Position numbers and translations under genes: made by a program. Positions 1-59,408 of a DNA stretch of 59,408 nt are shown here, piece after piece (position 1 is the first letter of the stretch; every line of letters starts with the position of its first letter). The notes under the pieces are model-generated. The model ran no database searches. It saw only the letters and a program-made list of their open reading frames with translations, and was not told the origin of the DNA. Source of the stretch: Nitrosopumilaceae archaeon (lineage in GTDB: Archaea > Thermoproteota > Nitrososphaeria > Nitrososphaerales > Nitrosopumilaceae); NCBI GenBank assembly GCA_965200155.1, contig CBDATR010000022.1:1-59408 (forward strand), read 5' to 3'.

Positions 1-392
1 AGTGATATAGAATGATCACCTGGTGGTCGTATCCTACGATCTGGAGTAAATTCTTCTGTAGTAAATTTACCACAAATGCCGACTTCGGGTGCTATGATTG
101 TATATGTATTATCTGAATTTTCTCTAAATTTGAATGAGATAGTTCTAGATTCCTCAAGTCCTGATTTAGGAATTACGTTAATAGTTGAATTATACCATCC
201 ATCACTTTGAAGGCGAGTGTGAAATTGGTGTGTTGAAAAATCACTTGATGTTGTATATGATTCCTCATCTATTAGTTTCTGTAAATTATATATGATCCGA
301 TCATCGTATGTTATAGTATTGTTAGCGTCAGCCAACGCAGTTCCGGCGATAGGGATAATCGCGAGTAATGCTAAGAAGTAAGTTTTATTCAC
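1..392 (-). CDS. Secreted hypothetical protein, runs off the window edge
   Basis: Hand translation from GTG at 392: MNKTYFLALLAIIPIAGTALADANN..., signal-peptide-like N-terminus, no stop before position 1. Confidence 0.6.
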   Translation of the reverse strand, partial: MNKTYFLALLAIIPIAGTALADANNTITYDDRIIYNLQKLIDEESYTTSSDFSTHQFHTRLQSDGWYNSTINVIPKSGLEESRTISFKFRENSDNTYTIIAPEVGICGKFTTEEFTPDRRIRPPGDHSIS

Positions 393-509
393 TAATATTT
401 TAACCAACAGATTGCTAATAAATATAATAGACCGTATGCGCAGAATCACTTCTCCCACCCTGCACGTCTAAACCAAGTTATTAGATACGAACAATTGACC
501 TAGTATCAT

Positions 510-2183
510 GTATGAGTTCACGTGTTTTGATCATTCACTAAGATATAGATTGGTATGGCAATATTTTACTTAAATACCAAATTTGCAATAAGAATCTAAT
601 GAGAAGACGCCGGTCCTATAAGGAATTGGAACTGGAAAATAAACTTCTTCAGGATACCCTTGCGTCTACCAAGAAAGATCTTGCACATTACAAGGAACAT
701 GCGAGAGTATTGGAAGCATATGTGTCACACACCACAAAAGAAATACGAAATCTCACACAAGATTTCCAAATTATTAGGAATTATGTAAATGAATTGAATG
801 AGAAATTAAAAGAAAAACAGGGGAAAATTGTGGTACTCACAACGCGACTTAAATATTATGAGAATGCTCACTCGCCACCATCCCTTCAATCCCTCCAGTA
901 CAAGAAGCGAAAACAGGAGGAGCAGAAGCGAAAACAGGGAGATAATAAGCAACAGAAAGAAGCCAGTACGAAATCAGCCAAAAAGGCTGGCGCTCAAAAG
1001 GGACACAAGGGGGTTTCCCGTTCCCACAACCCCGGCAGAGTAGTGCATCACACCTTTGAGTACACACCAATATGTGAGTGCGGCAATATAATGACAAAAA
1101 TTGGTTGGAAACAACGACACATAACGGAATTAATACCAGCCAAAATAGAGGAGACCCTTCATGTGATAGAAATGGCTGCATGCAAGTGCGGCAAAAAACA
1201 ACTGGCCCCAGCAGCTGGCGTCCCAAAGAGTGGTAGTTTTGGGGTTCAATTATGCGGTGCCATCACTGCATTGCGTGCGGAAAAGATTCCAATAAAACGC
1301 ATACCTGTAATTTCGAAGGATCTCTTCGGCCTAAATATATCGGTGGGTGCAGTAAACAACATAATTGCCAGGGCCGCCGATGCATGTGAATCATTTATGG
1401 AAACAATTCATGAGAATATAATAAAATCACCCAGCATTCATGTGGACGAAACTGGTATATCACTGGCGGGTAGGCGTGGTTGGGTATGGGGGATGCGGGC
1501 CGAAGAGTGGATGATGTCCATATATGACAAAAGTAGGAGTTCAAATGTAGTGAACAAATACCTTAACGGTTACCAGGGAGCGATAGTAACGGACAGGTAC
1601 GTTGTGTACCGCCGGTTTGATGACGGTGGGAAGCACCAGTTGTGTTGGGCGCATTTATTGCGCGATACCCAGGCATTACATGCAGGATTCTATATTGATC
1701 CCGGTGCTCAGGACACCCGGATCAAACTTGACAACGACCTGAAAGGATTGTTCCGGAGCGCACGGGAATCCCTGAATCACTGCGGGCCGTCCGCGCAATT
1801 ACGACACTCATTTGAGACAGGAGCAGAATCCATTCTGCATCAGTACTGTGATGTTGATGATACTGAACTACAAAAGAAGGTAAAAGGATTGAATAAGGCC
1901 ATACCCGGCATGTTCGTATTCTTAGAATATGACTGTGTAGAGCCCACCAACAATCCAGCGGAGCAGGCTTTGCGATACGCAGTGGTATTCCGCAAGATTA
2001 GTGGTCAGATAAAGGGTGGCGAAAGGGCAATGCGCCGCATGTCTACATTTGTATCATGTGTTCAGACATGGAGGGCTCAAGGCCTTTCTGTTATGAACGA
2101 GGTTGCTGCCAGAATGCAGTTATAATTAAAAAAACTGGGATGCATTCTATCTTATTATGTGATCAAAACACGTGAACTCATAC
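510..2183 (+). mobile_element. IS66-family insertion sequence, single-ORF (ISBst12-like), 1674 bp
   Basis: Perfect 24-bp terminal inverted repeats GTATGAGTTCACGTGTTTTGATCA; 8-bp target duplication AGTATCAT (502-509, 2184-2191). Confidence 0.95.
599..2125 (+). CDS. IS66-family DDE transposase
   Basis: Coiled coil, PPS...GAQKGHKG, zinc ribbon, HVDETG, TDRY, QLCWAHLLRD, PTNNPAEQALR motifs. Confidence 0.93.
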   Translation: MRRRRSYKELELENKLLQDTLASTKKDLAHYKEHARVLEAYVSHTTKEIRNLTQDFQIIRNYVNELNEKLKEKQGKIVVLTTRLKYYENAHSPPSLQSLQYKKRKQEEQKRKQGDNKQQKEASTKSAKKAGAQKGHKGVSRSHNPGRVVHHTFEYTPICECGNIMTKIGWKQRHITELIPAKIEETLHVIEMAACKCGKKQLAPAAGVPKSGSFGVQLCGAITALRAEKIPIKRIPVISKDLFGLNISVGAVNNIIARAADACESFMETIHENIIKSPSIHVDETGISLAGRRGWVWGMRAEEWMMSIYDKSRSSNVVNKYLNGYQGAIVTDRYVVYRRFDDGGKHQLCWAHLLRDTQALHAGFYIDPGAQDTRIKLDNDLKGLFRSARESLNHCGPSAQLRHSFETGAESILHQYCDVDDTELQKKVKGLNKAIPGMFVFLEYDCVEPTNNPAEQALRYAVVFRKISGQIKGGERAMRRMSTFVSCVQTWRAQGLSVMNEVAARMQL

Positions 2184-2413
2184 AGTATCATGGGTTTTCA
2201 CACACAGACTCATGTGAAACAGAAAAGTTAAGACCTAATTTTGTAATACCAGGTATGCTAAAAGCAGAACTCACCAAGGAGCAGAATAGTACAACCGTCT
2301 ACGCACCGAGGCCGAAGTAACAAACCTGCGTGGCAAACTTGAAGCTCAAACAAAGAATGCCCTCGTTTCAAATCTCGATGACATCATAGAACGCAAGGAT
2401 CAGCTTCATTCCC

Positions 2414-2505
2414 GTATGAGTTCACGTCTTCCGGAATCTTATGCACAAATCACATTAACTGTCGCGATCAGTTATGCGTAAATTTAGACACAGGTGAACT
2501 CATAC
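2414..2505 (+). mobile_element. 92-bp IS66-derived MITE, copy 1
   Basis: Ends GTATGAGTTCAC/GTGAACTCATAC as in the IS66; flanks TCATTCCC/TCATTCCA (7/8). Confidence 0.92.
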
Positions 2506-2536
2506 TCATTCCATGACCGGATACACTCCGGAAGAG

Positions 2537-2628
2537 GTATGAGTTCACGTCTTCCGGAATCTTGTGCACAAATCACATTAACTGTCGCGATCAGTTATGC
2601 GTAAATTTAGACACAGGTGAACTCATAC
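2537..2628 (+). mobile_element. 92-bp MITE, copy 2
   Basis: Same sequence; no target duplication, joins two unrelated truncated elements. Confidence 0.9.
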
Positions 2629-2971
2629 ATGAAACTTGATATGACAATATTTGCTTAAATTGTAGTATGAGCAGACGTCGGGCCATGAGGAACTGCAAAT
2701 CTCCGGATACCCTTGCGTCTACCAAGAGAGATCTTGCACACTACAAGGAACGTGTAAGAGTATTGGAAGCACATACGTCACGCACCATAGAAGAAATACG
2801 AAATCATATACCAAATTATTAGAAATTATGTAAGTGAATTAAAAGAGAAATTAGTAGAAAAAGACAGGAAAATTGCGGTATTCACAACGCGACTTAAATA
2901 TTATAAAAATGCTCACTCGCCACCATCCCTTCAATCCCTCCAGTACAAGAAGCGAAAACAGGAGGAGCAGA
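2629..2971 (+). pseudogene. Degenerate 5' fragment of the IS66 transposase
   Basis: Aligns by eye with ~540-925 (e.g. ggatacccttgcgtctaccaag, ccaccatcccttcaatccctccagtacaagaagcg) with indels. Confidence 0.85.
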
Positions 2972-3448
2972 GTATGAGTTCACGTGTTTTGATCATACGA
3001 TGAAACTTGATATGACAATATTTGCTTAAATTGTAGTATGCGCAGACGTCGGGCCATGAGGAACTGCAAATCTCCGGGATACCCTTGCGTCTACCAAGAG
3101 AGATCTTGCACACTACAAGGAACGTGTAAGAAGCAGACATAACATAGAAAAAATGCGTTTAGAAATTATGTAAATGAATTGGAAGGAAAACGGTATGAGT
3201 TCACCTGTGTCTAAATTTACGCACAACTGATCGCGACAGTTAATGTGATTTGTGCACAAGATTCCGGAAGACGTGAACTCACGGAAAACGGGAGAAAATT
3301 GCGGTAATCACCGCTCGGCTTATATGAGAATGCTCACTCTCCACCATCCCTCCAGTACAAGCATGAGGTTGCTATAAGAATGCAGTTGTAATTAAAAAAC
3401 TTGGATGCATTCTATCATATCATATGATTAAAACACGTGAACTCATAC
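2972..3448 (+). mobile_element. Internally deleted IS66 derivative containing a nested MITE
   Basis: Left TIR at 2972, right TIR (one mismatch) ending 3448; interior matches both ends of the IS. Confidence 0.85.
3193..3282 (-). mobile_element. MITE copy 3 (reverse, 2 nt lost at one end)
   Basis: Reverse complement of MITE; perfect TSD GGAAAACG. Confidence 0.9.
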
Positions 3449-3534
3449 CATTATGCACAAGCATACCAGATACAAGAAATTTTTGAAAAATATCTGTCTA
3501 TAATTTCCGTGATATTATAATTCGAATATTACTC

Positions 3535-3626
3535 GTATGAGTTCACGTCTTCCGGAATCTTATGCACAAATCACATTAACTATCGCGATCAGTTATGCGT
3601 AAATTTAGACACAGGTGAACTCATAC
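3535..3626 (+). mobile_element. MITE copy 4
   Basis: Flanks TATTACTC/CATTACTC (7/8). Confidence 0.92.
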
Positions 3627-3677
3627 CATTACTCATCAGAAAATCCACTAAATTAATGGGTTTTGTGGTAACCATTT

Positions 3678-3769
3678 GTATGAGTTCACGTCTTCCGGAA
3701 TCTTATGCACAAATCACATTAACTGTCGCGATCAGTTATGCGTAAATTTAGACACAGGTGAACTCACAC
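3678..3769 (+). mobile_element. MITE copy 5
   Basis: Perfect TSD AACCATTT. Confidence 0.93.
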
Positions 3770-3793
3770 AACCATTTAGCTCACTCATGATAT

Positions 3794-3885
3794 GTATGAG
3801 TTCACGTCTTCCGGAATCTTGTGCACAAATCACATTAACTGTCGCGATCAGTTATGCGTAAATTTAGACATAGGTGAACTCATAC
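3794..3885 (+). mobile_element. MITE copy 6
   Basis: Same 92 bp; flanks match only 5/8. Confidence 0.9.
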
Positions 3886-4002
3886 TAATATATCATCTAA
3901 AATGGAGGCAGATATCTATGCTTAGAAAACCGCAAAAAACGTTCTCAAAACATAGGGTCTACTCCGAATGTTTTTAACATTATATGTCAACTAATTTTTA
4001 AT

Positions 4003-5661
4003 ATGTTACAATCTACTAACCATAACAATATCACACTTAAAGCTTTAATCGGGGGAGGGGGTCTCCTCCTTGCACTTTCACTAGTATTAGTACCGGCCAC
4101 TGATCTTGCGTTTGCTCAAACAAGCGAGTCTATCACCATATCTGTATCTGAGATCACCTCCACTGGTGCCACCGTTACATGGAATCAGTACAAAACTGAT
4201 ACCGAATATGTCGTGGCGTTACGTGATGGAAATGGAGGTGGAATTCCCGGTGGCGTAACACGCGTTACCGGAACCACACATGATATTACCGGACTGACTC
4301 CTGACACCGACTATAGGGTATTTGTCAGAACCATTGGAGCAGGCCATGTCAAGTCCAACATTATATCCTTTAAAACAACTGATAGTGCCTTTAGTTTCAC
4401 TAATACCATAGCAAACTTTACCATGAATGAGGCCGAGATAAAAACCATACCACTCAGCGTAACCCCTGCGAGTGATTCTGTCACATATGCGATAACCAAA
4501 CAGGACGGCACGACTGCACCCAGATTTGCATTCATAGCTCCCGTATCTTCTAACGGTACAAATACAGACGGCATTGTTTTGATTCCTGACAGAACCGAAG
4601 ATGGTGAATATTTGCTGCGCGTCACGGCAACTATTGGTAATGACACCGCCACTGAAAACTTTGCACTTACCGTAAGTGACTCTGGTATTGATCCACCCCA
4701 AATCAAAACCGAAACTAGCACCTCTGTAACTATAGAGGTCGCCTCAGAGGACTATAATCCACAAGACGCAACCTGTACATTCGCCGATATCCACCCAACC
4801 TCTTCCGGACCTTCAAGTGCCGTTTCACATAGTTTCAGAACAAACCCTCTAACAATTACGGGCCTCTTACCTGATACTGCATACACCATAATTGTGGGCA
4901 AAGAATGCATTCCCATTGGACATCTGGGAACACTCCAGTTCCCTGCATCTCAAGGTAGTGTAGGACAATCATCTCAAAGTAGTGTAGGAAAATCATCTCA
5001 AGGTAGTGTAGGAAAATCATCTCAAGGTAGTGTAGGACAATCATCTCAAAGTAGTGTAGGAAAATCATCTCAAGGTAGTGTAGGACAATCATCTCAAGGT
5101 AATTTCAGATTCCCTGACATAAATGACATTACCATGGCCGAGGGCACAGTACATACCATACAGCTAAATGTAATAGATCCGGATAATAGGGACATCACAT
5201 ATAGTGTAGTGGTCCTGAACGATGAGATACCTGGATCTGTAAGAATATTCCATGATAACCTCCTACAGCTGGCGCCTGATAGAACAGCGGCAGGAAAATA
5301 CACTCTGCGCGTCACAGCAACTGCTGGTAGCGACACCACAGATGCTGACTTTGTACTTACCGTAAGTGACCCTGGTATATCTCCACCCAAAATCAAAACT
5401 AAAACTAGCACCTCTGTAACTGTAGAGGTCGCCTCAGAAGACCATAATCCACGAGACGTAACCTGTACGTTCGCAGATATCTACCAAACCTCTTCCGGAC
5501 CTTCTGGTGTCGTTTCACATAGTTTCAGAACAAACCCTCTAACAATTACGGGCCTTTCACCTGATACCGCATACACCATAACTGTGGGCAAAGAATGTAT
5601 TCCCATCGGACAACTGGGAACCCTCCAGTTCACTACATCATCTAGTGACAGTCAGACATGA
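4003..5661 (+). CDS. Secreted surface protein with fibronectin type III and cadherin/Ig-like domains and Ser/Gly/Gln linker
   Basis: Signal peptide; repeated ITGLxPDTxY FN3 signatures; internally duplicated domain pair. Confidence 0.8.
   Translation: MLQSTNHNNITLKALIGGGGLLLALSLVLVPATDLAFAQTSESITISVSEITSTGATVTWNQYKTDTEYVVALRDGNGGGIPGGVTRVTGTTHDITGLTPDTDYRVFVRTIGAGHVKSNIISFKTTDSAFSFTNTIANFTMNEAEIKTIPLSVTPASDSVTYAITKQDGTTAPRFAFIAPVSSNGTNTDGIVLIPDRTEDGEYLLRVTATIGNDTATENFALTVSDSGIDPPQIKTETSTSVTIEVASEDYNPQDATCTFADIHPTSSGPSSAVSHSFRTNPLTITGLLPDTAYTIIVGKECIPIGHLGTLQFPASQGSVGQSSQSSVGKSSQGSVGKSSQGSVGQSSQSSVGKSSQGSVGQSSQGNFRFPDINDITMAEGTVHTIQLNVIDPDNRDITYSVVVLNDEIPGSVRIFHDNLLQLAPDRTAAGKYTLRVTATAGSDTTDADFVLTVSDPGISPPKIKTKTSTSVTVEVASEDHNPRDVTCTFADIYQTSSGPSGVVSHSFRTNPLTITGLSPDTAYTITVGKECIPIGQLGTLQFTTSSSDSQT
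4946..5101 (+). repeat. 24-bp coding tandem repeat, 6.5 units (SSQGSVGQ/K)
   Basis: CATCTCAAGGTAGTGTAGGACAAT variants. Confidence 0.95.
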
Positions 5662-5960
5662 CCGACGAAAGTAAGACATCTTTAGTCCTAAGTACAACCG
5701 TAAGTGGCAATGATGTTACTCTAAGCTGGAACAACTTGGAAAATACCTATGTCGTGCTGGTATTTGATGGGGAAAGAGACCGAATCATTGAAGGCGGATC
5801 AGCACACGTATCAACTAACTCATATATGCTCAATGACCTAGACGCTGACACATATACGGCATTTGTGAGAACCACTGGATCCTCAGGAACTCATACCATG
5901 TCCAACACTGCAACCTTTACCATCACCAGTTATTTTTTATTAATTTATTTTTCAGTTTAG
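5658..5960 (+). CDS. C-terminal FN3-like domain split off the preceding gene by a frameshift
   Basis: Homologous to the C-terminus of the 42862-44722 paralog, where it is fused. Confidence 0.7.
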   Translation: MTDESKTSLVLSTTVSGNDVTLSWNNLENTYVVLVFDGERDRIIEGGSAHVSTNSYMLNDLDADTYTAFVRTTGSSGTHTMSNTATFTITSYFLLIYFSV

Positions 5961-6121
5961 GTTGGCTCACGCGTTTTGAACATGAGCAGATGCCAACTTG
6001 TAACCCGGCTTATATGAGAGTGCGGTAGAGCCGCCAACCAGAAAGGCTGGCGCATTCCCACAGACCAACTAGAATGTGCGGCAGCAGTATGTGGGAATGA
6101 TTCCGATACGTATTGGGTGCG

Positions 6122-6230
6122 GTAAACAAAGGGGCGACCATTCCTGCCCAACGAGGGAACCTTTGCAATCATCACCCCAATACTCATTGTAGGTGTAAAC
6201 AAAGGGGCGACCATTCCTGCCCAACGAGGG
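6122..6230. repeat. Two identical 36-bp direct repeats separated by 37 bp
   Basis: GTAAACAAAGGGGCGACCATTCCTGCCCAACGAGGG at 6122-6157 and 6195-6230; partial third copy ~6240-6252. Confidence 0.9.
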
Positions 6231-6244
6231 GGCGGTTTACCTGC

Positions 6245-6500
6245 CCAACGAGCCAGACCTGTCACGTGTGTGGGCACGTTGACAAGGAATCACGATCAAC
6301 TAGGGACACATTCAATATGTAACCAGGAATTTCACGCCGATATCAACGCGGCGTTTAGTAACCGGTTTCCATGTATGGGGCGGCAGAGCGTGTCATCCGG
6401 GGGTGGGGAACCGTTCCCCGCCCAACCGGAGGCGTCAGGGCGGGAATAATGGTGACAAGCCAAAGTCATGTACTGTCCAGAGCGAGGCGCCATGTTCTCA
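6245..6500 (+). pseudogene. tnpB: tnpB (IS200/IS605) 3' remnant with downstream end region
   Basis: TSQTCHVCGH zinc ribbon and HADINAA motif; 6380-6495 similar to 57900-58035. Confidence 0.75.
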
Positions 6501-6561
6501 AAGATTGGGAATTATATAGTTAGAATCAAAGTTTATATTACAGTACTATAATGATAATTCC

Positions 6562-7523
6562 ATGATGAAAATAGTACAGAACGGTCCCGGCAAGGCACAC
6601 CGTAAAGGTATGTCACTCATTGAGATAATAGAACGGTTCCCAAATGATAAGACAGCAATGGAATGGTTCGAGGGAATCGTATGGAGTGACGGCCGGAAGT
6701 GTCCCCGTTGTTCCAGTCATGGAACCACTGAAACAACCAACCAGTCCATGCCATACTACTGTCATTCTTGCCAGAAGCGGTTCAGCGTTAGAACGGGAAC
6801 CATCATGGAGTCATCACGGATAGGTTACCAGAAATGGGCTATCGCCATCTACCAGTTCATGACCAATGTAAAAGGTGTCAGCTCCATGAAACTACATCGC
6901 GACTTGGGCATAACACAAAAATCGGCGTGGTTCATGTTACACCGTATACGCGAGGCATGTGGTGATAATGGTTTAAAACTGAATGGACCAGTCGAGATTG
7001 ACGAGTCCTATTTTGGTGGCAAGGAGAATAACAAACGACTCAATGTCAAGGGCGGTTCTCGTGGCAAAACAGCCGTAGTCGGTATGAAAGACCGCAAGGG
7101 GAAATATACGATTTCCAGTAAGACTGAAACGGTACGCGCCAAGCCAATACCCGAAGTGACAGCGGCACGTCTCGGCAAATTTATTCAGGAGAACGCCGAG
7201 GCGGATGCCGTGAAATATACGGATGAAAATACGGCATACAAATCACTATCGAGGCATGAGAGTGTGAAACATAGCGTTGGTGAGTATGTTCGTGGTATGG
7301 CACACACCAATAGAACCGGTTACAGTCGTTCTGGGCGTTACTGAAACGGGGATATGAGGGAGGGTTCCACCAAATCAGCACAACCCATCTATTCCGTTAT
7401 GTCAACGAATTTGCGAACCGTTTAAACATTCGTGACATGGATACCATTACCATGATGGAGGACTTGGTCAGAAATACTATTCATAAACGGCTAACGTATG
7501 AGAGGTTGATCACTCATGCATAG
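6562..7523 (+). pseudogene. IS1595-family transposase, frameshifted near 7320
   Basis: CPRC/CHSC zinc ribbon, TGTIME, VEIDESY, YTDE, HTN; the other frame continues WALLKRG...YVNEF. Confidence 0.88.
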
Positions 7524-7606
7524 AACAATCCACACGAACTGATCTAGCGGCTGCACATATCACACACCATCATCATTCCAGATATGAATTTAATGGGGTG
7601 TTCTAA

Positions 7607-9583
7607 TTGGGAGCACCGAACTGGAAGAATAGAACCATGTGGACCGGCGATAACCTGGAGATAATGCGTGGACTGAATAGTGAGTCGGTCAACCTGATAT
7701 ATCTTGACCCGCCATTCAAGTAAACGTGACTATGCCGCACCCATTGGTTCAAAGGCAGCTGGAGCTGCATTCAAGGATACATGGACAATAAATGATATTG
7801 ATTATACAGAACATGGGTTAATAGCGGAAAAAGAACCGGGTATATATTCAATCATTGAGGCCGCCCGAGTAGCTCATAGTAAGTATGAGTTCACGTCTTC
7901 CGGAATCTTATGCACAAATCACATTAACTGTCGCGATCAGTTATGCGTAAATTTAGACACAGGTGAACTCATACGGTTGCACTTCTCACTGGATATAGAT
8001 AACGGCGAAACGCCGCTTCAGGAATAAAAAGGCGACCTAGACAATTAGGGCAAATGATGCAAAATGGATGGAGCGGGATGCCAATGACTAGCGGACCGAC
8101 TTTTCATACATTACAGATGATACTGAACTACAAAAGAAGGTAAAAGGATTGAATAAGGCCATACCAGGCATGTTCGTATTCCTAGAATATGACAGTGTGG
8201 AGCCGACCAACAATCCAGCGGAGCAGGCTCTGCGATACGCGGTGGTATTCCGTAAGATTAGTGGCCAGATAAAGGGTGGTGAAAGGGCCATGCGCCGCAT
8301 GTCCATATGTGTTCAGACATGAAGGGCTCAGGGCCTTTCTGTTATGAACGAGGTTGCTGCCAGAATGCAGTTATAATTAAAAAAACTGGGATGCATTCTA
8401 TCTTATTATGTGATCAAAACACGTGAACTCATACCATAGTAAGTCCATGATGTCATATCTCATCATGATGTCTAGCAGATTAATAGAGATGAAGCGTGTT
8501 TTACGTGATGACGGTTCCATATATCTACACTGTGATGGAACAGCCAGTCATTATTTGAAGGGATTAATGGATTCCATATTCGGTAGGGAAAATTTCAAAA
8601 ATGAGATAATATGGAAGAGGACAAACGGTCATCCACTTTCAATTAAGAAATTTGAGATTGTCACTGATTCCATATTATTATATTGGAAATCACAGAATGG
8701 TTATTTTCATTCAGTCACCAAACCACTTAGTCAAAAGTCCTTGGCAGCCTATAATCAACATGACAAGTATGGCAGATACTGCCATAAAGATATGACAGGT
8801 GGGAAGGGCGGTGGTAAGGAGTCATACTATCCTTGGAATGGTACTCTACCATCAAAAGGGCGGGGCTGGGCGCCCACCACGCGTATGAAACTACCAAAAT
8901 GGGCGCAGGACAAACTACCAGATAACTATGAAAAGTTAAACCAACTTGAGAAATGTCATGTTCTGGATGATATATTGGTCAAAGAAACCATATGTTAAGC
9001 GGTACTTACCTGAAAATCCTTCGCAACCCGTACCCAATTTATGGGATGACATCACTAGACTATCAACACAGTCAAAAGAGAAAATAGGCTACCCAACTCA
9101 GAAACCACTCGCGTTATTGGAACGAATCATTACCGCTAGTAGTGATAAAGGTGATGTGGTATTGGATCCGTTTTGCGGATGTGCGACAGCCTGTATAGCC
9201 GCGGAACGACTGAATCGTTCATGGGTTGGGATTGATTTGTCGTCCTTAGCCATCAGACTTATAAAAACAAGAATAAAGAAGGACATTGGACTATTCGCAT
9301 ATAATGTATATGAACGTGATGACATACCAACACGGACGGATATTGGAACATTGCCGAATTACCGTACACACTATATGGGAAGCAGGAAGGAATGTGTAAT
9401 GCCTGTCGTGAGCATTTTCAGTTCAGGCATTTAGAGGTTGATCATATAATACCCAGAAGCCAAAGTAATGATAACCGCATTGAAAACCTCCAGTTGTTAT
9501 GTTCTTCTTGTAATAGGATAAAGGGTAATCGTTCACAAGCGTTTCTATTAACACAACTTACCAAAGAAGGGATCATAAACTGA
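7607..9583 (+). pseudogene. Beta-class adenine DNA methyltransferase with C-terminal HNH domain, disrupted
   Basis: WTGDNL..LIYLDPPF, GSIYLHCD, YPTQKP, DPFCGC, then CxxC..VDHIIP..NLQLLCSSCN; frameshifts near 7720, 8980 and 9370 plus insertion 7883-8434. Confidence 0.85.
7883..8434 (+). mobile_element. Composite element: MITE copy 7 (7883-7974) + ~140 bp unrelated DNA + IS66 3' end
   Basis: Single 8-bp TSD CATAGTAA flanks the whole unit (7875-7882, 8435-8442). Confidence 0.88.
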
Positions 9584-9757
9584 TATATAAATTCACAGCA
9601 CCCCTGATTTCACGAAACTATGTGTACGTGATTCTAACTATATAATTCCCAATCTGGAATCCAACGTTATTAATTACCGGAAGAGCTGTCCCCCTTTTAT
9701 TCCATGAATAATCCGTTTCAGTCATGATCGAGCGAATAATACTACTATCACTGGTAC

Positions 9758-9788
9758 GCTTCAATGAGGCCCGCTAGGCTGCAGAAAT
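9758..9788 (-). repeat. Solitary CRISPR-repeat-like unit (type I-G-like), copy a
   Basis: ATTTCTGCAGCCTAGCGGGCCTCATTGAAGC on minus strand. Confidence 0.6.
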
Positions 9789-9973
9789 CGAGCAGGTTAA
9801 CAACATATATGTTTTGTTCAGCTTGCGCCATACGTATTTAGCGATTATCATGGCCTCTCGCTATGATTGCCGATTCATGACTGTAGCGGTTCGCCCATGG
9901 TCTGTATACCCTGTCTTCATTCAAATTCAGCAATTCTGTCAAATCTCGCTTCATGTACGCCATTTCGGTGTCG

Positions 9974-10110
9974 CTTAAAAGGCAGGTCATGGGCTGGAGT
10001 GATTTCCAGTGAAATTAACTTGTTCTGATTGGCCTATTTACTTGAAGGACCCGTGAGTCCCATGCCTGTATATTACCACTCCTGGAATGGTGCCAGTGAA
10101 ATTTTCGTGG
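9974..10110 (+). other. Conserved non-coding leader of TGATCA array A
   Basis: Homologous to 21040-21158(-) and 27040-27184(-); first 16 nt recur at 46720-46735. Confidence 0.8.
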
Positions 10111-11100
10111 GATGGTTACAATGGGACTTGATCAGCAGCCGGGGTTCGTCCTAGTGGTCGTGCCGGGGGTTCTTGGTATGGTCACTGGATCAGCAGCCGG
10201 GGTTCTTGGTATGGTTACCATGGGGCTTGATCAACAACCGAGGATTCTTGATCATGTGATACAGTTACCGGGCTGGACTGATCAACCATATGCCGGGTGT
10301 TCTTGATCATGTGATTACAATGGGACTTGATCAACAGCCGGGGTTCGTCCTAGTGGTCGTGCCGGGTGTTCTTGGTATGGCCACTGGACTTGATCAACAG
10401 CCGTGTGTTCTTGATGTGGTACTGCCACCATGGGACTTGATCAGCAACCAGTGGTTCTTGATCATGTGGTATGACCACTGGACTGATCAAGGATATGACA
10501 GTGTTGAGCGTGTAGGGTGTTCATGTGATATGGTCACTGGATCAGTGGTTCTTGATCATCTGGTATGGCTACTGGATCAACAACCGGGTGTTCATATGAT
10601 ATGATCACCGTGACTGATCAGCCATATGCCGGTGGTTCGTCCTAGTGGTCGTGCCGGGGGTTCTTGGTATGGCCACTGGACTTGATCAACAGCCGTGTGT
10701 TCTTGATGTGGTACTGCCACCATGGGACTTGATCAGCAACCAGTGGTTCTTGATCATGTGGTATGACCACTGGACTGATCAAGGATATGACAGTGTCGAG
10801 CGTGCCGGGTGTTCATGTGATACGGTCACTGGATCAGTGGTTCTTGATCATCTGGTATGGCTACTGGATCAACAGCCGGGTGTTCATATGATATGATCAC
10901 CGTGACTGATCAGCCGTGTGCCGGTGGTTCGTCCTAGTGGTCGTGCCGGGGGTTCTTGGTATGGCCACTGGACTTGATCAACAGCCGTGTGTTCTTCATA
11001 TGATTACCATGGACTTGATCAACAGCCGGGGATTCTTGATCATATGATGCGGCAACTGGACTTGATGATCAACAGCCAGGTGTTCTTGGCACGGTCACCA
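10110..11100 (+). repeat. TGATCA-rich modular satellite array A, includes a 292-bp higher-order repeat
   Basis: Degenerate ~45-50 bp units; GGTTCGTCCTAGTGG at 10342, 10634 and 10926 (period 292). Confidence 0.9.
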
Positions 11101-11530
11101 TCCCATGACCGCCCATTTAAGGGAGCAATAATCGTGCCAGGGGTTCTTATGATATGGCCATCATTCCATCATAAGGGTTACCATTCCATATCTGGGATGG
11201 CCCGGATCCATATCATAATGACAGAGAATTATTCTCGCATGACTGGGAATAGAATCTATCCGGTATCAAAGTTGCGCCCAAATCATTCATCCGATGAAAC
11301 CAACACTGAGCTGGGGCTATTCAGATGACGAGTATGGAGACCGTAAAAAGAACCGCTGGCTACCTTTCACTGGACCTTATTGCGGGATTGCCCTTCTTGC
11401 AGTTGCAATATTCACAAGGCTTGCCTTGGTCTTATCGGTCCCTATAGGGAAGCATTCACATGGTTCCCGCTCATTGAGGCGTGGATTAATCACATTCAAG
11501 CTTTATGTTTCACAATTTTCCCAATATGTT

Positions 11531-11542
11531 AACCCATTAACC
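11531..11542 (+). promoter_or_regulatory. AACCCATTAACC promoter-like motif
   Basis: 23 nt before ATG 11566; the same motif precedes other genes at similar spacing. Confidence 0.65.
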
Positions 11543-11565
11543 TTTCATTGAATCATTACTATAAC

Positions 11566-11931
11566 ATGATACCATTAATCCCTGTAATAGCACTCGCGGC
11601 GGCCATATCTGTTGGCATGATTCTATACGTGACTGGTGCCGCCTTGGAATTACAGGAGTTGAGAAGTGATGCATCTCAAAATACCCAGGAGCGATTACAA
11701 GAACGACTGACCGGTGAGTACGAGGGCAGTCCTACCAACATTAATGATGCTACCATCATATCTGAGTGGACAGAGGATTCTGTAATTACTGGAATCATTA
11801 TAAGGTGTCCGGACGGCTCGTCTGAGACCATACAGATTAATGATGAAAGAGTACCAGGCGGGGGCGCCTGGCAGATAGACCAGACAATACAGGATGATAT
11901 GCAGGATGCCGCGGGAAGGTGCCCGCCATGA
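11566..11931 (+). CDS. Membrane-anchored pilin-like/hypothetical protein
   Basis: Hydrophobic N-terminal helix; first gene of a four-gene overlapping operon; ATG 11566 preferred over TTG 11548. Confidence 0.6.
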   Translation: MIPLIPVIALAAAISVGMILYVTGAALELQELRSDASQNTQERLQERLTGEYEGSPTNINDATIISEWTEDSVITGIIIRCPDGSSETIQINDERVPGGGAWQIDQTIQDDMQDAAGRCPP

Positions 11932-14900
11932 GGCTTGCATATATCGTTCTAATCATGGTTCTAATGGTACCGGCTGCATACTCACAAGTGGACACAAGCC
12001 AGTATGACATTCACATACCGGACATGATGATTCGCGGTGAGAGTTACCAGGGTGTAATAATATCAGAAACACCTGCCGAGTATGATATAATATTCCGTTT
12101 CGGTGCAGGTGGCGGCGATGTCATACTGCCTGAAACCGTTACGCTATACTCTGGGAGTAACCACGCAATTTTTGATATTTTACCGGTGGATTCCACCATT
12201 CTAACGGGAAAAATCTCCACCATTATCACTGTTATCACACCGGACGGGAACATACACGAGATACCTGTCGAGACGCATCCTGGTGTGGGAACAGTCTCCC
12301 GTTTGTGGATTGTAGGCCCCGGCGAGAACGGCGCCACATGCAAGGAACCGGCCGATACCACATCAGCCGCTATATCTAATCGTGCCGCGGAAGGGATATT
12401 TGAGACACCAAATCCAAACAAAGAGATAAGGACCAACCTCTCTGAGACCACCATCCACCTATTCCTGGCTGACCGCTACTGCACGCCTGTGACTGCCCCG
12501 CCCGGCGGCATTACATTCATGGTATCATCGAATAGCCCCAACTTAACATTCGGCGATGACTCTACCCATGTCCGTGGACTAATCCCGGAAGGGTTCAGTA
12601 CTGGAATCATTGATGTCTCTGTGAGTGGGGACGGAATACTATACGCAACTGGGGATGGTGTAAGTCCGGATTCCATCAGCATATCAAGTGAGCCGGTTGA
12701 CGTGGAGATACACCTTGGCATAGGGCCGGAACAGTCCATGGAGTCATCATTTGTGAACTGGTTCGTCTGGATTACCAGGGACGGCGAGCAGTACGTGCCT
12801 GATTACCCTATTCCGCTCTACCTTACTACTAATAACCCGGTACTGTCTAGCTTTGATCGCTACCTCATTGACTCCACAAGCCCGACATTTGAGATAAGAC
12901 CACACAAGACATACCTGGTCCATGGAGTGGCATCCGGTGTCCTGCACGTAGGGACACCAGCTAGAGTGGGCGACTTGCGTGTACTTGCCGGAGATAGAGA
13001 GATAACCGTTACGGCCCATATCCCCGGCGTCGGAACGGCTACTGACACATTCCAGGTAGGAATACCCGGCCAGGTGGACAACGAGATTAACATCGATGTT
13101 GCAGGCATAGAGAGGTGCATGGAGGAGGAGGCAACGCTTCCGGACGGGTTCTACTCTCATTCTTGTACTAATATGTGGGAGAGCTTACTGATAGCCAGTC
13201 ACTTCTTTGATATCAGTGACGGAGTGGGCCAGAGCTCATATCTTGATAATGCTCAAGAGACCACCGCGTTCTTGGATGGTATATTCGGCGGCGACAACAC
13301 AGAGAGAGGCAAGGCACTATTCGATTTAGTGAATAATATCAACGAATATTCAATCACAGGTGATATAGGTGCAGGAATATCTGATGAAATAACGAATCTA
13401 TTCTCCCAGTATTTACAGACGTCTAATGTCAGTGTGGAAAGGGACTCGGGCCTTGGTGTTACATCAGAACAACTGGAACGACTCCCGGATGAAATATTGC
13501 CCAATGAGGTAGTCGTGGAGGCGTTCCCTGGAAAGGTCGGTACCTATCACTTAGTGGTATCAACCAGGTATAATGGTGGCGGGTTCAATGTTCCTACGTA
13601 TATTCCTGATGGTATCATTACACTGACGAGTTTCGGGTTAGAGCATGAGCCGGAAGTTCGCACATATGGCTCCAATGAAAGATTCGAGGCGCCCGGTACC
13701 AGACCTGCATCTGTTGTCATTCCAGTTATTATAACATACGAGGACGGTGGCCAGGTAACTGCATCATTGGGCGGTGTCGGTGGCAATACCATCATGATAG
13801 AGAATATCACGCCAGACAGTAAGAAACGGTTACATGTATCACCATTGCCCGGTTCCGGCCAGCGTGATTTAATCGCCATTCTAAGCGTGGTGGACTCGGA
13901 CGGGATGGTAGTGAACCACACCGGTGATATATTCGTGGAAGCGGGCAAGGGTGCCTCTGATGTAGCACTGACCGGTTGGCGCGGCGGGGGCGGCATGATT
14001 CGGGGCAGTGTGGACGGTGTCGGCGAGATAATCATACATGCGCCAGGACTTGGAGGCGGGACTGCTTTAACCACACCCGTAAGACACGAGACGGACATGT
14101 ACGTGTGGTATCCGGGAATGGTCCATGTAGCGGAAGAGTTCCCCTTGGTGGCCCATGCACTAGACTCGGATGGCCTGCCCATCCGGCCAATACAGGTAAC
14201 AGTGGCCGGTCAGGTGCAACAGTCCGGTTATGGCTTGGAGTTGTCCGCGGCAGGTAAAGTCCCCGTTATAGTAGAGTATGAGGGCATATTCCACGCAGGA
14301 GTGATAAATGGCTTTTTGAATACGGCCGACATTCGGGTCGATACTGCATTTGGCCGGTTAGTGCAGCTCAATGATACTATCATAATAGAGGTAGATACAG
14401 GAGTGATGCAGAATCCCAGGGTAACTGTCAGTGGTGGGGACTTGTTATTCAGCGGGGAGCGTGAAAGATGGGTCGCCCTAGCTGATAAGGCGGGCCCACA
14501 TACCATTGACATAACTGTGAACCAGCCGGGCTGGGAGCCATATAATGATGAAGTGGTCTTGCGCGTAACCCGCTTGTTCGATATTGACTATAACGCCATC
14601 ACTTCCCAGGGTGTCCGGGTAGTAGCGGACGCCAAGATATGCGGTGAAATGGTAAGGCCGGGAGTAATTCATTCCATGGAGAGGAATCTGTGCGAGGTAA
14701 CGGTCCCGGAATCAATGACCTTTGAGGGCATAAGCCATGAATTGGTATCATTGACAATAGACGGCGTTCCCGTACAGTCAGGTCTCATTCACGACTTTGA
14801 TGATAATACCGGTATAGTAGCAATGTATGAGGGAGTGATTCGGGTGGAGGCATTTGCCAGCTACTCTGATGGTACGGAAGAGGAGTTACTACTCAGGACG

Positions 14901-15173
14901 TATGCGCCAGATGATATTGTAACCATTCCAGTCGAGTCACAATATGACTACTTTGGACTTGTCTGGGACAGGCCCGATAAATGGGAGGGACTGCCGCCAG
15001 ACGCTATTACATATGATGGCAGAGTCCAGTGGTCAGCTTCTGAGGACGCCTTCATTACCATTCGATATGCACAGGATTTAACCTATGTTATAATACTTGG
15101 CGCGGCCGGACTGTCAGCGCCGGTCATTATACTGATGCGTGAGAAGATACCATTCCTGAGGTCGTTGCGATGA
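11919..15173 (+). CDS. Large acidic surface protein with signal peptide and C-terminal membrane anchor
   Basis: 1084 aa, beta-rich composition, N-terminal signal, C-terminal hydrophobic helix. Confidence 0.75.
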   Translation: MPAMRLAYIVLIMVLMVPAAYSQVDTSQYDIHIPDMMIRGESYQGVIISETPAEYDIIFRFGAGGGDVILPETVTLYSGSNHAIFDILPVDSTILTGKISTIITVITPDGNIHEIPVETHPGVGTVSRLWIVGPGENGATCKEPADTTSAAISNRAAEGIFETPNPNKEIRTNLSETTIHLFLADRYCTPVTAPPGGITFMVSSNSPNLTFGDDSTHVRGLIPEGFSTGIIDVSVSGDGILYATGDGVSPDSISISSEPVDVEIHLGIGPEQSMESSFVNWFVWITRDGEQYVPDYPIPLYLTTNNPVLSSFDRYLIDSTSPTFEIRPHKTYLVHGVASGVLHVGTPARVGDLRVLAGDREITVTAHIPGVGTATDTFQVGIPGQVDNEINIDVAGIERCMEEEATLPDGFYSHSCTNMWESLLIASHFFDISDGVGQSSYLDNAQETTAFLDGIFGGDNTERGKALFDLVNNINEYSITGDIGAGISDEITNLFSQYLQTSNVSVERDSGLGVTSEQLERLPDEILPNEVVVEAFPGKVGTYHLVVSTRYNGGGFNVPTYIPDGIITLTSFGLEHEPEVRTYGSNERFEAPGTRPASVVIPVIITYEDGGQVTASLGGVGGNTIMIENITPDSKKRLHVSPLPGSGQRDLIAILSVVDSDGMVVNHTGDIFVEAGKGASDVALTGWRGGGGMIRGSVDGVGEIIIHAPGLGGGTALTTPVRHETDMYVWYPGMVHVAEEFPLVAHALDSDGLPIRPIQVTVAGQVQQSGYGLELSAAGKVPVIVEYEGIFHAGVINGFLNTADIRVDTAFGRLVQLNDTIIIEVDTGVMQNPRVTVSGGDLLFSGERERWVALADKAGPHTIDITVNQPGWEPYNDEVVLRVTRLFDIDYNAITSQGVRVVADAKICGEMVRPGVIHSMERNLCEVTVPESMTFEGISHELVSLTIDGVPVQSGLIHDFDDNTGIVAMYEGVIRVEAFASYSDGTEEELLLRTYAPDDIVTIPVESQYDYFGLVWDRPDKWEGLPPDAITYDGRVQWSASEDAFITIRYAQDLTYVIILGAAGLSAPVIILMREKIPFLRSLR

Positions 15174-16942
15174 ATGTTATCCTACTTGTACTAATGGCGG
15201 CGTTAGCAGTTATGGTTACAGGTGTTGCCACTGCACAGCCATATCATATCATGACCAATTCGCCGGTCATGATTACAGGTGCCGGAACAGAGGTCGTTCT
15301 GGTATTTGGGGAGGCCCCTGACGCTCAGTGGGTGAATATCATTCTAAATAACGAGACACACCGCTCACAAGTACGTGATGGATCATTTCATGTTACCATG
15401 AAACCGCCCGCTCCCGGAATCTATGATGTGACTGGTACATGGTCGGCGATAAATACTGACCCGAGACCGGGCGGTGTCATGAAGACTACCGGCCACTTAG
15501 TGGATGGTATTCTTACCGTTCTAGGCCGGGGCTTTGATTATCTCCCTGGCGGTACCATAACAATCATGGAGGGCGCCTTTGATGATTGTAGTGATTCTTG
15601 TATACAATCAGATGTGGTGCAGGCCGGCGATTATGTCATTATAACGAATGCAGACGTAGAGAGGCACCAGTTCCGGACTAATGACCACCTAGCGGTTGAG
15701 TCAACGGGGAATCTTGATCCCGGCGAGACAGTCCGGCTACCATTCCATAACCAGGGAATAGCAACTTATACTTGCATTTATCATCCGTGGCTACAATTCA
15801 CCATTGAGTCCACCGGTGAGTACACACCAGAAGTAAGGGATGGCGCCATATTGCTAAAAGTCCCAGACTATGCAGAGGATATTGTAAAAATAGGCATCAC
15901 CCATACTGGTATGGCCCCCTCGGCTCATGTCATTCTAATACAGTCCGGGCAGGTATTGGAGGCCGGTGTTGCCCCTCTGAATAATGGAAGGGGGATATTC
16001 GCCGCGGATTCATTGGAGTGGAGCGTTGGGCAGGTTATCATATCAGTGTCGGCGGGAAATGACCATGCAACTGACACCATATCAGTTAGGCCACCACCGG
16101 GTGCCGTGGAACGTTCAGGAAGGATAACCGGCTATTCCGAACATGACGGCATCTTGATCAATGACATGGTTGCAAGGCCAGCTGGGATTATTCCCCTGAA
16201 TGCAGCCCAGCAGGCAACCCGCGATATCTGTATTCTAGGGAAGGAGGCGTTATTCCGCGGTGACATGGGACTGGCGCCCCGAGGCTCCCATTACACGGAA
16301 GGAACGGTATGGTGTGATGGTGTCAATCTTGGGATATACCTGCTGGAATCCGGTTTCGCCATTACCGACCCCACACAGTGTCCTGTTACCCATTCCCAGT
16401 GGTTAATACCATACTGTAATCCTGAACTAGTACCAGTCCCAAAAAGACCAATGGATAAGGAGCCGGTCATGATAGTTGAGCCTATAGAGCAGGAGGTTCC
16501 TGAGCCGGATATGATTCTAGAGCAGCCGGATATGATTCTAGAGCAGCCGGATATGATTCTAGAGCAGCCGGATATGACTCTAGAACCGGAAGATGCACCA
16601 CCTGCCATGCCTGATACTGTTGGAATAATCGAGCCCAGTATACCAGAAGAGACATGTGATCAGTCATGTCCGTGTCCGGATGGTTTCATTAGTGGAGTAG
16701 GGCGGTGTGACACGCCCATACAAGAAGAGGTAAGTGATGTCCGGGAGGGAGTAGTTGATATCCTGGTGCCTGGGCCGACGAAAATGCTGGGATCTGTAGG
16801 GGTAAGTGATGTCCGGGAGGGAGTAGTTGATATCCTGGGTGACTTCTTTGAGTGGATTATTCAGCTATTCAGTGAACTGTTTGTGGTAATGTCGGACTTT
16901 TTTGGAGGGCTGATCAGCATTGACGTTAATTGGCAAAGATAA
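15170..16942 (+). CDS. Secreted multidomain protein: cupredoxin domain + thermonuclease(SNase)-like domain + acidic repeats
   Basis: H...YTCIYHPWL copper-site motif; VWCDGVNLGIYLLESGFA resembles the SNase C-terminus; EQPDMIL repeats. Confidence 0.65.
   Translation: MNVILLVLMAALAVMVTGVATAQPYHIMTNSPVMITGAGTEVVLVFGEAPDAQWVNIILNNETHRSQVRDGSFHVTMKPPAPGIYDVTGTWSAINTDPRPGGVMKTTGHLVDGILTVLGRGFDYLPGGTITIMEGAFDDCSDSCIQSDVVQAGDYVIITNADVERHQFRTNDHLAVESTGNLDPGETVRLPFHNQGIATYTCIYHPWLQFTIESTGEYTPEVRDGAILLKVPDYAEDIVKIGITHTGMAPSAHVILIQSGQVLEAGVAPLNNGRGIFAADSLEWSVGQVIISVSAGNDHATDTISVRPPPGAVERSGRITGYSEHDGILINDMVARPAGIIPLNAAQQATRDICILGKEALFRGDMGLAPRGSHYTEGTVWCDGVNLGIYLLESGFAITDPTQCPVTHSQWLIPYCNPELVPVPKRPMDKEPVMIVEPIEQEVPEPDMILEQPDMILEQPDMILEQPDMTLEPEDAPPAMPDTVGIIEPSIPEETCDQSCPCPDGFISGVGRCDTPIQEEVSDVREGVVDILVPGPTKMLGSVGVSDVREGVVDILGDFFEWIIQLFSELFVVMSDFFGGLISIDVNWQR
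16502..16588 (+). repeat. 21-bp coding tandem repeat, ~4 units (EQPDMIL)
   Basis: GAGCAGCCGGATATGATTCTA units; also a ~38-bp direct repeat at 16729 and 16801 (VSDVREGVVDIL). Confidence 0.9.
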
Positions 16943-18815
16943 ACGATTAATAGTATATGTCACTCTATGCGTGATTGGCTGGGCGGGAGCCATTCTAGGT
17001 GACGGTACGCCACAGTGGTTGTTACTGGTGTTCATTTTGATGGCGGCCGGCGTTCTCATTCTATTATACCCGTATATGAGCGATAAGCGAACGGCTACAC
17101 ATGTTCAGGACTTGAAGCAGGACTATTTTACGGCCTTCTGGTTATGGGTCGAGAGGTACATTCACCGCCTAAGACATTTGAGGGAGTCATATGCGACATA
17201 CTTGAGAAAGATTGGCTCCGGTCTGCTCTATGATTATGATACCCATGCAGGCAGGGCCCTGTACTTGTCATTATCATTAATGCCGTTTACATCCATTCCA
17301 GTGATAACCGGCGAAATCATGACTATAGTAGTAGTAGCAGCTGCTCCCATCATTCTAGTCTATCCTATAATTCAACTATGGGAGAGGAGAAAGAAGCACG
17401 CGGTTCAAGTCGAGGAAGAGATGTCCTTCTTCATGTGTTATTTAACAACAATGCAGGGGGTCGGGTATACACTGTATACGGCGCTAGAGAGAATGCGGGA
17501 CGCGCCAGACGTCTTTATTGCACTGAGTCGTGATGCTGCATCAGTCGCCCAGAATGTCATGTTAGGGACATCACACATGGATGCCTTGAGGCAGTATGCC
17601 AGCAAGCATCCTGTTCCGGCCTTTAAGGATTTCCTGCATGGTTACATAAGTAAGCATGAGACTGTGGGTCCTGTTCCCTCATATACTGAAGCCAAATCCG
17701 AGCAGTTCTTTGAGTCATATAAGAATGCGTGGGTAAATTACAAGAATACCGCAATCATGTTAGCAGCAATGGCAGTCATGGCGTCAGTAATGATACCGGT
17801 CATGATGGTCATGATGGTATTCATCGCGCCGGATGCTACCGTCAACCTGTTACTGACCATGGGACCTATGCTGGGGCCGATATTTGCTATTCTCATTCTT
17901 TTCATGGTGGGTAGTGCCCAGCCCAGTACCGGTGTAAAAATGAAGCCTTGGTTACCATCGCTGGGTGTTGGTATGGCTGTTGTCATTATAGTACACATGT
18001 ACTGGGTCACGTATATCACTCCCGGTGGTGACATTTGGGATACAGAGCCTGGTGTAACTGTGTCCCTGGGTTTCATAGCTGCAGGACTCAGTAATTATAT
18101 AATGACCAGAAAGCAGATAACCGGCGCCTCAACTGTAGACAGAGGCTTGCCGGAATTCCTGGAAGACATTTACGAGCAGACACTGGCCGGTTCTGCCATC
18201 AGCAGTATTATTCGCCAGCAGGGGCGGGGTGGCCTGTATACTGGTGTATTTGGCAGGCTGTTACGGGGTATAGTAGCACAACTAGAGATGGGTATAACCA
18301 TGGAGGAAGCTTGCAGGGATGCGCGAAAATATAGTAGGCACCTAGCTTTCGTCCTGTTTGTAATAATACGGCTACAAGAGTTAGGTAGTACCACCCACAC
18401 GCCGGGTGTTCTACAGCAGATGACCCGCTTCATGAGTAATGTGGTTCTGGTAAAAATGGACGTCATAAAATCACTCAGGATGGGAGCCATAATGGTGTAT
18501 ATCTCACCTATTCTACTACTTGGAATAATGAATGGTATGTTCCTGGTATTCGCGTCTGGCGTGGACGACACTAATACATTGATGAATATACTGCCACCGG
18601 GAACGATGGAGGGATTCAGCCCGCCAAGTCCTGATTCCGGTTACAGGGAAAGACTGGGATTACTTGCAGCACTGCTAACATGCCCCATGGGACTGGCGGC
18701 CGCCAAGATTACCCGGTTCACGGCTGTTTACACCATTCCTGTGGTGATAGTCGCGACTGTTAACTTACTGGGAATAATTCTCATACCTATAGTGATAGAG
18801 GCGCTACCTGTGTGA
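16920..18815 (+). CDS. Type IV pilus/T2SS F-family membrane platform protein (TadB/TadC, ArlJ-like)
   Basis: Two T2SSF-like cytoplasmic repeats (EEEMSFF..G.TLYTALE; DRGLPEFL..G.TMEEA) between TM bundles. Confidence 0.8.
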   Translation: MTLIGKDKRLIVYVTLCVIGWAGAILGDGTPQWLLLVFILMAAGVLILLYPYMSDKRTATHVQDLKQDYFTAFWLWVERYIHRLRHLRESYATYLRKIGSGLLYDYDTHAGRALYLSLSLMPFTSIPVITGEIMTIVVVAAAPIILVYPIIQLWERRKKHAVQVEEEMSFFMCYLTTMQGVGYTLYTALERMRDAPDVFIALSRDAASVAQNVMLGTSHMDALRQYASKHPVPAFKDFLHGYISKHETVGPVPSYTEAKSEQFFESYKNAWVNYKNTAIMLAAMAVMASVMIPVMMVMMVFIAPDATVNLLLTMGPMLGPIFAILILFMVGSAQPSTGVKMKPWLPSLGVGMAVVIIVHMYWVTYITPGGDIWDTEPGVTVSLGFIAAGLSNYIMTRKQITGASTVDRGLPEFLEDIYEQTLAGSAISSIIRQQGRGGLYTGVFGRLLRGIVAQLEMGITMEEACRDARKYSRHLAFVLFVIIRLQELGSTTHTPGVLQQMTRFMSNVVLVKMDVIKSLRMGAIMVYISPILLLGIMNGMFLVFASGVDDTNTLMNILPPGTMEGFSPPSPDSGYRERLGLLAALLTCPMGLAAAKITRFTAVYTIPVVIVATVNLLGIILIPIVIEALPV

Positions 18816-18916
18816 GAGTACCAATTGGACATTCATGTATCAATGGAGTGGCGCTCGTGACCTTTTTAAATTACCGAATCAATGCATATATATAGTATTG
18901 TTGTATATACAATACA

Positions 18917-19087
18917 ATGGCGACAGCAAGATACTCTGGGGCATTTAACATGACCATTAAAGAGTATGATATAATGAACAAATTGGTGGATGCAAAGAAG
19001 ATACGGTCACGCAACGCGTTTCATCTTGAAATGATACGCAGGTATGGTCCGGCCATACTAGAAGGGAGAGAACCACCAGTCCAATAG
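18917..19087 (+). CDS. Small ribbon-helix-helix-like DNA-binding protein
   Basis: 56 aa, ...MNKLVDAKKIRSRNAFHLEMIRRYG; paralog at 51115-51279. Confidence 0.55.
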   Translation: MATARYSGAFNMTIKEYDIMNKLVDAKKIRSRNAFHLEMIRRYGPAILEGREPPVQ

Positions 19088-19097
19088 AGAACTATTT

Positions 19098-19189
19098 GTA
19101 TGAGTTCACCTGTGTCTAAATTTACGCATAACTGATCGCGACAGTTAATGTGATTTGTGCATAAGATTCCGGAAGACGTGAACTCATAC
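19098..19189 (-). mobile_element. MITE copy 8
   Basis: Perfect TSD AACTATTT. Confidence 0.93.
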
Positions 19190-19217
19190 AACTATTTTTT
19201 TTAAATGAGTTCTCTGG

Positions 19218-19249
19218 ATTTCCGCAGCCTAGCGGGGCCCCATTGAAGC
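19218..19249 (+). repeat. Solitary CRISPR-repeat-like unit, copy b
   Basis: ATTTCCGCAGCCTAGCGGGGCCCCATTGAAGC. Confidence 0.6.
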
Positions 19250-19404
19250 GCTGGAATGGCTTGCCACCATTAGACCATATGCGCAGAATCACTGTGTGTG
19301 AGAGCGGCTAAAGAACACACACGCCAAACGTGAACAGATATGATAGAATGTATGGATTCATCACATGTTGTTCTAATACAAAGTAATACTACTATTATAA
19401 TAGT

Positions 19405-19919
19405 ATGAAAAGAACAGAAGTTGCACTCATGGTGGGGAACAAGACCATTACGAAGAAGCAAGCAGAGAGTCATGTTTGCGAGGACATTGATGGATAAGAG
19501 CGGCAAGTTTGTCGTGAGAGCGTTTCCCGGTATCCCAACGGATGATATTTGTGATCAAGAACGCTCAGTGGATTGCAGGCACTATGCGGCCAAAAGAGGC
19601 AGTTTCCAATCTCAAACCCTAGTCAGTTCAATGGGTTATTGAACGGACTCATGAATTGGCTAGATAGGTGCAAAACCGTTACAGGTGTCCGTGAAAAGAT
19701 TCAGTGGAGGGCGCTGGGGAGACTGTAACTGGGCGAATGAAATACGCTATGATGATTGTTAAGGGCTCCCAAGGAGGTTATAGAATCCACCATCATTCAT
19801 GAATTATGTCATATCGTATATCAGAACAATTCTGGGCACTAGTTCACAAGCATTACCCGAACTATGACGAGAGCGAGAAGTGGCTGAGGGCAAATGCCCA
19901 AGGAATACTCCAATACTAG
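19405..19919 (+). pseudogene. YgjP/DUF45-like zinc metallohydrolase, frameshifted
   Basis: RWGDCN and IIHELCHI motifs across frames; inverted paralog at 54667-55178. Confidence 0.7.
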
Positions 19920-19934
19920 AATTATTTGTTAATG

Positions 19935-21040
19935 GTGAACAAGAACCCCCGGTTGCTGATCAGTGACTGTCATATCCTTGATCAGTCCAGTGACCATAAC
20001 AAGAACCCCCGGTTGATCAGTCCGGTGACCGCATCACATGATCAAGAACCCATGGCACGGCCGCTATGACGAACCCCCGATTGATCAGTCCAGTGGCAAC
20101 CATGTGAAGAACCCCAGTGTTGATCCAGTCCGGTGACCGCATCACATGATCAAGAACCCATGGCACGGCCGCTATGACGAACTCCCGGTTGCTGATCAGT
20201 CCAGTGGCAACCATGTGAAGAACCCCAGTGCTGATCCAGCCCAGTGACCGCATCATATGATCAAGAACCCCCGGCTGCTGATCAAGCCCCATGGTGACCA
20301 TGCCACATGATCAAGAACGCCGGCACGCTCAACAGTGACTGTCATATCCTTGATCAGTCCAGCCCAGTGGTCATACCAAGAACACCCGGCTGTTGATCAG
20401 CCTCATAAATGGTGACCGCATCATATGATCAAGAACCCCGGCATATGGCTGATCAGCTCAGTTGTCACACCACATGATCAAGAACACATCCGGCATATGG
20501 CTGATCAAGTCCCATGGTAATCATACCAAGAACACCCGGCACGCATGAATGATTCACATGCATCAGCGGCCCTAGCTTGGTGGCCGTACCAAGACCCGCG
20601 GCTGTTGATCAGTCCGGTGAACCCCCCGGCTGCTGATCAAGCCCCATGGTGACCATGCCACATGATCAAGAACCCACGATAGCTGATCAGCCCAGTTGCC
20701 GCATCATATGATCAAGAACCCCCGGCACGATCACTAGGACGAACCCCCCGGCTGCTGATCAGCCCCTTGATAACCGCATCATATGATCAAGAATCCCCGA
20801 CACATGGCTGATCAGTCCGGTGACCATACCACATGATCAAGAACTCTCAGCACGCATGAATGATTCACATGCATCAGCGACTCTGGCTTGGTAACCATAC
20901 CAAGAACCGCTGGCACATGGCTGATCAGCCCCATGGTGGCCATACCAAGAACCCCCGGCTGCTGATCAAGTCCAGCCCGGTGACCATACCACATGAACCC
21001 CCAACCGCTGATCAAGCACCCATGGCGGTCATGAGCAAGC
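19935..21040 (-). repeat. TGATCA-rich modular satellite array B
   Basis: Unit GAACCCCCGGCTGCTGATCAAGCCCCATGGTGACCATGCCACATGATCAA near 20265 and 20620, with many variants. Confidence 0.9.
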
Positions 21041-21158
21041 CATTCCAGGAGTGGTAATAGACAGGCATGGGACTCACGGGTCCTTCAGGTGAATAGGTTA
21101 CTATTAGAGCAAGTTAATTTCACTGGAAATCACTCCAGCCCATGACCTGCCTTTTAAG
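21040..21158 (-). other. Conserved leader of array B
   Basis: Reverse-complement homolog of 9974-10090. Confidence 0.8.
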
Positions 21159-21345
21159 GGGGGAATAATTCCATGGCCGTACCGGAAGTTTTGCCTATAT
21201 TCGGGCGGCACGGTTATACCACTGGGCGCTGTTATGCAGTCCCGTGGAATGAAGTGTAACGTGGTCTTTCAGGCCGGTAACAGAATGGTGAAAACATGCA
21301 TTCAATACCGTACATTAATATCAATATAGAAACAGGACGGTAATA

Positions 21346-21840
21346 TTGGTTGTAACCTTTGATCAGGCACTAGATACCGATGAAACGGACAAGGGCAGTT
21401 CTGTACACAAGACACAGCGGGGTGATAAATTTGAGGAACTAATGTCACATTATTTCAGGAATAATAGTATCTACAAGGACGTAAAATTATGGTATGACTG
21501 GTTCCATGAACAAGGTGCCGTAATCTATCTGGTTGAAGACAAGGACTGTAAGTGCTGGAATGATGATTCTAGTATAGACTTGGAAAATATCACACCTCTT
21601 CGTAAGATGGACAGGCTCATTATTGTATTCACGGGTGCAAATGTAAGCAAGCATACTGAACGACGTTGTTATATTACAACTCGACAAATCGCTTTAGGCG
21701 TTGACCACAGCAATAATGTAGAGTGGACATATCATGGACCACGTACATACAAAGCGAGTGATATGGGGAATACACGGATCTGGTGCGCTAGGAACAAGCC
21801 CACCAAAGTAGGGACTGTACATCACAGGGGGACTCGCTGA
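21346..21840 (+). pseudogene. Decayed Mrr-like nuclease N-terminus of a Type ISP-like gene
   Basis: GDKFEELMSHYF..IYKDVKLWYDW resembles KGKLFERLVKSF..FKEVWLWNDY of the next gene. Confidence 0.5.
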
Positions 21841-24800
21841 TGGATGGATTCAGTAAAGCATTAGAGCATCTCCGCGTCATATCTGACGGGAATGGTCACA
21901 CCAAGGGTAAGCTGTTTGAGAGATTAGTAAAGTCATTCTTGGAGACTGACAATTTATACCGGGAACGATTCAAGGAAGTATGGCTATGGAATGACTATCC
22001 TGATCGAGATGGCCGAGCTGATTTCGGTGTTGACCTAGTAGGGGAACAGAAGGATGGTTCGCGGTGTGCCATTCAGTGCAAGTTCTTTGATCGAAAACCG
22101 TTAACGAAGCGAGACATAGATAGTTTCCTAGAAGCCGGTTCCAGATCGGAATTTTGTAGTATGATTCTGTTCTATACTGGTACTGGTTATGGTAAGAAGG
22201 CAGAGGATGCCATGATTGGTCACAAATGCAAGGTGGTGAACCTTGAGTCCTTGGCTGGTAGTAACGTGGAGTGGCCGGATCTAGCCGCAGGTATCACTGA
22301 GGTAAAGCGAGTAGAACCATATTCTTTGCGGAAGCATCAAGGAAAGGCAATAGAGTCTGTCATGTCAGGATTGGAGAAGAATGATCGTGGTCAGCTGTTG
22401 ATGGCTTGTGGAACAGGCAAGACACTCACATCGTTACGGTTGGCGGAACAAATGGTTGGAGTAGGCGGGCTAGTACTATATGCCGTTCCCTCGATTTCTC
22501 TAATGCATCAGGCCATCCGGTATTATTCCGAGAATAGAACGATACCTCATTCTTATATCGGCGTCTGCTCAGATGTCAAAGTCAGTCACGGTGAGAGAAC
22601 GGACATACCAATAATAGAGATGGAGATAGGTGTCACAACTGATCATACCAGAATAGCAGAGGCTATAAAGAGTCATGATAGTCATTCCATGACTATTCTA
22701 TTCGTTACATATCATTCCATGAAGGCGGTGGTGGAGGCGCAGAAAATCTGCGGTAAATCATTTGATATTATACTTAGTGATGAGGCGCATCGCACTACTG
22801 GAGTCGAAGATAAGTCATCATTTACCATGATACATAATGATGTAATGGCCAAGAAGCGACTATACATGACCGCCACTCCGAGAATATACAAGGCGGCATC
22901 TAAGAGCCGGGCCAAAAAAGAGGATAAAATACTACATTCCATGGATGATGAAAAGATATTTGGGCCCGTTCTACATGAGTTATCATTCAGTGATGCAATA
23001 GATCAGCACTTACTATCAGACTATCAGGTTATCATTCTAGGTGTAGATGAACGGTATGGCCTGAACCACTCCATCATAGACACAACCACAGATGAGGGGG
23101 ATCTTAAACTGACGGACGCCGCTCGTATGCTGGGGCTGTATCGTGTACTAGAGCACCCGAATGACTCGATGTCACCACTACAGACTGCTATCGTTTACAC
23201 GAATCGTGTCCGTGACTCCAAGCGGTTTGAAAAGTCGTTCTCTAACCTGAGTGTAAGTAGTGGTTTCAGCTGTGATGCTAGACATGTGGACGGTACTCAG
23301 AACGCGTCCGTGCGAGCAGAGGCCATACAATGGCTGAGAAATAGTACTACTAACCCAAAGCAATGTCTTATACTCAGTAATGCAAAGTGTCTGTCAGAAG
23401 GTGTGGATGTCCCTGCCCTTGATGCAATATGTTTCATGGATCCTAAACGTTCCCAAGTGGAGATAGTACAAGCTGTTGGTAGAGTCATGAGGACGGCCCC
23501 TGGCAAAAAGTTTGGTTATGTAATAATACCCATAGGTGTACCGCCTGATGAAAAGTCTGTAAACATCTTGAATAATAACACAGTATTCAAGCAGGTCTGG
23601 GATGTCTTGCGCGCCATGCGCTCCCATGATCAAACAATGGGGATAGAGGCGGACATGGCCAGCATGAGGAAACGACCCCCTGGCAAGGTCCGGTTTATTG
23701 GTGTTGATCGTAACGGGAATGCCAGCGAACAGGACGGGAATGATGTCATAAAATTGGGTGAGCTAGATGTCCCCGCGGATATGCTATACTCAAAAATCGT
23801 CGAGGAGGTCGGTGATCGCCGTTACCTGGAACACTGGGCTAGTGACGTCGCGGATGTAGTACAAAGAATACAAAGCCGTATAGAGAGGGTTATCAAGCAA
23901 CCTGGTGTTGCCAGAAATAACTTTAATCATTTCATGAAAGGACTCCGGGAGATAATACACGACAGTCTTAAAGAGTCAGAGGGAATAGAGATGCTATCCC
24001 AGCATATGGTGACTAGAAGGATATTCAACACTCTATTCCAGAATGATGACTTTAACAGGAATAATCCCGTATCGGCCGCGCTGGACAAAGTCGTGGAAGA
24101 ATTACATGATCACGGTTTAGATACGGAGTTAAGAGATATAGAACAATTTTATCGTTCCATCGAGAACCGCGTCAGTGGTATAGACAATGATGCCCGTCAA
24201 CAAGTCATTAGTGAGTTGTATGGCTCCTTCTTTGAGAGGGCGTTCCCCAAGATGGCTGATAGATTGGGAATCGTGTACACGCCGGTTGAGATAGTTGACT
24301 TTATACTGAAATCAGTTGATCATGTCTCCAAGGAGAACTTTGGCCGGGGACTGACCGATGCCGGTGTCAATGTCATTGATCCATTCACCGGGACTGGAAC
24401 ATTCCTTACAAGACTGATGTCGCCGGATCTTGGAATAATACATGACGACGACATGGAAAGGAAATATCGCCATGAGCTATTCGCGTCTGAAATTGTATTA
24501 TTGGCATATTATATCGCAGCGGTGAATTGTGAATCCGTATATGGTTCCAGGACTGGTTCATTCAAGCAGTTTGAGGGATTGTCATTATGTGATACATTCA
24601 ATCCTGGACGTTTGGCTGAACACACTGGTGACGTCATGGCTGAGCCAAAGAAGCGTATTAGAAAACAACGAGAATCTGAGATTAATGTGGTTATATGTAA
24701 TCCACCATATTCTAGTGGACAAAAGTCGGCTAGTGATGACAACAAGAATGTCTCTCACCCCATTCTAGAACGACACATAAAGAACACCTATACGAGTAAG

Positions 24801-26671
24801 GCGCGTAACGTTGGCTTCAAGGGAGCCATACTGAACCCAAATAACTCATACATCAAGGCCATTCGTTGGACATCTGATAGAATAGGGGAATCAGGAGTAA
24901 TCGGTTTCATAACACCGTCTGGTTTCATTACCGGGAATAGTGAGGCGGGAATACGCGCCTGTCTTGAAATGGAGTTCACCGACATATACTGCTTTGACTT
25001 GAGGGGTGATGTAAAAGGTAAGCAGGATTGGAGACGAGAGGGTGGTAAGATATTTGGGAGTGGCTCAACTGTGGGCACCGCTATAACCATCCTGGTGAAG
25101 AACCCCGCCAAACATCATTCTACGATTCACTATCATGACATCGGCGACTACCTGAGTAGAGAGGAAAAGTTGGAAATCATAAAAGAACATGGTTCCATTG
25201 CAGGAATGGAATGGGAGATTATAACACCGGATAGATTCTATGACTGGCTGAATCAGCGTGAATCCAGTGATGAGTGGGATTCCATCACTCCAATGGGAAG
25301 TAAGGAGGGAAAACGTGGGAAGACCAATGATGTAATGTTTGGAATGTATTCCAGTGGGTTGAAAACCCATCGAGATGATTGGGTATACAACGCATCGCCC
25401 CAAGACCTGGAAGAGAATATGAGAAGAACCATAGAACATTGTGCTGTGCAGGATCTGGATGATTTTGACAAAGATGTAAAATATGTTGCATGGTCCAAAG
25501 AGATGACGCGAGATCTAAAAAAGATGGCGCCAAGCAAACCCAGGTTCAATAAAACAAAGATCAGGACAGCACTGTATAGACCATTCCTGAAACAGTATCT
25601 ATATGCAGACTATGAAGTAATGGTATCCACACCCTCTAATATCCCCTCATTCTACCCACACCCCGACTCCAAGAATCATTCTATTATGGTGCCGGATAAA
25701 ATAAAGGGTGAGTTCTCTACGTTTGTCACTGATATCACGCCCGATCTTCACATCCACGAGGCATCCCAGTGCTTCCCCATGAGAGTCAAGAAACAAAAGG
25801 ACAAGAATAGACATGTGGTAGGTAGCCAGTCAGCCAGTCAGCCAGTCAGCCAGTCAGCCAGTCAGCCATCGAGAACCTGGCGATAATAGTCCCGGACAAG
25901 ATCAAGGGTGAATTCTCAGTATTCATAACGGGAATAGCACCGGATCTGGAAGTGGTGCATCACGGGCAGGTATTCCCCATGTTCACACAGTCACCGGAGG
26001 TGATGAAGCAAAAGGATAACATCACCGACTATTCCCTGGAACTATACCAGAAACGATATAATGATGACTCCATAACCAAGGAGGACATCTTCTACTACAC
26101 CTATGGCATCCTACATCATAATGGTTATCGTTCCAAGTATAGGGTATTCCTTGTTAGAGGATTGCCGAATATTCCCATGGCGCCTGACTTCCATGGAATC
26201 ATGAGAGCAGGCCGAGAACTAGCTGACTTACACCTGAACTATGAGACATGCCCACGTTATGACTTGGGTGAGCCGCTTCACTCCATACCTGATCACCCAA
26301 GAACGATTAGATTTGGTAAGAAACCAAATAGAACCGGTTCCCCGGGCCCCAAAGACAAACCGGATCCGTCAACCATCATAATAGACGGCCAAAAGATATA
26401 CGATAACATACCATTAATCAATTACAAAGTGAATGGCCGTACACCTGTAGGATGGTTAACCTTCATACCAAAGAAGGCAAGGAGTGGGATAGATAGGTAC
26501 CCATTCCGGGTCTTTACAGGAGAACAGATCCGAGCCATGCTGGAACGACTAGTACATGTCGGTCTAGAATCCGATAGGATCATAGCCAACCTCCCAACTG
26601 AGTTCGAGATGGATGATATCAAGACAGAACCAACCGGCCTGGACAAGTACTACAAGGCGCCTATTCCCTAG
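21840..26671 (+). CDS. Type ISP restriction-modification enzyme (LlaGI/LlaBIII-like), frameshifted at an 8-bp repeat (ORFs 21840-25886 and 25952-26671)
   Basis: Mrr-like GVDLV..AIQCK, SF2 helicase ACGTGKT/DEAH, MTase DPFTGTG/NPPY, C-terminal TRD (DIFYY.YGILH). Confidence 0.92.
25824..25868 (+). repeat. Simple sequence repeat (AGCCAGTC) x5.6
   Basis: Five perfect 8-mers plus AGCCA at the frameshift site. Confidence 0.95.
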
Positions 26672-26859
26672 AATATTTGTCTAGCATATGGTTGCCCTTA
26701 TACTCATCGGTGCAATCTTTGGCCTCATCTAATTATTCCTGTAGAGTGAGCGGCTGTCCTTTATGATTTTTACATAATATGTTAGAGCGCCAGTGTGAAC
26801 CGGAATATCAGTATTAAGACGGTTCTATGCGGCATATTTCTTCTGAACCCCCTTCACGT

Positions 26860-27184
26860 ACCACTAGGACGGCTGATCAGTCCCATGGTGGCCATACCAC
26901 ATGATCAAGAATCCACGGCACATGGCTGATCAGTCCCATGGTGGCAGCATCACATGATCAAGAACACCCGGCACATGGCTGATCAGCCCCGTGGTAACCA
27001 TATCAAGAACCCCCCGGCTGCTGATCAAGTCCCATGGTAACCATCCTACAAAAATTTCACTGGCACCATTCCAGGAGTGGTAATAGGCAGGTATGAGACT
27101 CACGGGTCCTTCAGGTGAATGGGCCGTTATTAGAACAAGTTAATACCATTGGAAATCATTCCAGCCCATGACCCGCCTTTTAAG
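26860..27184 (-). repeat. TGATCA array C (short) with leader 27040-27184
   Basis: Same units and leader as arrays A and B. Confidence 0.85.
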
Positions 27185-27198
27185 GGAGGAATAATTCC

Positions 27199-29619
27199 AT
27201 GGCCGCGCTTGACAGAGTCGTAGAAGAATTACATGATCACGGTTTAGATACGGAGTTAAGAGATATAGAACAATTTTATCGTTCCATCGAGAACCGCGTG
27301 AATGGTCTAGACAGTAATGATGCCCGCCAAAAAGTCATTAGTGAGTTGCATGGCTCCTTTGAGAGGGCGTTCCCCAAGATGGCTGACAGATTGGGAATCG
27401 TGTACACGCCAGTTGAGATAGTGGATTTCATACTGAAATCAGTTGATCATGTCTCCAAGGAGAACTTTGGCCGGGGACTGACCGATGCCGGTGTCAATGT
27501 CATTGATCCATTCACCGGGACTGGAACATTCCTTACAAGACTGATGTCACCGGATCTTGGAATAATACTTGATGCAGACATAGAGAGGAAGTACAAGTAT
27601 GAACTCTTTGCCAGTGAGATTGTGTTATTGGCATATTATATCGCAACGATGAATTGTGAGTCCGTATATGGTTCCAGGACTGGTTCATTCAAGCAGTTTG
27701 AGGGATTGTCCTTATGTGATACATTCAATCCTGGACGTTTGGAAGAATACACTGGTGATGTCATGGCTGAGACAAAGAAGCGTATTAGAAAACAACGAGA
27801 ATCTGAGATTCATGTGGTTGTATGTAATCCACCATATTCTAGTGGACAAAAATCAGCCAGCGAGGACAACAAGAATGATTCCCACCCGGTACTTGAGGCT
27901 CGCATAAAGAACACCTATACGAGTAAGGCGCGTAACGTTGGCTTCAAGGGAGCCATACTTAACCCCAATAACTCATATGTCAAGGCCATTCGTTGGGCAT
28001 CAGACAGGATAGGGGAATCGGGAATCATTGGAGTCATAACGCCCTCTGGTTATATCACGGGGAATAGTGAGGCGGGAATACGCGCCTGTCTGGGAATGGA
28101 GTTCACCGATGTGTACTGCTTTGATCTGAGGGGTGATGTGGAAAAAAGTGACTGGCGACGTGAGGGTGGCAGGATATTTGGGAGTGGTTCAACTGTGGGC
28201 ACCGCTATAACCATCCTGGTCAAGGGGGCGGCAAAGCCGCCCAACAAGAACCCCGCCAAACACCATTCTACGATTCACTATCACGACATCGGCGACTACT
28301 TGAGTAGAGAGAAAAAGTTGGAAATCATAAAAGAGTATGGTTCCATTGCAGGAATGGAATGGGAGATTATAACACCGGATCGATTCTGTGACTGGCTGAA
28401 TCAGCGTGAATCCAGTGAACAGTGGGATTCCATGACTTCAATGGGTATACGCAGAAGGGATAGAAAAGAAAAGAACCAAAAATCAGAATCAATGTTTGGT
28501 GTATTCTCTAGAGGAGTGATAACAAGTAGAGATGATTGGGTATACAACGCATCGCCACAAGACCTGGAAGTGAATATGAGACGTACAATAGAGTATTGCT
28601 CCAAGCAGGACCTAGATCACTTTGACATAAACGAGAAGGATGTAGCATGGACCCCCATATTGGAGAAGAAGATAAGAGATAACGGAAATCCTGAGTTTAA
28701 TCGGTCCAATATTAGGATATCACTGTATCGTCCATTCATCAAACAATACCTATACTTGGATTCAACCCTCGTTGAACACGAATATCATATCCCCTCATTC
28801 TACCCACACCCAGACTCCAAGAATCATTCTATTATGGTGCCTGACAAAATAAAGGGTGAGTTCTCTGTAATGATAACGGGAATAACGCCGGATCTACAAG
28901 TGATAACCAACGGGCAGGTATTCCCCATGTTCACAGTCACTGGAGGTGATGATTCCATGAAGGACAACATCACCGACTATTCCCTGGAACGATACCAGAA
29001 ACGATATAATGATGACTCCATAACTAAAGAGGACATCTTCTACTACATCTATGGCATTCTACATCATAATGGTTATCGTTCCAAGTATCAAGCATTCCTT
29101 GTTAGAGGATTTCCGAATATTCCCATGGCGCCTGACTTTCATGGAATCATGAGAGCAGGCCGAGAACTAGCACGACTGCACCTAAATTATGAGACATGTC
29201 CCCGTTATGATCTTGGTGAGCCACTTCACACCATACCAGATCACCCAAGAACGATTAGATTTGGCAGGAAACCAAATAGAACCGGTTCCCCGGGTCCCAA
29301 AGACAAACCGGATCCGTCAACCATTATAATAGATGGCCAAAAGATATACGATAACATACCATTAATCAATTACAAGGCGAATGGTAGGACACCAGTAGGA
29401 TGGTTAACATTCATTCCAAAGAGTTCCAAGAGTGGCATAGACAGGTACCCGTTCCGGGTCTTTACAGGGGAACAAATCCGTGCCATGGTAGAACGACTAG
29501 TACATGTCGGGCTAGAATCCGATAGGATCATAAACGGTCTACCGGAGCAATTCGAGATGGGTGATATCAAGACAGAGCCTACTGGCCTGGACAAGTACTA
29601 CAAGGTGTCTATTCCCTAG
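27199..29619 (+). CDS. N-terminally truncated Type ISP copy (coupler-MTase-TRD only) with a different TRD
   Basis: Near-identical to 24074-26671 except for the TRD segments; lacks nuclease and helicase. Confidence 0.85.
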   Translation: MAALDRVVEELHDHGLDTELRDIEQFYRSIENRVNGLDSNDARQKVISELHGSFERAFPKMADRLGIVYTPVEIVDFILKSVDHVSKENFGRGLTDAGVNVIDPFTGTGTFLTRLMSPDLGIILDADIERKYKYELFASEIVLLAYYIATMNCESVYGSRTGSFKQFEGLSLCDTFNPGRLEEYTGDVMAETKKRIRKQRESEIHVVVCNPPYSSGQKSASEDNKNDSHPVLEARIKNTYTSKARNVGFKGAILNPNNSYVKAIRWASDRIGESGIIGVITPSGYITGNSEAGIRACLGMEFTDVYCFDLRGDVEKSDWRREGGRIFGSGSTVGTAITILVKGAAKPPNKNPAKHHSTIHYHDIGDYLSREKKLEIIKEYGSIAGMEWEIITPDRFCDWLNQRESSEQWDSMTSMGIRRRDRKEKNQKSESMFGVFSRGVITSRDDWVYNASPQDLEVNMRRTIEYCSKQDLDHFDINEKDVAWTPILEKKIRDNGNPEFNRSNIRISLYRPFIKQYLYLDSTLVEHEYHIPSFYPHPDSKNHSIMVPDKIKGEFSVMITGITPDLQVITNGQVFPMFTVTGGDDSMKDNITDYSLERYQKRYNDDSITKEDIFYYIYGILHHNGYRSKYQAFLVRGFPNIPMAPDFHGIMRAGRELARLHLNYETCPRYDLGEPLHTIPDHPRTIRFGRKPNRTGSPGPKDKPDPSTIIIDGQKIYDNIPLINYKANGRTPVGWLTFIPKSSKSGIDRYPFRVFTGEQIRAMVERLVHVGLESDRIINGLPEQFEMGDIKTEPTGLDKYYKVSIP

Positions 29620-30090
29620 GATATTTGTCTAGCGTATGATTGTCTTCATACATCGGTGCAATCTTTGGTCTCATCTAATTATTCAGTAGAGTGAGCGGCT
29701 GTCCTTTATGATTTTTACATGTTAGAGCGCCAGCGCGAACCGGAATATCAGTATTAAGACGGTTCTATGCGGTATATTTCTTCTGAGCCTTCACGTACCA
29801 CTACTGTTATGCCTGGAGCTTCAGATGCTTTGCATCCCCAATTGCACCATTCCTGGCACTATTCTGTGTATGGATTAAATCGAATCCGTTAGGCTTCATT
29901 CCTACTACCCAGTATGTCATAGAATGGTAATCACATAGGTAAAAGGCATGGTGAATTCATGAACGTAGAGCAGCTTGGAAAAATGCCATTATATATTTAA
30001 GTCAATGTTGGAGCGAGCCAGTCGGAAGCGCGGACACTCTTTCATAGTTCAAAATAGACAGTAGATGTGTAACTTGGTCCGTAAACATGC

Positions 30091-30324
30091 TTGAATGGAA
30101 ATTTCATGATTCATTTCATGGACAAGATGGAACTATTGGAAGAGTGTTATGACATATTTGAAAAGATATTAGAGAAGGCTAGTCCGGAAGCGCGGCCCAT
30201 ACTGGAAAGAATAGTCAGTGGGAGAGAGGAAGTCTGTAGGATAACACGCGAGATAGACGAGTTACAAAAGATGGAATCGGCAATCAAAGCGAGAGGCCGG
30301 GTAGTCGTCTTAATCATTAAATAA
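30091..30324 (+). CDS. Small helical hypothetical protein
   Basis: ORF with charged coiled-coil-like composition. Confidence 0.45.
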   Translation: MNGNFMIHFMDKMELLEECYDIFEKILEKASPEARPILERIVSGREEVCRITREIDELQKMESAIKARGRVVVLIIK

Positions 30325-30401
30325 TTATATATATACTATGACCGTATTGTACAATTATGAAGGAGGCTGAACAAAACATCTCTATTGTTAACCTGCGCGG
30401 T

Positions 30402-30430
30402 ATTTCCGCAGCCTAACGGCCCCATTGAAG
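30402..30430 (+). repeat. Solitary CRISPR-repeat-like unit, copy c
   Basis: ATTTCCGCAGCCTAACGGCCCCATTGAAG; ~35 nt upstream shared with copy a. Confidence 0.6.
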
Positions 30431-30436
30431 TGTGTC

Positions 30437-30448
30437 AACCCATTAACC
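30437..30448 (+). promoter_or_regulatory. AACCCATTAACC promoter-like motif
   Basis: 26 nt before the pilin ATG. Confidence 0.65.
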
Positions 30449-30474
30449 TAACATCTTAGCACTATTATGGTAAG

Positions 30475-31209
30475 ATGGAAAATATACGAACTGAAACAGT
30501 TCATGCAAGACCCGCCATATCGGGATTAGTAGTCACATTAATTCTAGTTGGTGTGGGTGCAGGCATGACCTTTGCCGCGTTAGGCGGTATCCAGGACAAT
30601 CTGGGCGGCCTAGCAGGGACTAATAAGGTAGTGATAGAGTCGGTTAACGCTTATGTCGCTGGTGACAGGATGGTCATCACGGGCAACTTGAAAAATATCG
30701 GGTCCGTTCCGCTAACATCAGTTACCATTGATGAGATAACTGCCGGTGCTTTAGTTATCACACAGGATGGTACTATTGAAGATGGTGAACTAGGAACTAG
30801 TCATGGTAATATGGAGTTAACAGGGTTGGCGAATGATGGAAGTGCCAGCAAGACTGTTCTCACTTCTGGTTCATGTACTGGTGGTACCGGGTATGTTACC
30901 GGAAGTGGTGATTTTAATTTCGCCGCGACCAATGCTGGTACTGACTGCACCGCCAGTGTACATGTTACAGGACTATCCACTTCAAAGGATAACAGTGAAG
31001 CACTACAACCAGGCACATCCAAATCATTCAGGATCACAATACATGGTGATTCACAAGTTGCTAGTAGTCCTACTGGCCCCTATGAAGCCACACTAGACCC
31101 CAAAAAAACAGTCCCCGCCTCAACAAAGATAACCATCACTATAGCAGGAACGGACGGCAAGACTAGTACCATTTCGGATGCCCGTTCCACGAATGTCAAG
31201 TACCGATAG
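30475..31209 (+). CDS. Archaeal type IV pilin-like protein
   Basis: Class III-like signal RPA|ISGLVVTLILVGV; LKNIGS and LQPGTSK motifs typical of archaeal pilin globular domains. Confidence 0.8.
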   Translation: MENIRTETVHARPAISGLVVTLILVGVGAGMTFAALGGIQDNLGGLAGTNKVVIESVNAYVAGDRMVITGNLKNIGSVPLTSVTIDEITAGALVITQDGTIEDGELGTSHGNMELTGLANDGSASKTVLTSGSCTGGTGYVTGSGDFNFAATNAGTDCTASVHVTGLSTSKDNSEALQPGTSKSFRITIHGDSQVASSPTGPYEATLDPKKTVPASTKITITIAGTDGKTSTISDARSTNVKYR

Positions 31210-31673
31210 AGAACAATTTTTACATTTTTCAATGGAATGGTTCCGGTGGGACCACTCTCAGCCTGGGACTGGCATTTCTTGTTGGACTGGAATAACAGTC
31301 CCTTGTCAGTCCAGGAATAATTCAATCATGGGCCGAGAATGTCACTAATCTCATCCATTTGTGGCTTTCGCTCCGTCCGCAAGTTCATAGTTTTTCTTTA
31401 CTCTAGCCATTTCCTATACGTCCATCATTAGGTTAATGTCATGGATGTGAGTTTAAATTAACTTATACTATATTCTTATACCAATATGATATACTTACAG
31501 ACGAGTTAGAGGTAAAATTTGGGCATCTGGATGATGAGGGAGAGTTCGCGGATATAGCCCGCCGCATGCACCAGGTAAGAGCCGAGCTAGATGAGTACAA
31601 GCGCGAGCATGGTATTGGGTGGTTCCTGGAATCATTCTATCACAATGGCGGCAGGGCATTCCTTTCCTAGTTG

Positions 31674-31704
31674 CTTCCCCTGCAGCCTAGCGGTCCCTTG
31701 AAGT
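31674..31704 (+). repeat. Solitary CRISPR-repeat-like unit, copy d (degenerate)
   Basis: CTTCCCCTGCAGCCTAGCGGTCCCTTGAAGT, overlapping the stop codon of 31687-33090. Confidence 0.5.
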
Positions 31705-33090
31705 ACGCAAACTACCTGCTACACCGCTAGCTCCACCGGTCCTCTTGAAGGCACCAACGCCTCCCTGTGCTGTCTGTATCATTATCGTGAATTTGCCTGT
31801 AACCATTCCTGCTACATCGCTGAAAGCGCCCAACGATACAACAGGTATGGCTACCACCATGGCTACTATCGATGTCACGAATAACCACACTATAACCAAG
31901 TCATTCCCAAATTCGGTCAGTAACATGGTAGTCATCATTTCTGATGAAATAGCGAATAGTATGGCAATCTCCAGCGGATACACAAGAGCTGCCAGTAGCA
32001 TACCCGGGGCGAACTTTGATATCACTGCCTGAACATTTCCCAGATGTATATCCCTCCAGGGTATCAACCCCATGAGGAAAAAGAACGGCATGAAAATAAT
32101 CATGGTAGCGACACCCACATCTACTATAACGTTTGAGACGACCATCATGATTCCACTCATGATTACAGCCTGCGCTTTAATCATGCCCAACATGATATTA
32201 ATGAAGAACTCGCCAAGTCCTCTCATTATCCAGTCACTGGCGTTCTGCCCCATGGATGTTAACATTACCCAGAATGAACCAGTAGTATCTATTGGCGGCG
32301 GTATTGCCTTTGTCTGGCCGCCCCACTGCTCCAGCATGTAACGCACACGCATATCCGGTTTACATACTGCCTCAAAATCACTGGGATCCGCGTGCACCAA
32401 TAAATACTGGTGTTCCATACGGGCATCCTGATACTCCATTCCACTGGTATCAAGAATGATATTATAGTCCTGTATCATATACCAGTGAGCAGGACATGGA
32501 TACTCCTTGTCACCTGAGTATAGTGGGTTCAGTATCTTGGCGGCCGCCCACGCAGAGCCGTCAGTGGCGGCATCCCATATTACCGGGAATATGAATAATA
32601 GAATGATACACAGGGCGCACTTTGATGGCAAACTACTCACCCATGCCCACAAATCAAAATCACCGAATCTTAAACTACTACTCCTGGGTTCCCCCCCAAG
32701 AATAATGGTATCTCTCTCCTGTATTTTCAGGAATTCACCATGTCGTCTCATTATATCATGTACTTGATCAACTGGCCGTGTTCTCTCCCCGCCAAGAACC
32801 GCTGTAACCTTGTGGCCGAAACGGCCTGTCAGTATATATGCAATCGACCCTATCACTATGAGTGGTATTATCACTACATCCCGTTGCGACTTGAACGTAT
32901 TGAATAGAATACTTCCCGACTCTATTCCATTCTCCATGGAGTAGTTGAACCGCGGCATCTCGGTCAATATCTCTACAAAATTCTCCACCAGGAAATTCTT
33001 GATAAAATCCGCTATTCCGAGAATCGCCGCAATAAATACAACCACTACTATAATATCAACTGCTATCTGTATTATCCACTGTATAGCCAA
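31687..33090 (-). CDS. Polytopic membrane protein, VirB6/TrbL-like
   Basis: N-terminal TMs, large loop, C-terminal TM bundle and Gly-rich tail; context suggests conjugation (inference). Confidence 0.55.
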   Translation of the reverse strand: MAIQWIIQIAVDIIVVVVFIAAILGIADFIKNFLVENFVEILTEMPRFNYSMENGIESGSILFNTFKSQRDVVIIPLIVIGSIAYILTGRFGHKVTAVLGGERTRPVDQVHDIMRRHGEFLKIQERDTIILGGEPRSSSLRFGDFDLWAWVSSLPSKCALCIILLFIFPVIWDAATDGSAWAAAKILNPLYSGDKEYPCPAHWYMIQDYNIILDTSGMEYQDARMEHQYLLVHADPSDFEAVCKPDMRVRYMLEQWGGQTKAIPPPIDTTGSFWVMLTSMGQNASDWIMRGLGEFFINIMLGMIKAQAVIMSGIMMVVSNVIVDVGVATMIIFMPFFFLMGLIPWRDIHLGNVQAVISKFAPGMLLAALVYPLEIAILFAISSEMMTTMLLTEFGNDLVIVWLFVTSIVAMVVAIPVVSLGAFSDVAGMVTGKFTIMIQTAQGGVGAFKRTGGASGVAGSLRTSRDR

Positions 33091-35835
33091 CTATACCAGA
33101 CACCGGGCAACCTCTGAGGGTTCCGGCTCTGCTTCTATGTTTCCACTCTCCAATACCTGTGTATCCCTGGAACCGTCACGATATACCGTAAGACCCCGGC
33201 ATCCCAAGGCGTGCGCCAGTACATATGCATCCCTTATATCTTGAATGGTCACCATTCTTGACATGTTTATCGTCTTTGATATTGAGTTACCAATCCACCG
33301 TTGCCAGGCCGCCTGTGCTATGATATGATCCGCCCAGTGTATCTGGCGGGCAGTGATAAAGACATTCTCATCTGGAATGATTCCCGGCGGCATTACTCCA
33401 CCATTCCGGGCCACCAAGGGTACGACGTCCGGATGAATTGCCGATAATGCCGGACACCCATAATGGAATGAGCCTACCGAGACCGTTTTCGTATATACCA
33501 AAGAATAAACCGGCTCTATTCCAGAACTACAGCCCGCTATCATGGATATGGTTCCAGTGGGAGCTATCGTTGTAGTCAAGACATTCCTGATTCCATACTC
33601 TTTTATACTTTGAATCAGCTCATCCCATGGCATTACTCCATGATGCTCCCATGTGTGATATGCCTCACTATCACCAATGAATGGCAACATCCCATCACTA
33701 TATGACGTTCCATGATATAGTGGGAATGGTCCTCGCTCCTTTGCCATTTTCACAGACTCATCCATGCTATGCCATGATATCAATTCGGCCATTCTACCGA
33801 ATAAGTGGTATGCCTCCGGCGTATTATACTGGATTCCAAGATACATTAGCATATCTGCTACACCCATCACTCCTAGTCCTATTCTTCTAGTCTCATTACT
33901 GGCTCTCTGTATGTCTGGTGTGGGGTGCCTTGTCATATCAACGACGCCGTCCAGCATCCTGGTACAAATTCTAGCATCTCTTGCTATTCCCTCCCAGTCC
34001 GGCTCATCATCACTCACATATTGCGCCAGATTAATGGAGCCAAGATTGCATGACTCATTAGGATATAATGCCTGCTCGCCACAATTCCCCGACAAAATGT
34101 AATGGCCATCCCCGCATTCCACGAAATAATTATGTGTGCCATCTACCATTCCATTATAGACATCGGTCTTGCCTATTTTCACCACGGATAGAACTGTATG
34201 ATTCTTCTTGCGGCCAAACACTCTCTTCATGAAACCCTCCTTTCCCGGACTCATTTCAGGAATGGTCCCGTCCGGCCCAATGAACCCATCTGTTGATACC
34301 TTCTTGCTTTTTCTCTTGTCCTTCTTTCGTACTAGTGATAATGGCAGGATGCCAGGAGTGGGGTGACCTGTTCCACTCAGGTTGATTTGTGGCACCTCGT
34401 CCACACCTATACTGACGCCAACTGTCTGCTCATACATGGAACCATCAAGGTAAAGACTAGCAAGGGACATGCCCGGCGTCAAATCCTCCACAGTCTTCTT
34501 GACTAGAATGGTCCCCTCAACTACATACACCTTATGTGTTGATGTGCATCGTAACGCGGTACACTCGCCTGTCTGCTTTGATGATACAACCAGACATATT
34601 ACGTCAACGTTCTGGGCGGTTATTCCAGGATTCTGCATCACTCTATATGAGAGAGAACCGTCATCCTCCCTTGACATTACCTGCACCTTGCTTGGACCGT
34701 TGGCCAAATCCCTGAATGGAATGGGTCCTTTCTTGGTTAGAACGCGTGTCTCACCGCCCCAGCAGGGATTCGTGGAACGGAGCGGCCCGTTACGCGCCTT
34801 TTGTAATACATTATAACGATTCACATTATCAAAGAAGATAACCCCCGGCTCAGCTGATCGGTGTGCCGACTCAGATATGGCATCAAGGATATGATTCGCG
34901 TTTATGCCATGATTCCCTGAAATAGCTCTCCAGAATGACTCATCAGTCCCCACTGATATGTTAAAGTTGGTTAGCCGGTCTCCGGTTTTTGCCTTTATGA
35001 AATCCAGTATGTCAGGGTGTGATGCATCAAGTATGCCCATGTTGGCGGCGCGCCTCCTGCCACCTTGCTTCACCGTATTGCCTACGTTATCCACCATTTC
35101 CATGAATGAGATGGGACCGGACGCGGTTCCCGCGGTACTGGCCACCGGCGATCCAGACGGCCTTAACCGGGAATAGTTGATACCGACACCGCCGCCGGAC
35201 TTGAATATCAGGGCCGTCTCCTTTACGGTCTCCATTATATCATTCAGGTCATCATTCATGTCTAGAACGAAGCATGCAGATAGTTGCCCCAGCGGACAGC
35301 CTGCATTCATTAAGGTGGGCGAGTTCGGCATGAACCGCCTGTCCATCATGATATTATGATATTCCCTGACGGTCTCGTTAAATTTATCATGGCCCGAAAC
35401 TCCTGACGGCAGTCTCCCATACTCCCTCATGGAATGCTGCTCATACGACATTATATGGAAGGGAGATATTCCGGACTGTTTCGGCGGTGCAGAGCCGCCC
35501 AGAACAGGCATAGCCATGCATATGGCTACCCTGTCAAACAGATCCCGTGGCGTCTCTGACTTGCCATCACTCTTTGGCAGCAGGTATCTTGCCTTCAATA
35601 CACGTAAGGCAGCCTGTGAGAAACCGGCACGATAAGAGCGGTAACGCCTAGCCGCCTCTGTCTCCCCCCGCCGTATCAGTTCAGTCGTAATGTAATCGGC
35701 TACTGACTCTGTACTATTCGTGGGCATATCCTGAATTATATCTCCGGCTATCTTGATTGGACAACCGGCTTTAGTGATACTGGAGATGGTTTTCTGCCTA
35801 TTCACATCCTGCTCATACCCCGTTCTTTTTAGCAT
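33091..35835 (-). CDS. nrdJ: Class II (adenosylcobalamin) ribonucleotide reductase with N-terminal ATP-cone-like region and intein
   Basis: FMPNSPTL, QLSACFVL, QGGRRRAANM, TNP/CGE, TIAPTGT, SISKTIN, YRDGSR. Confidence 0.92.
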   Translation of the reverse strand: MLKRTGYEQDVNRQKTISSITKAGCPIKIAGDIIQDMPTNSTESVADYITTELIRRGETEAARRYRSYRAGFSQAALRVLKARYLLPKSDGKSETPRDLFDRVAICMAMPVLGGSAPPKQSGISPFHIMSYEQHSMREYGRLPSGVSGHDKFNETVREYHNIMMDRRFMPNSPTLMNAGCPLGQLSACFVLDMNDDLNDIMETVKETALIFKSGGGVGINYSRLRPSGSPVASTAGTASGPISFMEMVDNVGNTVKQGGRRRAANMGILDASHPDILDFIKAKTGDRLTNFNISVGTDESFWRAISGNHGINANHILDAISESAHRSAEPGVIFFDNVNRYNVLQKARNGPLRSTNPCWGGETRVLTKKGPIPFRDLANGPSKVQVMSREDDGSLSYRVMQNPGITAQNVDVICLVVSSKQTGECTALRCTSTHKVYVVEGTILVKKTVEDLTPGMSLASLYLDGSMYEQTVGVSIGVDEVPQINLSGTGHPTPGILPLSLVRKKDKRKSKKVSTDGFIGPDGTIPEMSPGKEGFMKRVFGRKKNHTVLSVVKIGKTDVYNGMVDGTHNYFVECGDGHYILSGNCGEQALYPNESCNLGSINLAQYVSDDEPDWEGIARDARICTRMLDGVVDMTRHPTPDIQRASNETRRIGLGVMGVADMLMYLGIQYNTPEAYHLFGRMAELISWHSMDESVKMAKERGPFPLYHGTSYSDGMLPFIGDSEAYHTWEHHGVMPWDELIQSIKEYGIRNVLTTTIAPTGTISMIAGCSSGIEPVYSLVYTKTVSVGSFHYGCPALSAIHPDVVPLVARNGGVMPPGIIPDENVFITARQIHWADHIIAQAAWQRWIGNSISKTINMSRMVTIQDIRDAYVLAHALGCRGLTVYRDGSRDTQVLESGNIEAEPEPSEVARCLV
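34084..34764 (-). mobile_element. Intein (227 aa) in NrdJ, directly before the catalytic Cys
   Basis: TNP|CWGGETRV...TSTH...DVYN...THNY...SGN|CGE. Confidence 0.9.
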
Positions 35836-35884
35836 TATTCCCTAACCTGATTCATGGCGGATTATCACTCCCTTAAAAGAGCGG

Positions 35885-36508
35885 TCATGGTTCCTGAACA
35901 AACACCAATACCCTGCCCGCTATCTGCCTGCCTGTCTCATCATGAATCGTTACAATTCGCTCTCCTACCATGTCATCTGGGTATAGAACAAGGTGAACTG
36001 TCCCATCCGTATCAGGATGCGGCGTGGAGACTATATTCCCGTCAAGTTTCACCTCTAACCGCTTGTCCAATGAAGTACCGAATGGTAGACTCATGCGTAA
36101 CTCCCGTGGCCTGTCATAGACAGTTATGGATATGGGCTCATTGTGTTCCGGTTGCGCCTCCATGGAACGTTTTGTCATTCTAGGCATGGAGTATTTCTTG
36201 GGTTTTGCCTTGGTCTCTTTTGTGCCAAACATCCTAAATCTCATTATATGGTATAGTCGCATCTCATAGCCTAGTAATGGAGGGCGGAATTTTGCAAACA
36301 GAAATGCCGCCAATAATGGCCACGGTGAGGCATACGCGCCCGCTACATTCAATGCTATAAACATGCCGGGCAACCCTACCACCACTAATAACATGAACTG
36401 AAAGACGGTAACCCATCCTAGAATGGGTAAATGAAACATCTTCTGCCCCAGTATGGTGGGCTTCTCGAACCACCGGAACCGGCCGTAATCATTTAATGGA
36501 ATCATCAC
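35885..36508 (-). CDS. PrgI/VirB3-like membrane protein with C-terminal soluble domain
   Basis: GWVTVFQF followed by two TMs and a basic segment, PrgI-like pattern. Confidence 0.5.
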   Translation of the reverse strand: MMIPLNDYGRFRWFEKPTILGQKMFHLPILGWVTVFQFMLLVVVGLPGMFIALNVAGAYASPWPLLAAFLFAKFRPPLLGYEMRLYHIMRFRMFGTKETKAKPKKYSMPRMTKRSMEAQPEHNEPISITVYDRPRELRMSLPFGTSLDKRLEVKLDGNIVSTPHPDTDGTVHLVLYPDDMVGERIVTIHDETGRQIAGRVLVFVQEP

Positions 36509-36861
36509 TACATAACTTCTTTGTATATACGTAAATTACTTGTCATACCCCATAAATGACCAACTGCTAGTCCTAGCGTTAGTATCATTATAATGACCGG
36601 TATGGTCTGGCCGGTAACAAAATGTAATGGTATTGCAAGTACCATTATAATACCACCATATAGAATGGTATGTAGTAGAAAGGCCGGTAGCATCATCCCA
36701 GTACTGCATAATAGAAATCGAAGTATGGGATTAGTCTCGTGTCTCATCACTCTATCAAAGCCGAATCTTGCGGTACTCCACATGTCACAGCAGTAACATG
36801 AGAACCATAATAGAGTGGTGATTACCGGCGTGTACTGGAATGAAATGAACCACTCTAGCAT
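36508..36861 (-). CDS. Small membrane protein with D..ST...E.NP motif (DUF5658-like)
   Basis: Three TMs, HETNPIL. Confidence 0.55.
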   Translation of the reverse strand: MLEWFISFQYTPVITTLLWFSCYCCDMWSTARFGFDRVMRHETNPILRFLLCSTGMMLPAFLLHTILYGGIIMVLAIPLHFVTGQTIPVIIMILTLGLAVGHLWGMTSNLRIYKEVM

Positions 36862-37298
36862 CGTTTCACTCTCATTATCAACAGGCTACTCAAGGCAGCT
36901 ATGATTGAGCCATACTGCACTCCCATAAGCATTAACTGAAAGATGTCATGGATTCCTATTCCTTCCCTGGCTTTGGTAAGGTTAACTTGAATGTCTGCCT
37001 CGCTTAATTTGTGGGCTTCTTTGATACAATCGGGATTACATTTGCCCGGCTTGAAATTCTTGTAACACTTGCCATTTTCATAGGAGAATGTATAATCACG
37101 CTCATTCGCCCCGTCATCTGGTGCGCACATTATCTCGCCCCTCCATATGGGTGGCAACATGAATATCTCCATACTATTCCCGGAAACCTGCTCTACCGTA
37201 ATGGGTACTAACCATACAACAAGACAGCACAGAATGAAGAATGTCACTATATCATTAATGGTACCGGCTTCCTTTCCTATCACGTATCTTTGGTACAT
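36855..37298 (-). CDS. Two-TM hypothetical protein with Cys-containing loop
   Basis: Overlaps both neighbours in the operon. Confidence 0.6.
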   Translation of the reverse strand: MYQRYVIGKEAGTINDIVTFFILCCLVVWLVPITVEQVSGNSMEIFMLPPIWRGEIMCAPDDGANERDYTFSYENGKCYKNFKPGKCNPDCIKEAHKLSEADIQVNLTKAREGIGIHDIFQLMLMGVQYGSIIAALSSLLIMRVKRC

Positions 37299-37549
37299 TT
37301 AGCTACTCCTATCAATCCTAGAATGACAAAGATGACCATCACAAGTAATGACCACTGGATGGTCTCCCAGATTAGTATATTAATGCCAGCCAAATGGTTC
37401 AGGCTCCCACCGGTAAGTGCCTCATAGAGGATGGGCGCCGCCAGCAGAATAACCATTAGAATGACCGCCCGTGTCAGTATGCCTCTAATCTTCTCGGCAA
37501 CTTCCTTGGCATCTCCCTTCTCGTTTACCATCCTATGATACATTGGCAA
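37280..37549 (-). CDS. Small two-TM protein, possibly VirB2/TrbC pilin-like
   Basis: 89 aa, two hydrophobic helices; context. Confidence 0.45.
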   Translation of the reverse strand: MPMYHRMVNEKGDAKEVAEKIRGILTRAVILMVILLAAPILYEALTGGSLNHLAGINILIWETIQWSLLVMVIFVILGLIGVAKCTKDT

Positions 37550-39758
37550 CCCTCCTGAGTATCAATCCCTTCCTGGTGGGCTTCTTAGTTATGATACCAG
37601 CATTTACTAATGAGTCTATCATCTTGGCTACCTCCTTTGGCTTGTACGAATCTGGTACTAGTTTCTCAATATTCTCCATCTGTAGTCCCTCCTTGGGAAT
37701 AAAGTCGAGTATGATTCTCTTGAGCGGCGAGTCCGGAATACAGAATGGTAATGGGTCCATGGGCGTAAAACCGGGCGGCACCGGAATTCCACCGCCCATA
37801 TAGTCTATCTTGTCCAAGTAGTACTGTTCCGGCTTTATTCCACACTCTAGTAACTGGCGCTCTATTACTCCCATACTCTTGTCATTGTATACCAGGAACC
37901 AGACAGTCATGGAGTGGTTCTTCTTGTAATTCTTGTATACATGGCAGGGTTTACCCGGTTTATTGGGATGCTTGCCCGGTGCTGTCTCCACCTCAATGGC
38001 TACACGAGTCCCCCACCGGTTCTCGTCAGGACCGCCCTCCGGACCAACGGCTGGCTCGCATACCTCCAGGTCAGGCTTTTGCGCTGTTGTATCCCCTACA
38101 TCCATTCTGGTGTAGTAGCCGCGCCGGGCATAGTTGTCCTGGAATGCCTTTATGGTATTGATGTGTATGTCCCCGCCTGCACGGCCTTTCAGGGCGGCTA
38201 CATCAAAGTAGCGATTGATGGCTTCTGTTCTCAGTTTATGGATGGTAACGCCTGTCCCGGATATTGCCTCCACTAGTCTCTTTCGTATGGCGTGCTGCAA
38301 TATTTGGGCGACTTTCCGTTTCTCCGCGCCGAATCTCTTCACTGCTGCATGAATATCATCTACCTTCAGGCCATCCGGCTGGTAAAAGAGAATGGAGTAG
38401 ATGGCCATCTCCAATGGCGATACATCATACAGGTGTTCCGGCTTGTTCGTATACTTGGTCATGTCAACGTCAACACCATAGTTCACCAAGGAATGATCAA
38501 CTATGGAATCCAGCGTCTCCCAGGATACAGGCCCCCTGTCTATATGTCTGGTCCTCATTAGAGTGCCGTGAATGTCGCCCGCGGGAACACCCATATGATA
38601 TGACATGTGGAATTTCGGGATTTGTGTCAAGTCACCTATCTGTGTTCCCATCTTTGGTGATATCATACTGGCAGTCTTTGGCGTGCACCGTGATACTACA
38701 TACAAGTCACAGTTACCCAACATGGCTGCAGCATTAGTCGTCTCGATAGACTCTAACTGCTGTGTAGCCAGAGTCATCCTGATGCCCCATTTCCGTACCA
38801 GTTGTAGCATCTCCTTTAGCTTTTCTGATTCGAGCATCTGCATCTCATCTACGTATAGGTAGAATGGGGTGGGCTTCATTCCCTGGGGCCGGGACTGTGC
38901 CAGTTTTGCCGCGGCAGTAGTGATCATGTTTAGCAAAAATGTAGTGAAAATGGTCCTCTCCCCGTCATTATTACATCCGGCACCATCAAAGATCAGAATA
39001 CCATTATTATCTATCAGTCTCTTCATGTCAAAGGCCGTATCACCCTCAAAGAAGGGGCCCACTGCCGGATTCGTTATTATAGGCGTCAGCTTGTTATCCA
39101 CCGCTGGCACTGACTCCTTTGCGGATTTGGGGAATACCTCGTCCCAAAAGTCAAGATTATCTTGTAGGTGTACGTTGGCAAGAACGGCATCCCTCTCGGA
39201 CTTGTCAAGGATTATTCGCCGCAATAGTCCCAAGCCGCCCTGCCCTGTTGCTATAAGTGAGGTAGCCGCCTGTGTCAGTAATTGTGCCATTCTGACACCG
39301 CCCGTATCAAAGGCCTTCAGTAGTGTCTCTGCAAAGGCAGCCGCGGCAACACCCGGTGCCCCGCCATACGCCTCCAGTGGGTTTATGGGTATGGCCTTTT
39401 TGGTTCTAAGTAACTGTGCCGGTGAGATATACACTAAATGATTCGCACGCCATCTTGGTATTCTCTGAGCCGCCCATGCAGCCAAATCGTGCTGGGGATC
39501 TAGAACGGCTACTCCCTCGCCCCGTATCAAATTCTGCCGTATGAGCATCTTTAGAATGGTCGATTTACCATACCCGCTACTGCCTAGAACCATGGCATGT
39601 AACCTGTGTTCCTCCGGGATTGTTATAGTATCAAGTGGCAGTGCATCATCCCGTTCAGTAGTGGTATAGCCGATGGCGGTCTTGCCCGGCGGCAGTCCAT
39701 TGAGCTCAGCGTTCAGCGTAATATCTCCCCAGTATGCCAAAGACCGACTTGATGTCAT
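37533..39758 (-). CDS. VirD4/TraD/HerA-superfamily ATPase with C-terminal wHTH-like and PD-(D/E)XK-like region
   Basis: HAMVLGSSGYGKS, VLDPQHD, LYVDEMQ, RKWGIRMTLATQ; tail KPDL...VAIEVE. Confidence 0.8.
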   Translation of the reverse strand: MTSSRSLAYWGDITLNAELNGLPPGKTAIGYTTTERDDALPLDTITIPEEHRLHAMVLGSSGYGKSTILKMLIRQNLIRGEGVAVLDPQHDLAAWAAQRIPRWRANHLVYISPAQLLRTKKAIPINPLEAYGGAPGVAAAAFAETLLKAFDTGGVRMAQLLTQAATSLIATGQGGLGLLRRIILDKSERDAVLANVHLQDNLDFWDEVFPKSAKESVPAVDNKLTPIITNPAVGPFFEGDTAFDMKRLIDNNGILIFDGAGCNNDGERTIFTTFLLNMITTAAAKLAQSRPQGMKPTPFYLYVDEMQMLESEKLKEMLQLVRKWGIRMTLATQQLESIETTNAAAMLGNCDLYVVSRCTPKTASMISPKMGTQIGDLTQIPKFHMSYHMGVPAGDIHGTLMRTRHIDRGPVSWETLDSIVDHSLVNYGVDVDMTKYTNKPEHLYDVSPLEMAIYSILFYQPDGLKVDDIHAAVKRFGAEKRKVAQILQHAIRKRLVEAISGTGVTIHKLRTEAINRYFDVAALKGRAGGDIHINTIKAFQDNYARRGYYTRMDVGDTTAQKPDLEVCEPAVGPEGGPDENRWGTRVAIEVETAPGKHPNKPGKPCHVYKNYKKNHSMTVWFLVYNDKSMGVIERQLLECGIKPEQYYLDKIDYMGGGIPVPPGFTPMDPLPFCIPDSPLKRIILDFIPKEGLQMENIEKLVPDSYKPKEVAKMIDSLVNAGIITKKPTRKGLILRRVANVS

Positions 39759-41790
39759 TGGCTTCTGTGTTCAGGCACTCCTTCAGTAATGACTCTCGCT
39801 TCTCCATATCTCCAACAGGGTCCTGTGTATTATTCCGGAAACAGGCCTCCTTGTACTGCTTTGTCTCCAGTAATGACTCCATTTCCATGAATGTGTCCCC
39901 GTCCAATTCATACGTGAATAATTCCTTTAGTTTGGGCTTGCCGTCATCGTCCGGTGTCACCTCAGTGATATTCCTAACACGCCGCTTTGATATCCCGCCT
40001 ATACGGACTTCTGTTATATAGATGATGAAGCCCAGTAATGCTAGTTCCGCGTGTGATACACCACCTAGGCTCATTCTTGTCATGGCTCCCCGGGGCGTGT
40101 TCGCGTGGAATGTCGTATTATGGCTAATGATTCCATCACCATGAGTAAAATTCCCCGCGGTTGCTACCTCCAAGTCATAGAGGTGTGTTCCTAAAGATGG
40201 CCGCTCCACCATTCCAATCATCTCCATGGAGTACTCATTACTTACAGGGAAGTACCATTCTGGGATGATTCCAGAACATGACTCCCTAACGAATTCTTCC
40301 GACCCGCTCAATGCGAACTGTTTCAGGTCAGCCGCGCCCTGCAGTGTCTTGCCGCTCCTGCCATTCAGCTGCATGACTGCTCTCTGGCCGTCCAGTCCAA
40401 TGTGGGTAGCAACATCTCGGTGTAACCCCTTTATGACAGGTAATGAGTCACCGGGTTTTACCTTCTCGGCTGCCATCACTCCACGATCAGTTATCATGTC
40501 ATGTCCCGCGTGGACGGTAATGGTGGCGCCACCAGCCGTTATCTGTCTCCAGTCGTCATTGCCGTGCTTGACAACGGTTCCTGTAATTCTGTGCCAGTCG
40601 CATCTTCCACCTGCCATGGAATAAGCGTATAATGCCTCGCCGTCCCGGAACCGCTCTATCACGTTTCTTATTGTGTCATATGATATTATCCTACCACATT
40701 TGACGGGGAGCATCTCCTGTGGCGGCAGGCATAATCCGCCGTGGCCTGTTCCCATACTCTGGAATAGGTGCCTTGCATCACCGACGTCCCTTATCTCGCC
40801 GACTATCTCATAGTCTGGCTTCTGTGTTAGTGACTGGTCGATTAACTTGGGGATGGTTATATCATGTTCTGCGCCTACTATACTGGTGGTCTTCTTTGTG
40901 TGGTACCGGACCCAGTCTGTATGGGGTATCTGCAATTCTAGTGAGTCTTCTATTGTTAAAATTCTCCAGCGGGGATTCATCATTGTGGTCATGGCACCTA
41001 ATAGTGTGGTCTTGCCGGAGCCGGTCGTTCCTATGACTAGTCCGGCCGCGCGCGCATCCAGTAATGACCATAGGAATGCAGCCATTCTTGGCGTTAGTGT
41101 ATTTCCCCGCATCATGTGGGTAATGACGTATGGATCCTTGGGGAATTTCCGTATGGCAATAGTGGAGCCGGGTTCTGAAACAACATTCTTGAATGTAGCC
41201 GATATACGTGATTTATCCGGCAAGTATGTAACGGCGCCCGGTTTCGATACTGTAGGCTCATTACCGGTAGTAATGAACATTCGTCCAATGAATGCGGACA
41301 TCTCATTATCACTGGGGAATGATACGTTAGCCTCCAGGGAATGGAAACGATTAGAGTGTTTCTTGTGTTTGAGGAATACGGGCCTTTGTGGTGCTGAGAC
41401 CAGAATATCCTCAATCTGTGGGTCCATCATTAATGGATGTAGAATGCCGTAACCGGTCAAATCCCTGGTAATGTAATATCGTAATGAATGGAAGAGCCCT
41501 TCTAGATCCCTTTTTGAGTATATGGTTAGTCCTACTTCCCAGAACTTGTCATACATGATTCTCTCAATTTCCGCCGATGACTTGCCGCGCGTATTCAGGA
41601 GTGTGCTCTCCCGCATCTTGTCCACCACTTTTGTGTACGCCTGTGCTGCGGCCTCGGAGAACTGGGGCTCATCCACTAGATAACGGCCATCACCTGTAAT
41701 GGTAATTGATACCCGACCGTCCGCGACAGTATACTGTTCAATGACATCGAGTGTCTTGGTATCTACGCTTGAGCGGAGTATACTATCCAT
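39706..41790 (-). CDS. Type II/IV secretion ATPase (FlaI/TadA/VirB11-like) with intein
   Basis: DPQIEDI, IRKF, GTTGSGKTT, TIEDSLE, IVGEIR, TGHGG|intein|TTFHA. Confidence 0.9.
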   Translation of the reverse strand: MDSILRSSVDTKTLDVIEQYTVADGRVSITITGDGRYLVDEPQFSEAAAQAYTKVVDKMRESTLLNTRGKSSAEIERIMYDKFWEVGLTIYSKRDLEGLFHSLRYYITRDLTGYGILHPLMMDPQIEDILVSAPQRPVFLKHKKHSNRFHSLEANVSFPSDNEMSAFIGRMFITTGNEPTVSKPGAVTYLPDKSRISATFKNVVSEPGSTIAIRKFPKDPYVITHMMRGNTLTPRMAAFLWSLLDARAAGLVIGTTGSGKTTLLGAMTTMMNPRWRILTIEDSLELQIPHTDWVRYHTKKTTSIVGAEHDITIPKLIDQSLTQKPDYEIVGEIRDVGDARHLFQSMGTGHGGLCLPPQEMLPVKCGRIISYDTIRNVIERFRDGEALYAYSMAGGRCDWHRITGTVVKHGNDDWRQITAGGATITVHAGHDMITDRGVMAAEKVKPGDSLPVIKGLHRDVATHIGLDGQRAVMQLNGRSGKTLQGAADLKQFALSGSEEFVRESCSGIIPEWYFPVSNEYSMEMIGMVERPSLGTHLYDLEVATAGNFTHGDGIISHNTTFHANTPRGAMTRMSLGGVSHAELALLGFIIYITEVRIGGISKRRVRNITEVTPDDDGKPKLKELFTYELDGDTFMEMESLLETKQYKEACFRNNTQDPVGDMEKRESLLKECLNTEANDIKSVFGILGRYYAER
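40117..40731 (-). mobile_element. Mini-intein (205 aa) in the secretion ATPase
   Basis: GGL|CLPPQE...HAGH...LYDLEV...GIISHN|TTFHA. Confidence 0.9.
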
Positions 41791-41812
41791 GGAATAATGT
41801 TGTTCCCGGTTT

Positions 41813-41824
41813 GGTTAATGGGTT
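41813..41824 (-). promoter_or_regulatory. AACCCATTAACC promoter-like motif
   Basis: 22 nt before ATG 41790. Confidence 0.65.
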
Positions 41825-42287
41825 ATCAAGGGACTATTACTCCTAAAGATGGGAATGATGCCCACCTGGTGGTGAATAAGTCACTGAATGAATTCATGGA
41901 ATAATCAGGAAATACCACACCGAACAATGGTTTGTGTTAGTGGCTTTTTTGGAAGCAAATCCCTATTAAACGCGCTTTTGTTTCCCCAAAACTGTTTCCA
42001 TAGAATCATGTTCTCATCCTGTGCATCCACATAATAATTGGTTTTTTATTCGGCGCTGTAACATGATAAGGGTGGGCGCTATACGCCGGCCACATTCATT
42101 CTACCGCCGTCCAGGGGGAATGTTTCCATGATGGGCTCTATCCAAACCCCAGTTAAATAGAAACATATCAAATGTTGGGATGCCGCCAGCGGGGATACAG
42201 ATTCGAAAATGACATAGCCAAGCGATATGTGGCTGGCGCGCATGGCGGCTGGGCGCCTCATCGATAGGCCTGCCTGACATACTGGCA

Positions 42288-42671
42288 GTGTCTGAGGATT
42301 CAGTTCACGTACATGAGCTGAAAACCACCTTGGGCAAGACCATAAGGATACCTGCCCACCAGATAAGGCGTTGTTATGATGTAGCAGAGTCATTTCCCAA
42401 ATATTATGGACTGGTCATTATATCAGCACGCTTTGGGCGGCGGGCAGAAAGGCACTACTGGCAAGATGGATTAGAATCAGTCAAGATAGGAATAGATGAC
42501 AAGACCCGCGGTAGCCAGCTGAGGGAAATAACATGGGAAGACTTGTTAGGACTATCATTCCAAGTCCCTTGTCTAGCTGGGAATCATTCCCGGAACACAT
42601 CCAAGAATGATTCAATCTGCGCGGATGACCCGCAACGATTCAGAGATGATCCGGGCGTCCTGATTGTATAG
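42288..42671 (+). CDS. Hypothetical protein
   Basis: ORF only. Confidence 0.3.
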   Translation: MSEDSVHVHELKTTLGKTIRIPAHQIRRCYDVAESFPKYYGLVIISARFGRRAERHYWQDGLESVKIGIDDKTRGSQLREITWEDLLGLSFQVPCLAGNHSRNTSKNDSICADDPQRFRDDPGVLIV

Positions 42672-42861
42672 CCCAGCTGATACATGCCATTCTATGACTC
42701 TTCAGTCCCTGCTTTTGTATGACACCCTAGGTATAAGCGGCCCTGGAATGGAATGGCTGCCTCATGGTTGGGTGGCTAGAACAATTTCATGGCTCTGCTG
42801 CACTCTCATATAAGCCGGGTTGGCATCTGAACGCGTGAGCCAACTTAAACTGAGAAAAAAA

Positions 42862-44722
42862 TTAACTAGTGATGGTAAAGGTTACAGTGTTGGACATGGT
42901 AGAAGTTCCTGAGGGTCCAGGGGTTCTCACAAATGCCGTATATGTGTCAGCATCTAGGTCATTGAGTGTATATGAGTTAGTTGATACGCGTGCTGATCCG
43001 CCATTAATGACTCGGTCTCTGTCCCCATCAAATACCACCACGATATAGGTAGTATCTGCCAAGTCGTTCCAGCTTAGAGTAACATCATTGCCACTTATGG
43101 TTCTACTTAGTACTAATGTCTGACTGTTATCAGGTGATGTCTGATCTTCACTGCTACTAGATGATGCAGTGAACTGGAGTTTTCCCAGATTTCCCATGGG
43201 AATGCATTCTTTGCCCACAATTATGGTGTAATCAGTACCAGGTGAGAGGCCCGTAATTGTTAGAGGGTTTGTTCTGAAACTATGTGAAACGGCACTTGAA
43301 GGTCCGGAGGATGTTGGGTAGATATCGGCGAATGTACAGGTTGCGTCTTGTGGATTATAGTCCTCTGAGGCGACCTCTATAGTTACAGAGGTGCTAGTTT
43401 TGGCTTTGATTTGGGGTAAAGATGTGCCAGAGCCACTTACGGTAAGTACAAATTCATCACTTATGGTGTCGCTACCAGCAGTTGCTGTGACACTCAGAGT
43501 GTATTCTCCTCCTGCTGTTCTATCAGGCGCCAGCTGTAGGAGGTTATCATGGAATATTCTTACAGATCCAGGTAATGTCTTATCGTTCAGGATCTCTACA
43601 CTATATGTGATGTCCCTATTATCAGGATCTATTGCATTTAGCTGTATGGTACGTACTGTGCCCCCGGCCATGGTAATGTCATTTATGGTTTCAGTGAATC
43701 TGAAATTACCTTGAGATGATTGTCCTACACTACCTTGAGATGATTGTCCTACACTACCTTGAGATGATTTTCCTACACTACCTTGAGATGTAGTGAACTG
43801 GTGGGTTCCCAGATGTCCCATGGGAATGCATTCTTTGCCCACAATTATGGTGTATTCAGTATTAGGTGAGAGGCCCGTAATTGTTAGAGGGTTTGTTCTG
43901 AAACTATGTGAAACGGCACTTGAAGGTTCGGAGGAGGTTGGGTGGATATCGGCGAATGTACAGGTTGCGTCTTGTGGATTATAGTCCTCTGAGGCGACCT
44001 CTATAGTTACAGTGGTGCTAGTTTTGGCTTTGAATTGGGGTGGATCAATACCAGAGTCACTTACGGTAAGTGTAAAGTCATCCTGTATGGTATCGCTACC
44101 AATAGTTGCTGTGACACGCAGTGAATATTGTCCACTTTCTGTTCTGTCAGGAGCCAAAACAATGTCGTATGTACCGTCAGAAGGTACGTTAGCTATGTGT
44201 GCAAATCTGGGTGCAGCTGTGCCGTCCTGTTTGGTTATCGCATATGTGACAGAATCACTCGCAGGGGTTACACTGAGTGGTATGGTTTTCTTCTCGGCCT
44301 CATTCATGGTAATGTCTGATATAGTATTAGTGAAACTAAAGGAAGCGCCAGTTGTGCTAAAGGATTTAGAGTTGGACTGGACAAAGCCTGCTCCAGTGGT
44401 TCTGACAGATACCATATAGTCAGTGTCAGGATTCAGTCCGGTAATATCATGTGTGAGTCCGGTAACGCGTGTTACCCCATCAGGAATTCTATTTCCATCT
44501 CCATCACGTAACACCACGACATAATTGGTATGGTCTTGGTACTGTTTCCATGTAACGGTGGCACCAGTGGAGGTAGGAGTTACTGTAAGGTCAAATATTG
44601 GACTGGTTGTTTGAGCAAACGCAAGATCAGTGGCCGGTATTAATACTAGTGCAAGGAGGAGCCCCCCCCCCCCCGATTAAAGCTTTAACTGTAATATTGT
44701 TACGGTTAGTAGATTTTAACAT
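42862..44722 (-). CDS. Inverted paralog of the FN3/cadherin-like surface protein, frameshifted at a G13 tract in the signal peptide
   Basis: ATG at 44722 (MLKSTNRN...) is 1 nt out of frame with ORF 42862-44517; C13 at 44662-44674; three 24-bp linker units. Confidence 0.85.
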
Positions 44723-44785
44723 TAAAAATTAGTTGACATGTAATGTTAAAAACATTGCTTTGATACTGATGTGAGTAAATACATG

Positions 44786-44877
44786 GTATGAGTTCACGTC
44801 TTCCGGAATCTTATGCACAAATCACATTAACTGTCGCGATCAGTTATGCGTAAATTTAGACACAGGTGAACTCATAC
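44786..44877 (+). mobile_element. MITE copy 9
   Basis: Perfect TSD AATACATG; a lone end motif also lies at 45034-45048. Confidence 0.93.
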
Positions 44878-45467
44878 AATACATGTTGTATACCAGACCG
44901 GCACTTCATGTGGGGATGAGACATGCGCTAATATATTAGAATGTTAGTCAGTTGTACTGGAAAATCGGCATTCCCATACAAGCCGGGTTTACCAATTCTA
45001 ATCTTGAAAGGTATCCCGTTGGCGTCTGCTTATGACGTGAACTCATACCCGCAACGTGACCCATAACAATCCATGTTCTGAATGTCTCATTGTTGGTTCA
45101 TCCCGAGTCGTGCCGGGATAATATGAACGCCTTATTCAACCACAGAGTAGCAATCACACCGACATAATGATGAGTGTATTCATGATGCCGGAACGTATCA
45201 TAGCGCCGTCCGGGATTGCGCGTATATAAAACAGATAACAGGACGTGTTCCGGGATATTGCCGGGAATGATGGGTGATGCCGGAACGTATCACTCCAATG
45301 CATCAACGGCCATCTCTATTTGGATATTCAGAGCGATACCTCGTTCCTGGAATGGTCGATTTATACTGTCCCGCTCACCGATTTGTTCACCAACGGTTCT
45401 CATATAGCCGTCATCATTATTGAGACCGTGATTGCCTTCCCGGGTAGCTGCTAGGGCCCCCACCATG

Positions 45468-45559
45468 GTATGAGTTCACGTCTTCCGGAATCTTGTGCAC
45501 AAATCACATTAACTGTCGCGATCAGTTGTGCGTAAATTTAGACACAGGTGAACTCATAC
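45468..45559 (+). mobile_element. MITE copy 10
   Basis: Perfect TSD CCACCATG. Confidence 0.93.
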
Positions 45560-45669
45560 CCACCATGAGCCATTCACAAAGTCGTTTTACCCATTAAAGC
45601 GCGGGTCATTTAAGGAATCGGAATTTCCCATTTAGAGTGATTCATTATGGTGAGAATGATTCCTGCCAA

Positions 45670-46137
45670 GTCAGTCCATATAACCTCGCCGCCATATAAT
45701 GTCGGGCTATCCTATGAATGAGTATCTGGGCTGGCTGGAAACGGTGTTTATAGAGCATTGATGGATGGCGGCCGCTTAATATGGCACCCACTGGCATATT
45801 TCACACTATGACATACTCCGCACCGAGATAGTGTGGTACTAGAACCATTACTCAAGTCCTAGCAGACATGCCTGGAAGAGTCCATCCTGACATATACTCA
45901 AAGAGTACCATGAAACTTGAGGGAAGCCCCGACATGGCCGATAGTGAGTTTAAGGAATATTCTGATGGATTATTACATATACGCTCAGGGGTCACCCGGC
46001 TATAAGGATAACTTGACATGTTCGGGGGGTACTGTGGTGGCAGAGAGAATAGGCCGCAAGTTTATTCATTCATCCAAGAAGTCAAAACGATTATTGAATC
46101 TGGAAAAACCCTAGCCAGCTGACAAGGAATATTGTAC
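45670..46137 (+). pseudogene. Heavily deleted paralog of the SPPY methyltransferase at 49399-50484
   Basis: Fragments TSPPYNV, YLGWLETVF, DGGR, NMAPTG, DMFGGT, RKFIH, DKEYC in shifting frames. Confidence 0.75.
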
Positions 46138-46166
46138 CGAACAGTATAATGCCAGCACGTATTACT

Positions 46167-46697
46167 CTATTCAAAGAGGATCACCCCCGTGATAATGGCT
46201 GCGCCAACAAGGAAAGTGACCATGGGCAACCCTGGATACACAATCATGCCACTGGCGTCCGGCTTGGCAACAGTTCCATCCTCACATATGATACAGAAAC
46301 GGTCATCCCGTTTTTTGACAAAGTACAAGAATCGTTTGGGGAATGGTAAGTCCGTCCTTCTCACGCATATCATAATGTGGCATAACAACATGGTTACCAT
46401 CCCGCCAGATACCATCATGATAACAGCCATGATATCGATGGTCAGCATTGCCATTGATAACCCGGATATGAACCACCAGTCACCGGAACCGGCAAATTTC
46501 CATGTCACCACAGTGATGATTCCGATCATACTGCCGCCGACTAGAATGGTTGTGAAATCAATCGTCTCATATGATAATACCAGAACGGCGGCACTCACCA
46601 TTAATGCGGTAATACATGACTCTAATGCGACACTTCTATCTCTATAATCAGAGACAGCTGCCGGTATCATGCAGAGAACGGCCAGTATCCATTCCAT
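46167..46697 (-). CDS. Prepilin peptidase (A24, PibD/FlaK-like)
   Basis: AVSDYRDR and GSGD catalytic aspartate motifs; C-terminal PGLPMVTFL. Confidence 0.82.
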   Translation of the reverse strand: MEWILAVLCMIPAAVSDYRDRSVALESCITALMVSAAVLVLSYETIDFTTILVGGSMIGIITVVTWKFAGSGDWWFISGLSMAMLTIDIMAVIMMVSGGMVTMLLCHIMICVRRTDLPFPKRFLYFVKKRDDRFCIICEDGTVAKPDASGMIVYPGLPMVTFLVGAAIITGVILFE

Positions 46698-46719
46698 GCA
46701 GGGCGACGTTACGCCTCAA

Positions 46720-47072
46720 TAAAAGGCAGGTCATGATGATTCCATTCAGGATATGGGCAGGTGAGCCGGGCGGTTTTCGGTTATGGTCCGTGCCGGAGGT
46801 TCTTGTGGGGCTTGATCAGCAGCAGGGGGTTCGTCCTAGTGGTCGTGCCGGGTGTTCATGATCATGTGGTGCTGCCACCGGGCTGATCAAGGATATGACA
46901 GTCACTGTTGAGCGTGCCGGGTGTTCTTGATCATGTGATGCGGTCACCGGGCTGGACTGATCAGCCATATGCCGGGGAGGTTCTTGTGGTACTGATCAGC
47001 AACCGGGTGTTCTTGTGGGGCTGATCAGCCATATGCCGGATGTGTTCTTGATCATGTGGTGCGGCAACCATG
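46720..47072 (+). repeat. TGATCA array D with leader fragment
   Basis: Same modules (GGTTCGTCCTAGTGGTCGTG, GGATATGACAGTCACTGTTGAGCGTG). Confidence 0.85.
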
Positions 47073-47664
47073 CTTGTCGACAGAATGAGAAATACCCACT
47101 TGACATATGTCAGCAGGAAGTGCCTGAGAATCATTCCAGAATGCTACCAATTCTTGGGCAAGACCGGATTTGCCTGGCGTTATTTACAAATCTTACGCTC
47201 TATTTATGCCAAAGTGATGATTTTGAATCTAGTTCGAGAACCATTCAATGACTGAACTTGAACACCTGTAGTCTATCCACCACACCGTTCCCTCCTTGAT
47301 ATCATACACCGCCTGCCATCCATCACAGTGTAGCAACCCTTGAATGGTTTTAGACTCACTGGTATAGTTCAGAAAAAATACCGTTATCCACTCCGTTAGA
47401 CATGAATCGTCAGTCATGAAGCGACGGTTAATGGGTTGAGTGACTAGCCATTTATCGGACTAGCATTACCTCATCCGGATATTATTTAGCGAGTTCATCA
47501 GCTTTCTGTTTGGCCTCATCCAATCTTGGCGCCGTGAGGTACTCTTTGTTGTAATGGTACTCTCTTGAAATTCTGTCATGGTGTGATAATATGTCTCATT
47601 CTATTGATGGGTTGACGCGGAATGTGTGGATGTTCATGATTCAAAAAACTAAATCGTTGGTAAA

Positions 47665-48030
47665 CTAGCCTATTGATTGAACATTACCAGACTCATCAAG
47701 CGCGTATGTGCTATTCTCTTGCCATATAATGGCGCGTGATCCATTACATTGAGTACAAGCCTCAAATCTACCTAGACTACCGTTACAAATATTCCTCAAT
47801 GGTCCGTAATCATTACTCCATTGATGTGATCCGCCTGTATTCGGACATTCATTCTCATTACAATCATCATAGAAGAATTCATCTATACGGAGGAATTTGT
47901 TCTCCAATGACCATTGACACTTGTTACACTTTCTTGTATTATAGTAAACGTCATCATAGATACCGTTACGGGTATGTGTCCAATCATGGCTTCCACCTTT
48001 CATACAAGTGATTGGGTGTAAACTAACCAT
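47665..48030 (-). CDS. Small Cys/His-rich protein with two C..GGSHxW...CxxC units
   Basis: Internal duplication; AACCCATTAACC motif 25 nt upstream (48056-48067). Confidence 0.65.
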   Translation of the reverse strand: MVSLHPITCMKGGSHDWTHTRNGIYDDVYYNTRKCNKCQWSLENKFLRIDEFFYDDCNENECPNTGGSHQWSNDYGPLRNICNGSLGRFEACTQCNGSRAIIWQENSTYALDESGNVQSIG

Positions 48031-48482
48031 TCTGTGAATGGTTGTGCTATTCTAGGGTTAATGGGTTGACAGGATATCATTCCCGTCCTGATCAATCCCA
48101 TATTCAGTCTGTATCATCACATTTCTTGCACCATTTCAGTAATAGAGTGTGATACCTGTAAACAGGACGAATGTGACTCATGCTACAAATATGGCACTGG
48201 CGCCCGTTCTGTGTTACCATCTAATCTCCTTGGAATGGTTACACGCCACTATATTATGTCCCATTCGCGATGTTACATGGCTGAATTTGTAAAATCATAT
48301 CCTGTAATAATGACTCCTGTAATCCAGATCTCCCCATTTATATTCCCCGTCATGAATGAACCTTGTTAGACTGAGTAATAGTCCCTTGTTGAACTTCATC
48401 CCATGACTCATTGAATGGTGCACGACCCTGCCCATGACGTACCCATCACCCCGCTTAAGGAACCGAACATGTGTACATGGAA

Positions 48483-48695
48483 TAGACCTTATGCGCAGAA
48501 TCACTTCCCCCACCTTGCGTGAAAAAGGTCAAGGGACTAAATATTCCCAACAAGGGGACTGTTGTTCCAGTCCAATGAATCCATATAGGTCGCTCAAGCA
48601 ATACTGAATCCGGTTGTAACACACGCTCGGTACCATTTCCACTGGTTAACCCCAATTTGGAGCGGCCTTGATGTCAATCATGCGTATAAGGTCTA
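48483..48695 (+). mobile_element. ~213-bp MITE of a second family (IS5/IS630-like ends)
   Basis: Inverted ends TAGACCTTATGCGCA / TGCGTATAAGGTCTA. Confidence 0.7.
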
Positions 48696-49433
48696 TTGCG
48701 TTCTCTCCATCTTCCACATCATAATATCTGAAATCAAATCATCAAACGGTTTTACCTTGTTGCAGTATCCACAGTGAGATTTGGTATCACAGTCGTCAAA
48801 GATTTTGGTGTTTTGTGACCGGTATCCTCTGCTTTGCATTTGACTGAATATATTATAAAATAACGAGATGTCTTCCATGATCTTGTTTTGTGTATTGCCA
48901 TTACCATATTGCTTTATAACGTAAACCCTGTCCATGAATGTCTCTAGTCTTCGTCTTGCTGCTGTGGGTTTTTCACAGGTTCCTAACTCTGTCTTTTTTT
49001 CATATCTGTCCTTATCTTCTGTAACCATTACCATTCTCATCGGATGATGTTTTAGTACAGTTGCCCAAAAAGTTGATTCTGTCTCTCTTGAATGAAATGA
49101 AGTCTTGCAGCTTATGATTCCCAATACATACCACTGAATTGTGAAACCATCGTGATTCTTTTTGCGATACAGAACAACAAGGTCGGTATCGGGCAAATCC
49201 AGTCTGTAACCCTGTGCACAGTCTGTAGGAAATCTTACCCTGATAAAATCAAGAACCTTTTCTTTGTAGTCGTCCTCTATGATTGATTTTTTGTTGTCTA
49301 TCTCATTTAGTGCAGCTATTGTGATGTCTTCCTTGTTGAGAATGCTGTTCAGTATCTGCTTGACATTAAGCTCTAGTTTTTTTCCTACTTTTGCCCTTTT
49401 ACCTTGGTGTCTTGATATTACTTCTTCTGCCAC
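48693..49433 (-). CDS. Type II restriction endonuclease, BsaWI-like PD-(D/E)XK
   Basis: LPDTDL...IISCKTS motif, overlapping a methyltransferase gene. Confidence 0.65.
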   Translation of the reverse strand: MAEEVISRHQGKRAKVGKKLELNVKQILNSILNKEDITIAALNEIDNKKSIIEDDYKEKVLDFIRVRFPTDCAQGYRLDLPDTDLVVLYRKKNHDGFTIQWYVLGIISCKTSFHSRETESTFWATVLKHHPMRMVMVTEDKDRYEKKTELGTCEKPTAARRRLETFMDRVYVIKQYGNGNTQNKIMEDISLFYNIFSQMQSRGYRSQNTKIFDDCDTKSHCGYCNKVKPFDDLISDIMMWKMERTQ

Positions 49434-50484
49434 TTGTTACGAGTTGTTTTTCAGGCGGTAATAAGTGATCACTCATGTACAGATCGAGTTTTGAGGATTT
49501 TTTCCCGCTTTTGATGTCATATTCCATTATGCGCTTTTGTGCCACTTTGCAGTATTCCTTGGACGTATCAATATGGATAAAATTCCTTTTTGTCTTATGT
49601 GCTGTCAATGCTGTGGTTCCGGTTCCCCCGAACATGTCTAGGACTGTATTGTCTTTGTATGTGTAGTATTTTATTAGCCTGTAAATCAGGTCTTCCGGAA
49701 ATGGTGCCGGATGTCCATTTCTTTTGGTTTCTGGCTGTATGTGCCAATAAGCATCAGAGAATTTCTTAAACTCTTGCCCTGTTATGTCAATATCCTTTTT
49801 GTTTCCATCGAGGCTCATGGAATCCTTACAATAAACCAACACATATTCCCAAGAAGGCATCACATGAGGGTTTGACGGACTCTTCCAGCTTCCCCAAGCT
49901 GTTCTCTTGTAGATGTTTTGCTTGTACCATAATATTTCAGCTCTGAAAATGAATCCCATATCCCTCAGCCTTTCTGAAATATCATGGTGTATGGGCTTGA
50001 AATCGGCTATTCCTGTAGGTGCAATGTTTAATGCAAATCGTCCACCGTCAACAAGTACCCTGTACAGCTCACGAAATACAGTCTCCAACCAACCAAGGTA
50101 TTGTTCATAATCCATGTTGTCTCTGTGTTCGGAATAATCCAGACTCACATTGTAGGGAGGAGACGTTATCGCCATGTGTATGGAATTATTTGGAAATTTC
50201 TTCATGGTATCAAGAACGTCTGCATTGATTATCTTGTTTGTTGGAAGAGCAACATCATTCTCCAATTTTATTTTGTTGTAGTTTAGTGTCAACTGTGTCA
50301 TCTTTTCTCGATATTCTGATATTTTTTCACGAAGTTGTCTCTGTTCTAGTTCATTGTATTTTTGCTCAGCTTCTATGCTTCCTTCTCGTCCACAAGATAT
50401 GTCAAACTGTTTTTTTGTAGATGGATCATATCCTCTGAATGTTACGTACCTGTTTTTTTTGATTGTTCTTATTATCCTCATCAC
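49399..50484 (-). CDS. Beta-class amino (N4-C/N6-A) DNA methyltransferase with N-terminal extension
   Basis: ITSPPYN, HPAPFP, LDMFGGTGTT. Confidence 0.9.
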   Translation of the reverse strand: MMRIIRTIKKNRYVTFRGYDPSTKKQFDISCGREGSIEAEQKYNELEQRQLREKISEYREKMTQLTLNYNKIKLENDVALPTNKIINADVLDTMKKFPNNSIHMAITSPPYNVSLDYSEHRDNMDYEQYLGWLETVFRELYRVLVDGGRFALNIAPTGIADFKPIHHDISERLRDMGFIFRAEILWYKQNIYKRTAWGSWKSPSNPHVMPSWEYVLVYCKDSMSLDGNKKDIDITGQEFKKFSDAYWHIQPETKRNGHPAPFPEDLIYRLIKYYTYKDNTVLDMFGGTGTTALTAHKTKRNFIHIDTSKEYCKVAQKRIMEYDIKSGKKSSKLDLYMSDHLLPPEKQLVTSGRRSNIKTPR

Positions 50485-50568
50485 ACTGACAACGGAAAAA
50501 CATTATAAAAATTTTACATTATTCTAAGTGTAACTTTATACTGTTACACCATAATTAGTGTAATAATG

Positions 50569-50660
50569 GTATGAGTTCACGTCTTCCGGAATCTTGTGCA
50601 CAAATCACATTAACTGTCGCGATCAGTTGTGCGTAAATTTAGACACAGGTGAACTCATAC
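50569..50660 (+). mobile_element. MITE copy 11
   Basis: Perfect TSD TAATAATG. Confidence 0.93.
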
Positions 50661-50846
50661 TAATAATGAACCAAAGGGACAAAGAAATTACAGTCAAGCA
50701 AGAATCATAACATGGTTCTCTACTGATTGGTCATCAGCCACAAGTCCTACCAATGAAGCACCATAAGGATGGACCACCTTGGAAAACGAAATCATATTAG
50801 TTGACAAATGAGGGAACCGGGCCTATCACATACCAGCATGTCTTAT

Positions 50847-51020
50847 TAGACCGTATGCGTAAAATCACTTCCCCCACCTTGTGTGAAAAAGATCAAGGGA
50901 CTATTACTCAATAGTAGTATCCGGGCTACACAAACATGGGGGACTATTATCCATATAGGTCGCTCAAGCAATACTGAATCCGGTTATAATACACTAGTAC
51001 CATCATTGAATACGTATAAT
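50847..51020 (+). mobile_element. Degenerate copy of the second-family MITE
   Basis: Shares left end and ATCCATATAGGTCGCTCAAGCAATACTGAATCCGGTT with 48483-48695. Confidence 0.7.
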
Positions 51021-51114
51021 CACGGGAATCTGTGGTGCATTTGATGGCCAGACAATCCATACAGAACCCAAATAAACATAATTTATATACATTGATTAAT
51101 ATATAATATGCATA

Positions 51115-51279
51115 TTGGAAGCAAGATACTCCGGTGGCTGCATTATGGGGCAGTATGAATATGACATGCTGACAAAACTGGTAGAGTCAGGAAAGATACG
51201 ATCAAGAGGCAGGTTCTTCCGTGAGATGATACGCCGACACGGAAAGGCCATACTGGAAGGCAGAGAGCCGCCAATCTAG
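51115..51279 (+). CDS. Small RHH-like protein, paralog of 18917-19087
   Basis: ...LTKLVESGKIRSRGRFFREMIRRHGKAILEGREPPI. Confidence 0.55.
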   Translation: MEARYSGGCIMGQYEYDMLTKLVESGKIRSRGRFFREMIRRHGKAILEGREPPI

Positions 51280-52190
51280 TTTTTTGTATATTTTGTAGGG
51301 TGTGTCGCGGAACAACCGGGACATAATGTATTAGAACGAACCCAGGAGCAGCCGGGCACCTTGTAACCACTCCTCTTTATCTGGTTGATGTGATACTCTG
51401 TTATCTTCTTGTTATAGTCCGGGGCGCCCTGGAACAGGTCACTGATGTCTGGAATATCGATACCTGTATTCAGGTGGTACGTTGCCACAAGGAAGCGGCC
51501 TGAATGTGATAAATTCCCGCCTTGAGATATCATATCCAGGCACTTTGTTATGCACGGGGGTGTGTCGCCACTCTTAATGACTTTGTTATACTCACACCAT
51601 TCTGTAATGTCTGGTGGTACCTCTATGGGCGGCAGTCTTGTCATCTTCTCGATACGATTCCTAATGTACCGAGTAATGGCATCTCGCATTAATCTGAGGA
51701 ACTTGTCCGGCTCCAGATGGACAAAGCCCTTGTTCACATGCTGGTTGATTAGCTTCCATGTATTTCCAAGGCCGACCGCCAATGGCAAATATTGGGAGAC
51801 ATGCAACGTATACAGGCCTTTATCACTGCCTGGTTCTGAACCTAATACTTCCCGGCATATGGGAGTTATGTCTACATTGCGCCCCTGCATCATGTGGATG
51901 GAGTATAGTGCTTCTGTGTATGAGAACCGGCCTATCAGTTTATGGTTATTCATCCTCCTACATAATATAACGGCCGCCAGGAATGACTCTGTTCCTTCCG
52001 GCTCCATGTAGCGGCGGTCTAGAATAATTTCCTCGATTGCTCTATTCTTGGCCCACCGCTCCCAGTCATGTATTCCCGGATGCATTCCCGCAATAGCCGC
52101 CCTTACCCTTTCTACACCCAAGTCGATGTTAATCTCGGTCTTGCCTTTCATGTGAATAGCGGATTCCGGCATGAAATGTAGTAATACCAT
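51276..52190 (-). CDS. priL: Archaeal DNA primase large subunit
   Basis: WKLINQ..KGFV, PPCI, NLSHSGRF, PDYNKKITEY, YKVPGC...LCPGC..HP (Fe-S domain). Confidence 0.88.
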   Translation of the reverse strand: MVLLHFMPESAIHMKGKTEINIDLGVERVRAAIAGMHPGIHDWERWAKNRAIEEIILDRRYMEPEGTESFLAAVILCRRMNNHKLIGRFSYTEALYSIHMMQGRNVDITPICREVLGSEPGSDKGLYTLHVSQYLPLAVGLGNTWKLINQHVNKGFVHLEPDKFLRLMRDAITRYIRNRIEKMTRLPPIEVPPDITEWCEYNKVIKSGDTPPCITKCLDMISQGGNLSHSGRFLVATYHLNTGIDIPDISDLFQGAPDYNKKITEYHINQIKRSGYKVPGCSWVRSNTLCPGCSATHPTKYTKN

Positions 52191-52215
52191 TCTAAATCAT
52201 ACAAGTCAGGGTTTA

Positions 52216-53148
52216 TCATTCCACGAATATGGTGGACTGGCCTATAATGATATCATCCCCGAATAGAAGAGCGGTATAGACACCCGGCCCGTGCTGCTCT
52301 AGTATAGGGGTAATGTCAGATATAATGGAAAAGTCATCCTCCCATTGTATTGCCTCTATGAAGGGAATTATTACCAGTTCCTCATGGTATTCCGGCCGCC
52401 ATGTTATGGTGTCAAATGGTGTCTGGGACGCCGGTGCATCTTGGTCTACGTCATACGGATCAGGGCACCGTGTCACGTACATCTCTGATTCCATGTAATA
52501 GTAACCGTGGGGCGGAATTATAGAGGCCACAATCACCCCATTGTCATAACAGTATGTTCTCTCGACCTGCCCGCGGGTCAGGTTGTATGGTAAAGGATCA
52601 TAGCATAATGAGATGCTGTCTATAACATTCATGGAATGACCGCTCAATGTTAGAGTGGTGCCATTAATGGATGCCTCTGTGAATGTCACGTAACTATACT
52701 CAAAGTGTTGTACGACTCTCATGTTATAATCATCATGCGAGATTCCCAGATTGACATGGGTGTGGTGCTCGTTTAGTATGTTATCACGGTGTCCCGGGCT
52801 GTTCATGAAACCATTCATGATTTCTTCCAAGTCCTGGAATGGTGATACGGGAACGAACAAGTCATTAATACAGTAATCCAGGCCGGATACGTTCTCGGCG
52901 TTGACACCTGTCCCATTATATCGCATGTACGGTTTCATGCCGTCCAGTCCCCAGTTAGATAAGTAGCAGTGTTCCAGCATGTTTTCAGCGTGTTGCTGGG
53001 CCGCCATATCATTACCAAGTGAAACTGGCTGTAGTCCGGCCATTTCTCTTTCATGGTTGATCAATTCCAGCATGTACTGATCAAGTGTTTGTTCCTGGGA
53101 ATGAGCGGTACCGGCCACTAGTGGTGCTAGAGCCAGTAATAGATTCAT
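52216..53148 (-). CDS. Secreted CAP (SCP) domain protein
   Basis: LINHER, AQQHAENM, AENV, MNSPGHRDNIL. Confidence 0.88.
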   Translation of the reverse strand: MNLLLALAPLVAGTAHSQEQTLDQYMLELINHEREMAGLQPVSLGNDMAAQQHAENMLEHCYLSNWGLDGMKPYMRYNGTGVNAENVSGLDYCINDLFVPVSPFQDLEEIMNGFMNSPGHRDNILNEHHTHVNLGISHDDYNMRVVQHFEYSYVTFTEASINGTTLTLSGHSMNVIDSISLCYDPLPYNLTRGQVERTYCYDNGVIVASIIPPHGYYYMESEMYVTRCPDPYDVDQDAPASQTPFDTITWRPEYHEELVIIPFIEAIQWEDDFSIISDITPILEQHGPGVYTALLFGDDIIIGQSTIFVE

Positions 53149-53366
53149 GATTTTAATTCAGTCATGATGTAATAAAAGGACAGTTCATGTTAAACCATGA
53201 AACTGGAGAGACCTGATGGGGGAGAATTCATAGGCAACACTGAGTGATGTAGATTGTCTCAATACTATCAGGTGTGATGGTTGATGTACGCGATAACGAA
53301 ATAGTGCACCGCATTAGTGTCATTCCATGACCATGCCTTTTACCTCTGTAACAAACTAGTTCTAAC

Positions 53367-53552
53367 ATGGCATATAACATAGAGGGGAGAAGTAAGTCTG
53401 GTTACTGGTACTATTATGGATCAGAAAATGACAAAGACGATGCAATTGGTACCGCAAAGATGATTTCGGTAGAAAAACCGGGCATGCTTGTCCACGTTAC
53501 AGATACAGAGACAGGAGAAGTAGTATTTGATATCACAGTTCAAGTGTCTTGA
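53367..53552 (+). CDS. Small hypothetical protein
   Basis: Protein-like 61-aa ORF. Confidence 0.5.
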   Translation: MAYNIEGRSKSGYWYYYGSENDKDDAIGTAKMISVEKPGMLVHVTDTETGEVVFDITVQVS

Positions 53553-54544
53553 TCATTTTGTAAACCACTGGCGCATCAGCCCAAACTAACCATGTTATCA
53601 TGATCAAGAACGGCGTTGTTTATGCACAAGTCCCGTCAGGATGATACTGAAGTATACATATGAGAACAGAGGTAAAAATGGTTCAGTCCCATGAAGAGGA
53701 CCATGGGTATATTTCATTTGATTTTGATCCGTTAGATGGTGCTGATGAGAGAATCCATAAGGCGTTTGCATTATTCTCTAACTTCATATTTGGTATGTTA
53801 TTATATTGGAGCCGTGGTAAGCGGCAGCAAGCAGGCCGTTCAATGATGCAGGTCAAAGCCTAAAACAGATACCATGTCCACTATTCCTGGAATGGAATCT
53901 GGATGTTGAAGAATCATGGAATAGAATAGCCAAGGAACAATTATTGCCGGCTAAACACGCGCCATGATTGATGCCGTTTGTAACATGTTTGACATTGAGT
54001 ATGATACTGATTCCCTTACCAATATGTGGTGTGAGGAACCAAGTTGACGGTGGCTTATATGTATACTTATAATAGATTACTCTGGAGAATAGTTTATGTT
54101 TCCCACCATACACACCCACAAATTTATTGTTAAAGGTCAGCCTGTGAATCATTAATTCCATCATGGTAGACATCCGGCGCTCACCTATACCAACATGATG
54201 GAATATAGCAACATCCGCCTCTTTGTACCGCCGTCTCTGGAATGGGCTTTGCGTGTAATACCAACAACCGTGGTTTTATTTACCCTTTACACGCCTCACG
54301 TAACATGAACCACGTGGATTATAACTAGTTTCATGGAACTGCCGCCTGATCGGATTGCCCAATTCGTAATGACCTCTGAATCATTCTTAACATGTTGCAG
54401 TCATACTGGAATAGCGCGTTCACCATCTGTCCATATGATTCCCTTGAACCATTTTATCATCCGGGAATTTCTGCATGATCTCAATCGTGACTTGCCGGGA
54501 CCATTTTATCATGGAATATCTAGGGATCCTTTGGAAGTGTACTT

Positions 54545-54655
54545 TAGTTGGGCGCGGCCACCAAGCCAGGGCCGCTGATGCATGTGAATCATACGTGCCG
54601 GGTGTTCTTGGTATGGTAACTGGACTTGATCAGCCGGGGGTTCTTGGCCACCATT
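54545..54655 (+). repeat. TGATCA array E (short)
   Basis: GCTGATGCATGTGAATCAT module and CCGGGGGTTCTTG units as in array B. Confidence 0.75.
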
Positions 54656-54666
54656 AACAAATGATT

Positions 54667-55178
54667 CTAGTATTGGAGTATTCCATGGGCATTTGCCCTC
54701 AGCCACTTCTTGGTCTCCTCATAGTTCGGGCAATGCATGTGAACTAGTGTCCAAAATTGTTATGGTGTACAATATGACATAACTCATGAATGATGGTAGA
54801 TTCTATAACCTCCTTGGGGGCCCTTAACAATCCTCATAGCGTATTTCATTCTTCATGTTGCAGTCACCCCAGCGGCCTCCACCTAATCTTTTCACGGACA
54901 AATGTGAGGGTTTTACACCTATCACTCTAGCCAATTCATTAGTCCGTTCAATGACCCATTGAACTGAATGAGGTTTGAGACTGGAAACTGCCTCTTTTGG
55001 TCGTATAGTGTCTGCAATCCACTGGGCGTTCTTGATCACAAATATCATCCGGTGGGATACCGGGAAACGTTCTCACGACAAACTTGCCGCTCTTATCCAA
55101 TGTCCTCGCAAACATGACTCTCTGCTTCTTCGTAATGGTCTTGTTCCCCACCTTTAGTGCAACTTCTGTTCTTTTCAT
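54667..55178 (-). pseudogene. Second YgjP/DUF45-like metallohydrolase pseudogene
   Basis: Inverted homolog of 19405-19919; RWGDCN, HELCH. Confidence 0.7.
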
Positions 55179-55363
55179 ACTATTATGATAGTGGTATTAG
55201 TGTATATTCCTTTGTATTAACTTGTATCATAACAGCCATGAAAAAACATGTAAAGAATCCTTACGTTCAATAATATTCACTTCATGTTTGGCGTGTGTGT
55301 TCTTTAGCCGTTCTCACAAAGTGATTCTGCGCATATGGTCTAATGGTGGCAAGCCATTCCAGC

Positions 55364-55388
55364 GCTTCAATGGGGCCGCTGCGGAAAT
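55364..55388 (-). repeat. Solitary CRISPR-repeat-like unit, copy e (shortened)
   Basis: ATTTCCGCAGCGGCCCCATTGAAGC on minus strand. Confidence 0.55.
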
Positions 55389-55389
55389 A

Positions 55390-55791
55390 TCAAACGTAAA
55401 ATTTCTCAATGGGAAATCGTTTCGAAACCGCGTATACCAACTCGCATGAGCTTCTATAAGTCGGCAAGAGTAATAGAATGATTATAATCGGCAAGTATAA
55501 GTCAGACGGGAATAGTATCTGCCAAGATATACCAAACCACATGAAGAATAATAACAATACTCCAGCTAATATTGAACAGACGCGGGAACGTATGGAATGG
55601 CGTGATGGAGTCGGATGATATAATGGATCCCATGGCGGATACATGATACCAAAGACCGCGGCACATACTACAGTCATGACAATGGTGACACTATCTGTTC
55701 CTTGTGTAGATAGGAAAATGAAAAGAGCGATAGCGAATAGGAATGATCCTGTCTCAATAAACCTACGGAGGTGGTGATACTGAAATGACAT
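55390..55791 (-). CDS. Four-TM membrane protein
   Basis: Hydrophobic ORF; decayed duplicate at 56164-56605. Confidence 0.6.
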   Translation of the reverse strand: MSFQYHHLRRFIETGSFLFAIALFIFLSTQGTDSVTIVMTVVCAAVFGIMYPPWDPLYHPTPSRHSIRSRVCSILAGVLLLFFMWFGISWQILFPSDLYLPIIIILLLLPTYRSSCELVYAVSKRFPIEKFYV

Positions 55792-56163
55792 TATTTACCA
55801 ACACCATTATATCGGATTTTGACGATACGGTGAGCAGTGACAGTACGATGCTGAGTATCTCTTTTTTACTCCTTTACTGTATCCAGAAGCGCGAGTAATA
55901 CTTCCTTTGTATTGTCATCCATTAGCCAACAACCTCTCGATTTCTTTTTCTATTTGTTCAAGAGGTTCGGCCGCTCTCTTCACTTCCTCACCAGTTGCAT
56001 CAGGTTTCTCCAATACCGCCTTTATGTCATACGCTGTTGACACAGCTGCCGCAATAACGTCATCTGCCTCACTCATACCGTATATAGTATATTATGATAT
56101 TTAAAGTAGTGTACCCACATCTGGCTAGGACTGGAATGGTCCCTCGTCATAGTGGTGGACCAA

Positions 56164-56605
56164 CAAACGTAAAATTTCTAAATGGGAAATCGTTTCGAAA
56201 CCGCGTATACCAACTCGCATGAGCTTCTATAAGTCGGCAAGAGTAATAGAATGATTATAATCTGCAAGTTAGATGGGAATAGTATCTACAAAGCCACATG
56301 AAGAAGAATACAACGAATATTGAACTGAGACGTGAACGTATCGAATGGCATGATGGATTCGGATGATATAATGGATCCCATGGCGGATACATGATACCAA
56401 AGACCGCGGCACATACTACAGTCATGACAATGGTGACACTATCTGTTCCTTCTATAGATAAGAGCGATAGAGAATAGGAATGATCCTACGGAGGTGGTGA
56501 TACTGAAATGGCATTATTTACGAACACCATTATATCGGATTTTGACGATACGGTGAGCAGTATGATGCTGAGTATCTCTTTTTTACACACCTTATCCAGA
56601 AGCGC
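56164..56605 (-). pseudogene. Deletion-riddled direct duplicate of 55391-55892
   Basis: Long identical blocks separated by short deletions. Confidence 0.85.
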
Positions 56606-57519
56606 AGGTATCATTCCACCAAAATCAGCGCATGTTTATACTATTCCATGAGGGAGTCATTCCATGGCAGGTCATAGACTGACATATCAGCAGCTGATAG
56701 TGTGGCGACCTATTAACGGTCATGAGAACCTAGTCATGATATCCGAGAACAATGTTTAGGTCTTTACCACGATACTACCAAGGATAAGTCGATATTTGAC
56801 TGGTTCGGCAGAGCCGCCCCCTTGTTCGGAGGCGCCTAACTGTGGCCGATGTAGAGACCACGCTGAACACCCATTTGGCAAGACTACTGAATGATAAGCG
56901 ATATAACTGGACGGTAAAAGCCCAGCAGGGACACATGATGAGAAGGCGTGCCCAGATAGACGTACTATAGCGGTCACCATAAGTCTTGAAATGGTACATG
57001 ATAAGGGACCAGTCCTAGAATGGACCATGTTATCGTACCGTCATCTAGAATCACTCCCTGACGCGCCGGGCCGAAGTTATGGGCGGGCTTTCCAGTTCAA
57101 CATGGCGGTGAACGTTTTTCATGACTGGAGGAAGTGGACATATTCGACTTGCCGGAATGATATCCTGGTGGCAGATATCGGCGAGCCTGTTTACGCGCGC
57201 CAGTTTCATCCATCTAATGAGGAATGGTAATGGTGGCGCCGATTGGTTGAGTGAAATGCCATTCCGGTATGGCGAGATGGATGCATAAGGCGTGTTTATG
57301 AGGATAATTCCGATAACATCCCGCGCCGCCGCAAACAGAATCATTCTGTCGTGTCCAAAGCCACCAATCCGGCGCAATTCTTGTGAATTACACTTGCCGG
57401 GCATTGGTGTCGTGAGGACGACAAAGCCGATTGACCATTCCTGGGACATGAGCTCATTCAAAATAGTCGAGCGTGTAGACAAAAGAACCGTTCCAGGAGA
57501 GCGCGATTCACATTAACAA

Positions 57520-58040
57520 ACGGGAGAAGCCACCTATGAGGAGTAGACGTTGGCGGCAAGCATTTGGCCGTCACGGCCGGCAATCCATGACATGAGGCAA
57601 CGTTCCATATTACGGGAGATACGTTATCTCCAGGGTAAGAATGGCAAGCGATAACGACAGAAGACGAACGATTCCATGAATGGCATACAAGGTAGTCATC
57701 GAGAACTTGTCAGATCATGGTGGGAACAGGAATCGTTCCATGAGAGAGAACCGTGTTGGTGGATTCTTACAGAAGTCGGGGGATTGAATTAGAGGCAGTA
57801 CCGGCCAAGACTGGTGGGTATCATTCCAAGAAAACTAGGGACACATGTAACCGGTCACTGTACTCAGGAGTTTCATGCCGATATCAAGGAGTAACCGGAT
57901 TGAGCGGCAGAGCGTGTCGCCCGGGGGGCGGGGAACTGTTTCTCGTCCAACAGGGGGCAGTGAACCATTTCCCGTCCAACCGGAGGCGCCAGGACGGAAC
58001 GCAGAGCAATGTACTGTCCAGGAGCGAGGCGCCACGTATT
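57520..58040 (+). pseudogene. tnpB: Decayed tnpB with 3' end region
   Basis: GVDVGGKHLAVT (RuvC-I), KVVIENL (RuvC-II), FHADI (RuvC-III); tail similar to 6380-6495. Confidence 0.72.
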
Positions 58041-58280
58041 ATGGTGACCGCTATATGAGAGGACAGCGTATCATGAGACACTGACGGTTCTCTGCACAAA
58101 CTGTGTGGAAATAATGAAGGAGTACAGCCCGCTGGTGATATGGTGAATGACATGTCAAAGACCGTCATGAGTACCAGATACTGTGTGAAGTGTGCCCGGG
58201 AACGATTCGACGAGTCACTATATAATGGTGAAGCTGACATTGCATTCTCTGGAACAATATCCGTGTTGAGAAAATTCCGG

Positions 58281-58381
58281 GTATGAGTTCACGTCTTCCG
58301 GAATCTTGTGCACAAATCACATTAACTAGAACAACCTGTTCCATCAGTTGTGCGTAAATTTAGACACAGGTGAACTCATAC
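58281..58381 (+). mobile_element. MITE copy 12, 101-bp variant
   Basis: Perfect TSD AATTCCGG; central GTCGCG replaced by AGAACAACCTGTTCC. Confidence 0.92.
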
Positions 58382-58409
58382 AATTCCGGAAGTGTTAACA
58401 CGCACTCTG

Positions 58410-59234
58410 TCAATGTGTGGAGTTTTTGTCACCCTCAGGAATTATACGCGATCTATCAAATGCCATACGCAACACGCGAACACCGGTTGGGACCATTTTA
58501 ATGGCGACAAATACAATGACCGTCAGTGTCATAATACCACCAATAGATGCCAAGTACTGTTCTGATAGTGTCCAAAAAATTGCTCCGCCTGTTGCTACCA
58601 AGCCAAGTAATGGTAGAATGAACGTGGAATACCCGTATCCCAGGTTAATGGGTGACTCACGGGTGACATACGCGAATACAGCCACACCTAGAACGATTAT
58701 CAGGACGTGCACGTCTGCCTCTGTGTAACCAATCGCCACTGCTATTGCCGCCAGACAGGCCAGTATGTAGAATATCATAGTAGTGCCTCGACGAGATTTA
58801 GATATCCATAATTGTTGCAGAGCATAGCCAGCAAGACCACCCACAATGTATCTAACAAGAGAATTAACTGTATCCTTTAGTCTGCTATCGGAAAGATCGT
58901 CACTGAGTCGTTGTAATTCATTTGCCAGTCCCTTTAATTCACCTATTGCTCTTTCATCAACTTCATTTGAAGCAATTTCGTGCATTCTAGCGATCTCACT
59001 AACTCTTCGCTTTACAGATGCTTCATCCATACTATATTCATCGCTATCTGTGTGAAAAGGATTGTGTGGGGGTTTTGTCACATGATAATCAAAACGAGAG
59101 GGACTCATAATAAGTATGGCGCTCACCAGGAATGGCTCCATACGGTCCATCAAGCGGAGACTACCGGTTAGTGTATGTCGCTGAATCATGTTCAGCTTTG
59201 AGTACTGGAACAATGCCGTATGAACCCGAGACAA
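58410..59234 (-). CDS. Membrane protein with N-terminal helical region (true start probably at MDEAS)
   Basis: Charged helical domain followed by 4-5 TMs. Confidence 0.55.
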   Translation of the reverse strand: MSRVHTALFQYSKLNMIQRHTLTGSLRLMDRMEPFLVSAILIMSPSRFDYHVTKPPHNPFHTDSDEYSMDEASVKRRVSEIARMHEIASNEVDERAIGELKGLANELQRLSDDLSDSRLKDTVNSLVRYIVGGLAGYALQQLWISKSRRGTTMIFYILACLAAIAVAIGYTEADVHVLIIVLGVAVFAYVTRESPINLGYGYSTFILPLLGLVATGGAIFWTLSEQYLASIGGIMTLTVIVFVAIKMVPTGVRVLRMAFDRSRIIPEGDKNSTH

Positions 59235-59408
59235 AAGGGTGACCCACTACCACCGTAATGGCCTGTTCCCTGACAAAGTGGCGCGGGAACCACGATATGG
59301 CGAGGGCGCGATCAACTAGACCATTGTTAGAGAGTGAACTCTGAGGGGGCCGCGAACCGTTCCACGTCCAACCAGGGGGACTGTTATTCAAACAGTCCAA
59401 CCAGGGGG

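Follow-up and report, generated by a model that had tools for sequence, protein, structure and literature searches.

In the type I-G CRISPR system, Csb2 recognises the repeat through its hairpin (KD 43-55 nM), does not bind the 8-nt handle, and cleaves 4 nt 3′ of the stem (PMC9638904). The repeat studied in Thioalkalivibrio sulfidiphilus has 36 nt, with a 7-8-bp stem followed by 4 nt and the 8-nt 5′ handle (Shangguan et al., 2022, PMC9638904). Solitary repeat units carried by viruses and plasmids are reported to act as RNA anti-CRISPRs, or Racrs (Camara-Wilpert et al., 2023, PMC10651486); candidates in that study had to resemble the repeat in secondary structure and to have a promoter no more than 250 bp away, and RacrIF1 requires its stem-loop. 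The main text of that paper contains neither ‘Type I-G’ nor ‘I-U’. Finally, two integrative and conjugative elements (ICEs) of thaumarchaea, NCAV2-E1 and NitIsl-E1, bear stand-alone arrays that match those of the host (Krupovic et al., 2019, PMC6563490). These arrays are type I-B, have 69-96 spacers and look active, and the authors inferred that they derive from arrays that once had cas genes.

Here we describe solitary type I-G repeat units on a contig of 59,408 nt (the window, analysed over its whole length) from a sponge-associated, ammonia-oxidising Nitrosopumilaceae archaeon. The window is probably part of a mobile, ICE-like defence island. It carries genes for two ATPases (VirD4/TraG-like and T2SSE/FlaI-like) and a TadC/T2SSF-like protein, along with a pilin-like gene, all of them signature genes of thaumarchaeal ICEs. 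It also has restriction-modification genes and IS elements, and its IS and MITE families occur on chromosomal contigs as well. A Pfam search (E ≤ 0.1) of 14 unannotated ORFs returned nothing usable, and none of the close relatives carries the same element. Another contig of the assembly, C12, was checked as a possible variant of the window's right-hand part, but it diverges short of the last unit and is uninformative.

A reading made from the sequence alone had placed five solitary repeat units in the window, at 9758(-), 19218, 30402, 31674 and 55364(-). All five are present, far above chance: four are clear (a, b, c and e) and one, d, is degenerate (Table 1). Allowing up to three mismatches, the 18-mer ATTTCCGCAGCCTAGCGG matches the window three times, compared with no match in 100 shuffled sequences. 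The motif CCCCATTGAAG (up to one mismatch) matches five times, four of them within units a, b, c and e, against a mean of 1.37 matches in shuffles, one of 100 of which reached five. When copy b was aligned locally to the window, the scores were 64 for b, 48 each for a and c, 40 for e and 32 for d; the best match outside the units scored 23 and the maximum of 30 shuffles was 26, so that unit d, although degenerate, stands above the noise. It also has the exact 14-mer CTGCAGCCTAGCGG in common with unit a, and it lacks a leader.

Table 1. Repeat units of the window and the features that adjoin them.
Feature	Position	Strand	Description
Unit a	9758..9788	-	31-nt type I-G repeat copy; 3′ arm of hairpin short by 5 nt
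Leader remnant of unit a	9789..9860	-	Conserved core 9789-9822; aligns to leader of host array (C9)
cas2 pseudogene remnant	~9861..9984	-	First 37 codons missing; internal deletion breaks the frame
MITE-like repeat copy	19093..19210	.	~100-nt repeat directly upstream of unit b
Unit b	19218..19249	+	32-nt repeat copy; 4 nt of hairpin missing; no leader
Spacer-like stub	19250..19270	+	21 nt, common to units b and e
Non-autonomous element	19271..20080	+	Opens with IS66-type terminal repeat TAGACCATATGCGCAGAATCAC (19271-19292); inserted after the stub
Leader of unit c	30273..30401	+	TATA-like stretch 30323-30352 kept; conserved core 30366-30401
Unit c	30402..30431	+	30-nt repeat copy without TTGCGG; deletion between two CGG
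Promoter motif CAACCCATTAACC	30436-30448	+	Neighbour of relic c, not part of it
Pilin-like gene	30475-31209	+	Follows unit c; neighbour of the relic, not part of it
Unit d	31675..31703	+	Degenerate repeat relic, 1.27 kb downstream of c, same orientation
Inverted copy of 21-nt stub and IS66-type element	54627..55363	-	85% identical to the copy at b
Unit e	55364..55388	-	25-nt repeat copy without a leader; as unit b but lacking CTAGCGG

A closely matching repeat occurs in the same genome. Contig C9 carries a type I-G locus in the order cas4g/cas1g (710.7 bits, cut-off 560), cas2, leader, array, cas3g (709 bits), csb2 and csb1, and also encodes a Cas3-extension protein; cas8g was not detected in the genome with TIGR04113, a model that also misses it in three of four type I-G-bearing relatives. 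In this array, 288 spacers separate 289 repeats, of which 287 are identical; the 36-nt repeat reads ATTTCCGCAGCCTAACGGTTGCGGCCTCATTGAAGG. The sequence-only reading had derived the units by internal loss from a 36-nt type I-G repeat that it reconstructed; this derivation is borne out, as the repeat of the array beside csb2 is identical to the reconstructed 36-mer at 32 of 36 positions (four differences). The arrays of the relatives examined fit the form TTCCG-hairpin-CGGC(C/T)CCATTGAAG(C/G) in six of six cases. The 18-mer ATTTCCGCAGCCTAGCGG is absent from 40 relatives and from viral contigs, and a wider repeat search gave only single chance matches without the 3′ half (15 of 15 in genome contigs and 16 of 16 in metagenomes), which leaves no outside copy of this exact repeat for comparison.

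The host repeat is built like that of T. sulfidiphilus, and its layout of 4+8+4+8+4+8 nt matches the published cleavage geometry of Csb2 (PMC9638904). It folds at −14.3 kcal/mol (z −2.85). Units a, b, c and e retain both ends of this repeat, which read (A)TTTCCG (5′) and CGGC(C/T)CCATTGAAG(C/G) (3′), and thus keep the flanks and the handle of the T. sulfidiphilus type of repeat, but not the stem to which Csb2 binds (PMC9638904). The window units are single copies of 25-32 nt that fold no better than shuffled sequences, and the hairpin is gone from all four clear ones, with z-scores of +0.90 (a, −4.7 kcal/mol), +0.28 (b), −0.52 (c) and +1.43 (e). No second repeat follows any window unit. A functional array would be marked by spacers set between repeats and by a complete 36-nt repeat whose stem has 7-8 bp, and both are missing here. 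As the hairpin is absent, neither binding nor cleavage of these units by host Csb2 would be expected, and they would then make neither guide RNAs nor decoys that mimic the repeat.

Units a and c are, judged by their alignment to the host locus, fragments of CRISPR loci and not the ends of transposons. The stretch upstream that both had been said to share (GCTGAACAAAACAT...TTGTTAACCTGC) is real, with 30 of 34 positions in common, and from its homology it is the repeat-proximal part of a CRISPR leader. Fragment a is 95.5% identical to the C9 locus in ungapped columns, with about 140 gap columns over 361; the ~140 nt were lost through some eight distinct deletions that are scattered along the entire fragment, and the TATA-like stretch of the host leader is among the lost parts. 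Beyond this leader lies the 3′ end of a broken cas2 (tblastn E 1.5e-9; BLASTP 30/54 identities with a 12-residue gap), in which a 31-nt deletion is visible in the alignment to C9. The earlier statement that the window has no cas genes thus needs amending for this truncated, frame-broken remnant beside unit a, and otherwise holds, since six host Cas proteins used as queries found no other cas homology on the contig. The leader of unit c is 89.5% identical to the C9 leader (ungapped columns), with several deletions, and it is the only one among the window units to keep the TATA-like stretch.

Two further off-array units lie elsewhere in the genome, one on contig C43 and one at C9:270. In the C43 unit, a leader is followed by a full-length repeat (33 of 36 positions identical to the reconstructed 36-mer; −11.6 kcal/mol, z −3.80), a spacer of 38 nt and a second repeat that is degenerate. 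Against the host locus, the C43 unit is 90.7% and the C9:270 unit 84.8% identical (ungapped columns), and the gap columns number 140 for a, 105 for c, 76 for C43 and 138 for C9:270. Across these leader-bearing fragments, the deletions are spread along the whole length and are not focused on the repeat. The repeat-proximal core of the leader is kept in all four, and homology breaks exactly at the edges of the repeat.

Upstream of units b and e there is no leader, and a MITE and an ORF are found there instead. The MITE-like repeat beside b has about 600 matches genome-wide. Downstream, b and e share ~740 nt as an inverted repeat, and the b/e homology, 781 nt in all, is 85% identical; despite this divergence, the two are identical at the unit ends and over the next 43 nt, 22 of which belong to the IS terminal repeat. 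Adjacency to an IS66-type end (b and e) and to a MITE (b) could suggest that the units are simply the end of a transposon family, or a chance resemblance. However, 21 nt separate b and e from the start of the IS66-type terminal repeat, of which the genome has 64 copies (~5 for the element body), and the remaining 62 have no unit. Together with alignment scores far above those of shuffles and with the leader and cas2 homology, this rules out the motif as a transposon end, the outcome that would have undone the original interpretation, and leaves chance or transposon origin with next to no probability.

Unit c deserves separate attention because of its position. As noted from the sequence, it lies just upstream of the pilin promoter motif, the gap being 4 nt. 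Its truncated form is unchanged in DNA contigs of two studies (runs X1 and X2). In a metatranscriptome (two runs of one study, Logan contigs), the RNA contigs over the pilin-like gene start at 30485 and 30487; one of them has an adapter-like loose end at 30487. No RNA contig covers 30180-30484, which spans the leader, unit c and the promoter motif and is covered by the DNA runs; assembled contigs of ordinary RNA-seq miss small and rare RNAs, and this gap is therefore no evidence that a transcript is absent. In three congeners, neither a leader nor a repeat stands upstream of pilin homologues (0 of 4 loci).

We asked how these units compare with solitary repeats of known function. Like Racrs, they are off-array copies of the host repeat on a probable mobile element; unlike Racrs, they lack a stem-loop, and most have no promoter that can be recognised (PMC10651486). 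The reading as Racr-like RNA anti-CRISPRs, in which transcribed units would soak up Csb2 and Cas7 into dead-end complexes, draws on their mimicry of both repeat ends, on the ICE-like contig that bears five of the seven off-array units, on the TATA-like stretch in the leader of unit c, and on the occurrence of single repeats of type I-G form in viral contigs. Yet 22 of 30 single-match viral loci of this form fold the canonical stem at −8 kcal/mol or below, whereas the stem-loop is lost from all four clear units. The z-scores of the latter all lie well away from the −2.85 of the host repeat, and RacrIF1 is reported to be abolished when its stem-loop is disrupted, its 5′-handle part alone being not inhibitory (PMC10651486). 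It is likewise the hairpin, and not the handle, that Csb2 binds (PMC9638904). No promoter is recognisable at units a, b and e, and none of the 288 host spacers matches the contig (E ≤ 0.01), so that no targeting to be escaped is visible. We consider an anti-CRISPR role very unlikely. The host spacers have two matches elsewhere, on contigs C25 and C34.

CreTA is a crRNA-like regulatory mini-array system. With CreA, CreR and the crlRNAs, the latter described for phages (preprint 10.1101/2024.10.29.618823), the window units share the presence of degenerate repeats outside the main array. Those RNAs, however, match a promoter through a spacer-like part, lie in or by cas loci and in most cases include a second repeat, none of which is true of the window units. 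If the units were mini-guides of this kind, a degenerate repeat and the next 35-40 nt would direct Cascade to repress a promoter. The C43 unit speaks for the idea: 34 of the 38 positions of its spacer agree with a gene that lies on C43 too, which shows that mini-arrays with self-matching spacers exist in this genome. In the window, by contrast, no spacer-like part matching a cas or toxin promoter was found. When the 60 nt after each unit were searched against the genome, those after a and d matched only themselves, those after c matched elsewhere only through a 16-nt promoter motif, and the matches of b and e were to the inserted IS terminal repeat. The want of a second repeat and of adjoining cas genes also counts against this reading, as does the loss of the hairpin, without which Csb2 would not be expected to produce a 5′ handle. 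A guide function is highly improbable. The suggestion from the sequence that the units serve as Racr-like decoys or regulatory mini-guides is accordingly not supported: the hairpin is lost, only c has a TATA-like stretch, the 60 nt after a, c and d are unmatched elsewhere in the genome apart from the promoter motif after c, and c is not conserved upstream of pilin homologues in congeners.

A role at the level of DNA is a further alternative. The units could provide homology for recombination or integration with the host CRISPR locus, act as decoy sites for Cas4/1-Cas2 or, in the case of c, lend a promoter to the pilin-like gene. The leader core kept in all four leader-bearing units, the homology that ends exactly at the repeat edges and the 4 nt between unit c and the pilin promoter motif are consistent with such roles. 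But breaks at the repeat edges would be shown by any array-derived repeat, and the duplication of the repeat that is expected from spacer integration is seen at no unit. The promoter motif precedes six ORF starts in the genome, at five of which there is no CRISPR unit, and a similar motif occurs in congeners. We regard these roles as unlikely. A related proposal, in our view quite unlikely, is that hairpin loss was itself selected: the ICE would defuse its own stubs, so that host Csb2 could not cut its transcripts and Cas4/1-Cas2 could not load self-targeting spacers, while the repeat ends and the leader core would be retained to serve, as DNA, as decoys or as handles for recombination with respect to the host CRISPR machinery.

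We conclude that all five units are pieces of type I-G CRISPR loci (the leader, the first repeat and, in one case, the cas2 end) and that they are most likely inert relics of decay and not working RNAs. As with NCAV2-E1 and NitIsl-E1, the setting is an ICE-like element of an ammonia-oxidising archaeon with the repeat family of its host and no working cas genes alongside; unlike those elements, the window loci are type I-G and have one hairpin-less repeat each and no spacer (PMC6563490). A repeat close to that of the host, without adjacent working cas genes, is what characterises stand-alone arrays on integrated mobile elements of thaumarchaea (PMC6563490), and the window units, being collapsed and truncated, would be remnants of such arrays. 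A further example of this type of decay is found in a relative, G225, in which an orphan type I-G array (C1:325.4 kb) shows different deletions of the hairpin core between conserved ends. No cas genes lie in the ~3-kb stretches around it (cas4g/cas1g is on another contig), and, unlike the window units, this array still has about six repeats with spacers. Taken with the window, it indicates that loss of the hairpin core with the ends kept is a recurrent decay pattern of type I-G repeats.

According to this account of decay, the island would once have borne a stand-alone array, or two, made of repeats from the host's family, which would then have collapsed to single repeats through repeat-to-repeat recombination. 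Ordinary deletional decay may have removed pieces everywhere, the palindromic core included, in unit c between two CGG. A MITE and an IS66-type element would have inserted beside unit b, and a duplication with inversion would have given rise to unit e, from which seven more bases were presumably lost. Three observations count against relics without function. Five of the seven off-array units cluster on one contig that makes up 2.5% of the assembly, as might equally be expected if their role were linked to the element; the two repeat ends are better kept than the flanks; and unit c retains its TATA-like stretch, unchanged in the DNA contigs of both studies.

The result is a clean negative, in that the attractive idea of an RNA anti-CRISPR fails its defining structural test. 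The subtype was nonetheless named, and the parent repeat rebuilt to within 4 of 36 bases, from sequence alone. Screens of solitary repeats for Racrs should filter out the pattern seen here, that of repeats which retain their ends but have lost the palindromic core. If hairpin loss did prove to be selected, the units would belong to a class of CRISPR mimics that lack the hairpin and are carried by conjugative elements of archaea. For the thaumarchaea, the window documents remnants of type I-G arrays on an ICE-like island, where the ICE arrays described by Krupovic et al. (PMC6563490) are type I-B.

The five solitary repeat units of the window are real and CRISPR-derived, and the positions proposed for them in the sequence-only reading were all borne out on the sequence. 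Four copies (a, b, c and e) are clear and one (d) is degenerate. At up to three mismatches, the repeat 18-mer had three matches in the window vs. none in 100 shuffles. A local-alignment scan with copy b scored b at 64, a and c at 48 each, e at 40 and d at 32, against 23 for the next real match and a maximum of 26 in 30 shuffles. Unit c lacks TTGCGG, the gap sitting between two CGG, and unit b with CTAGCGG removed is unit e. Runs from two studies yielded DNA contigs with the identical truncated unit c, so its truncation is not an assembly error. Unit d has the orientation of c and lies 1.27 kb further downstream, with a pilin-like gene in between.

Repeat units and MITE-like repeats of the window (contig C22), and the array of contig C9 of the same genome
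Feature	Position	Strand	Sequence or content
Unit a	C22 9758-9788	-	ATTTCTGCAGCCTAGCGGGCCTCATTGAAGC
Unit b	C22 19218-19249	+	ATTTCCGCAGCCTAGCGGGGCCCCATTGAAGC
Unit c	C22 30402-30431	+	ATTTCCGCAGCCTAACGGCCCCATTGAAGT
Unit d	C22 31675-31703	+	degenerate copy, TTCCCCTGCAGCCTAGCGGTCCCTTGAAG
Unit e	C22 55364-55388	-	ATTTCCGCAGCGGCCCCATTGAAGC
MITE-like repeat sites	C22 2396-3890, 7865-7979, 19093-19210, 44768-45564, 50551-50665, 58263-58377		
C9 array	C9 71011-92087		289 repeats, 288 spacers mostly 36-38 nt

Contig C9 of the host carries a type I-G CRISPR-Cas locus (68770-98716), in the order cas4g/cas1g (710.7 bits vs. a cut-off of 560), cas2, leader and array, with a Cas3-extension gene, cas3g, csb2 and csb1 on the opposite strand. 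The array is very long (21 kb), and 287 of its repeats read ATTTCCGCAGCCTAACGGTTGCGGCCTCATTGAAGG, identical at all but 4 of 36 positions to the 36-nt parent repeat that had been inferred from the units. This repeat forms an 8-bp stem (−14.3 kcal/mol, z −2.85), after which come 4 nt and a terminal 8 nt; this matches the type I-G layout described in PMC9638904, in which Csb2 cleaves 4 nt past the stem on its 3' side to give an 8-nt 5' handle. Of 401 genomes of the class, 24 had a cas4g/cas1g score above the cut-off, and in 6/6 relatives examined the adjoining arrays follow the pattern TTCCG-hairpin-CGGC(C/T)CCATTGAAG(C/G), their stems varying by paired changes. Given the C9 locus, the repeat layout and these arrays, the subtype call and the statement that the ends are kept while the stem varies are right for this lineage. 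The reconstructed origin of the units from a type I-G repeat was likewise right. For cas8g, no TIGR04113 match was found in the genome, a model that equally misses three of four type I-G-bearing relatives; an IS5-family element lies directly upstream of csb1, where cas8g is expected.

A CRISPR leader precedes units a and c. The upstream stretch that the two had been noted to share, GCTGAACAAAACAT...TTGTTAACCTGC, is genuine and is the repeat-proximal leader core, which also occurs in the C9 leader and at two more off-array units, C9:270-301(-) and C43:~128263(-), the latter on another contig of the genome. Unit a also retains the 3' part of cas2 (tblastn, E 1.5e-9), with the first 37 codons absent and the frame broken by an internal deletion; it was the only cas homology found by tblastn outside the C9 locus. 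Aligned with the host cas2-leader-repeat stretch and compared over ungapped columns, unit a is 95.5% identical (140 gap columns), unit c 89.5% (105), the C43 unit 90.7% (76) and the C9:270 unit 84.8% (138). The blocks deleted from the unit a fragment include 31 nt of cas2, the TATA-like stretch of the leader (retained at unit c, 30323-30352) and 5 nt of the repeat, so that hairpin loss is one deletion of many. This pattern is the mark of DNA that is free of constraint and subject to a deletion bias. Dense 35-77-nt repeat families around TGATCAAGAAC and GGTTCGTCCTAGTGGTCGTGCC occupy 10000-11100 (directly upstream of the cas2 remnant), 20000-20900, 26880-27130, 46820-47100 and 54594-54632, and include a 292-nt unit in three tandem copies (10342-11220).

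No leader was found at units b and e: a MITE-like repeat stands just before b, and e lies at the end of an ORF. The MITE-like repeat (~100-115 nt) has at least 10 copies in the window and ~600 BLAST hits genome-wide. An identical 21-nt stub follows both units on the 3' side, and then TAGACCATATGCGCAGAATCAC, an IS66-type family terminal repeat with 64 occurrences in the genome, which here heads an ~800-bp element of ~5 copies. Through this common stub and element, a 740-nt inverted repeat flanks 19.2-55.4 kb, with b and e at its outer ends. An IS66-family element at 428-2200 has the terminal repeat TAGACCGTATGCGCAGAATCAC (64 sites genome-wide) and ~50 near-full-length copies across contigs at 95-98% identity.

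It had been proposed that the units act as Racr-like decoys, that is, as solitary repeats serving as RNA anti-CRISPRs, or as regulatory mini-guides. In PMC10651486, Racr candidates were selected by a repeat-like structure together with a promoter no more than 250 bp away, and disruption of the RacrIF1 stem-loop abolished all activity, the 5'-handle part alone being inactive. The clear window units, in contrast, have no such stem-loop: their folds were no better than those of shuffled sequence (z +0.90 for a, +0.28 for b, −0.52 for c and +1.43 for e), and the decoy role fails on structure. By contrast, the C43 unit keeps an intact 7-bp stem (z −3.80). According to PMC9638904, Csb2 binds the hairpin, not the handle. 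None of the 288 host spacers matched C22 at E ≤0.01. As for mini-guides, BLAST of the 60 nt after a and after d gave no other match in the genome, and the sole match after c was a 16-nt stretch containing CAACCCATTAACC, a 13-mer that precedes six ORF starts and is evidently the pilin-like gene's own promoter motif. The matches after b and e were the inserted IS end, and no second repeat was found after any window unit; the mini-guide role was not upheld. A search of 40 other genomes found homologues of the pilin-like protein in 5, and the 330 nt upstream of four such loci in three congeners held a similar promoter motif and no leader or repeat. The clustering of the units on one contig and their well-preserved repeat ends leave a small probability for a selected, hairpin-less role.

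When viral contigs (IMG/VR) were scanned for this repeat form, 71 loci yielded 96 matches; 34 of the matches were three near-identical hairpin-less 38-mers, apparently unrelated to CRISPR. Arrays or mini-arrays were present on 6 contigs and a single match in 30 loci; 22 of these 30 have a canonical stem at −8 kcal/mol or better, so solitary type I-G-form repeats in viral contigs usually keep the stem. Among loci L084-L154, ~30 viral contigs carry a single TTCCG-stem-CGGCCCCATTGAAGC repeat, mostly with a strong, canonical stem, and the repeat of L112 is close to those of the congeners G006 and G001. These repeats could be candidates for type I-G Racrs; the term 'Type I-G' is absent from the main text of the Racr paper (PMC10651486). 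C43 carries a mini-array (~128150-128300, minus strand) in which a leader is joined by a full-length 36-nt repeat whose stem is intact, a 38-nt spacer and a second repeat that is degenerate. At 34 of 38 positions this spacer agrees with a site on the same contig (38256-38293), which lies in a restriction-modification gene for a 1185-aa helicase-methylase, in the region of the NPPF methylase motif; the match is preceded by GAT.

C22 is one of 51 contigs in the 2.38-Mb assembly, and it holds five of the seven off-array units genome-wide with an alignment score of at least 32; one lies at the C9 start and one near the C43 end, and two further matches are marginal (score 27). A stricter motif rule gave six off-array units, four of them on C22. 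The contig encodes a VirD4/TraG-like ATPase, a T2SSE/FlaI-like ATPase, a T2SSF/TadC-like protein, the pilin-like protein, a PriL-like protein, ribonucleotide reductase, several restriction-modification genes, IS66 and IS1595. C22 has the gene content described for thaumarchaeal integrative-conjugative elements (ICEs), and stand-alone arrays matching the host's array are reported on two of them (PMC6563490). IS and MITE families common to C22 and chromosomal contigs (95-98% identity) place it in the host organism. At 21840-25886 lies a full-length Type ISP restriction-modification gene, and after it come two partial C-terminal copies (25952-26671 and 27199-29619), 90-94% identical over 200-300-nt stretches and with paralogues on at least six other contigs; these look like spare specificity-domain cassettes, possibly with a role in target switching. 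Inverted paralogous genes for fn3/Ig-repeat proteins (4003-5661, plus strand; 42862-44517, minus strand; arms 87-96% identical) contain internal 24-nt tandem repeats, with related segments on several other contigs.

On the best reading, the units are what is left of stand-alone type I-G arrays that have collapsed and are eroding, plus one end of cas2, all on a defence island of ICE-like character. Behind the homology, deletions and hairpin loss that we observe, we infer that the island's arrays collapsed and eroded to stubs, which later IS and MITE insertions and a duplication-inversion would have scattered. Hairpin-shortened units with intact ends were found in 3 of 231 family genomes scanned, this host and two relatives. 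One relative, G225, has an orphan type I-G array of ~6 repeats with differing internal hairpin-core deletions and conserved ends (C1:325400-325900), as well as a stub of two repeats, the first of them truncated (C1:357750-357860); the other, G307, has a two-repeat stub whose stem is genuinely shorter. Given these parallels, core deletion with the ends kept is a recurring decay route of type I-G repeats in this family.

Follow-up and report, generated by a model that had tools for sequence, protein, structure and literature searches.

A large, chromosomally inserted and probably conjugative element of a sponge-associated Nitrosopumilaceae archaeon encodes a VirD4-like ATPase with a candidate relaxase domain

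Thaumarchaeal ICEs, among them NCAV2-E1/E2 and NitEve-E6, have been described previously (Abby et al., 2018, PMC5797428; Krupovic et al., 2019, PMC6563490). According to the part of the 2019 study that deals with transfer genes, these elements already combine a type IV pilus with T4SS parts, so that this mixture, also proposed in a preliminary description of the DNA analyzed here, is not new. In the same part of that study, its authors found no relaxase candidate, and three papers describe the relaxase of archaeal conjugation as still unknown (PMC12282955, PMC12857230, PMC9905601). In the annotation file of the 2019 study, "ribonucleotide reductase" and "PCNA" have no matches, and the rows shown for TBP (one) and MCM come from elements that are not ICEs. 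Among bacterial relaxases, the MOB_C family has been assigned to PD-(D/E)XK in the sections of PMC12857230 and PMC3424549 that treat it.

The DNA analyzed here ("the window") is an entire contig of 59,408 bp (C22) of a genome that is 88% complete (G000). In all probability, it is one piece, the central part, of a DNA-transfer element of about 140 kb that is inserted in the chromosome of a sponge-associated ammonia-oxidizing archaeon. The preliminary description missed that the window covers only part of the element. The features are as follows:

11075..11547, no strand: stretch that overlaps contig C43 at its right end (94-95% identity, 392-473 bp), the sole match of that C43 end
11566..11931, +: small protein with a hydrophobic segment at its N-terminus, encoded at the start of the TadC operon; gene order shared with G005 and G009, whose orthologues are 51-54% identical; no family match
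11928..15173, +: 1081-aa surface protein with signal peptide and C-terminal membrane anchor (hydropathy; 52-55% orthologues)
15170..16942, +: 590-aa surface protein (orthologues, hydropathy)
16920..18815, +: TadC/T2SSF membrane platform of a type IV pilus (PF00482, E 2.7e-15; UpsF model, E 2.5e-47, below cut-off)
18917..19087, +: small RHH-like regulator, weak assignment; 63% identical paralogue at 51112-51279
21840..29619, +: type ISP restriction-modification cargo, one split and one partial copy (Pfam); at least five further contigs carry relatives
30475..31209, +: pilin-like protein; comparison of N-termini points to a class III-like signal made up of a basic residue, a small residue and a hydrophobic helix; 44% orthologues
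31687..33090, -: VirB6/TrbL-like polytopic membrane protein; 50-53% orthologues
33091..35835, -: class II ribonucleotide reductase NrdJ (TIGR02504, 608 bits)
35885..36508, -: PrgI/VirB3-like membrane protein, labelled by position and hydropathy; 66-73% orthologues
36508..37298, -: membrane gene split into two overlapping ORFs of 117 and 147 aa; its counterpart in G005 and G009 is a single in-frame gene of about 272 aa
37280..37549, -: putative VirB2-like two-helix membrane protein
37533..39758, -: VirD4/TrwB-like ATPase (TrwB_AAD_bind, E 2e-8; TraG-D_C) that lacks a membrane anchor and is fused to a winged helix, a PD-(D/E)XK domain and another winged helix
37800..38198, -: nuclease-like domain of this ATPase, residues 521-653 (H532, D563, E589, E591, N610, K613), candidate relaxase
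39706..41790, -: type IV pilus assembly ATPase of the FlaI/VirB11 family (PF00437; NCBIfam FlaI, E 5e-58) with an intein of about 205 aa
42184..42671, +: Hjc resolvase, a pseudogene frameshifted near 42228
46167..46697, -: prepilin peptidase (A24-like); both Asp motifs in three copies
48693..50484, -: BsaWI-like nuclease and N6/N4 methylase, cargo (Pfam)
51276..52190, -: element-type primase large subunit PriL (PF04104)
52216..53148, -: CAP/SCP-domain secreted protein, cargo (Pfam)

Most of the genes named in the preliminary description proved to be real, by family matches or conserved position. The matches are clear for the T2SSF platform (PF00482), the secretion ATPase (PF00437/FlaI) and the VirD4-like ATPase (TrwB_AAD_bind, TraG-D_C), and several restriction-modification genes (type ISP, N6/N4 methylases, BsaWI-like nuclease) were likewise recovered by family. 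The prepilin peptidase holds through its 44% identical G005 orthologue, which reaches Peptidase_A24 (PF01478) at 26.5 bits, exactly the cut-off, whereas the window protein itself matched no family. The pilin, VirB2- and PrgI-like labels agree with hydrophobic pattern and conserved position, but none of these proteins matched Pfam or NCBIfam; similarly, the VirB6-like protein has seven predicted membrane segments but no curated family match, and its Atlas neighbours, TraJ/TrbL clusters at 0.86-0.89, are lead-level only. For the RHH-like regulators, a weak RHH_1 match (E 0.03) was obtained for the paralogue at 51112-51276. The 1081-aa surface protein, by inference adhesin or S-layer-like, has distant copies beside VirD4 in six genomes (G036, G006, G304, G490, G451 and G023). 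An apparent TadC-VirD4 fusion in G451, a 1799-aa open frame, was rejected, since TadC lies in another frame. The split of the membrane gene is not accompanied by an indel relative to the window at this site in the four sequencing runs compared.

The element's own reductase and primase subunit were also confirmed. The host has its own priL (beside priS) and nrdJ on contig C24, with 34% and 48% identity to the element PriL and NrdJ, respectively, and therefore the possibility that the window holds the only host copies is dismissed. In the trees that had been proposed as a check, both element proteins form separate long-branch clades, that of PriL together with the G005 and G009 copies; both trees lack an outgroup, the PriL tree is a quick one, and the NrdJ tree took in 14 of the 28 host loci. 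The NrdJ intein (227 aa, about 34084-34764), located just before the catalytic Cys of NPC, occupies the same site in G005 and G009 and is absent from the two host copies compared. An element PriS was found in G009 only, and none was found in G000. The element family further carries MCM, a PCNA-like protein, two TBPs, TFB and dCMP deaminase.

To place the window, we compared it with related genomes. Its orthologues, at 64-67%, lie inside contigs of 1.8-2.5 Mb in G001, G004, G005 and G009; the closest relatives are Nitrosopumilaceae chromosomes, in agreement with the proposed Nitrososphaerota host. In G009, a complete chromosome of the same genus, the orthologous element spans 143 kb between 14-bp direct repeats at tRNA-Val(TAC). 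The repeat is the 3' end of this tRNA, occurs twice in 200 kb (at 2,312,827 and 2,455,998) and adjoins a tyrosine integrase, although the repeat taken alone has an E of 0.11. In G000, the gene bordering the G009 element on its left is found immediately downstream of this tRNA. The tRNA targets differ among G009, G005 and G001. The att-site check suggested in the preliminary description thus succeeded in G009 but yielded nothing in G005, where element genes flank tRNA-Ile/integrase on both sides and no att repeat was found within 300 kb, or in G000 (88% complete), where no integrase homologue was found and no att repeat emerged when the 14-mers of all 38 tRNA 3' ends were compared with eight contigs; a single match was rejected because it lies inside a repeat family. 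In G001, a 48-kb att-flanked element retains the integrase and the fused VirD4 without VirB4, TadC and the pilus ATPase, a gene set as would be expected of a mobilisable element, and VirB4 is present elsewhere in that genome. Overall, the fused VirD4 is patchily distributed, in 31 of 201 genomes of the family.

Within the window, tRNA, Rfam and Pfam scans detected no tRNA, Rfam family or housekeeping gene, so that the earlier remark on the missing chromosomal context is correct; however, the window is a whole contig, and the unique overlap, about 95% and not 100% identical, ties it to C43, which carries VirB4 and TBP as well as the host genes for ArgRS, ProRS, topoisomerase IB and proteasome alpha. 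The G000 copy is spread across C43, C22, C12 and C35 and contains many insertion sequences; no end link from C35 to the other element contigs was found. Of the 128 G009 element genes, 68 match G000, 51 of them best on these four contigs, which together hold VirB4, MCM, TBP and TFB. A TFIIB homologue is located on C35, and four are present in the G005 region. Broken remnants of the element occur on the chromosomal contig C9. The type ISP, fn3, IS66 and IS1595-type genes have many copies genome-wide and are not element-specific. TGATCA-rich repeats were rejected as iterons or oriT, having no match in relatives, and spacer-length pieces from two crude host repeat arrays (286 and 10) had no match on the four element contigs.

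The preliminary description also missed the nuclease-like tail of the VirD4-like protein. This tail comprises a winged helix and a PD-(D/E)XK domain with an acidic triad, as in MOB_C relaxases. With an alignment of 113 rows, HHalign gave 94.9% for the comparison with these relaxases (32.7% with a shallow alignment) and at most 3.6% for seven control nuclease families, although the low control scores are partly a depth effect, because the control alignments are shallow (1-9 rows). Aligned separately to MobC, the winged helix reached 83.6% and the nuclease half 90.7%. Nevertheless, the tail is below the Replic_Relax/MobC cut-offs: PF13814 and NF041423 did not match the window protein, and one relative gave E 0.11. 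In a search with the fold of the entire C-terminal part, the last winged helix took up the list of matches, so the nuclease domain was modelled by itself; its best Z was 7.7, and Foldseek returned no match at E 0.001. No MOB_C relaxase structure was among the matches listed, an outcome that speaks neither for nor against the relationship. The tail is not part of every Nitrososphaerota VirD4, as those of G044 (open frames of 451 and 469 aa) lack it. A stand-alone Replic_Relax gave no match above cut-off in five genomes. A 331-aa gene common to the element family and the G001 satellite was rejected as a relaxase, without a family match. With moderate confidence, we take the VirD4-like ATPase most likely to cut and pump DNA, judging from its domains, and its tail is a testable candidate for the DNA-cutting enzyme missing from archaeal conjugation.

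Several other readings have to be weighed against a transferring ICE. The preliminary description had left open whether the DNA is a megaplasmid or an ICE. We conclude that the element is integrated, because the G009 orthologue lies between att repeats in the chromosome and the C43 overlap joins it to housekeeping genes. A free megaplasmid would account for the window devoid of tRNA and housekeeping genes and for the element's own MCM, primase and RNR, but it is largely refuted and very improbable: the copies in relatives lie within chromosomes, including complete ones, element and housekeeping genes share the single contig C43, and the window's ends do not match each other, so that the circularity check was negative. 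MCM, PCNA-like protein, primase, RNR, Hjc, dCMP deaminase, TBP and TFB, all present in the element regions, are typical of large DNA viruses. Yet we give hardly any credence to a provirus with a large set of replication and transcription genes, as a Pfam scan of 102 proteins revealed no family of capsids, portals or terminases, the 42 unassigned proteins had two PHROGs matches, neither structural, and the full VirB4/VirD4/TadC set is present. A less remote but still doubtful idea is that an old ICE has become a domesticated, non-transferring island, with pilus and surface proteins now used for adhesion in the sponge while the DNA-transfer part decays. In this direction point the split membrane gene in the transfer operon, the frameshifted Hjc, the fragmentation of TFB over C12 and C43, the lack of a detected integrase or element PriS in G000, the many IS insertions and the C9 remnants, and a DNA depth that is flat over 30.4-42.6 kb (two DNA-like runs from two studies). 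Against it, VirB4, VirD4, the ATPase, TadC, the VirB6-like protein, NrdJ and PriL are full length, and the patchy distribution and the different tRNA targets argue for mobility. The G000 copy itself, with its split membrane gene, frameshifted Hjc and no integrase found, probably is damaged or immobile, and domestication may hold for this copy even if the element family is mobile. Several genes are covered by contigs from RNA runs, in which DNA carry-over is possible.

The fused PD-(D/E)XK domain could also be an accessory nuclease instead of a relaxase, serving degradation of the non-transferred strand, junction resolution, or dsDNA processing for HerA/FtsK-like transfer. General nucleases (Can2, NucS, restriction enzymes) head the list of fold matches, P..H...N..K stands in place of the RTVK...RY that follows ExE in MobC, the proteins of Sulfolobales and pT33-3 lack the His that precedes PD, and a single protein serving as pump and pilot would need a way either to let go of the DNA end or to take it along; moreover, dsDNA transfer in archaeal conjugation is an idea cited in a passage of PMC6563490. 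We nevertheless tend to disfavor this explanation, as the winged helix and the nuclease half each align to MobC, which other nuclease families do not, and as a CloDF13-type plasmid has mobC directly after the coupling-protein gene, that is, in the order of the fused domains.

All in all, we are fairly sure that the window represents the middle portion of a large ICE from a Nitrosopumilaceae genus, with the life cycle outlined below. In the intact form, exemplified by G009 with its att repeats, the tyrosine integrase would insert and excise the element at a tRNA gene 3' end. The excised circle would be replicated by the element's MCM, PCNA-like clamp and primase subunits, supplied by its NrdJ, and the TBP and TFB paralogues might direct host RNA polymerase to element promoters. 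Contact between cells would be established by the type IV pilus (pilin, peptidase, ATPase, TadC and the large surface proteins), and the channel would be built from VirB4 together with the VirB6-, VirB3- and VirB2-like membrane proteins. The fused winged helix would then bind the transfer origin, and the MOB_C-like PD-(D/E)XK domain present in the protein would cut there. Such an element would be a gene-transfer vehicle in sponge-symbiotic ammonia oxidizers; its replication and transcription genes outnumber those of the thaumarchaeal ICEs covered by the 2019 survey (PMC6563490).

Compared with those ICEs, as characterized in the corresponding parts of PMC6563490, the element shares a VirB4 and VirD4 pair (VirD4-like in the window, VirB4-like on C43), TadC, FlaI/PilT ATPase, prepilin peptidase and pilins (the pilin by signal pattern only) and a TFIIB homologue. 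Their tRNA integration with att repeats and integrase is seen in the G009 orthologue, with neither repeat nor integrase found in G000, and for their VirB6 and VirB3 there are candidates here from hydropathy and Atlas leads only. Unlike in most, not all, of these ICEs, no ParB was found beside TFB; the PF02195 matches in G005, G009 and G000 are all outside the element regions, with none in the G005 or G009 elements. At about 143 kb, it exceeds the median of 64 kb given there and the largest iMGE of 140 kb, and NrdJ, PriL (PriS in G009 only), MCM, the PCNA-like protein and two TBPs are not among the genes of those ICEs (for MCM, among the rows shown). The PAPI-1 island, named in the legend of Fig. 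5 in PMC12857230, likewise has a contact pilus with VirB4/VirD4 for transfer, there with bacterial parts and separate relaxases.

The winged helix and PD..ExE tail also occurs on the VirD4/TraG proteins of the conjugative plasmids pNOB8, pARN4 and pAH1 (Sulfolobales), pT33-3 (Thermococcus) and pHV1 (Haloferax); these, however, are free plasmids whose VirD4s have 1007-1370 aa with an extra N-terminal part, compared with 741 aa here. In bacteria, the IncI plasmid R64, with its thin pilus, pairs a type IV pilus with a T4SS, again with bacterial parts and separate relaxases. The chances are about even that archaeal conjugation in Nitrososphaerota, Sulfolobales, Thermococcales and haloarchaea relies on one polypeptide acting as coupling protein and relaxase, in which a MOB_C-related nuclease is joined to the VirD4 pump, and that the sponge-symbiont family, by adding a type IV pilus as well as a helicase, clamp, primase, RNR and basal transcription factors of its own, is an ICE of unusual autonomy. 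If true, a new classification could follow for the many archaeal elements at present regarded as non-mobilisable. The fused domain offers named residues to mutate in plasmids already transferring in the laboratory (pT33-3, pNOB8). The MOB_C relaxases CloDF13 MobC and pAD1 TraX (PF13814, NF041423) share with the archaeal tail the winged helix followed by an H...PD...ExE nuclease domain, and they are encoded right behind the coupling protein, matching the order of the fused domains, but they are stand-alone proteins of 243 aa with different residues after ExE, and the archaeal domain misses the family cut-offs.

The window, contig C22 in its entirety, belongs to a genome (G000) of 2.38 Mb in 51 contigs that is 88% complete; sequencing runs containing its DNA include sponge metagenomes (7 runs from 2 studies). 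All genes that the preliminary description had assigned to a large conjugative element were found between 11566 and 52190, with clear family matches for TadC, the pilus ATPase, the VirD4-like ATPase, NrdJ, PriL, and the restriction-modification genes. The peptidase label was supported via an orthologue. For the pilin, VirB2-, PrgI-, and VirB6-like labels there were no family matches; these names are based on hydropathic pattern and gene position, together with weak leads from the Atlas. IS66, fn3, and type ISP genes are passengers present genome-wide. The following features of the window are referred to below or accompany these genes:

37533-39758, minus strand: VirD4-like ATPase with a fused C-terminal tail
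4003-5960 and 42862-44756, inverted relative to each other: two fn3/Ig-repeat surface genes, members of a genome-wide family
8423-9583: split N6/N4 methylase with a small HNH nuclease after it, a pair lying apart from the conserved genes of the element
3517-3631: 115-bp miniature repeat, also at nine other places and in hundreds of copies genome-wide, probably a MITE
10100-11100, 19950-20900, 26850-27150, 46800-47100, and 53000-54700: clusters of TGATCA-rich imperfect repeats

In two RNA runs, the contigs of the fn3/Ig-repeat family were far deeper than its neighbors, with copies summed. The TGATCA-rich clusters occur on the element contigs C22, C12, C35, and C43 and also on C9, with a single match to this type of motif next to a type ISP gene of C24; they were not found in the element regions of the relatives.

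The VirD4-like protein had matches in 20 of 61 related genomes, with 64-67% identity in four genomes of the same genus. In the same-genus relative G009, a single contig of 2.5 Mb, two 14-bp direct repeats 143 kb apart, identical to the 3' end of tRNA-Val(TAC), enclose the orthologous genes, and a tyrosine-recombinase-like gene is located next to the tRNA. On its own the repeat is weak (E 0.11), but its position coincides precisely with the end of the tRNA and with the border of the conserved genes; the gene flanking the G009 element adjoins the same tRNA, uninterrupted, in G000. In G005, of the same genus, the same genes, rearranged, surround an integrase at tRNA-Ile, and a search for an att repeat of this element found none. 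There, 78 of the 153 region genes are common to G009, and 49 to both G009 and G000. Calls for tRNA-Ser, tRNA-Arg, and tRNA-Met inside the G005 region (1664528-1664679 and 1672832-1672904; loci L013 and L014) may represent element-borne tRNAs.

In G000, matches were found for 68 of the 128 G009 element genes, 51 of them best on contigs C43, C22, C35, or C12. The right end of C43 overlaps window positions 11,075-11,547 (95% identity, unique), and C12 duplicates the window from 44.4 to 55.3 kb at 97-99.9%, beyond which it carries MCM, a PCNA-like gene, and fragments of TFB. The absence of housekeeping context noted in the preliminary description holds within the window and ends on the linked contig C43, where VirB4 and TBP stand alongside ArgRS, ProRS, topoisomerase IB, and proteasome alpha. 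Given this linkage and the location of the orthologous genes in G009, the element is chromosomal and exceeds the window; it is an integrated member of a large ICE family, and the megaplasmid reading is very unlikely. The element would excise from the chromosome and might then replicate autonomously.

The G000 copy is probably damaged: searches of the 88% complete genome found no integrase, element PriS, or att repeat, one membrane gene in the transfer operon is broken up, and Hjc carries a frameshift. Elsewhere in G000, the tRNA-bearing contig C9 carries broken copies of a 1081-aa surface gene, priL, and a CAP gene (43.6-44.2 kb and 60.9-63.7 kb), which are the remains of an earlier insertion by a related element. 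Two ParB-domain genes (C19, 8816-9058; C30, 13967-14209) lie on contigs of 51% GC without tRNAs, possibly another mobile element.

The host has a separate priL, adjoining priS, and a separate nrdJ, both on contig C24. In an unrooted quick tree of PriL, a long, fully supported branch separates the element copies of G000, G005, and G009 from 30 host-type copies. The element NrdJs share 66% identity with each other and 47-49% with 15 host copies, whereas the G000 host NrdJ and the other 14 share 69-75%; each of the three element NrdJs (G000, G005, and G009) has an intein, located at the catalytic NPC site, and an intein is also present in the pilus ATPase. As the host has its own copies and those of the element are divergent, these are not the only priL and nrdJ of the cell, and the proposal that the element brings its own RNR and primase subunit stands. 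The element NrdJ lacks the four-cysteine ribbon tail of the host NrdJ. A similar ribbon forms the C-terminus of a protein of 310 aa that begins with an ATP cone (G000 C43, 84238-85179, L210:9238-10179; G005, 1747660-1748589); this protein may be a second subunit, the class II reductase being split. In G008, where VirD4 was not found, three internal stops interrupt an element-type nrdJ (C208, 901-3609; L101), another decayed element copy.

A Pfam scan of 102 proteins chosen from the 146 listed for the G005 and G009 regions revealed VirB4, MCM, PriL, two TBPs, four TFBs, Hjc, an ATP-cone protein, exonucleases, and many defence genes; PriS was found only in G009, and a dCMP deaminase in G009. No virion families were found among the element proteins scanned with Pfam and PHROGs. 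The TBPs and TFBs could redirect promoters. In more distant modules, the VirD4 gene is located directly behind TadC (G036, G006, G451, and G023) or has VirB4, TadC, and the pilus ATPase within ~20 kb (G304 and G155); therefore, the pilus and transfer genes move jointly. The pilus would mediate contact, and the channel would be composed of element membrane proteins.

Residues 425-741 of the VirD4-like protein are predicted to fold into a winged helix, an alpha/beta domain, and a second winged helix (pLDDT 86; 90 for the middle domain folded alone). The best structural matches of the middle domain are PD-(D/E)XK nucleases, with Can2 (Z 7.7, rmsd 3.3, 116 aligned) followed by NucS (6.9), PaqCI (6.8), and BsaWI (6.5), all middling Z values. 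The nuclease-like domain is present in 100 of 169 collected proteins, and its H, D, E, E, N, and K are conserved in 84-100 of 105 aligned rows; 68 of the 169 have a Walker A motif without it. Among 201 genomes of the family 31 have the fusion, as do 18 of 401 from the phylum, and almost all of these genes are long open frames. The tail is absent from both VirD4s of G044, and the two published NCAV2 ICE VirD4 genes span only ~1.3 kb (PMC6563490). A profile built without the named plasmids scored 28.5-9.8 bits for all six VirD4/TraG proteins of pHV1, pARN4, a Halorussus plasmid, pNOB8, pT33-3, and pAH1, compared with at most 4.0 bits for 707 shuffled or reversed controls. Searches with the pNOB8 domain retrieved 17 plasmids (16 from Sulfolobales and pT33-3), and those with the pHV1 domain 51 records, all haloarchaeal among the 40 matches listed.

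We lean toward the view that the fused nuclease, whose activity is putative, cuts DNA. HHalign against 16 CloDF13-type MobC relaxases gave 94.9% over 169 columns, with the helix, H, PD, and ExE aligned, as opposed to at most 1% for 30 column-shuffled controls, at most 3.6% for seven other nuclease families, and 18% for a generic winged-helix regulator. However, the tail domain falls below the Replic_Relax and MobC cut-offs, the residues after ExE differ from those of MobC, the His of the MobC-like motif is missing in the Sulfolobales and pT33-3 tails, and the VirD4 proteins and genes noted above that lack the tail or are short also speak against a relaxase role. A 48-kb satellite in the same-genus genome G001 (C13, 1097546-1145527; L047-L050), between 18-bp repeats at tRNA-Val(GAC), carries an integrase, the fused VirD4, TBP, and defence genes without VirB4, TadC, or the pilus ATPase, which fits the expectation for a relaxase-bearing mobilisable element.

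The mixture of pilus and T4SS parts, proposed in the preliminary description, had already been published: the thaumarchaeal ICEs of PMC6563490 possess T4SS and pilus ATPases, TadC, a peptidase, pilins, and TFIIB, and no relaxase is reported for them there. Archaeal relaxases are described as unknown or rare in PMC12857230, PMC12282955, PMC9905601, PMC3548315, and PMC3158045. A VirD4-nuclease fusion does not appear in the relevant passages of PMC5797428, PMC4858521, PMC4158269, PMC13532300, PMC9259645, and PMC3424549, nor was one found in a full-text search covering mainly open-access papers. With this tail, the element carries a concrete candidate for the archaeal relaxase that is still missing, and the replication and transcription cargo sets the element apart as a variant within this large ICE family.
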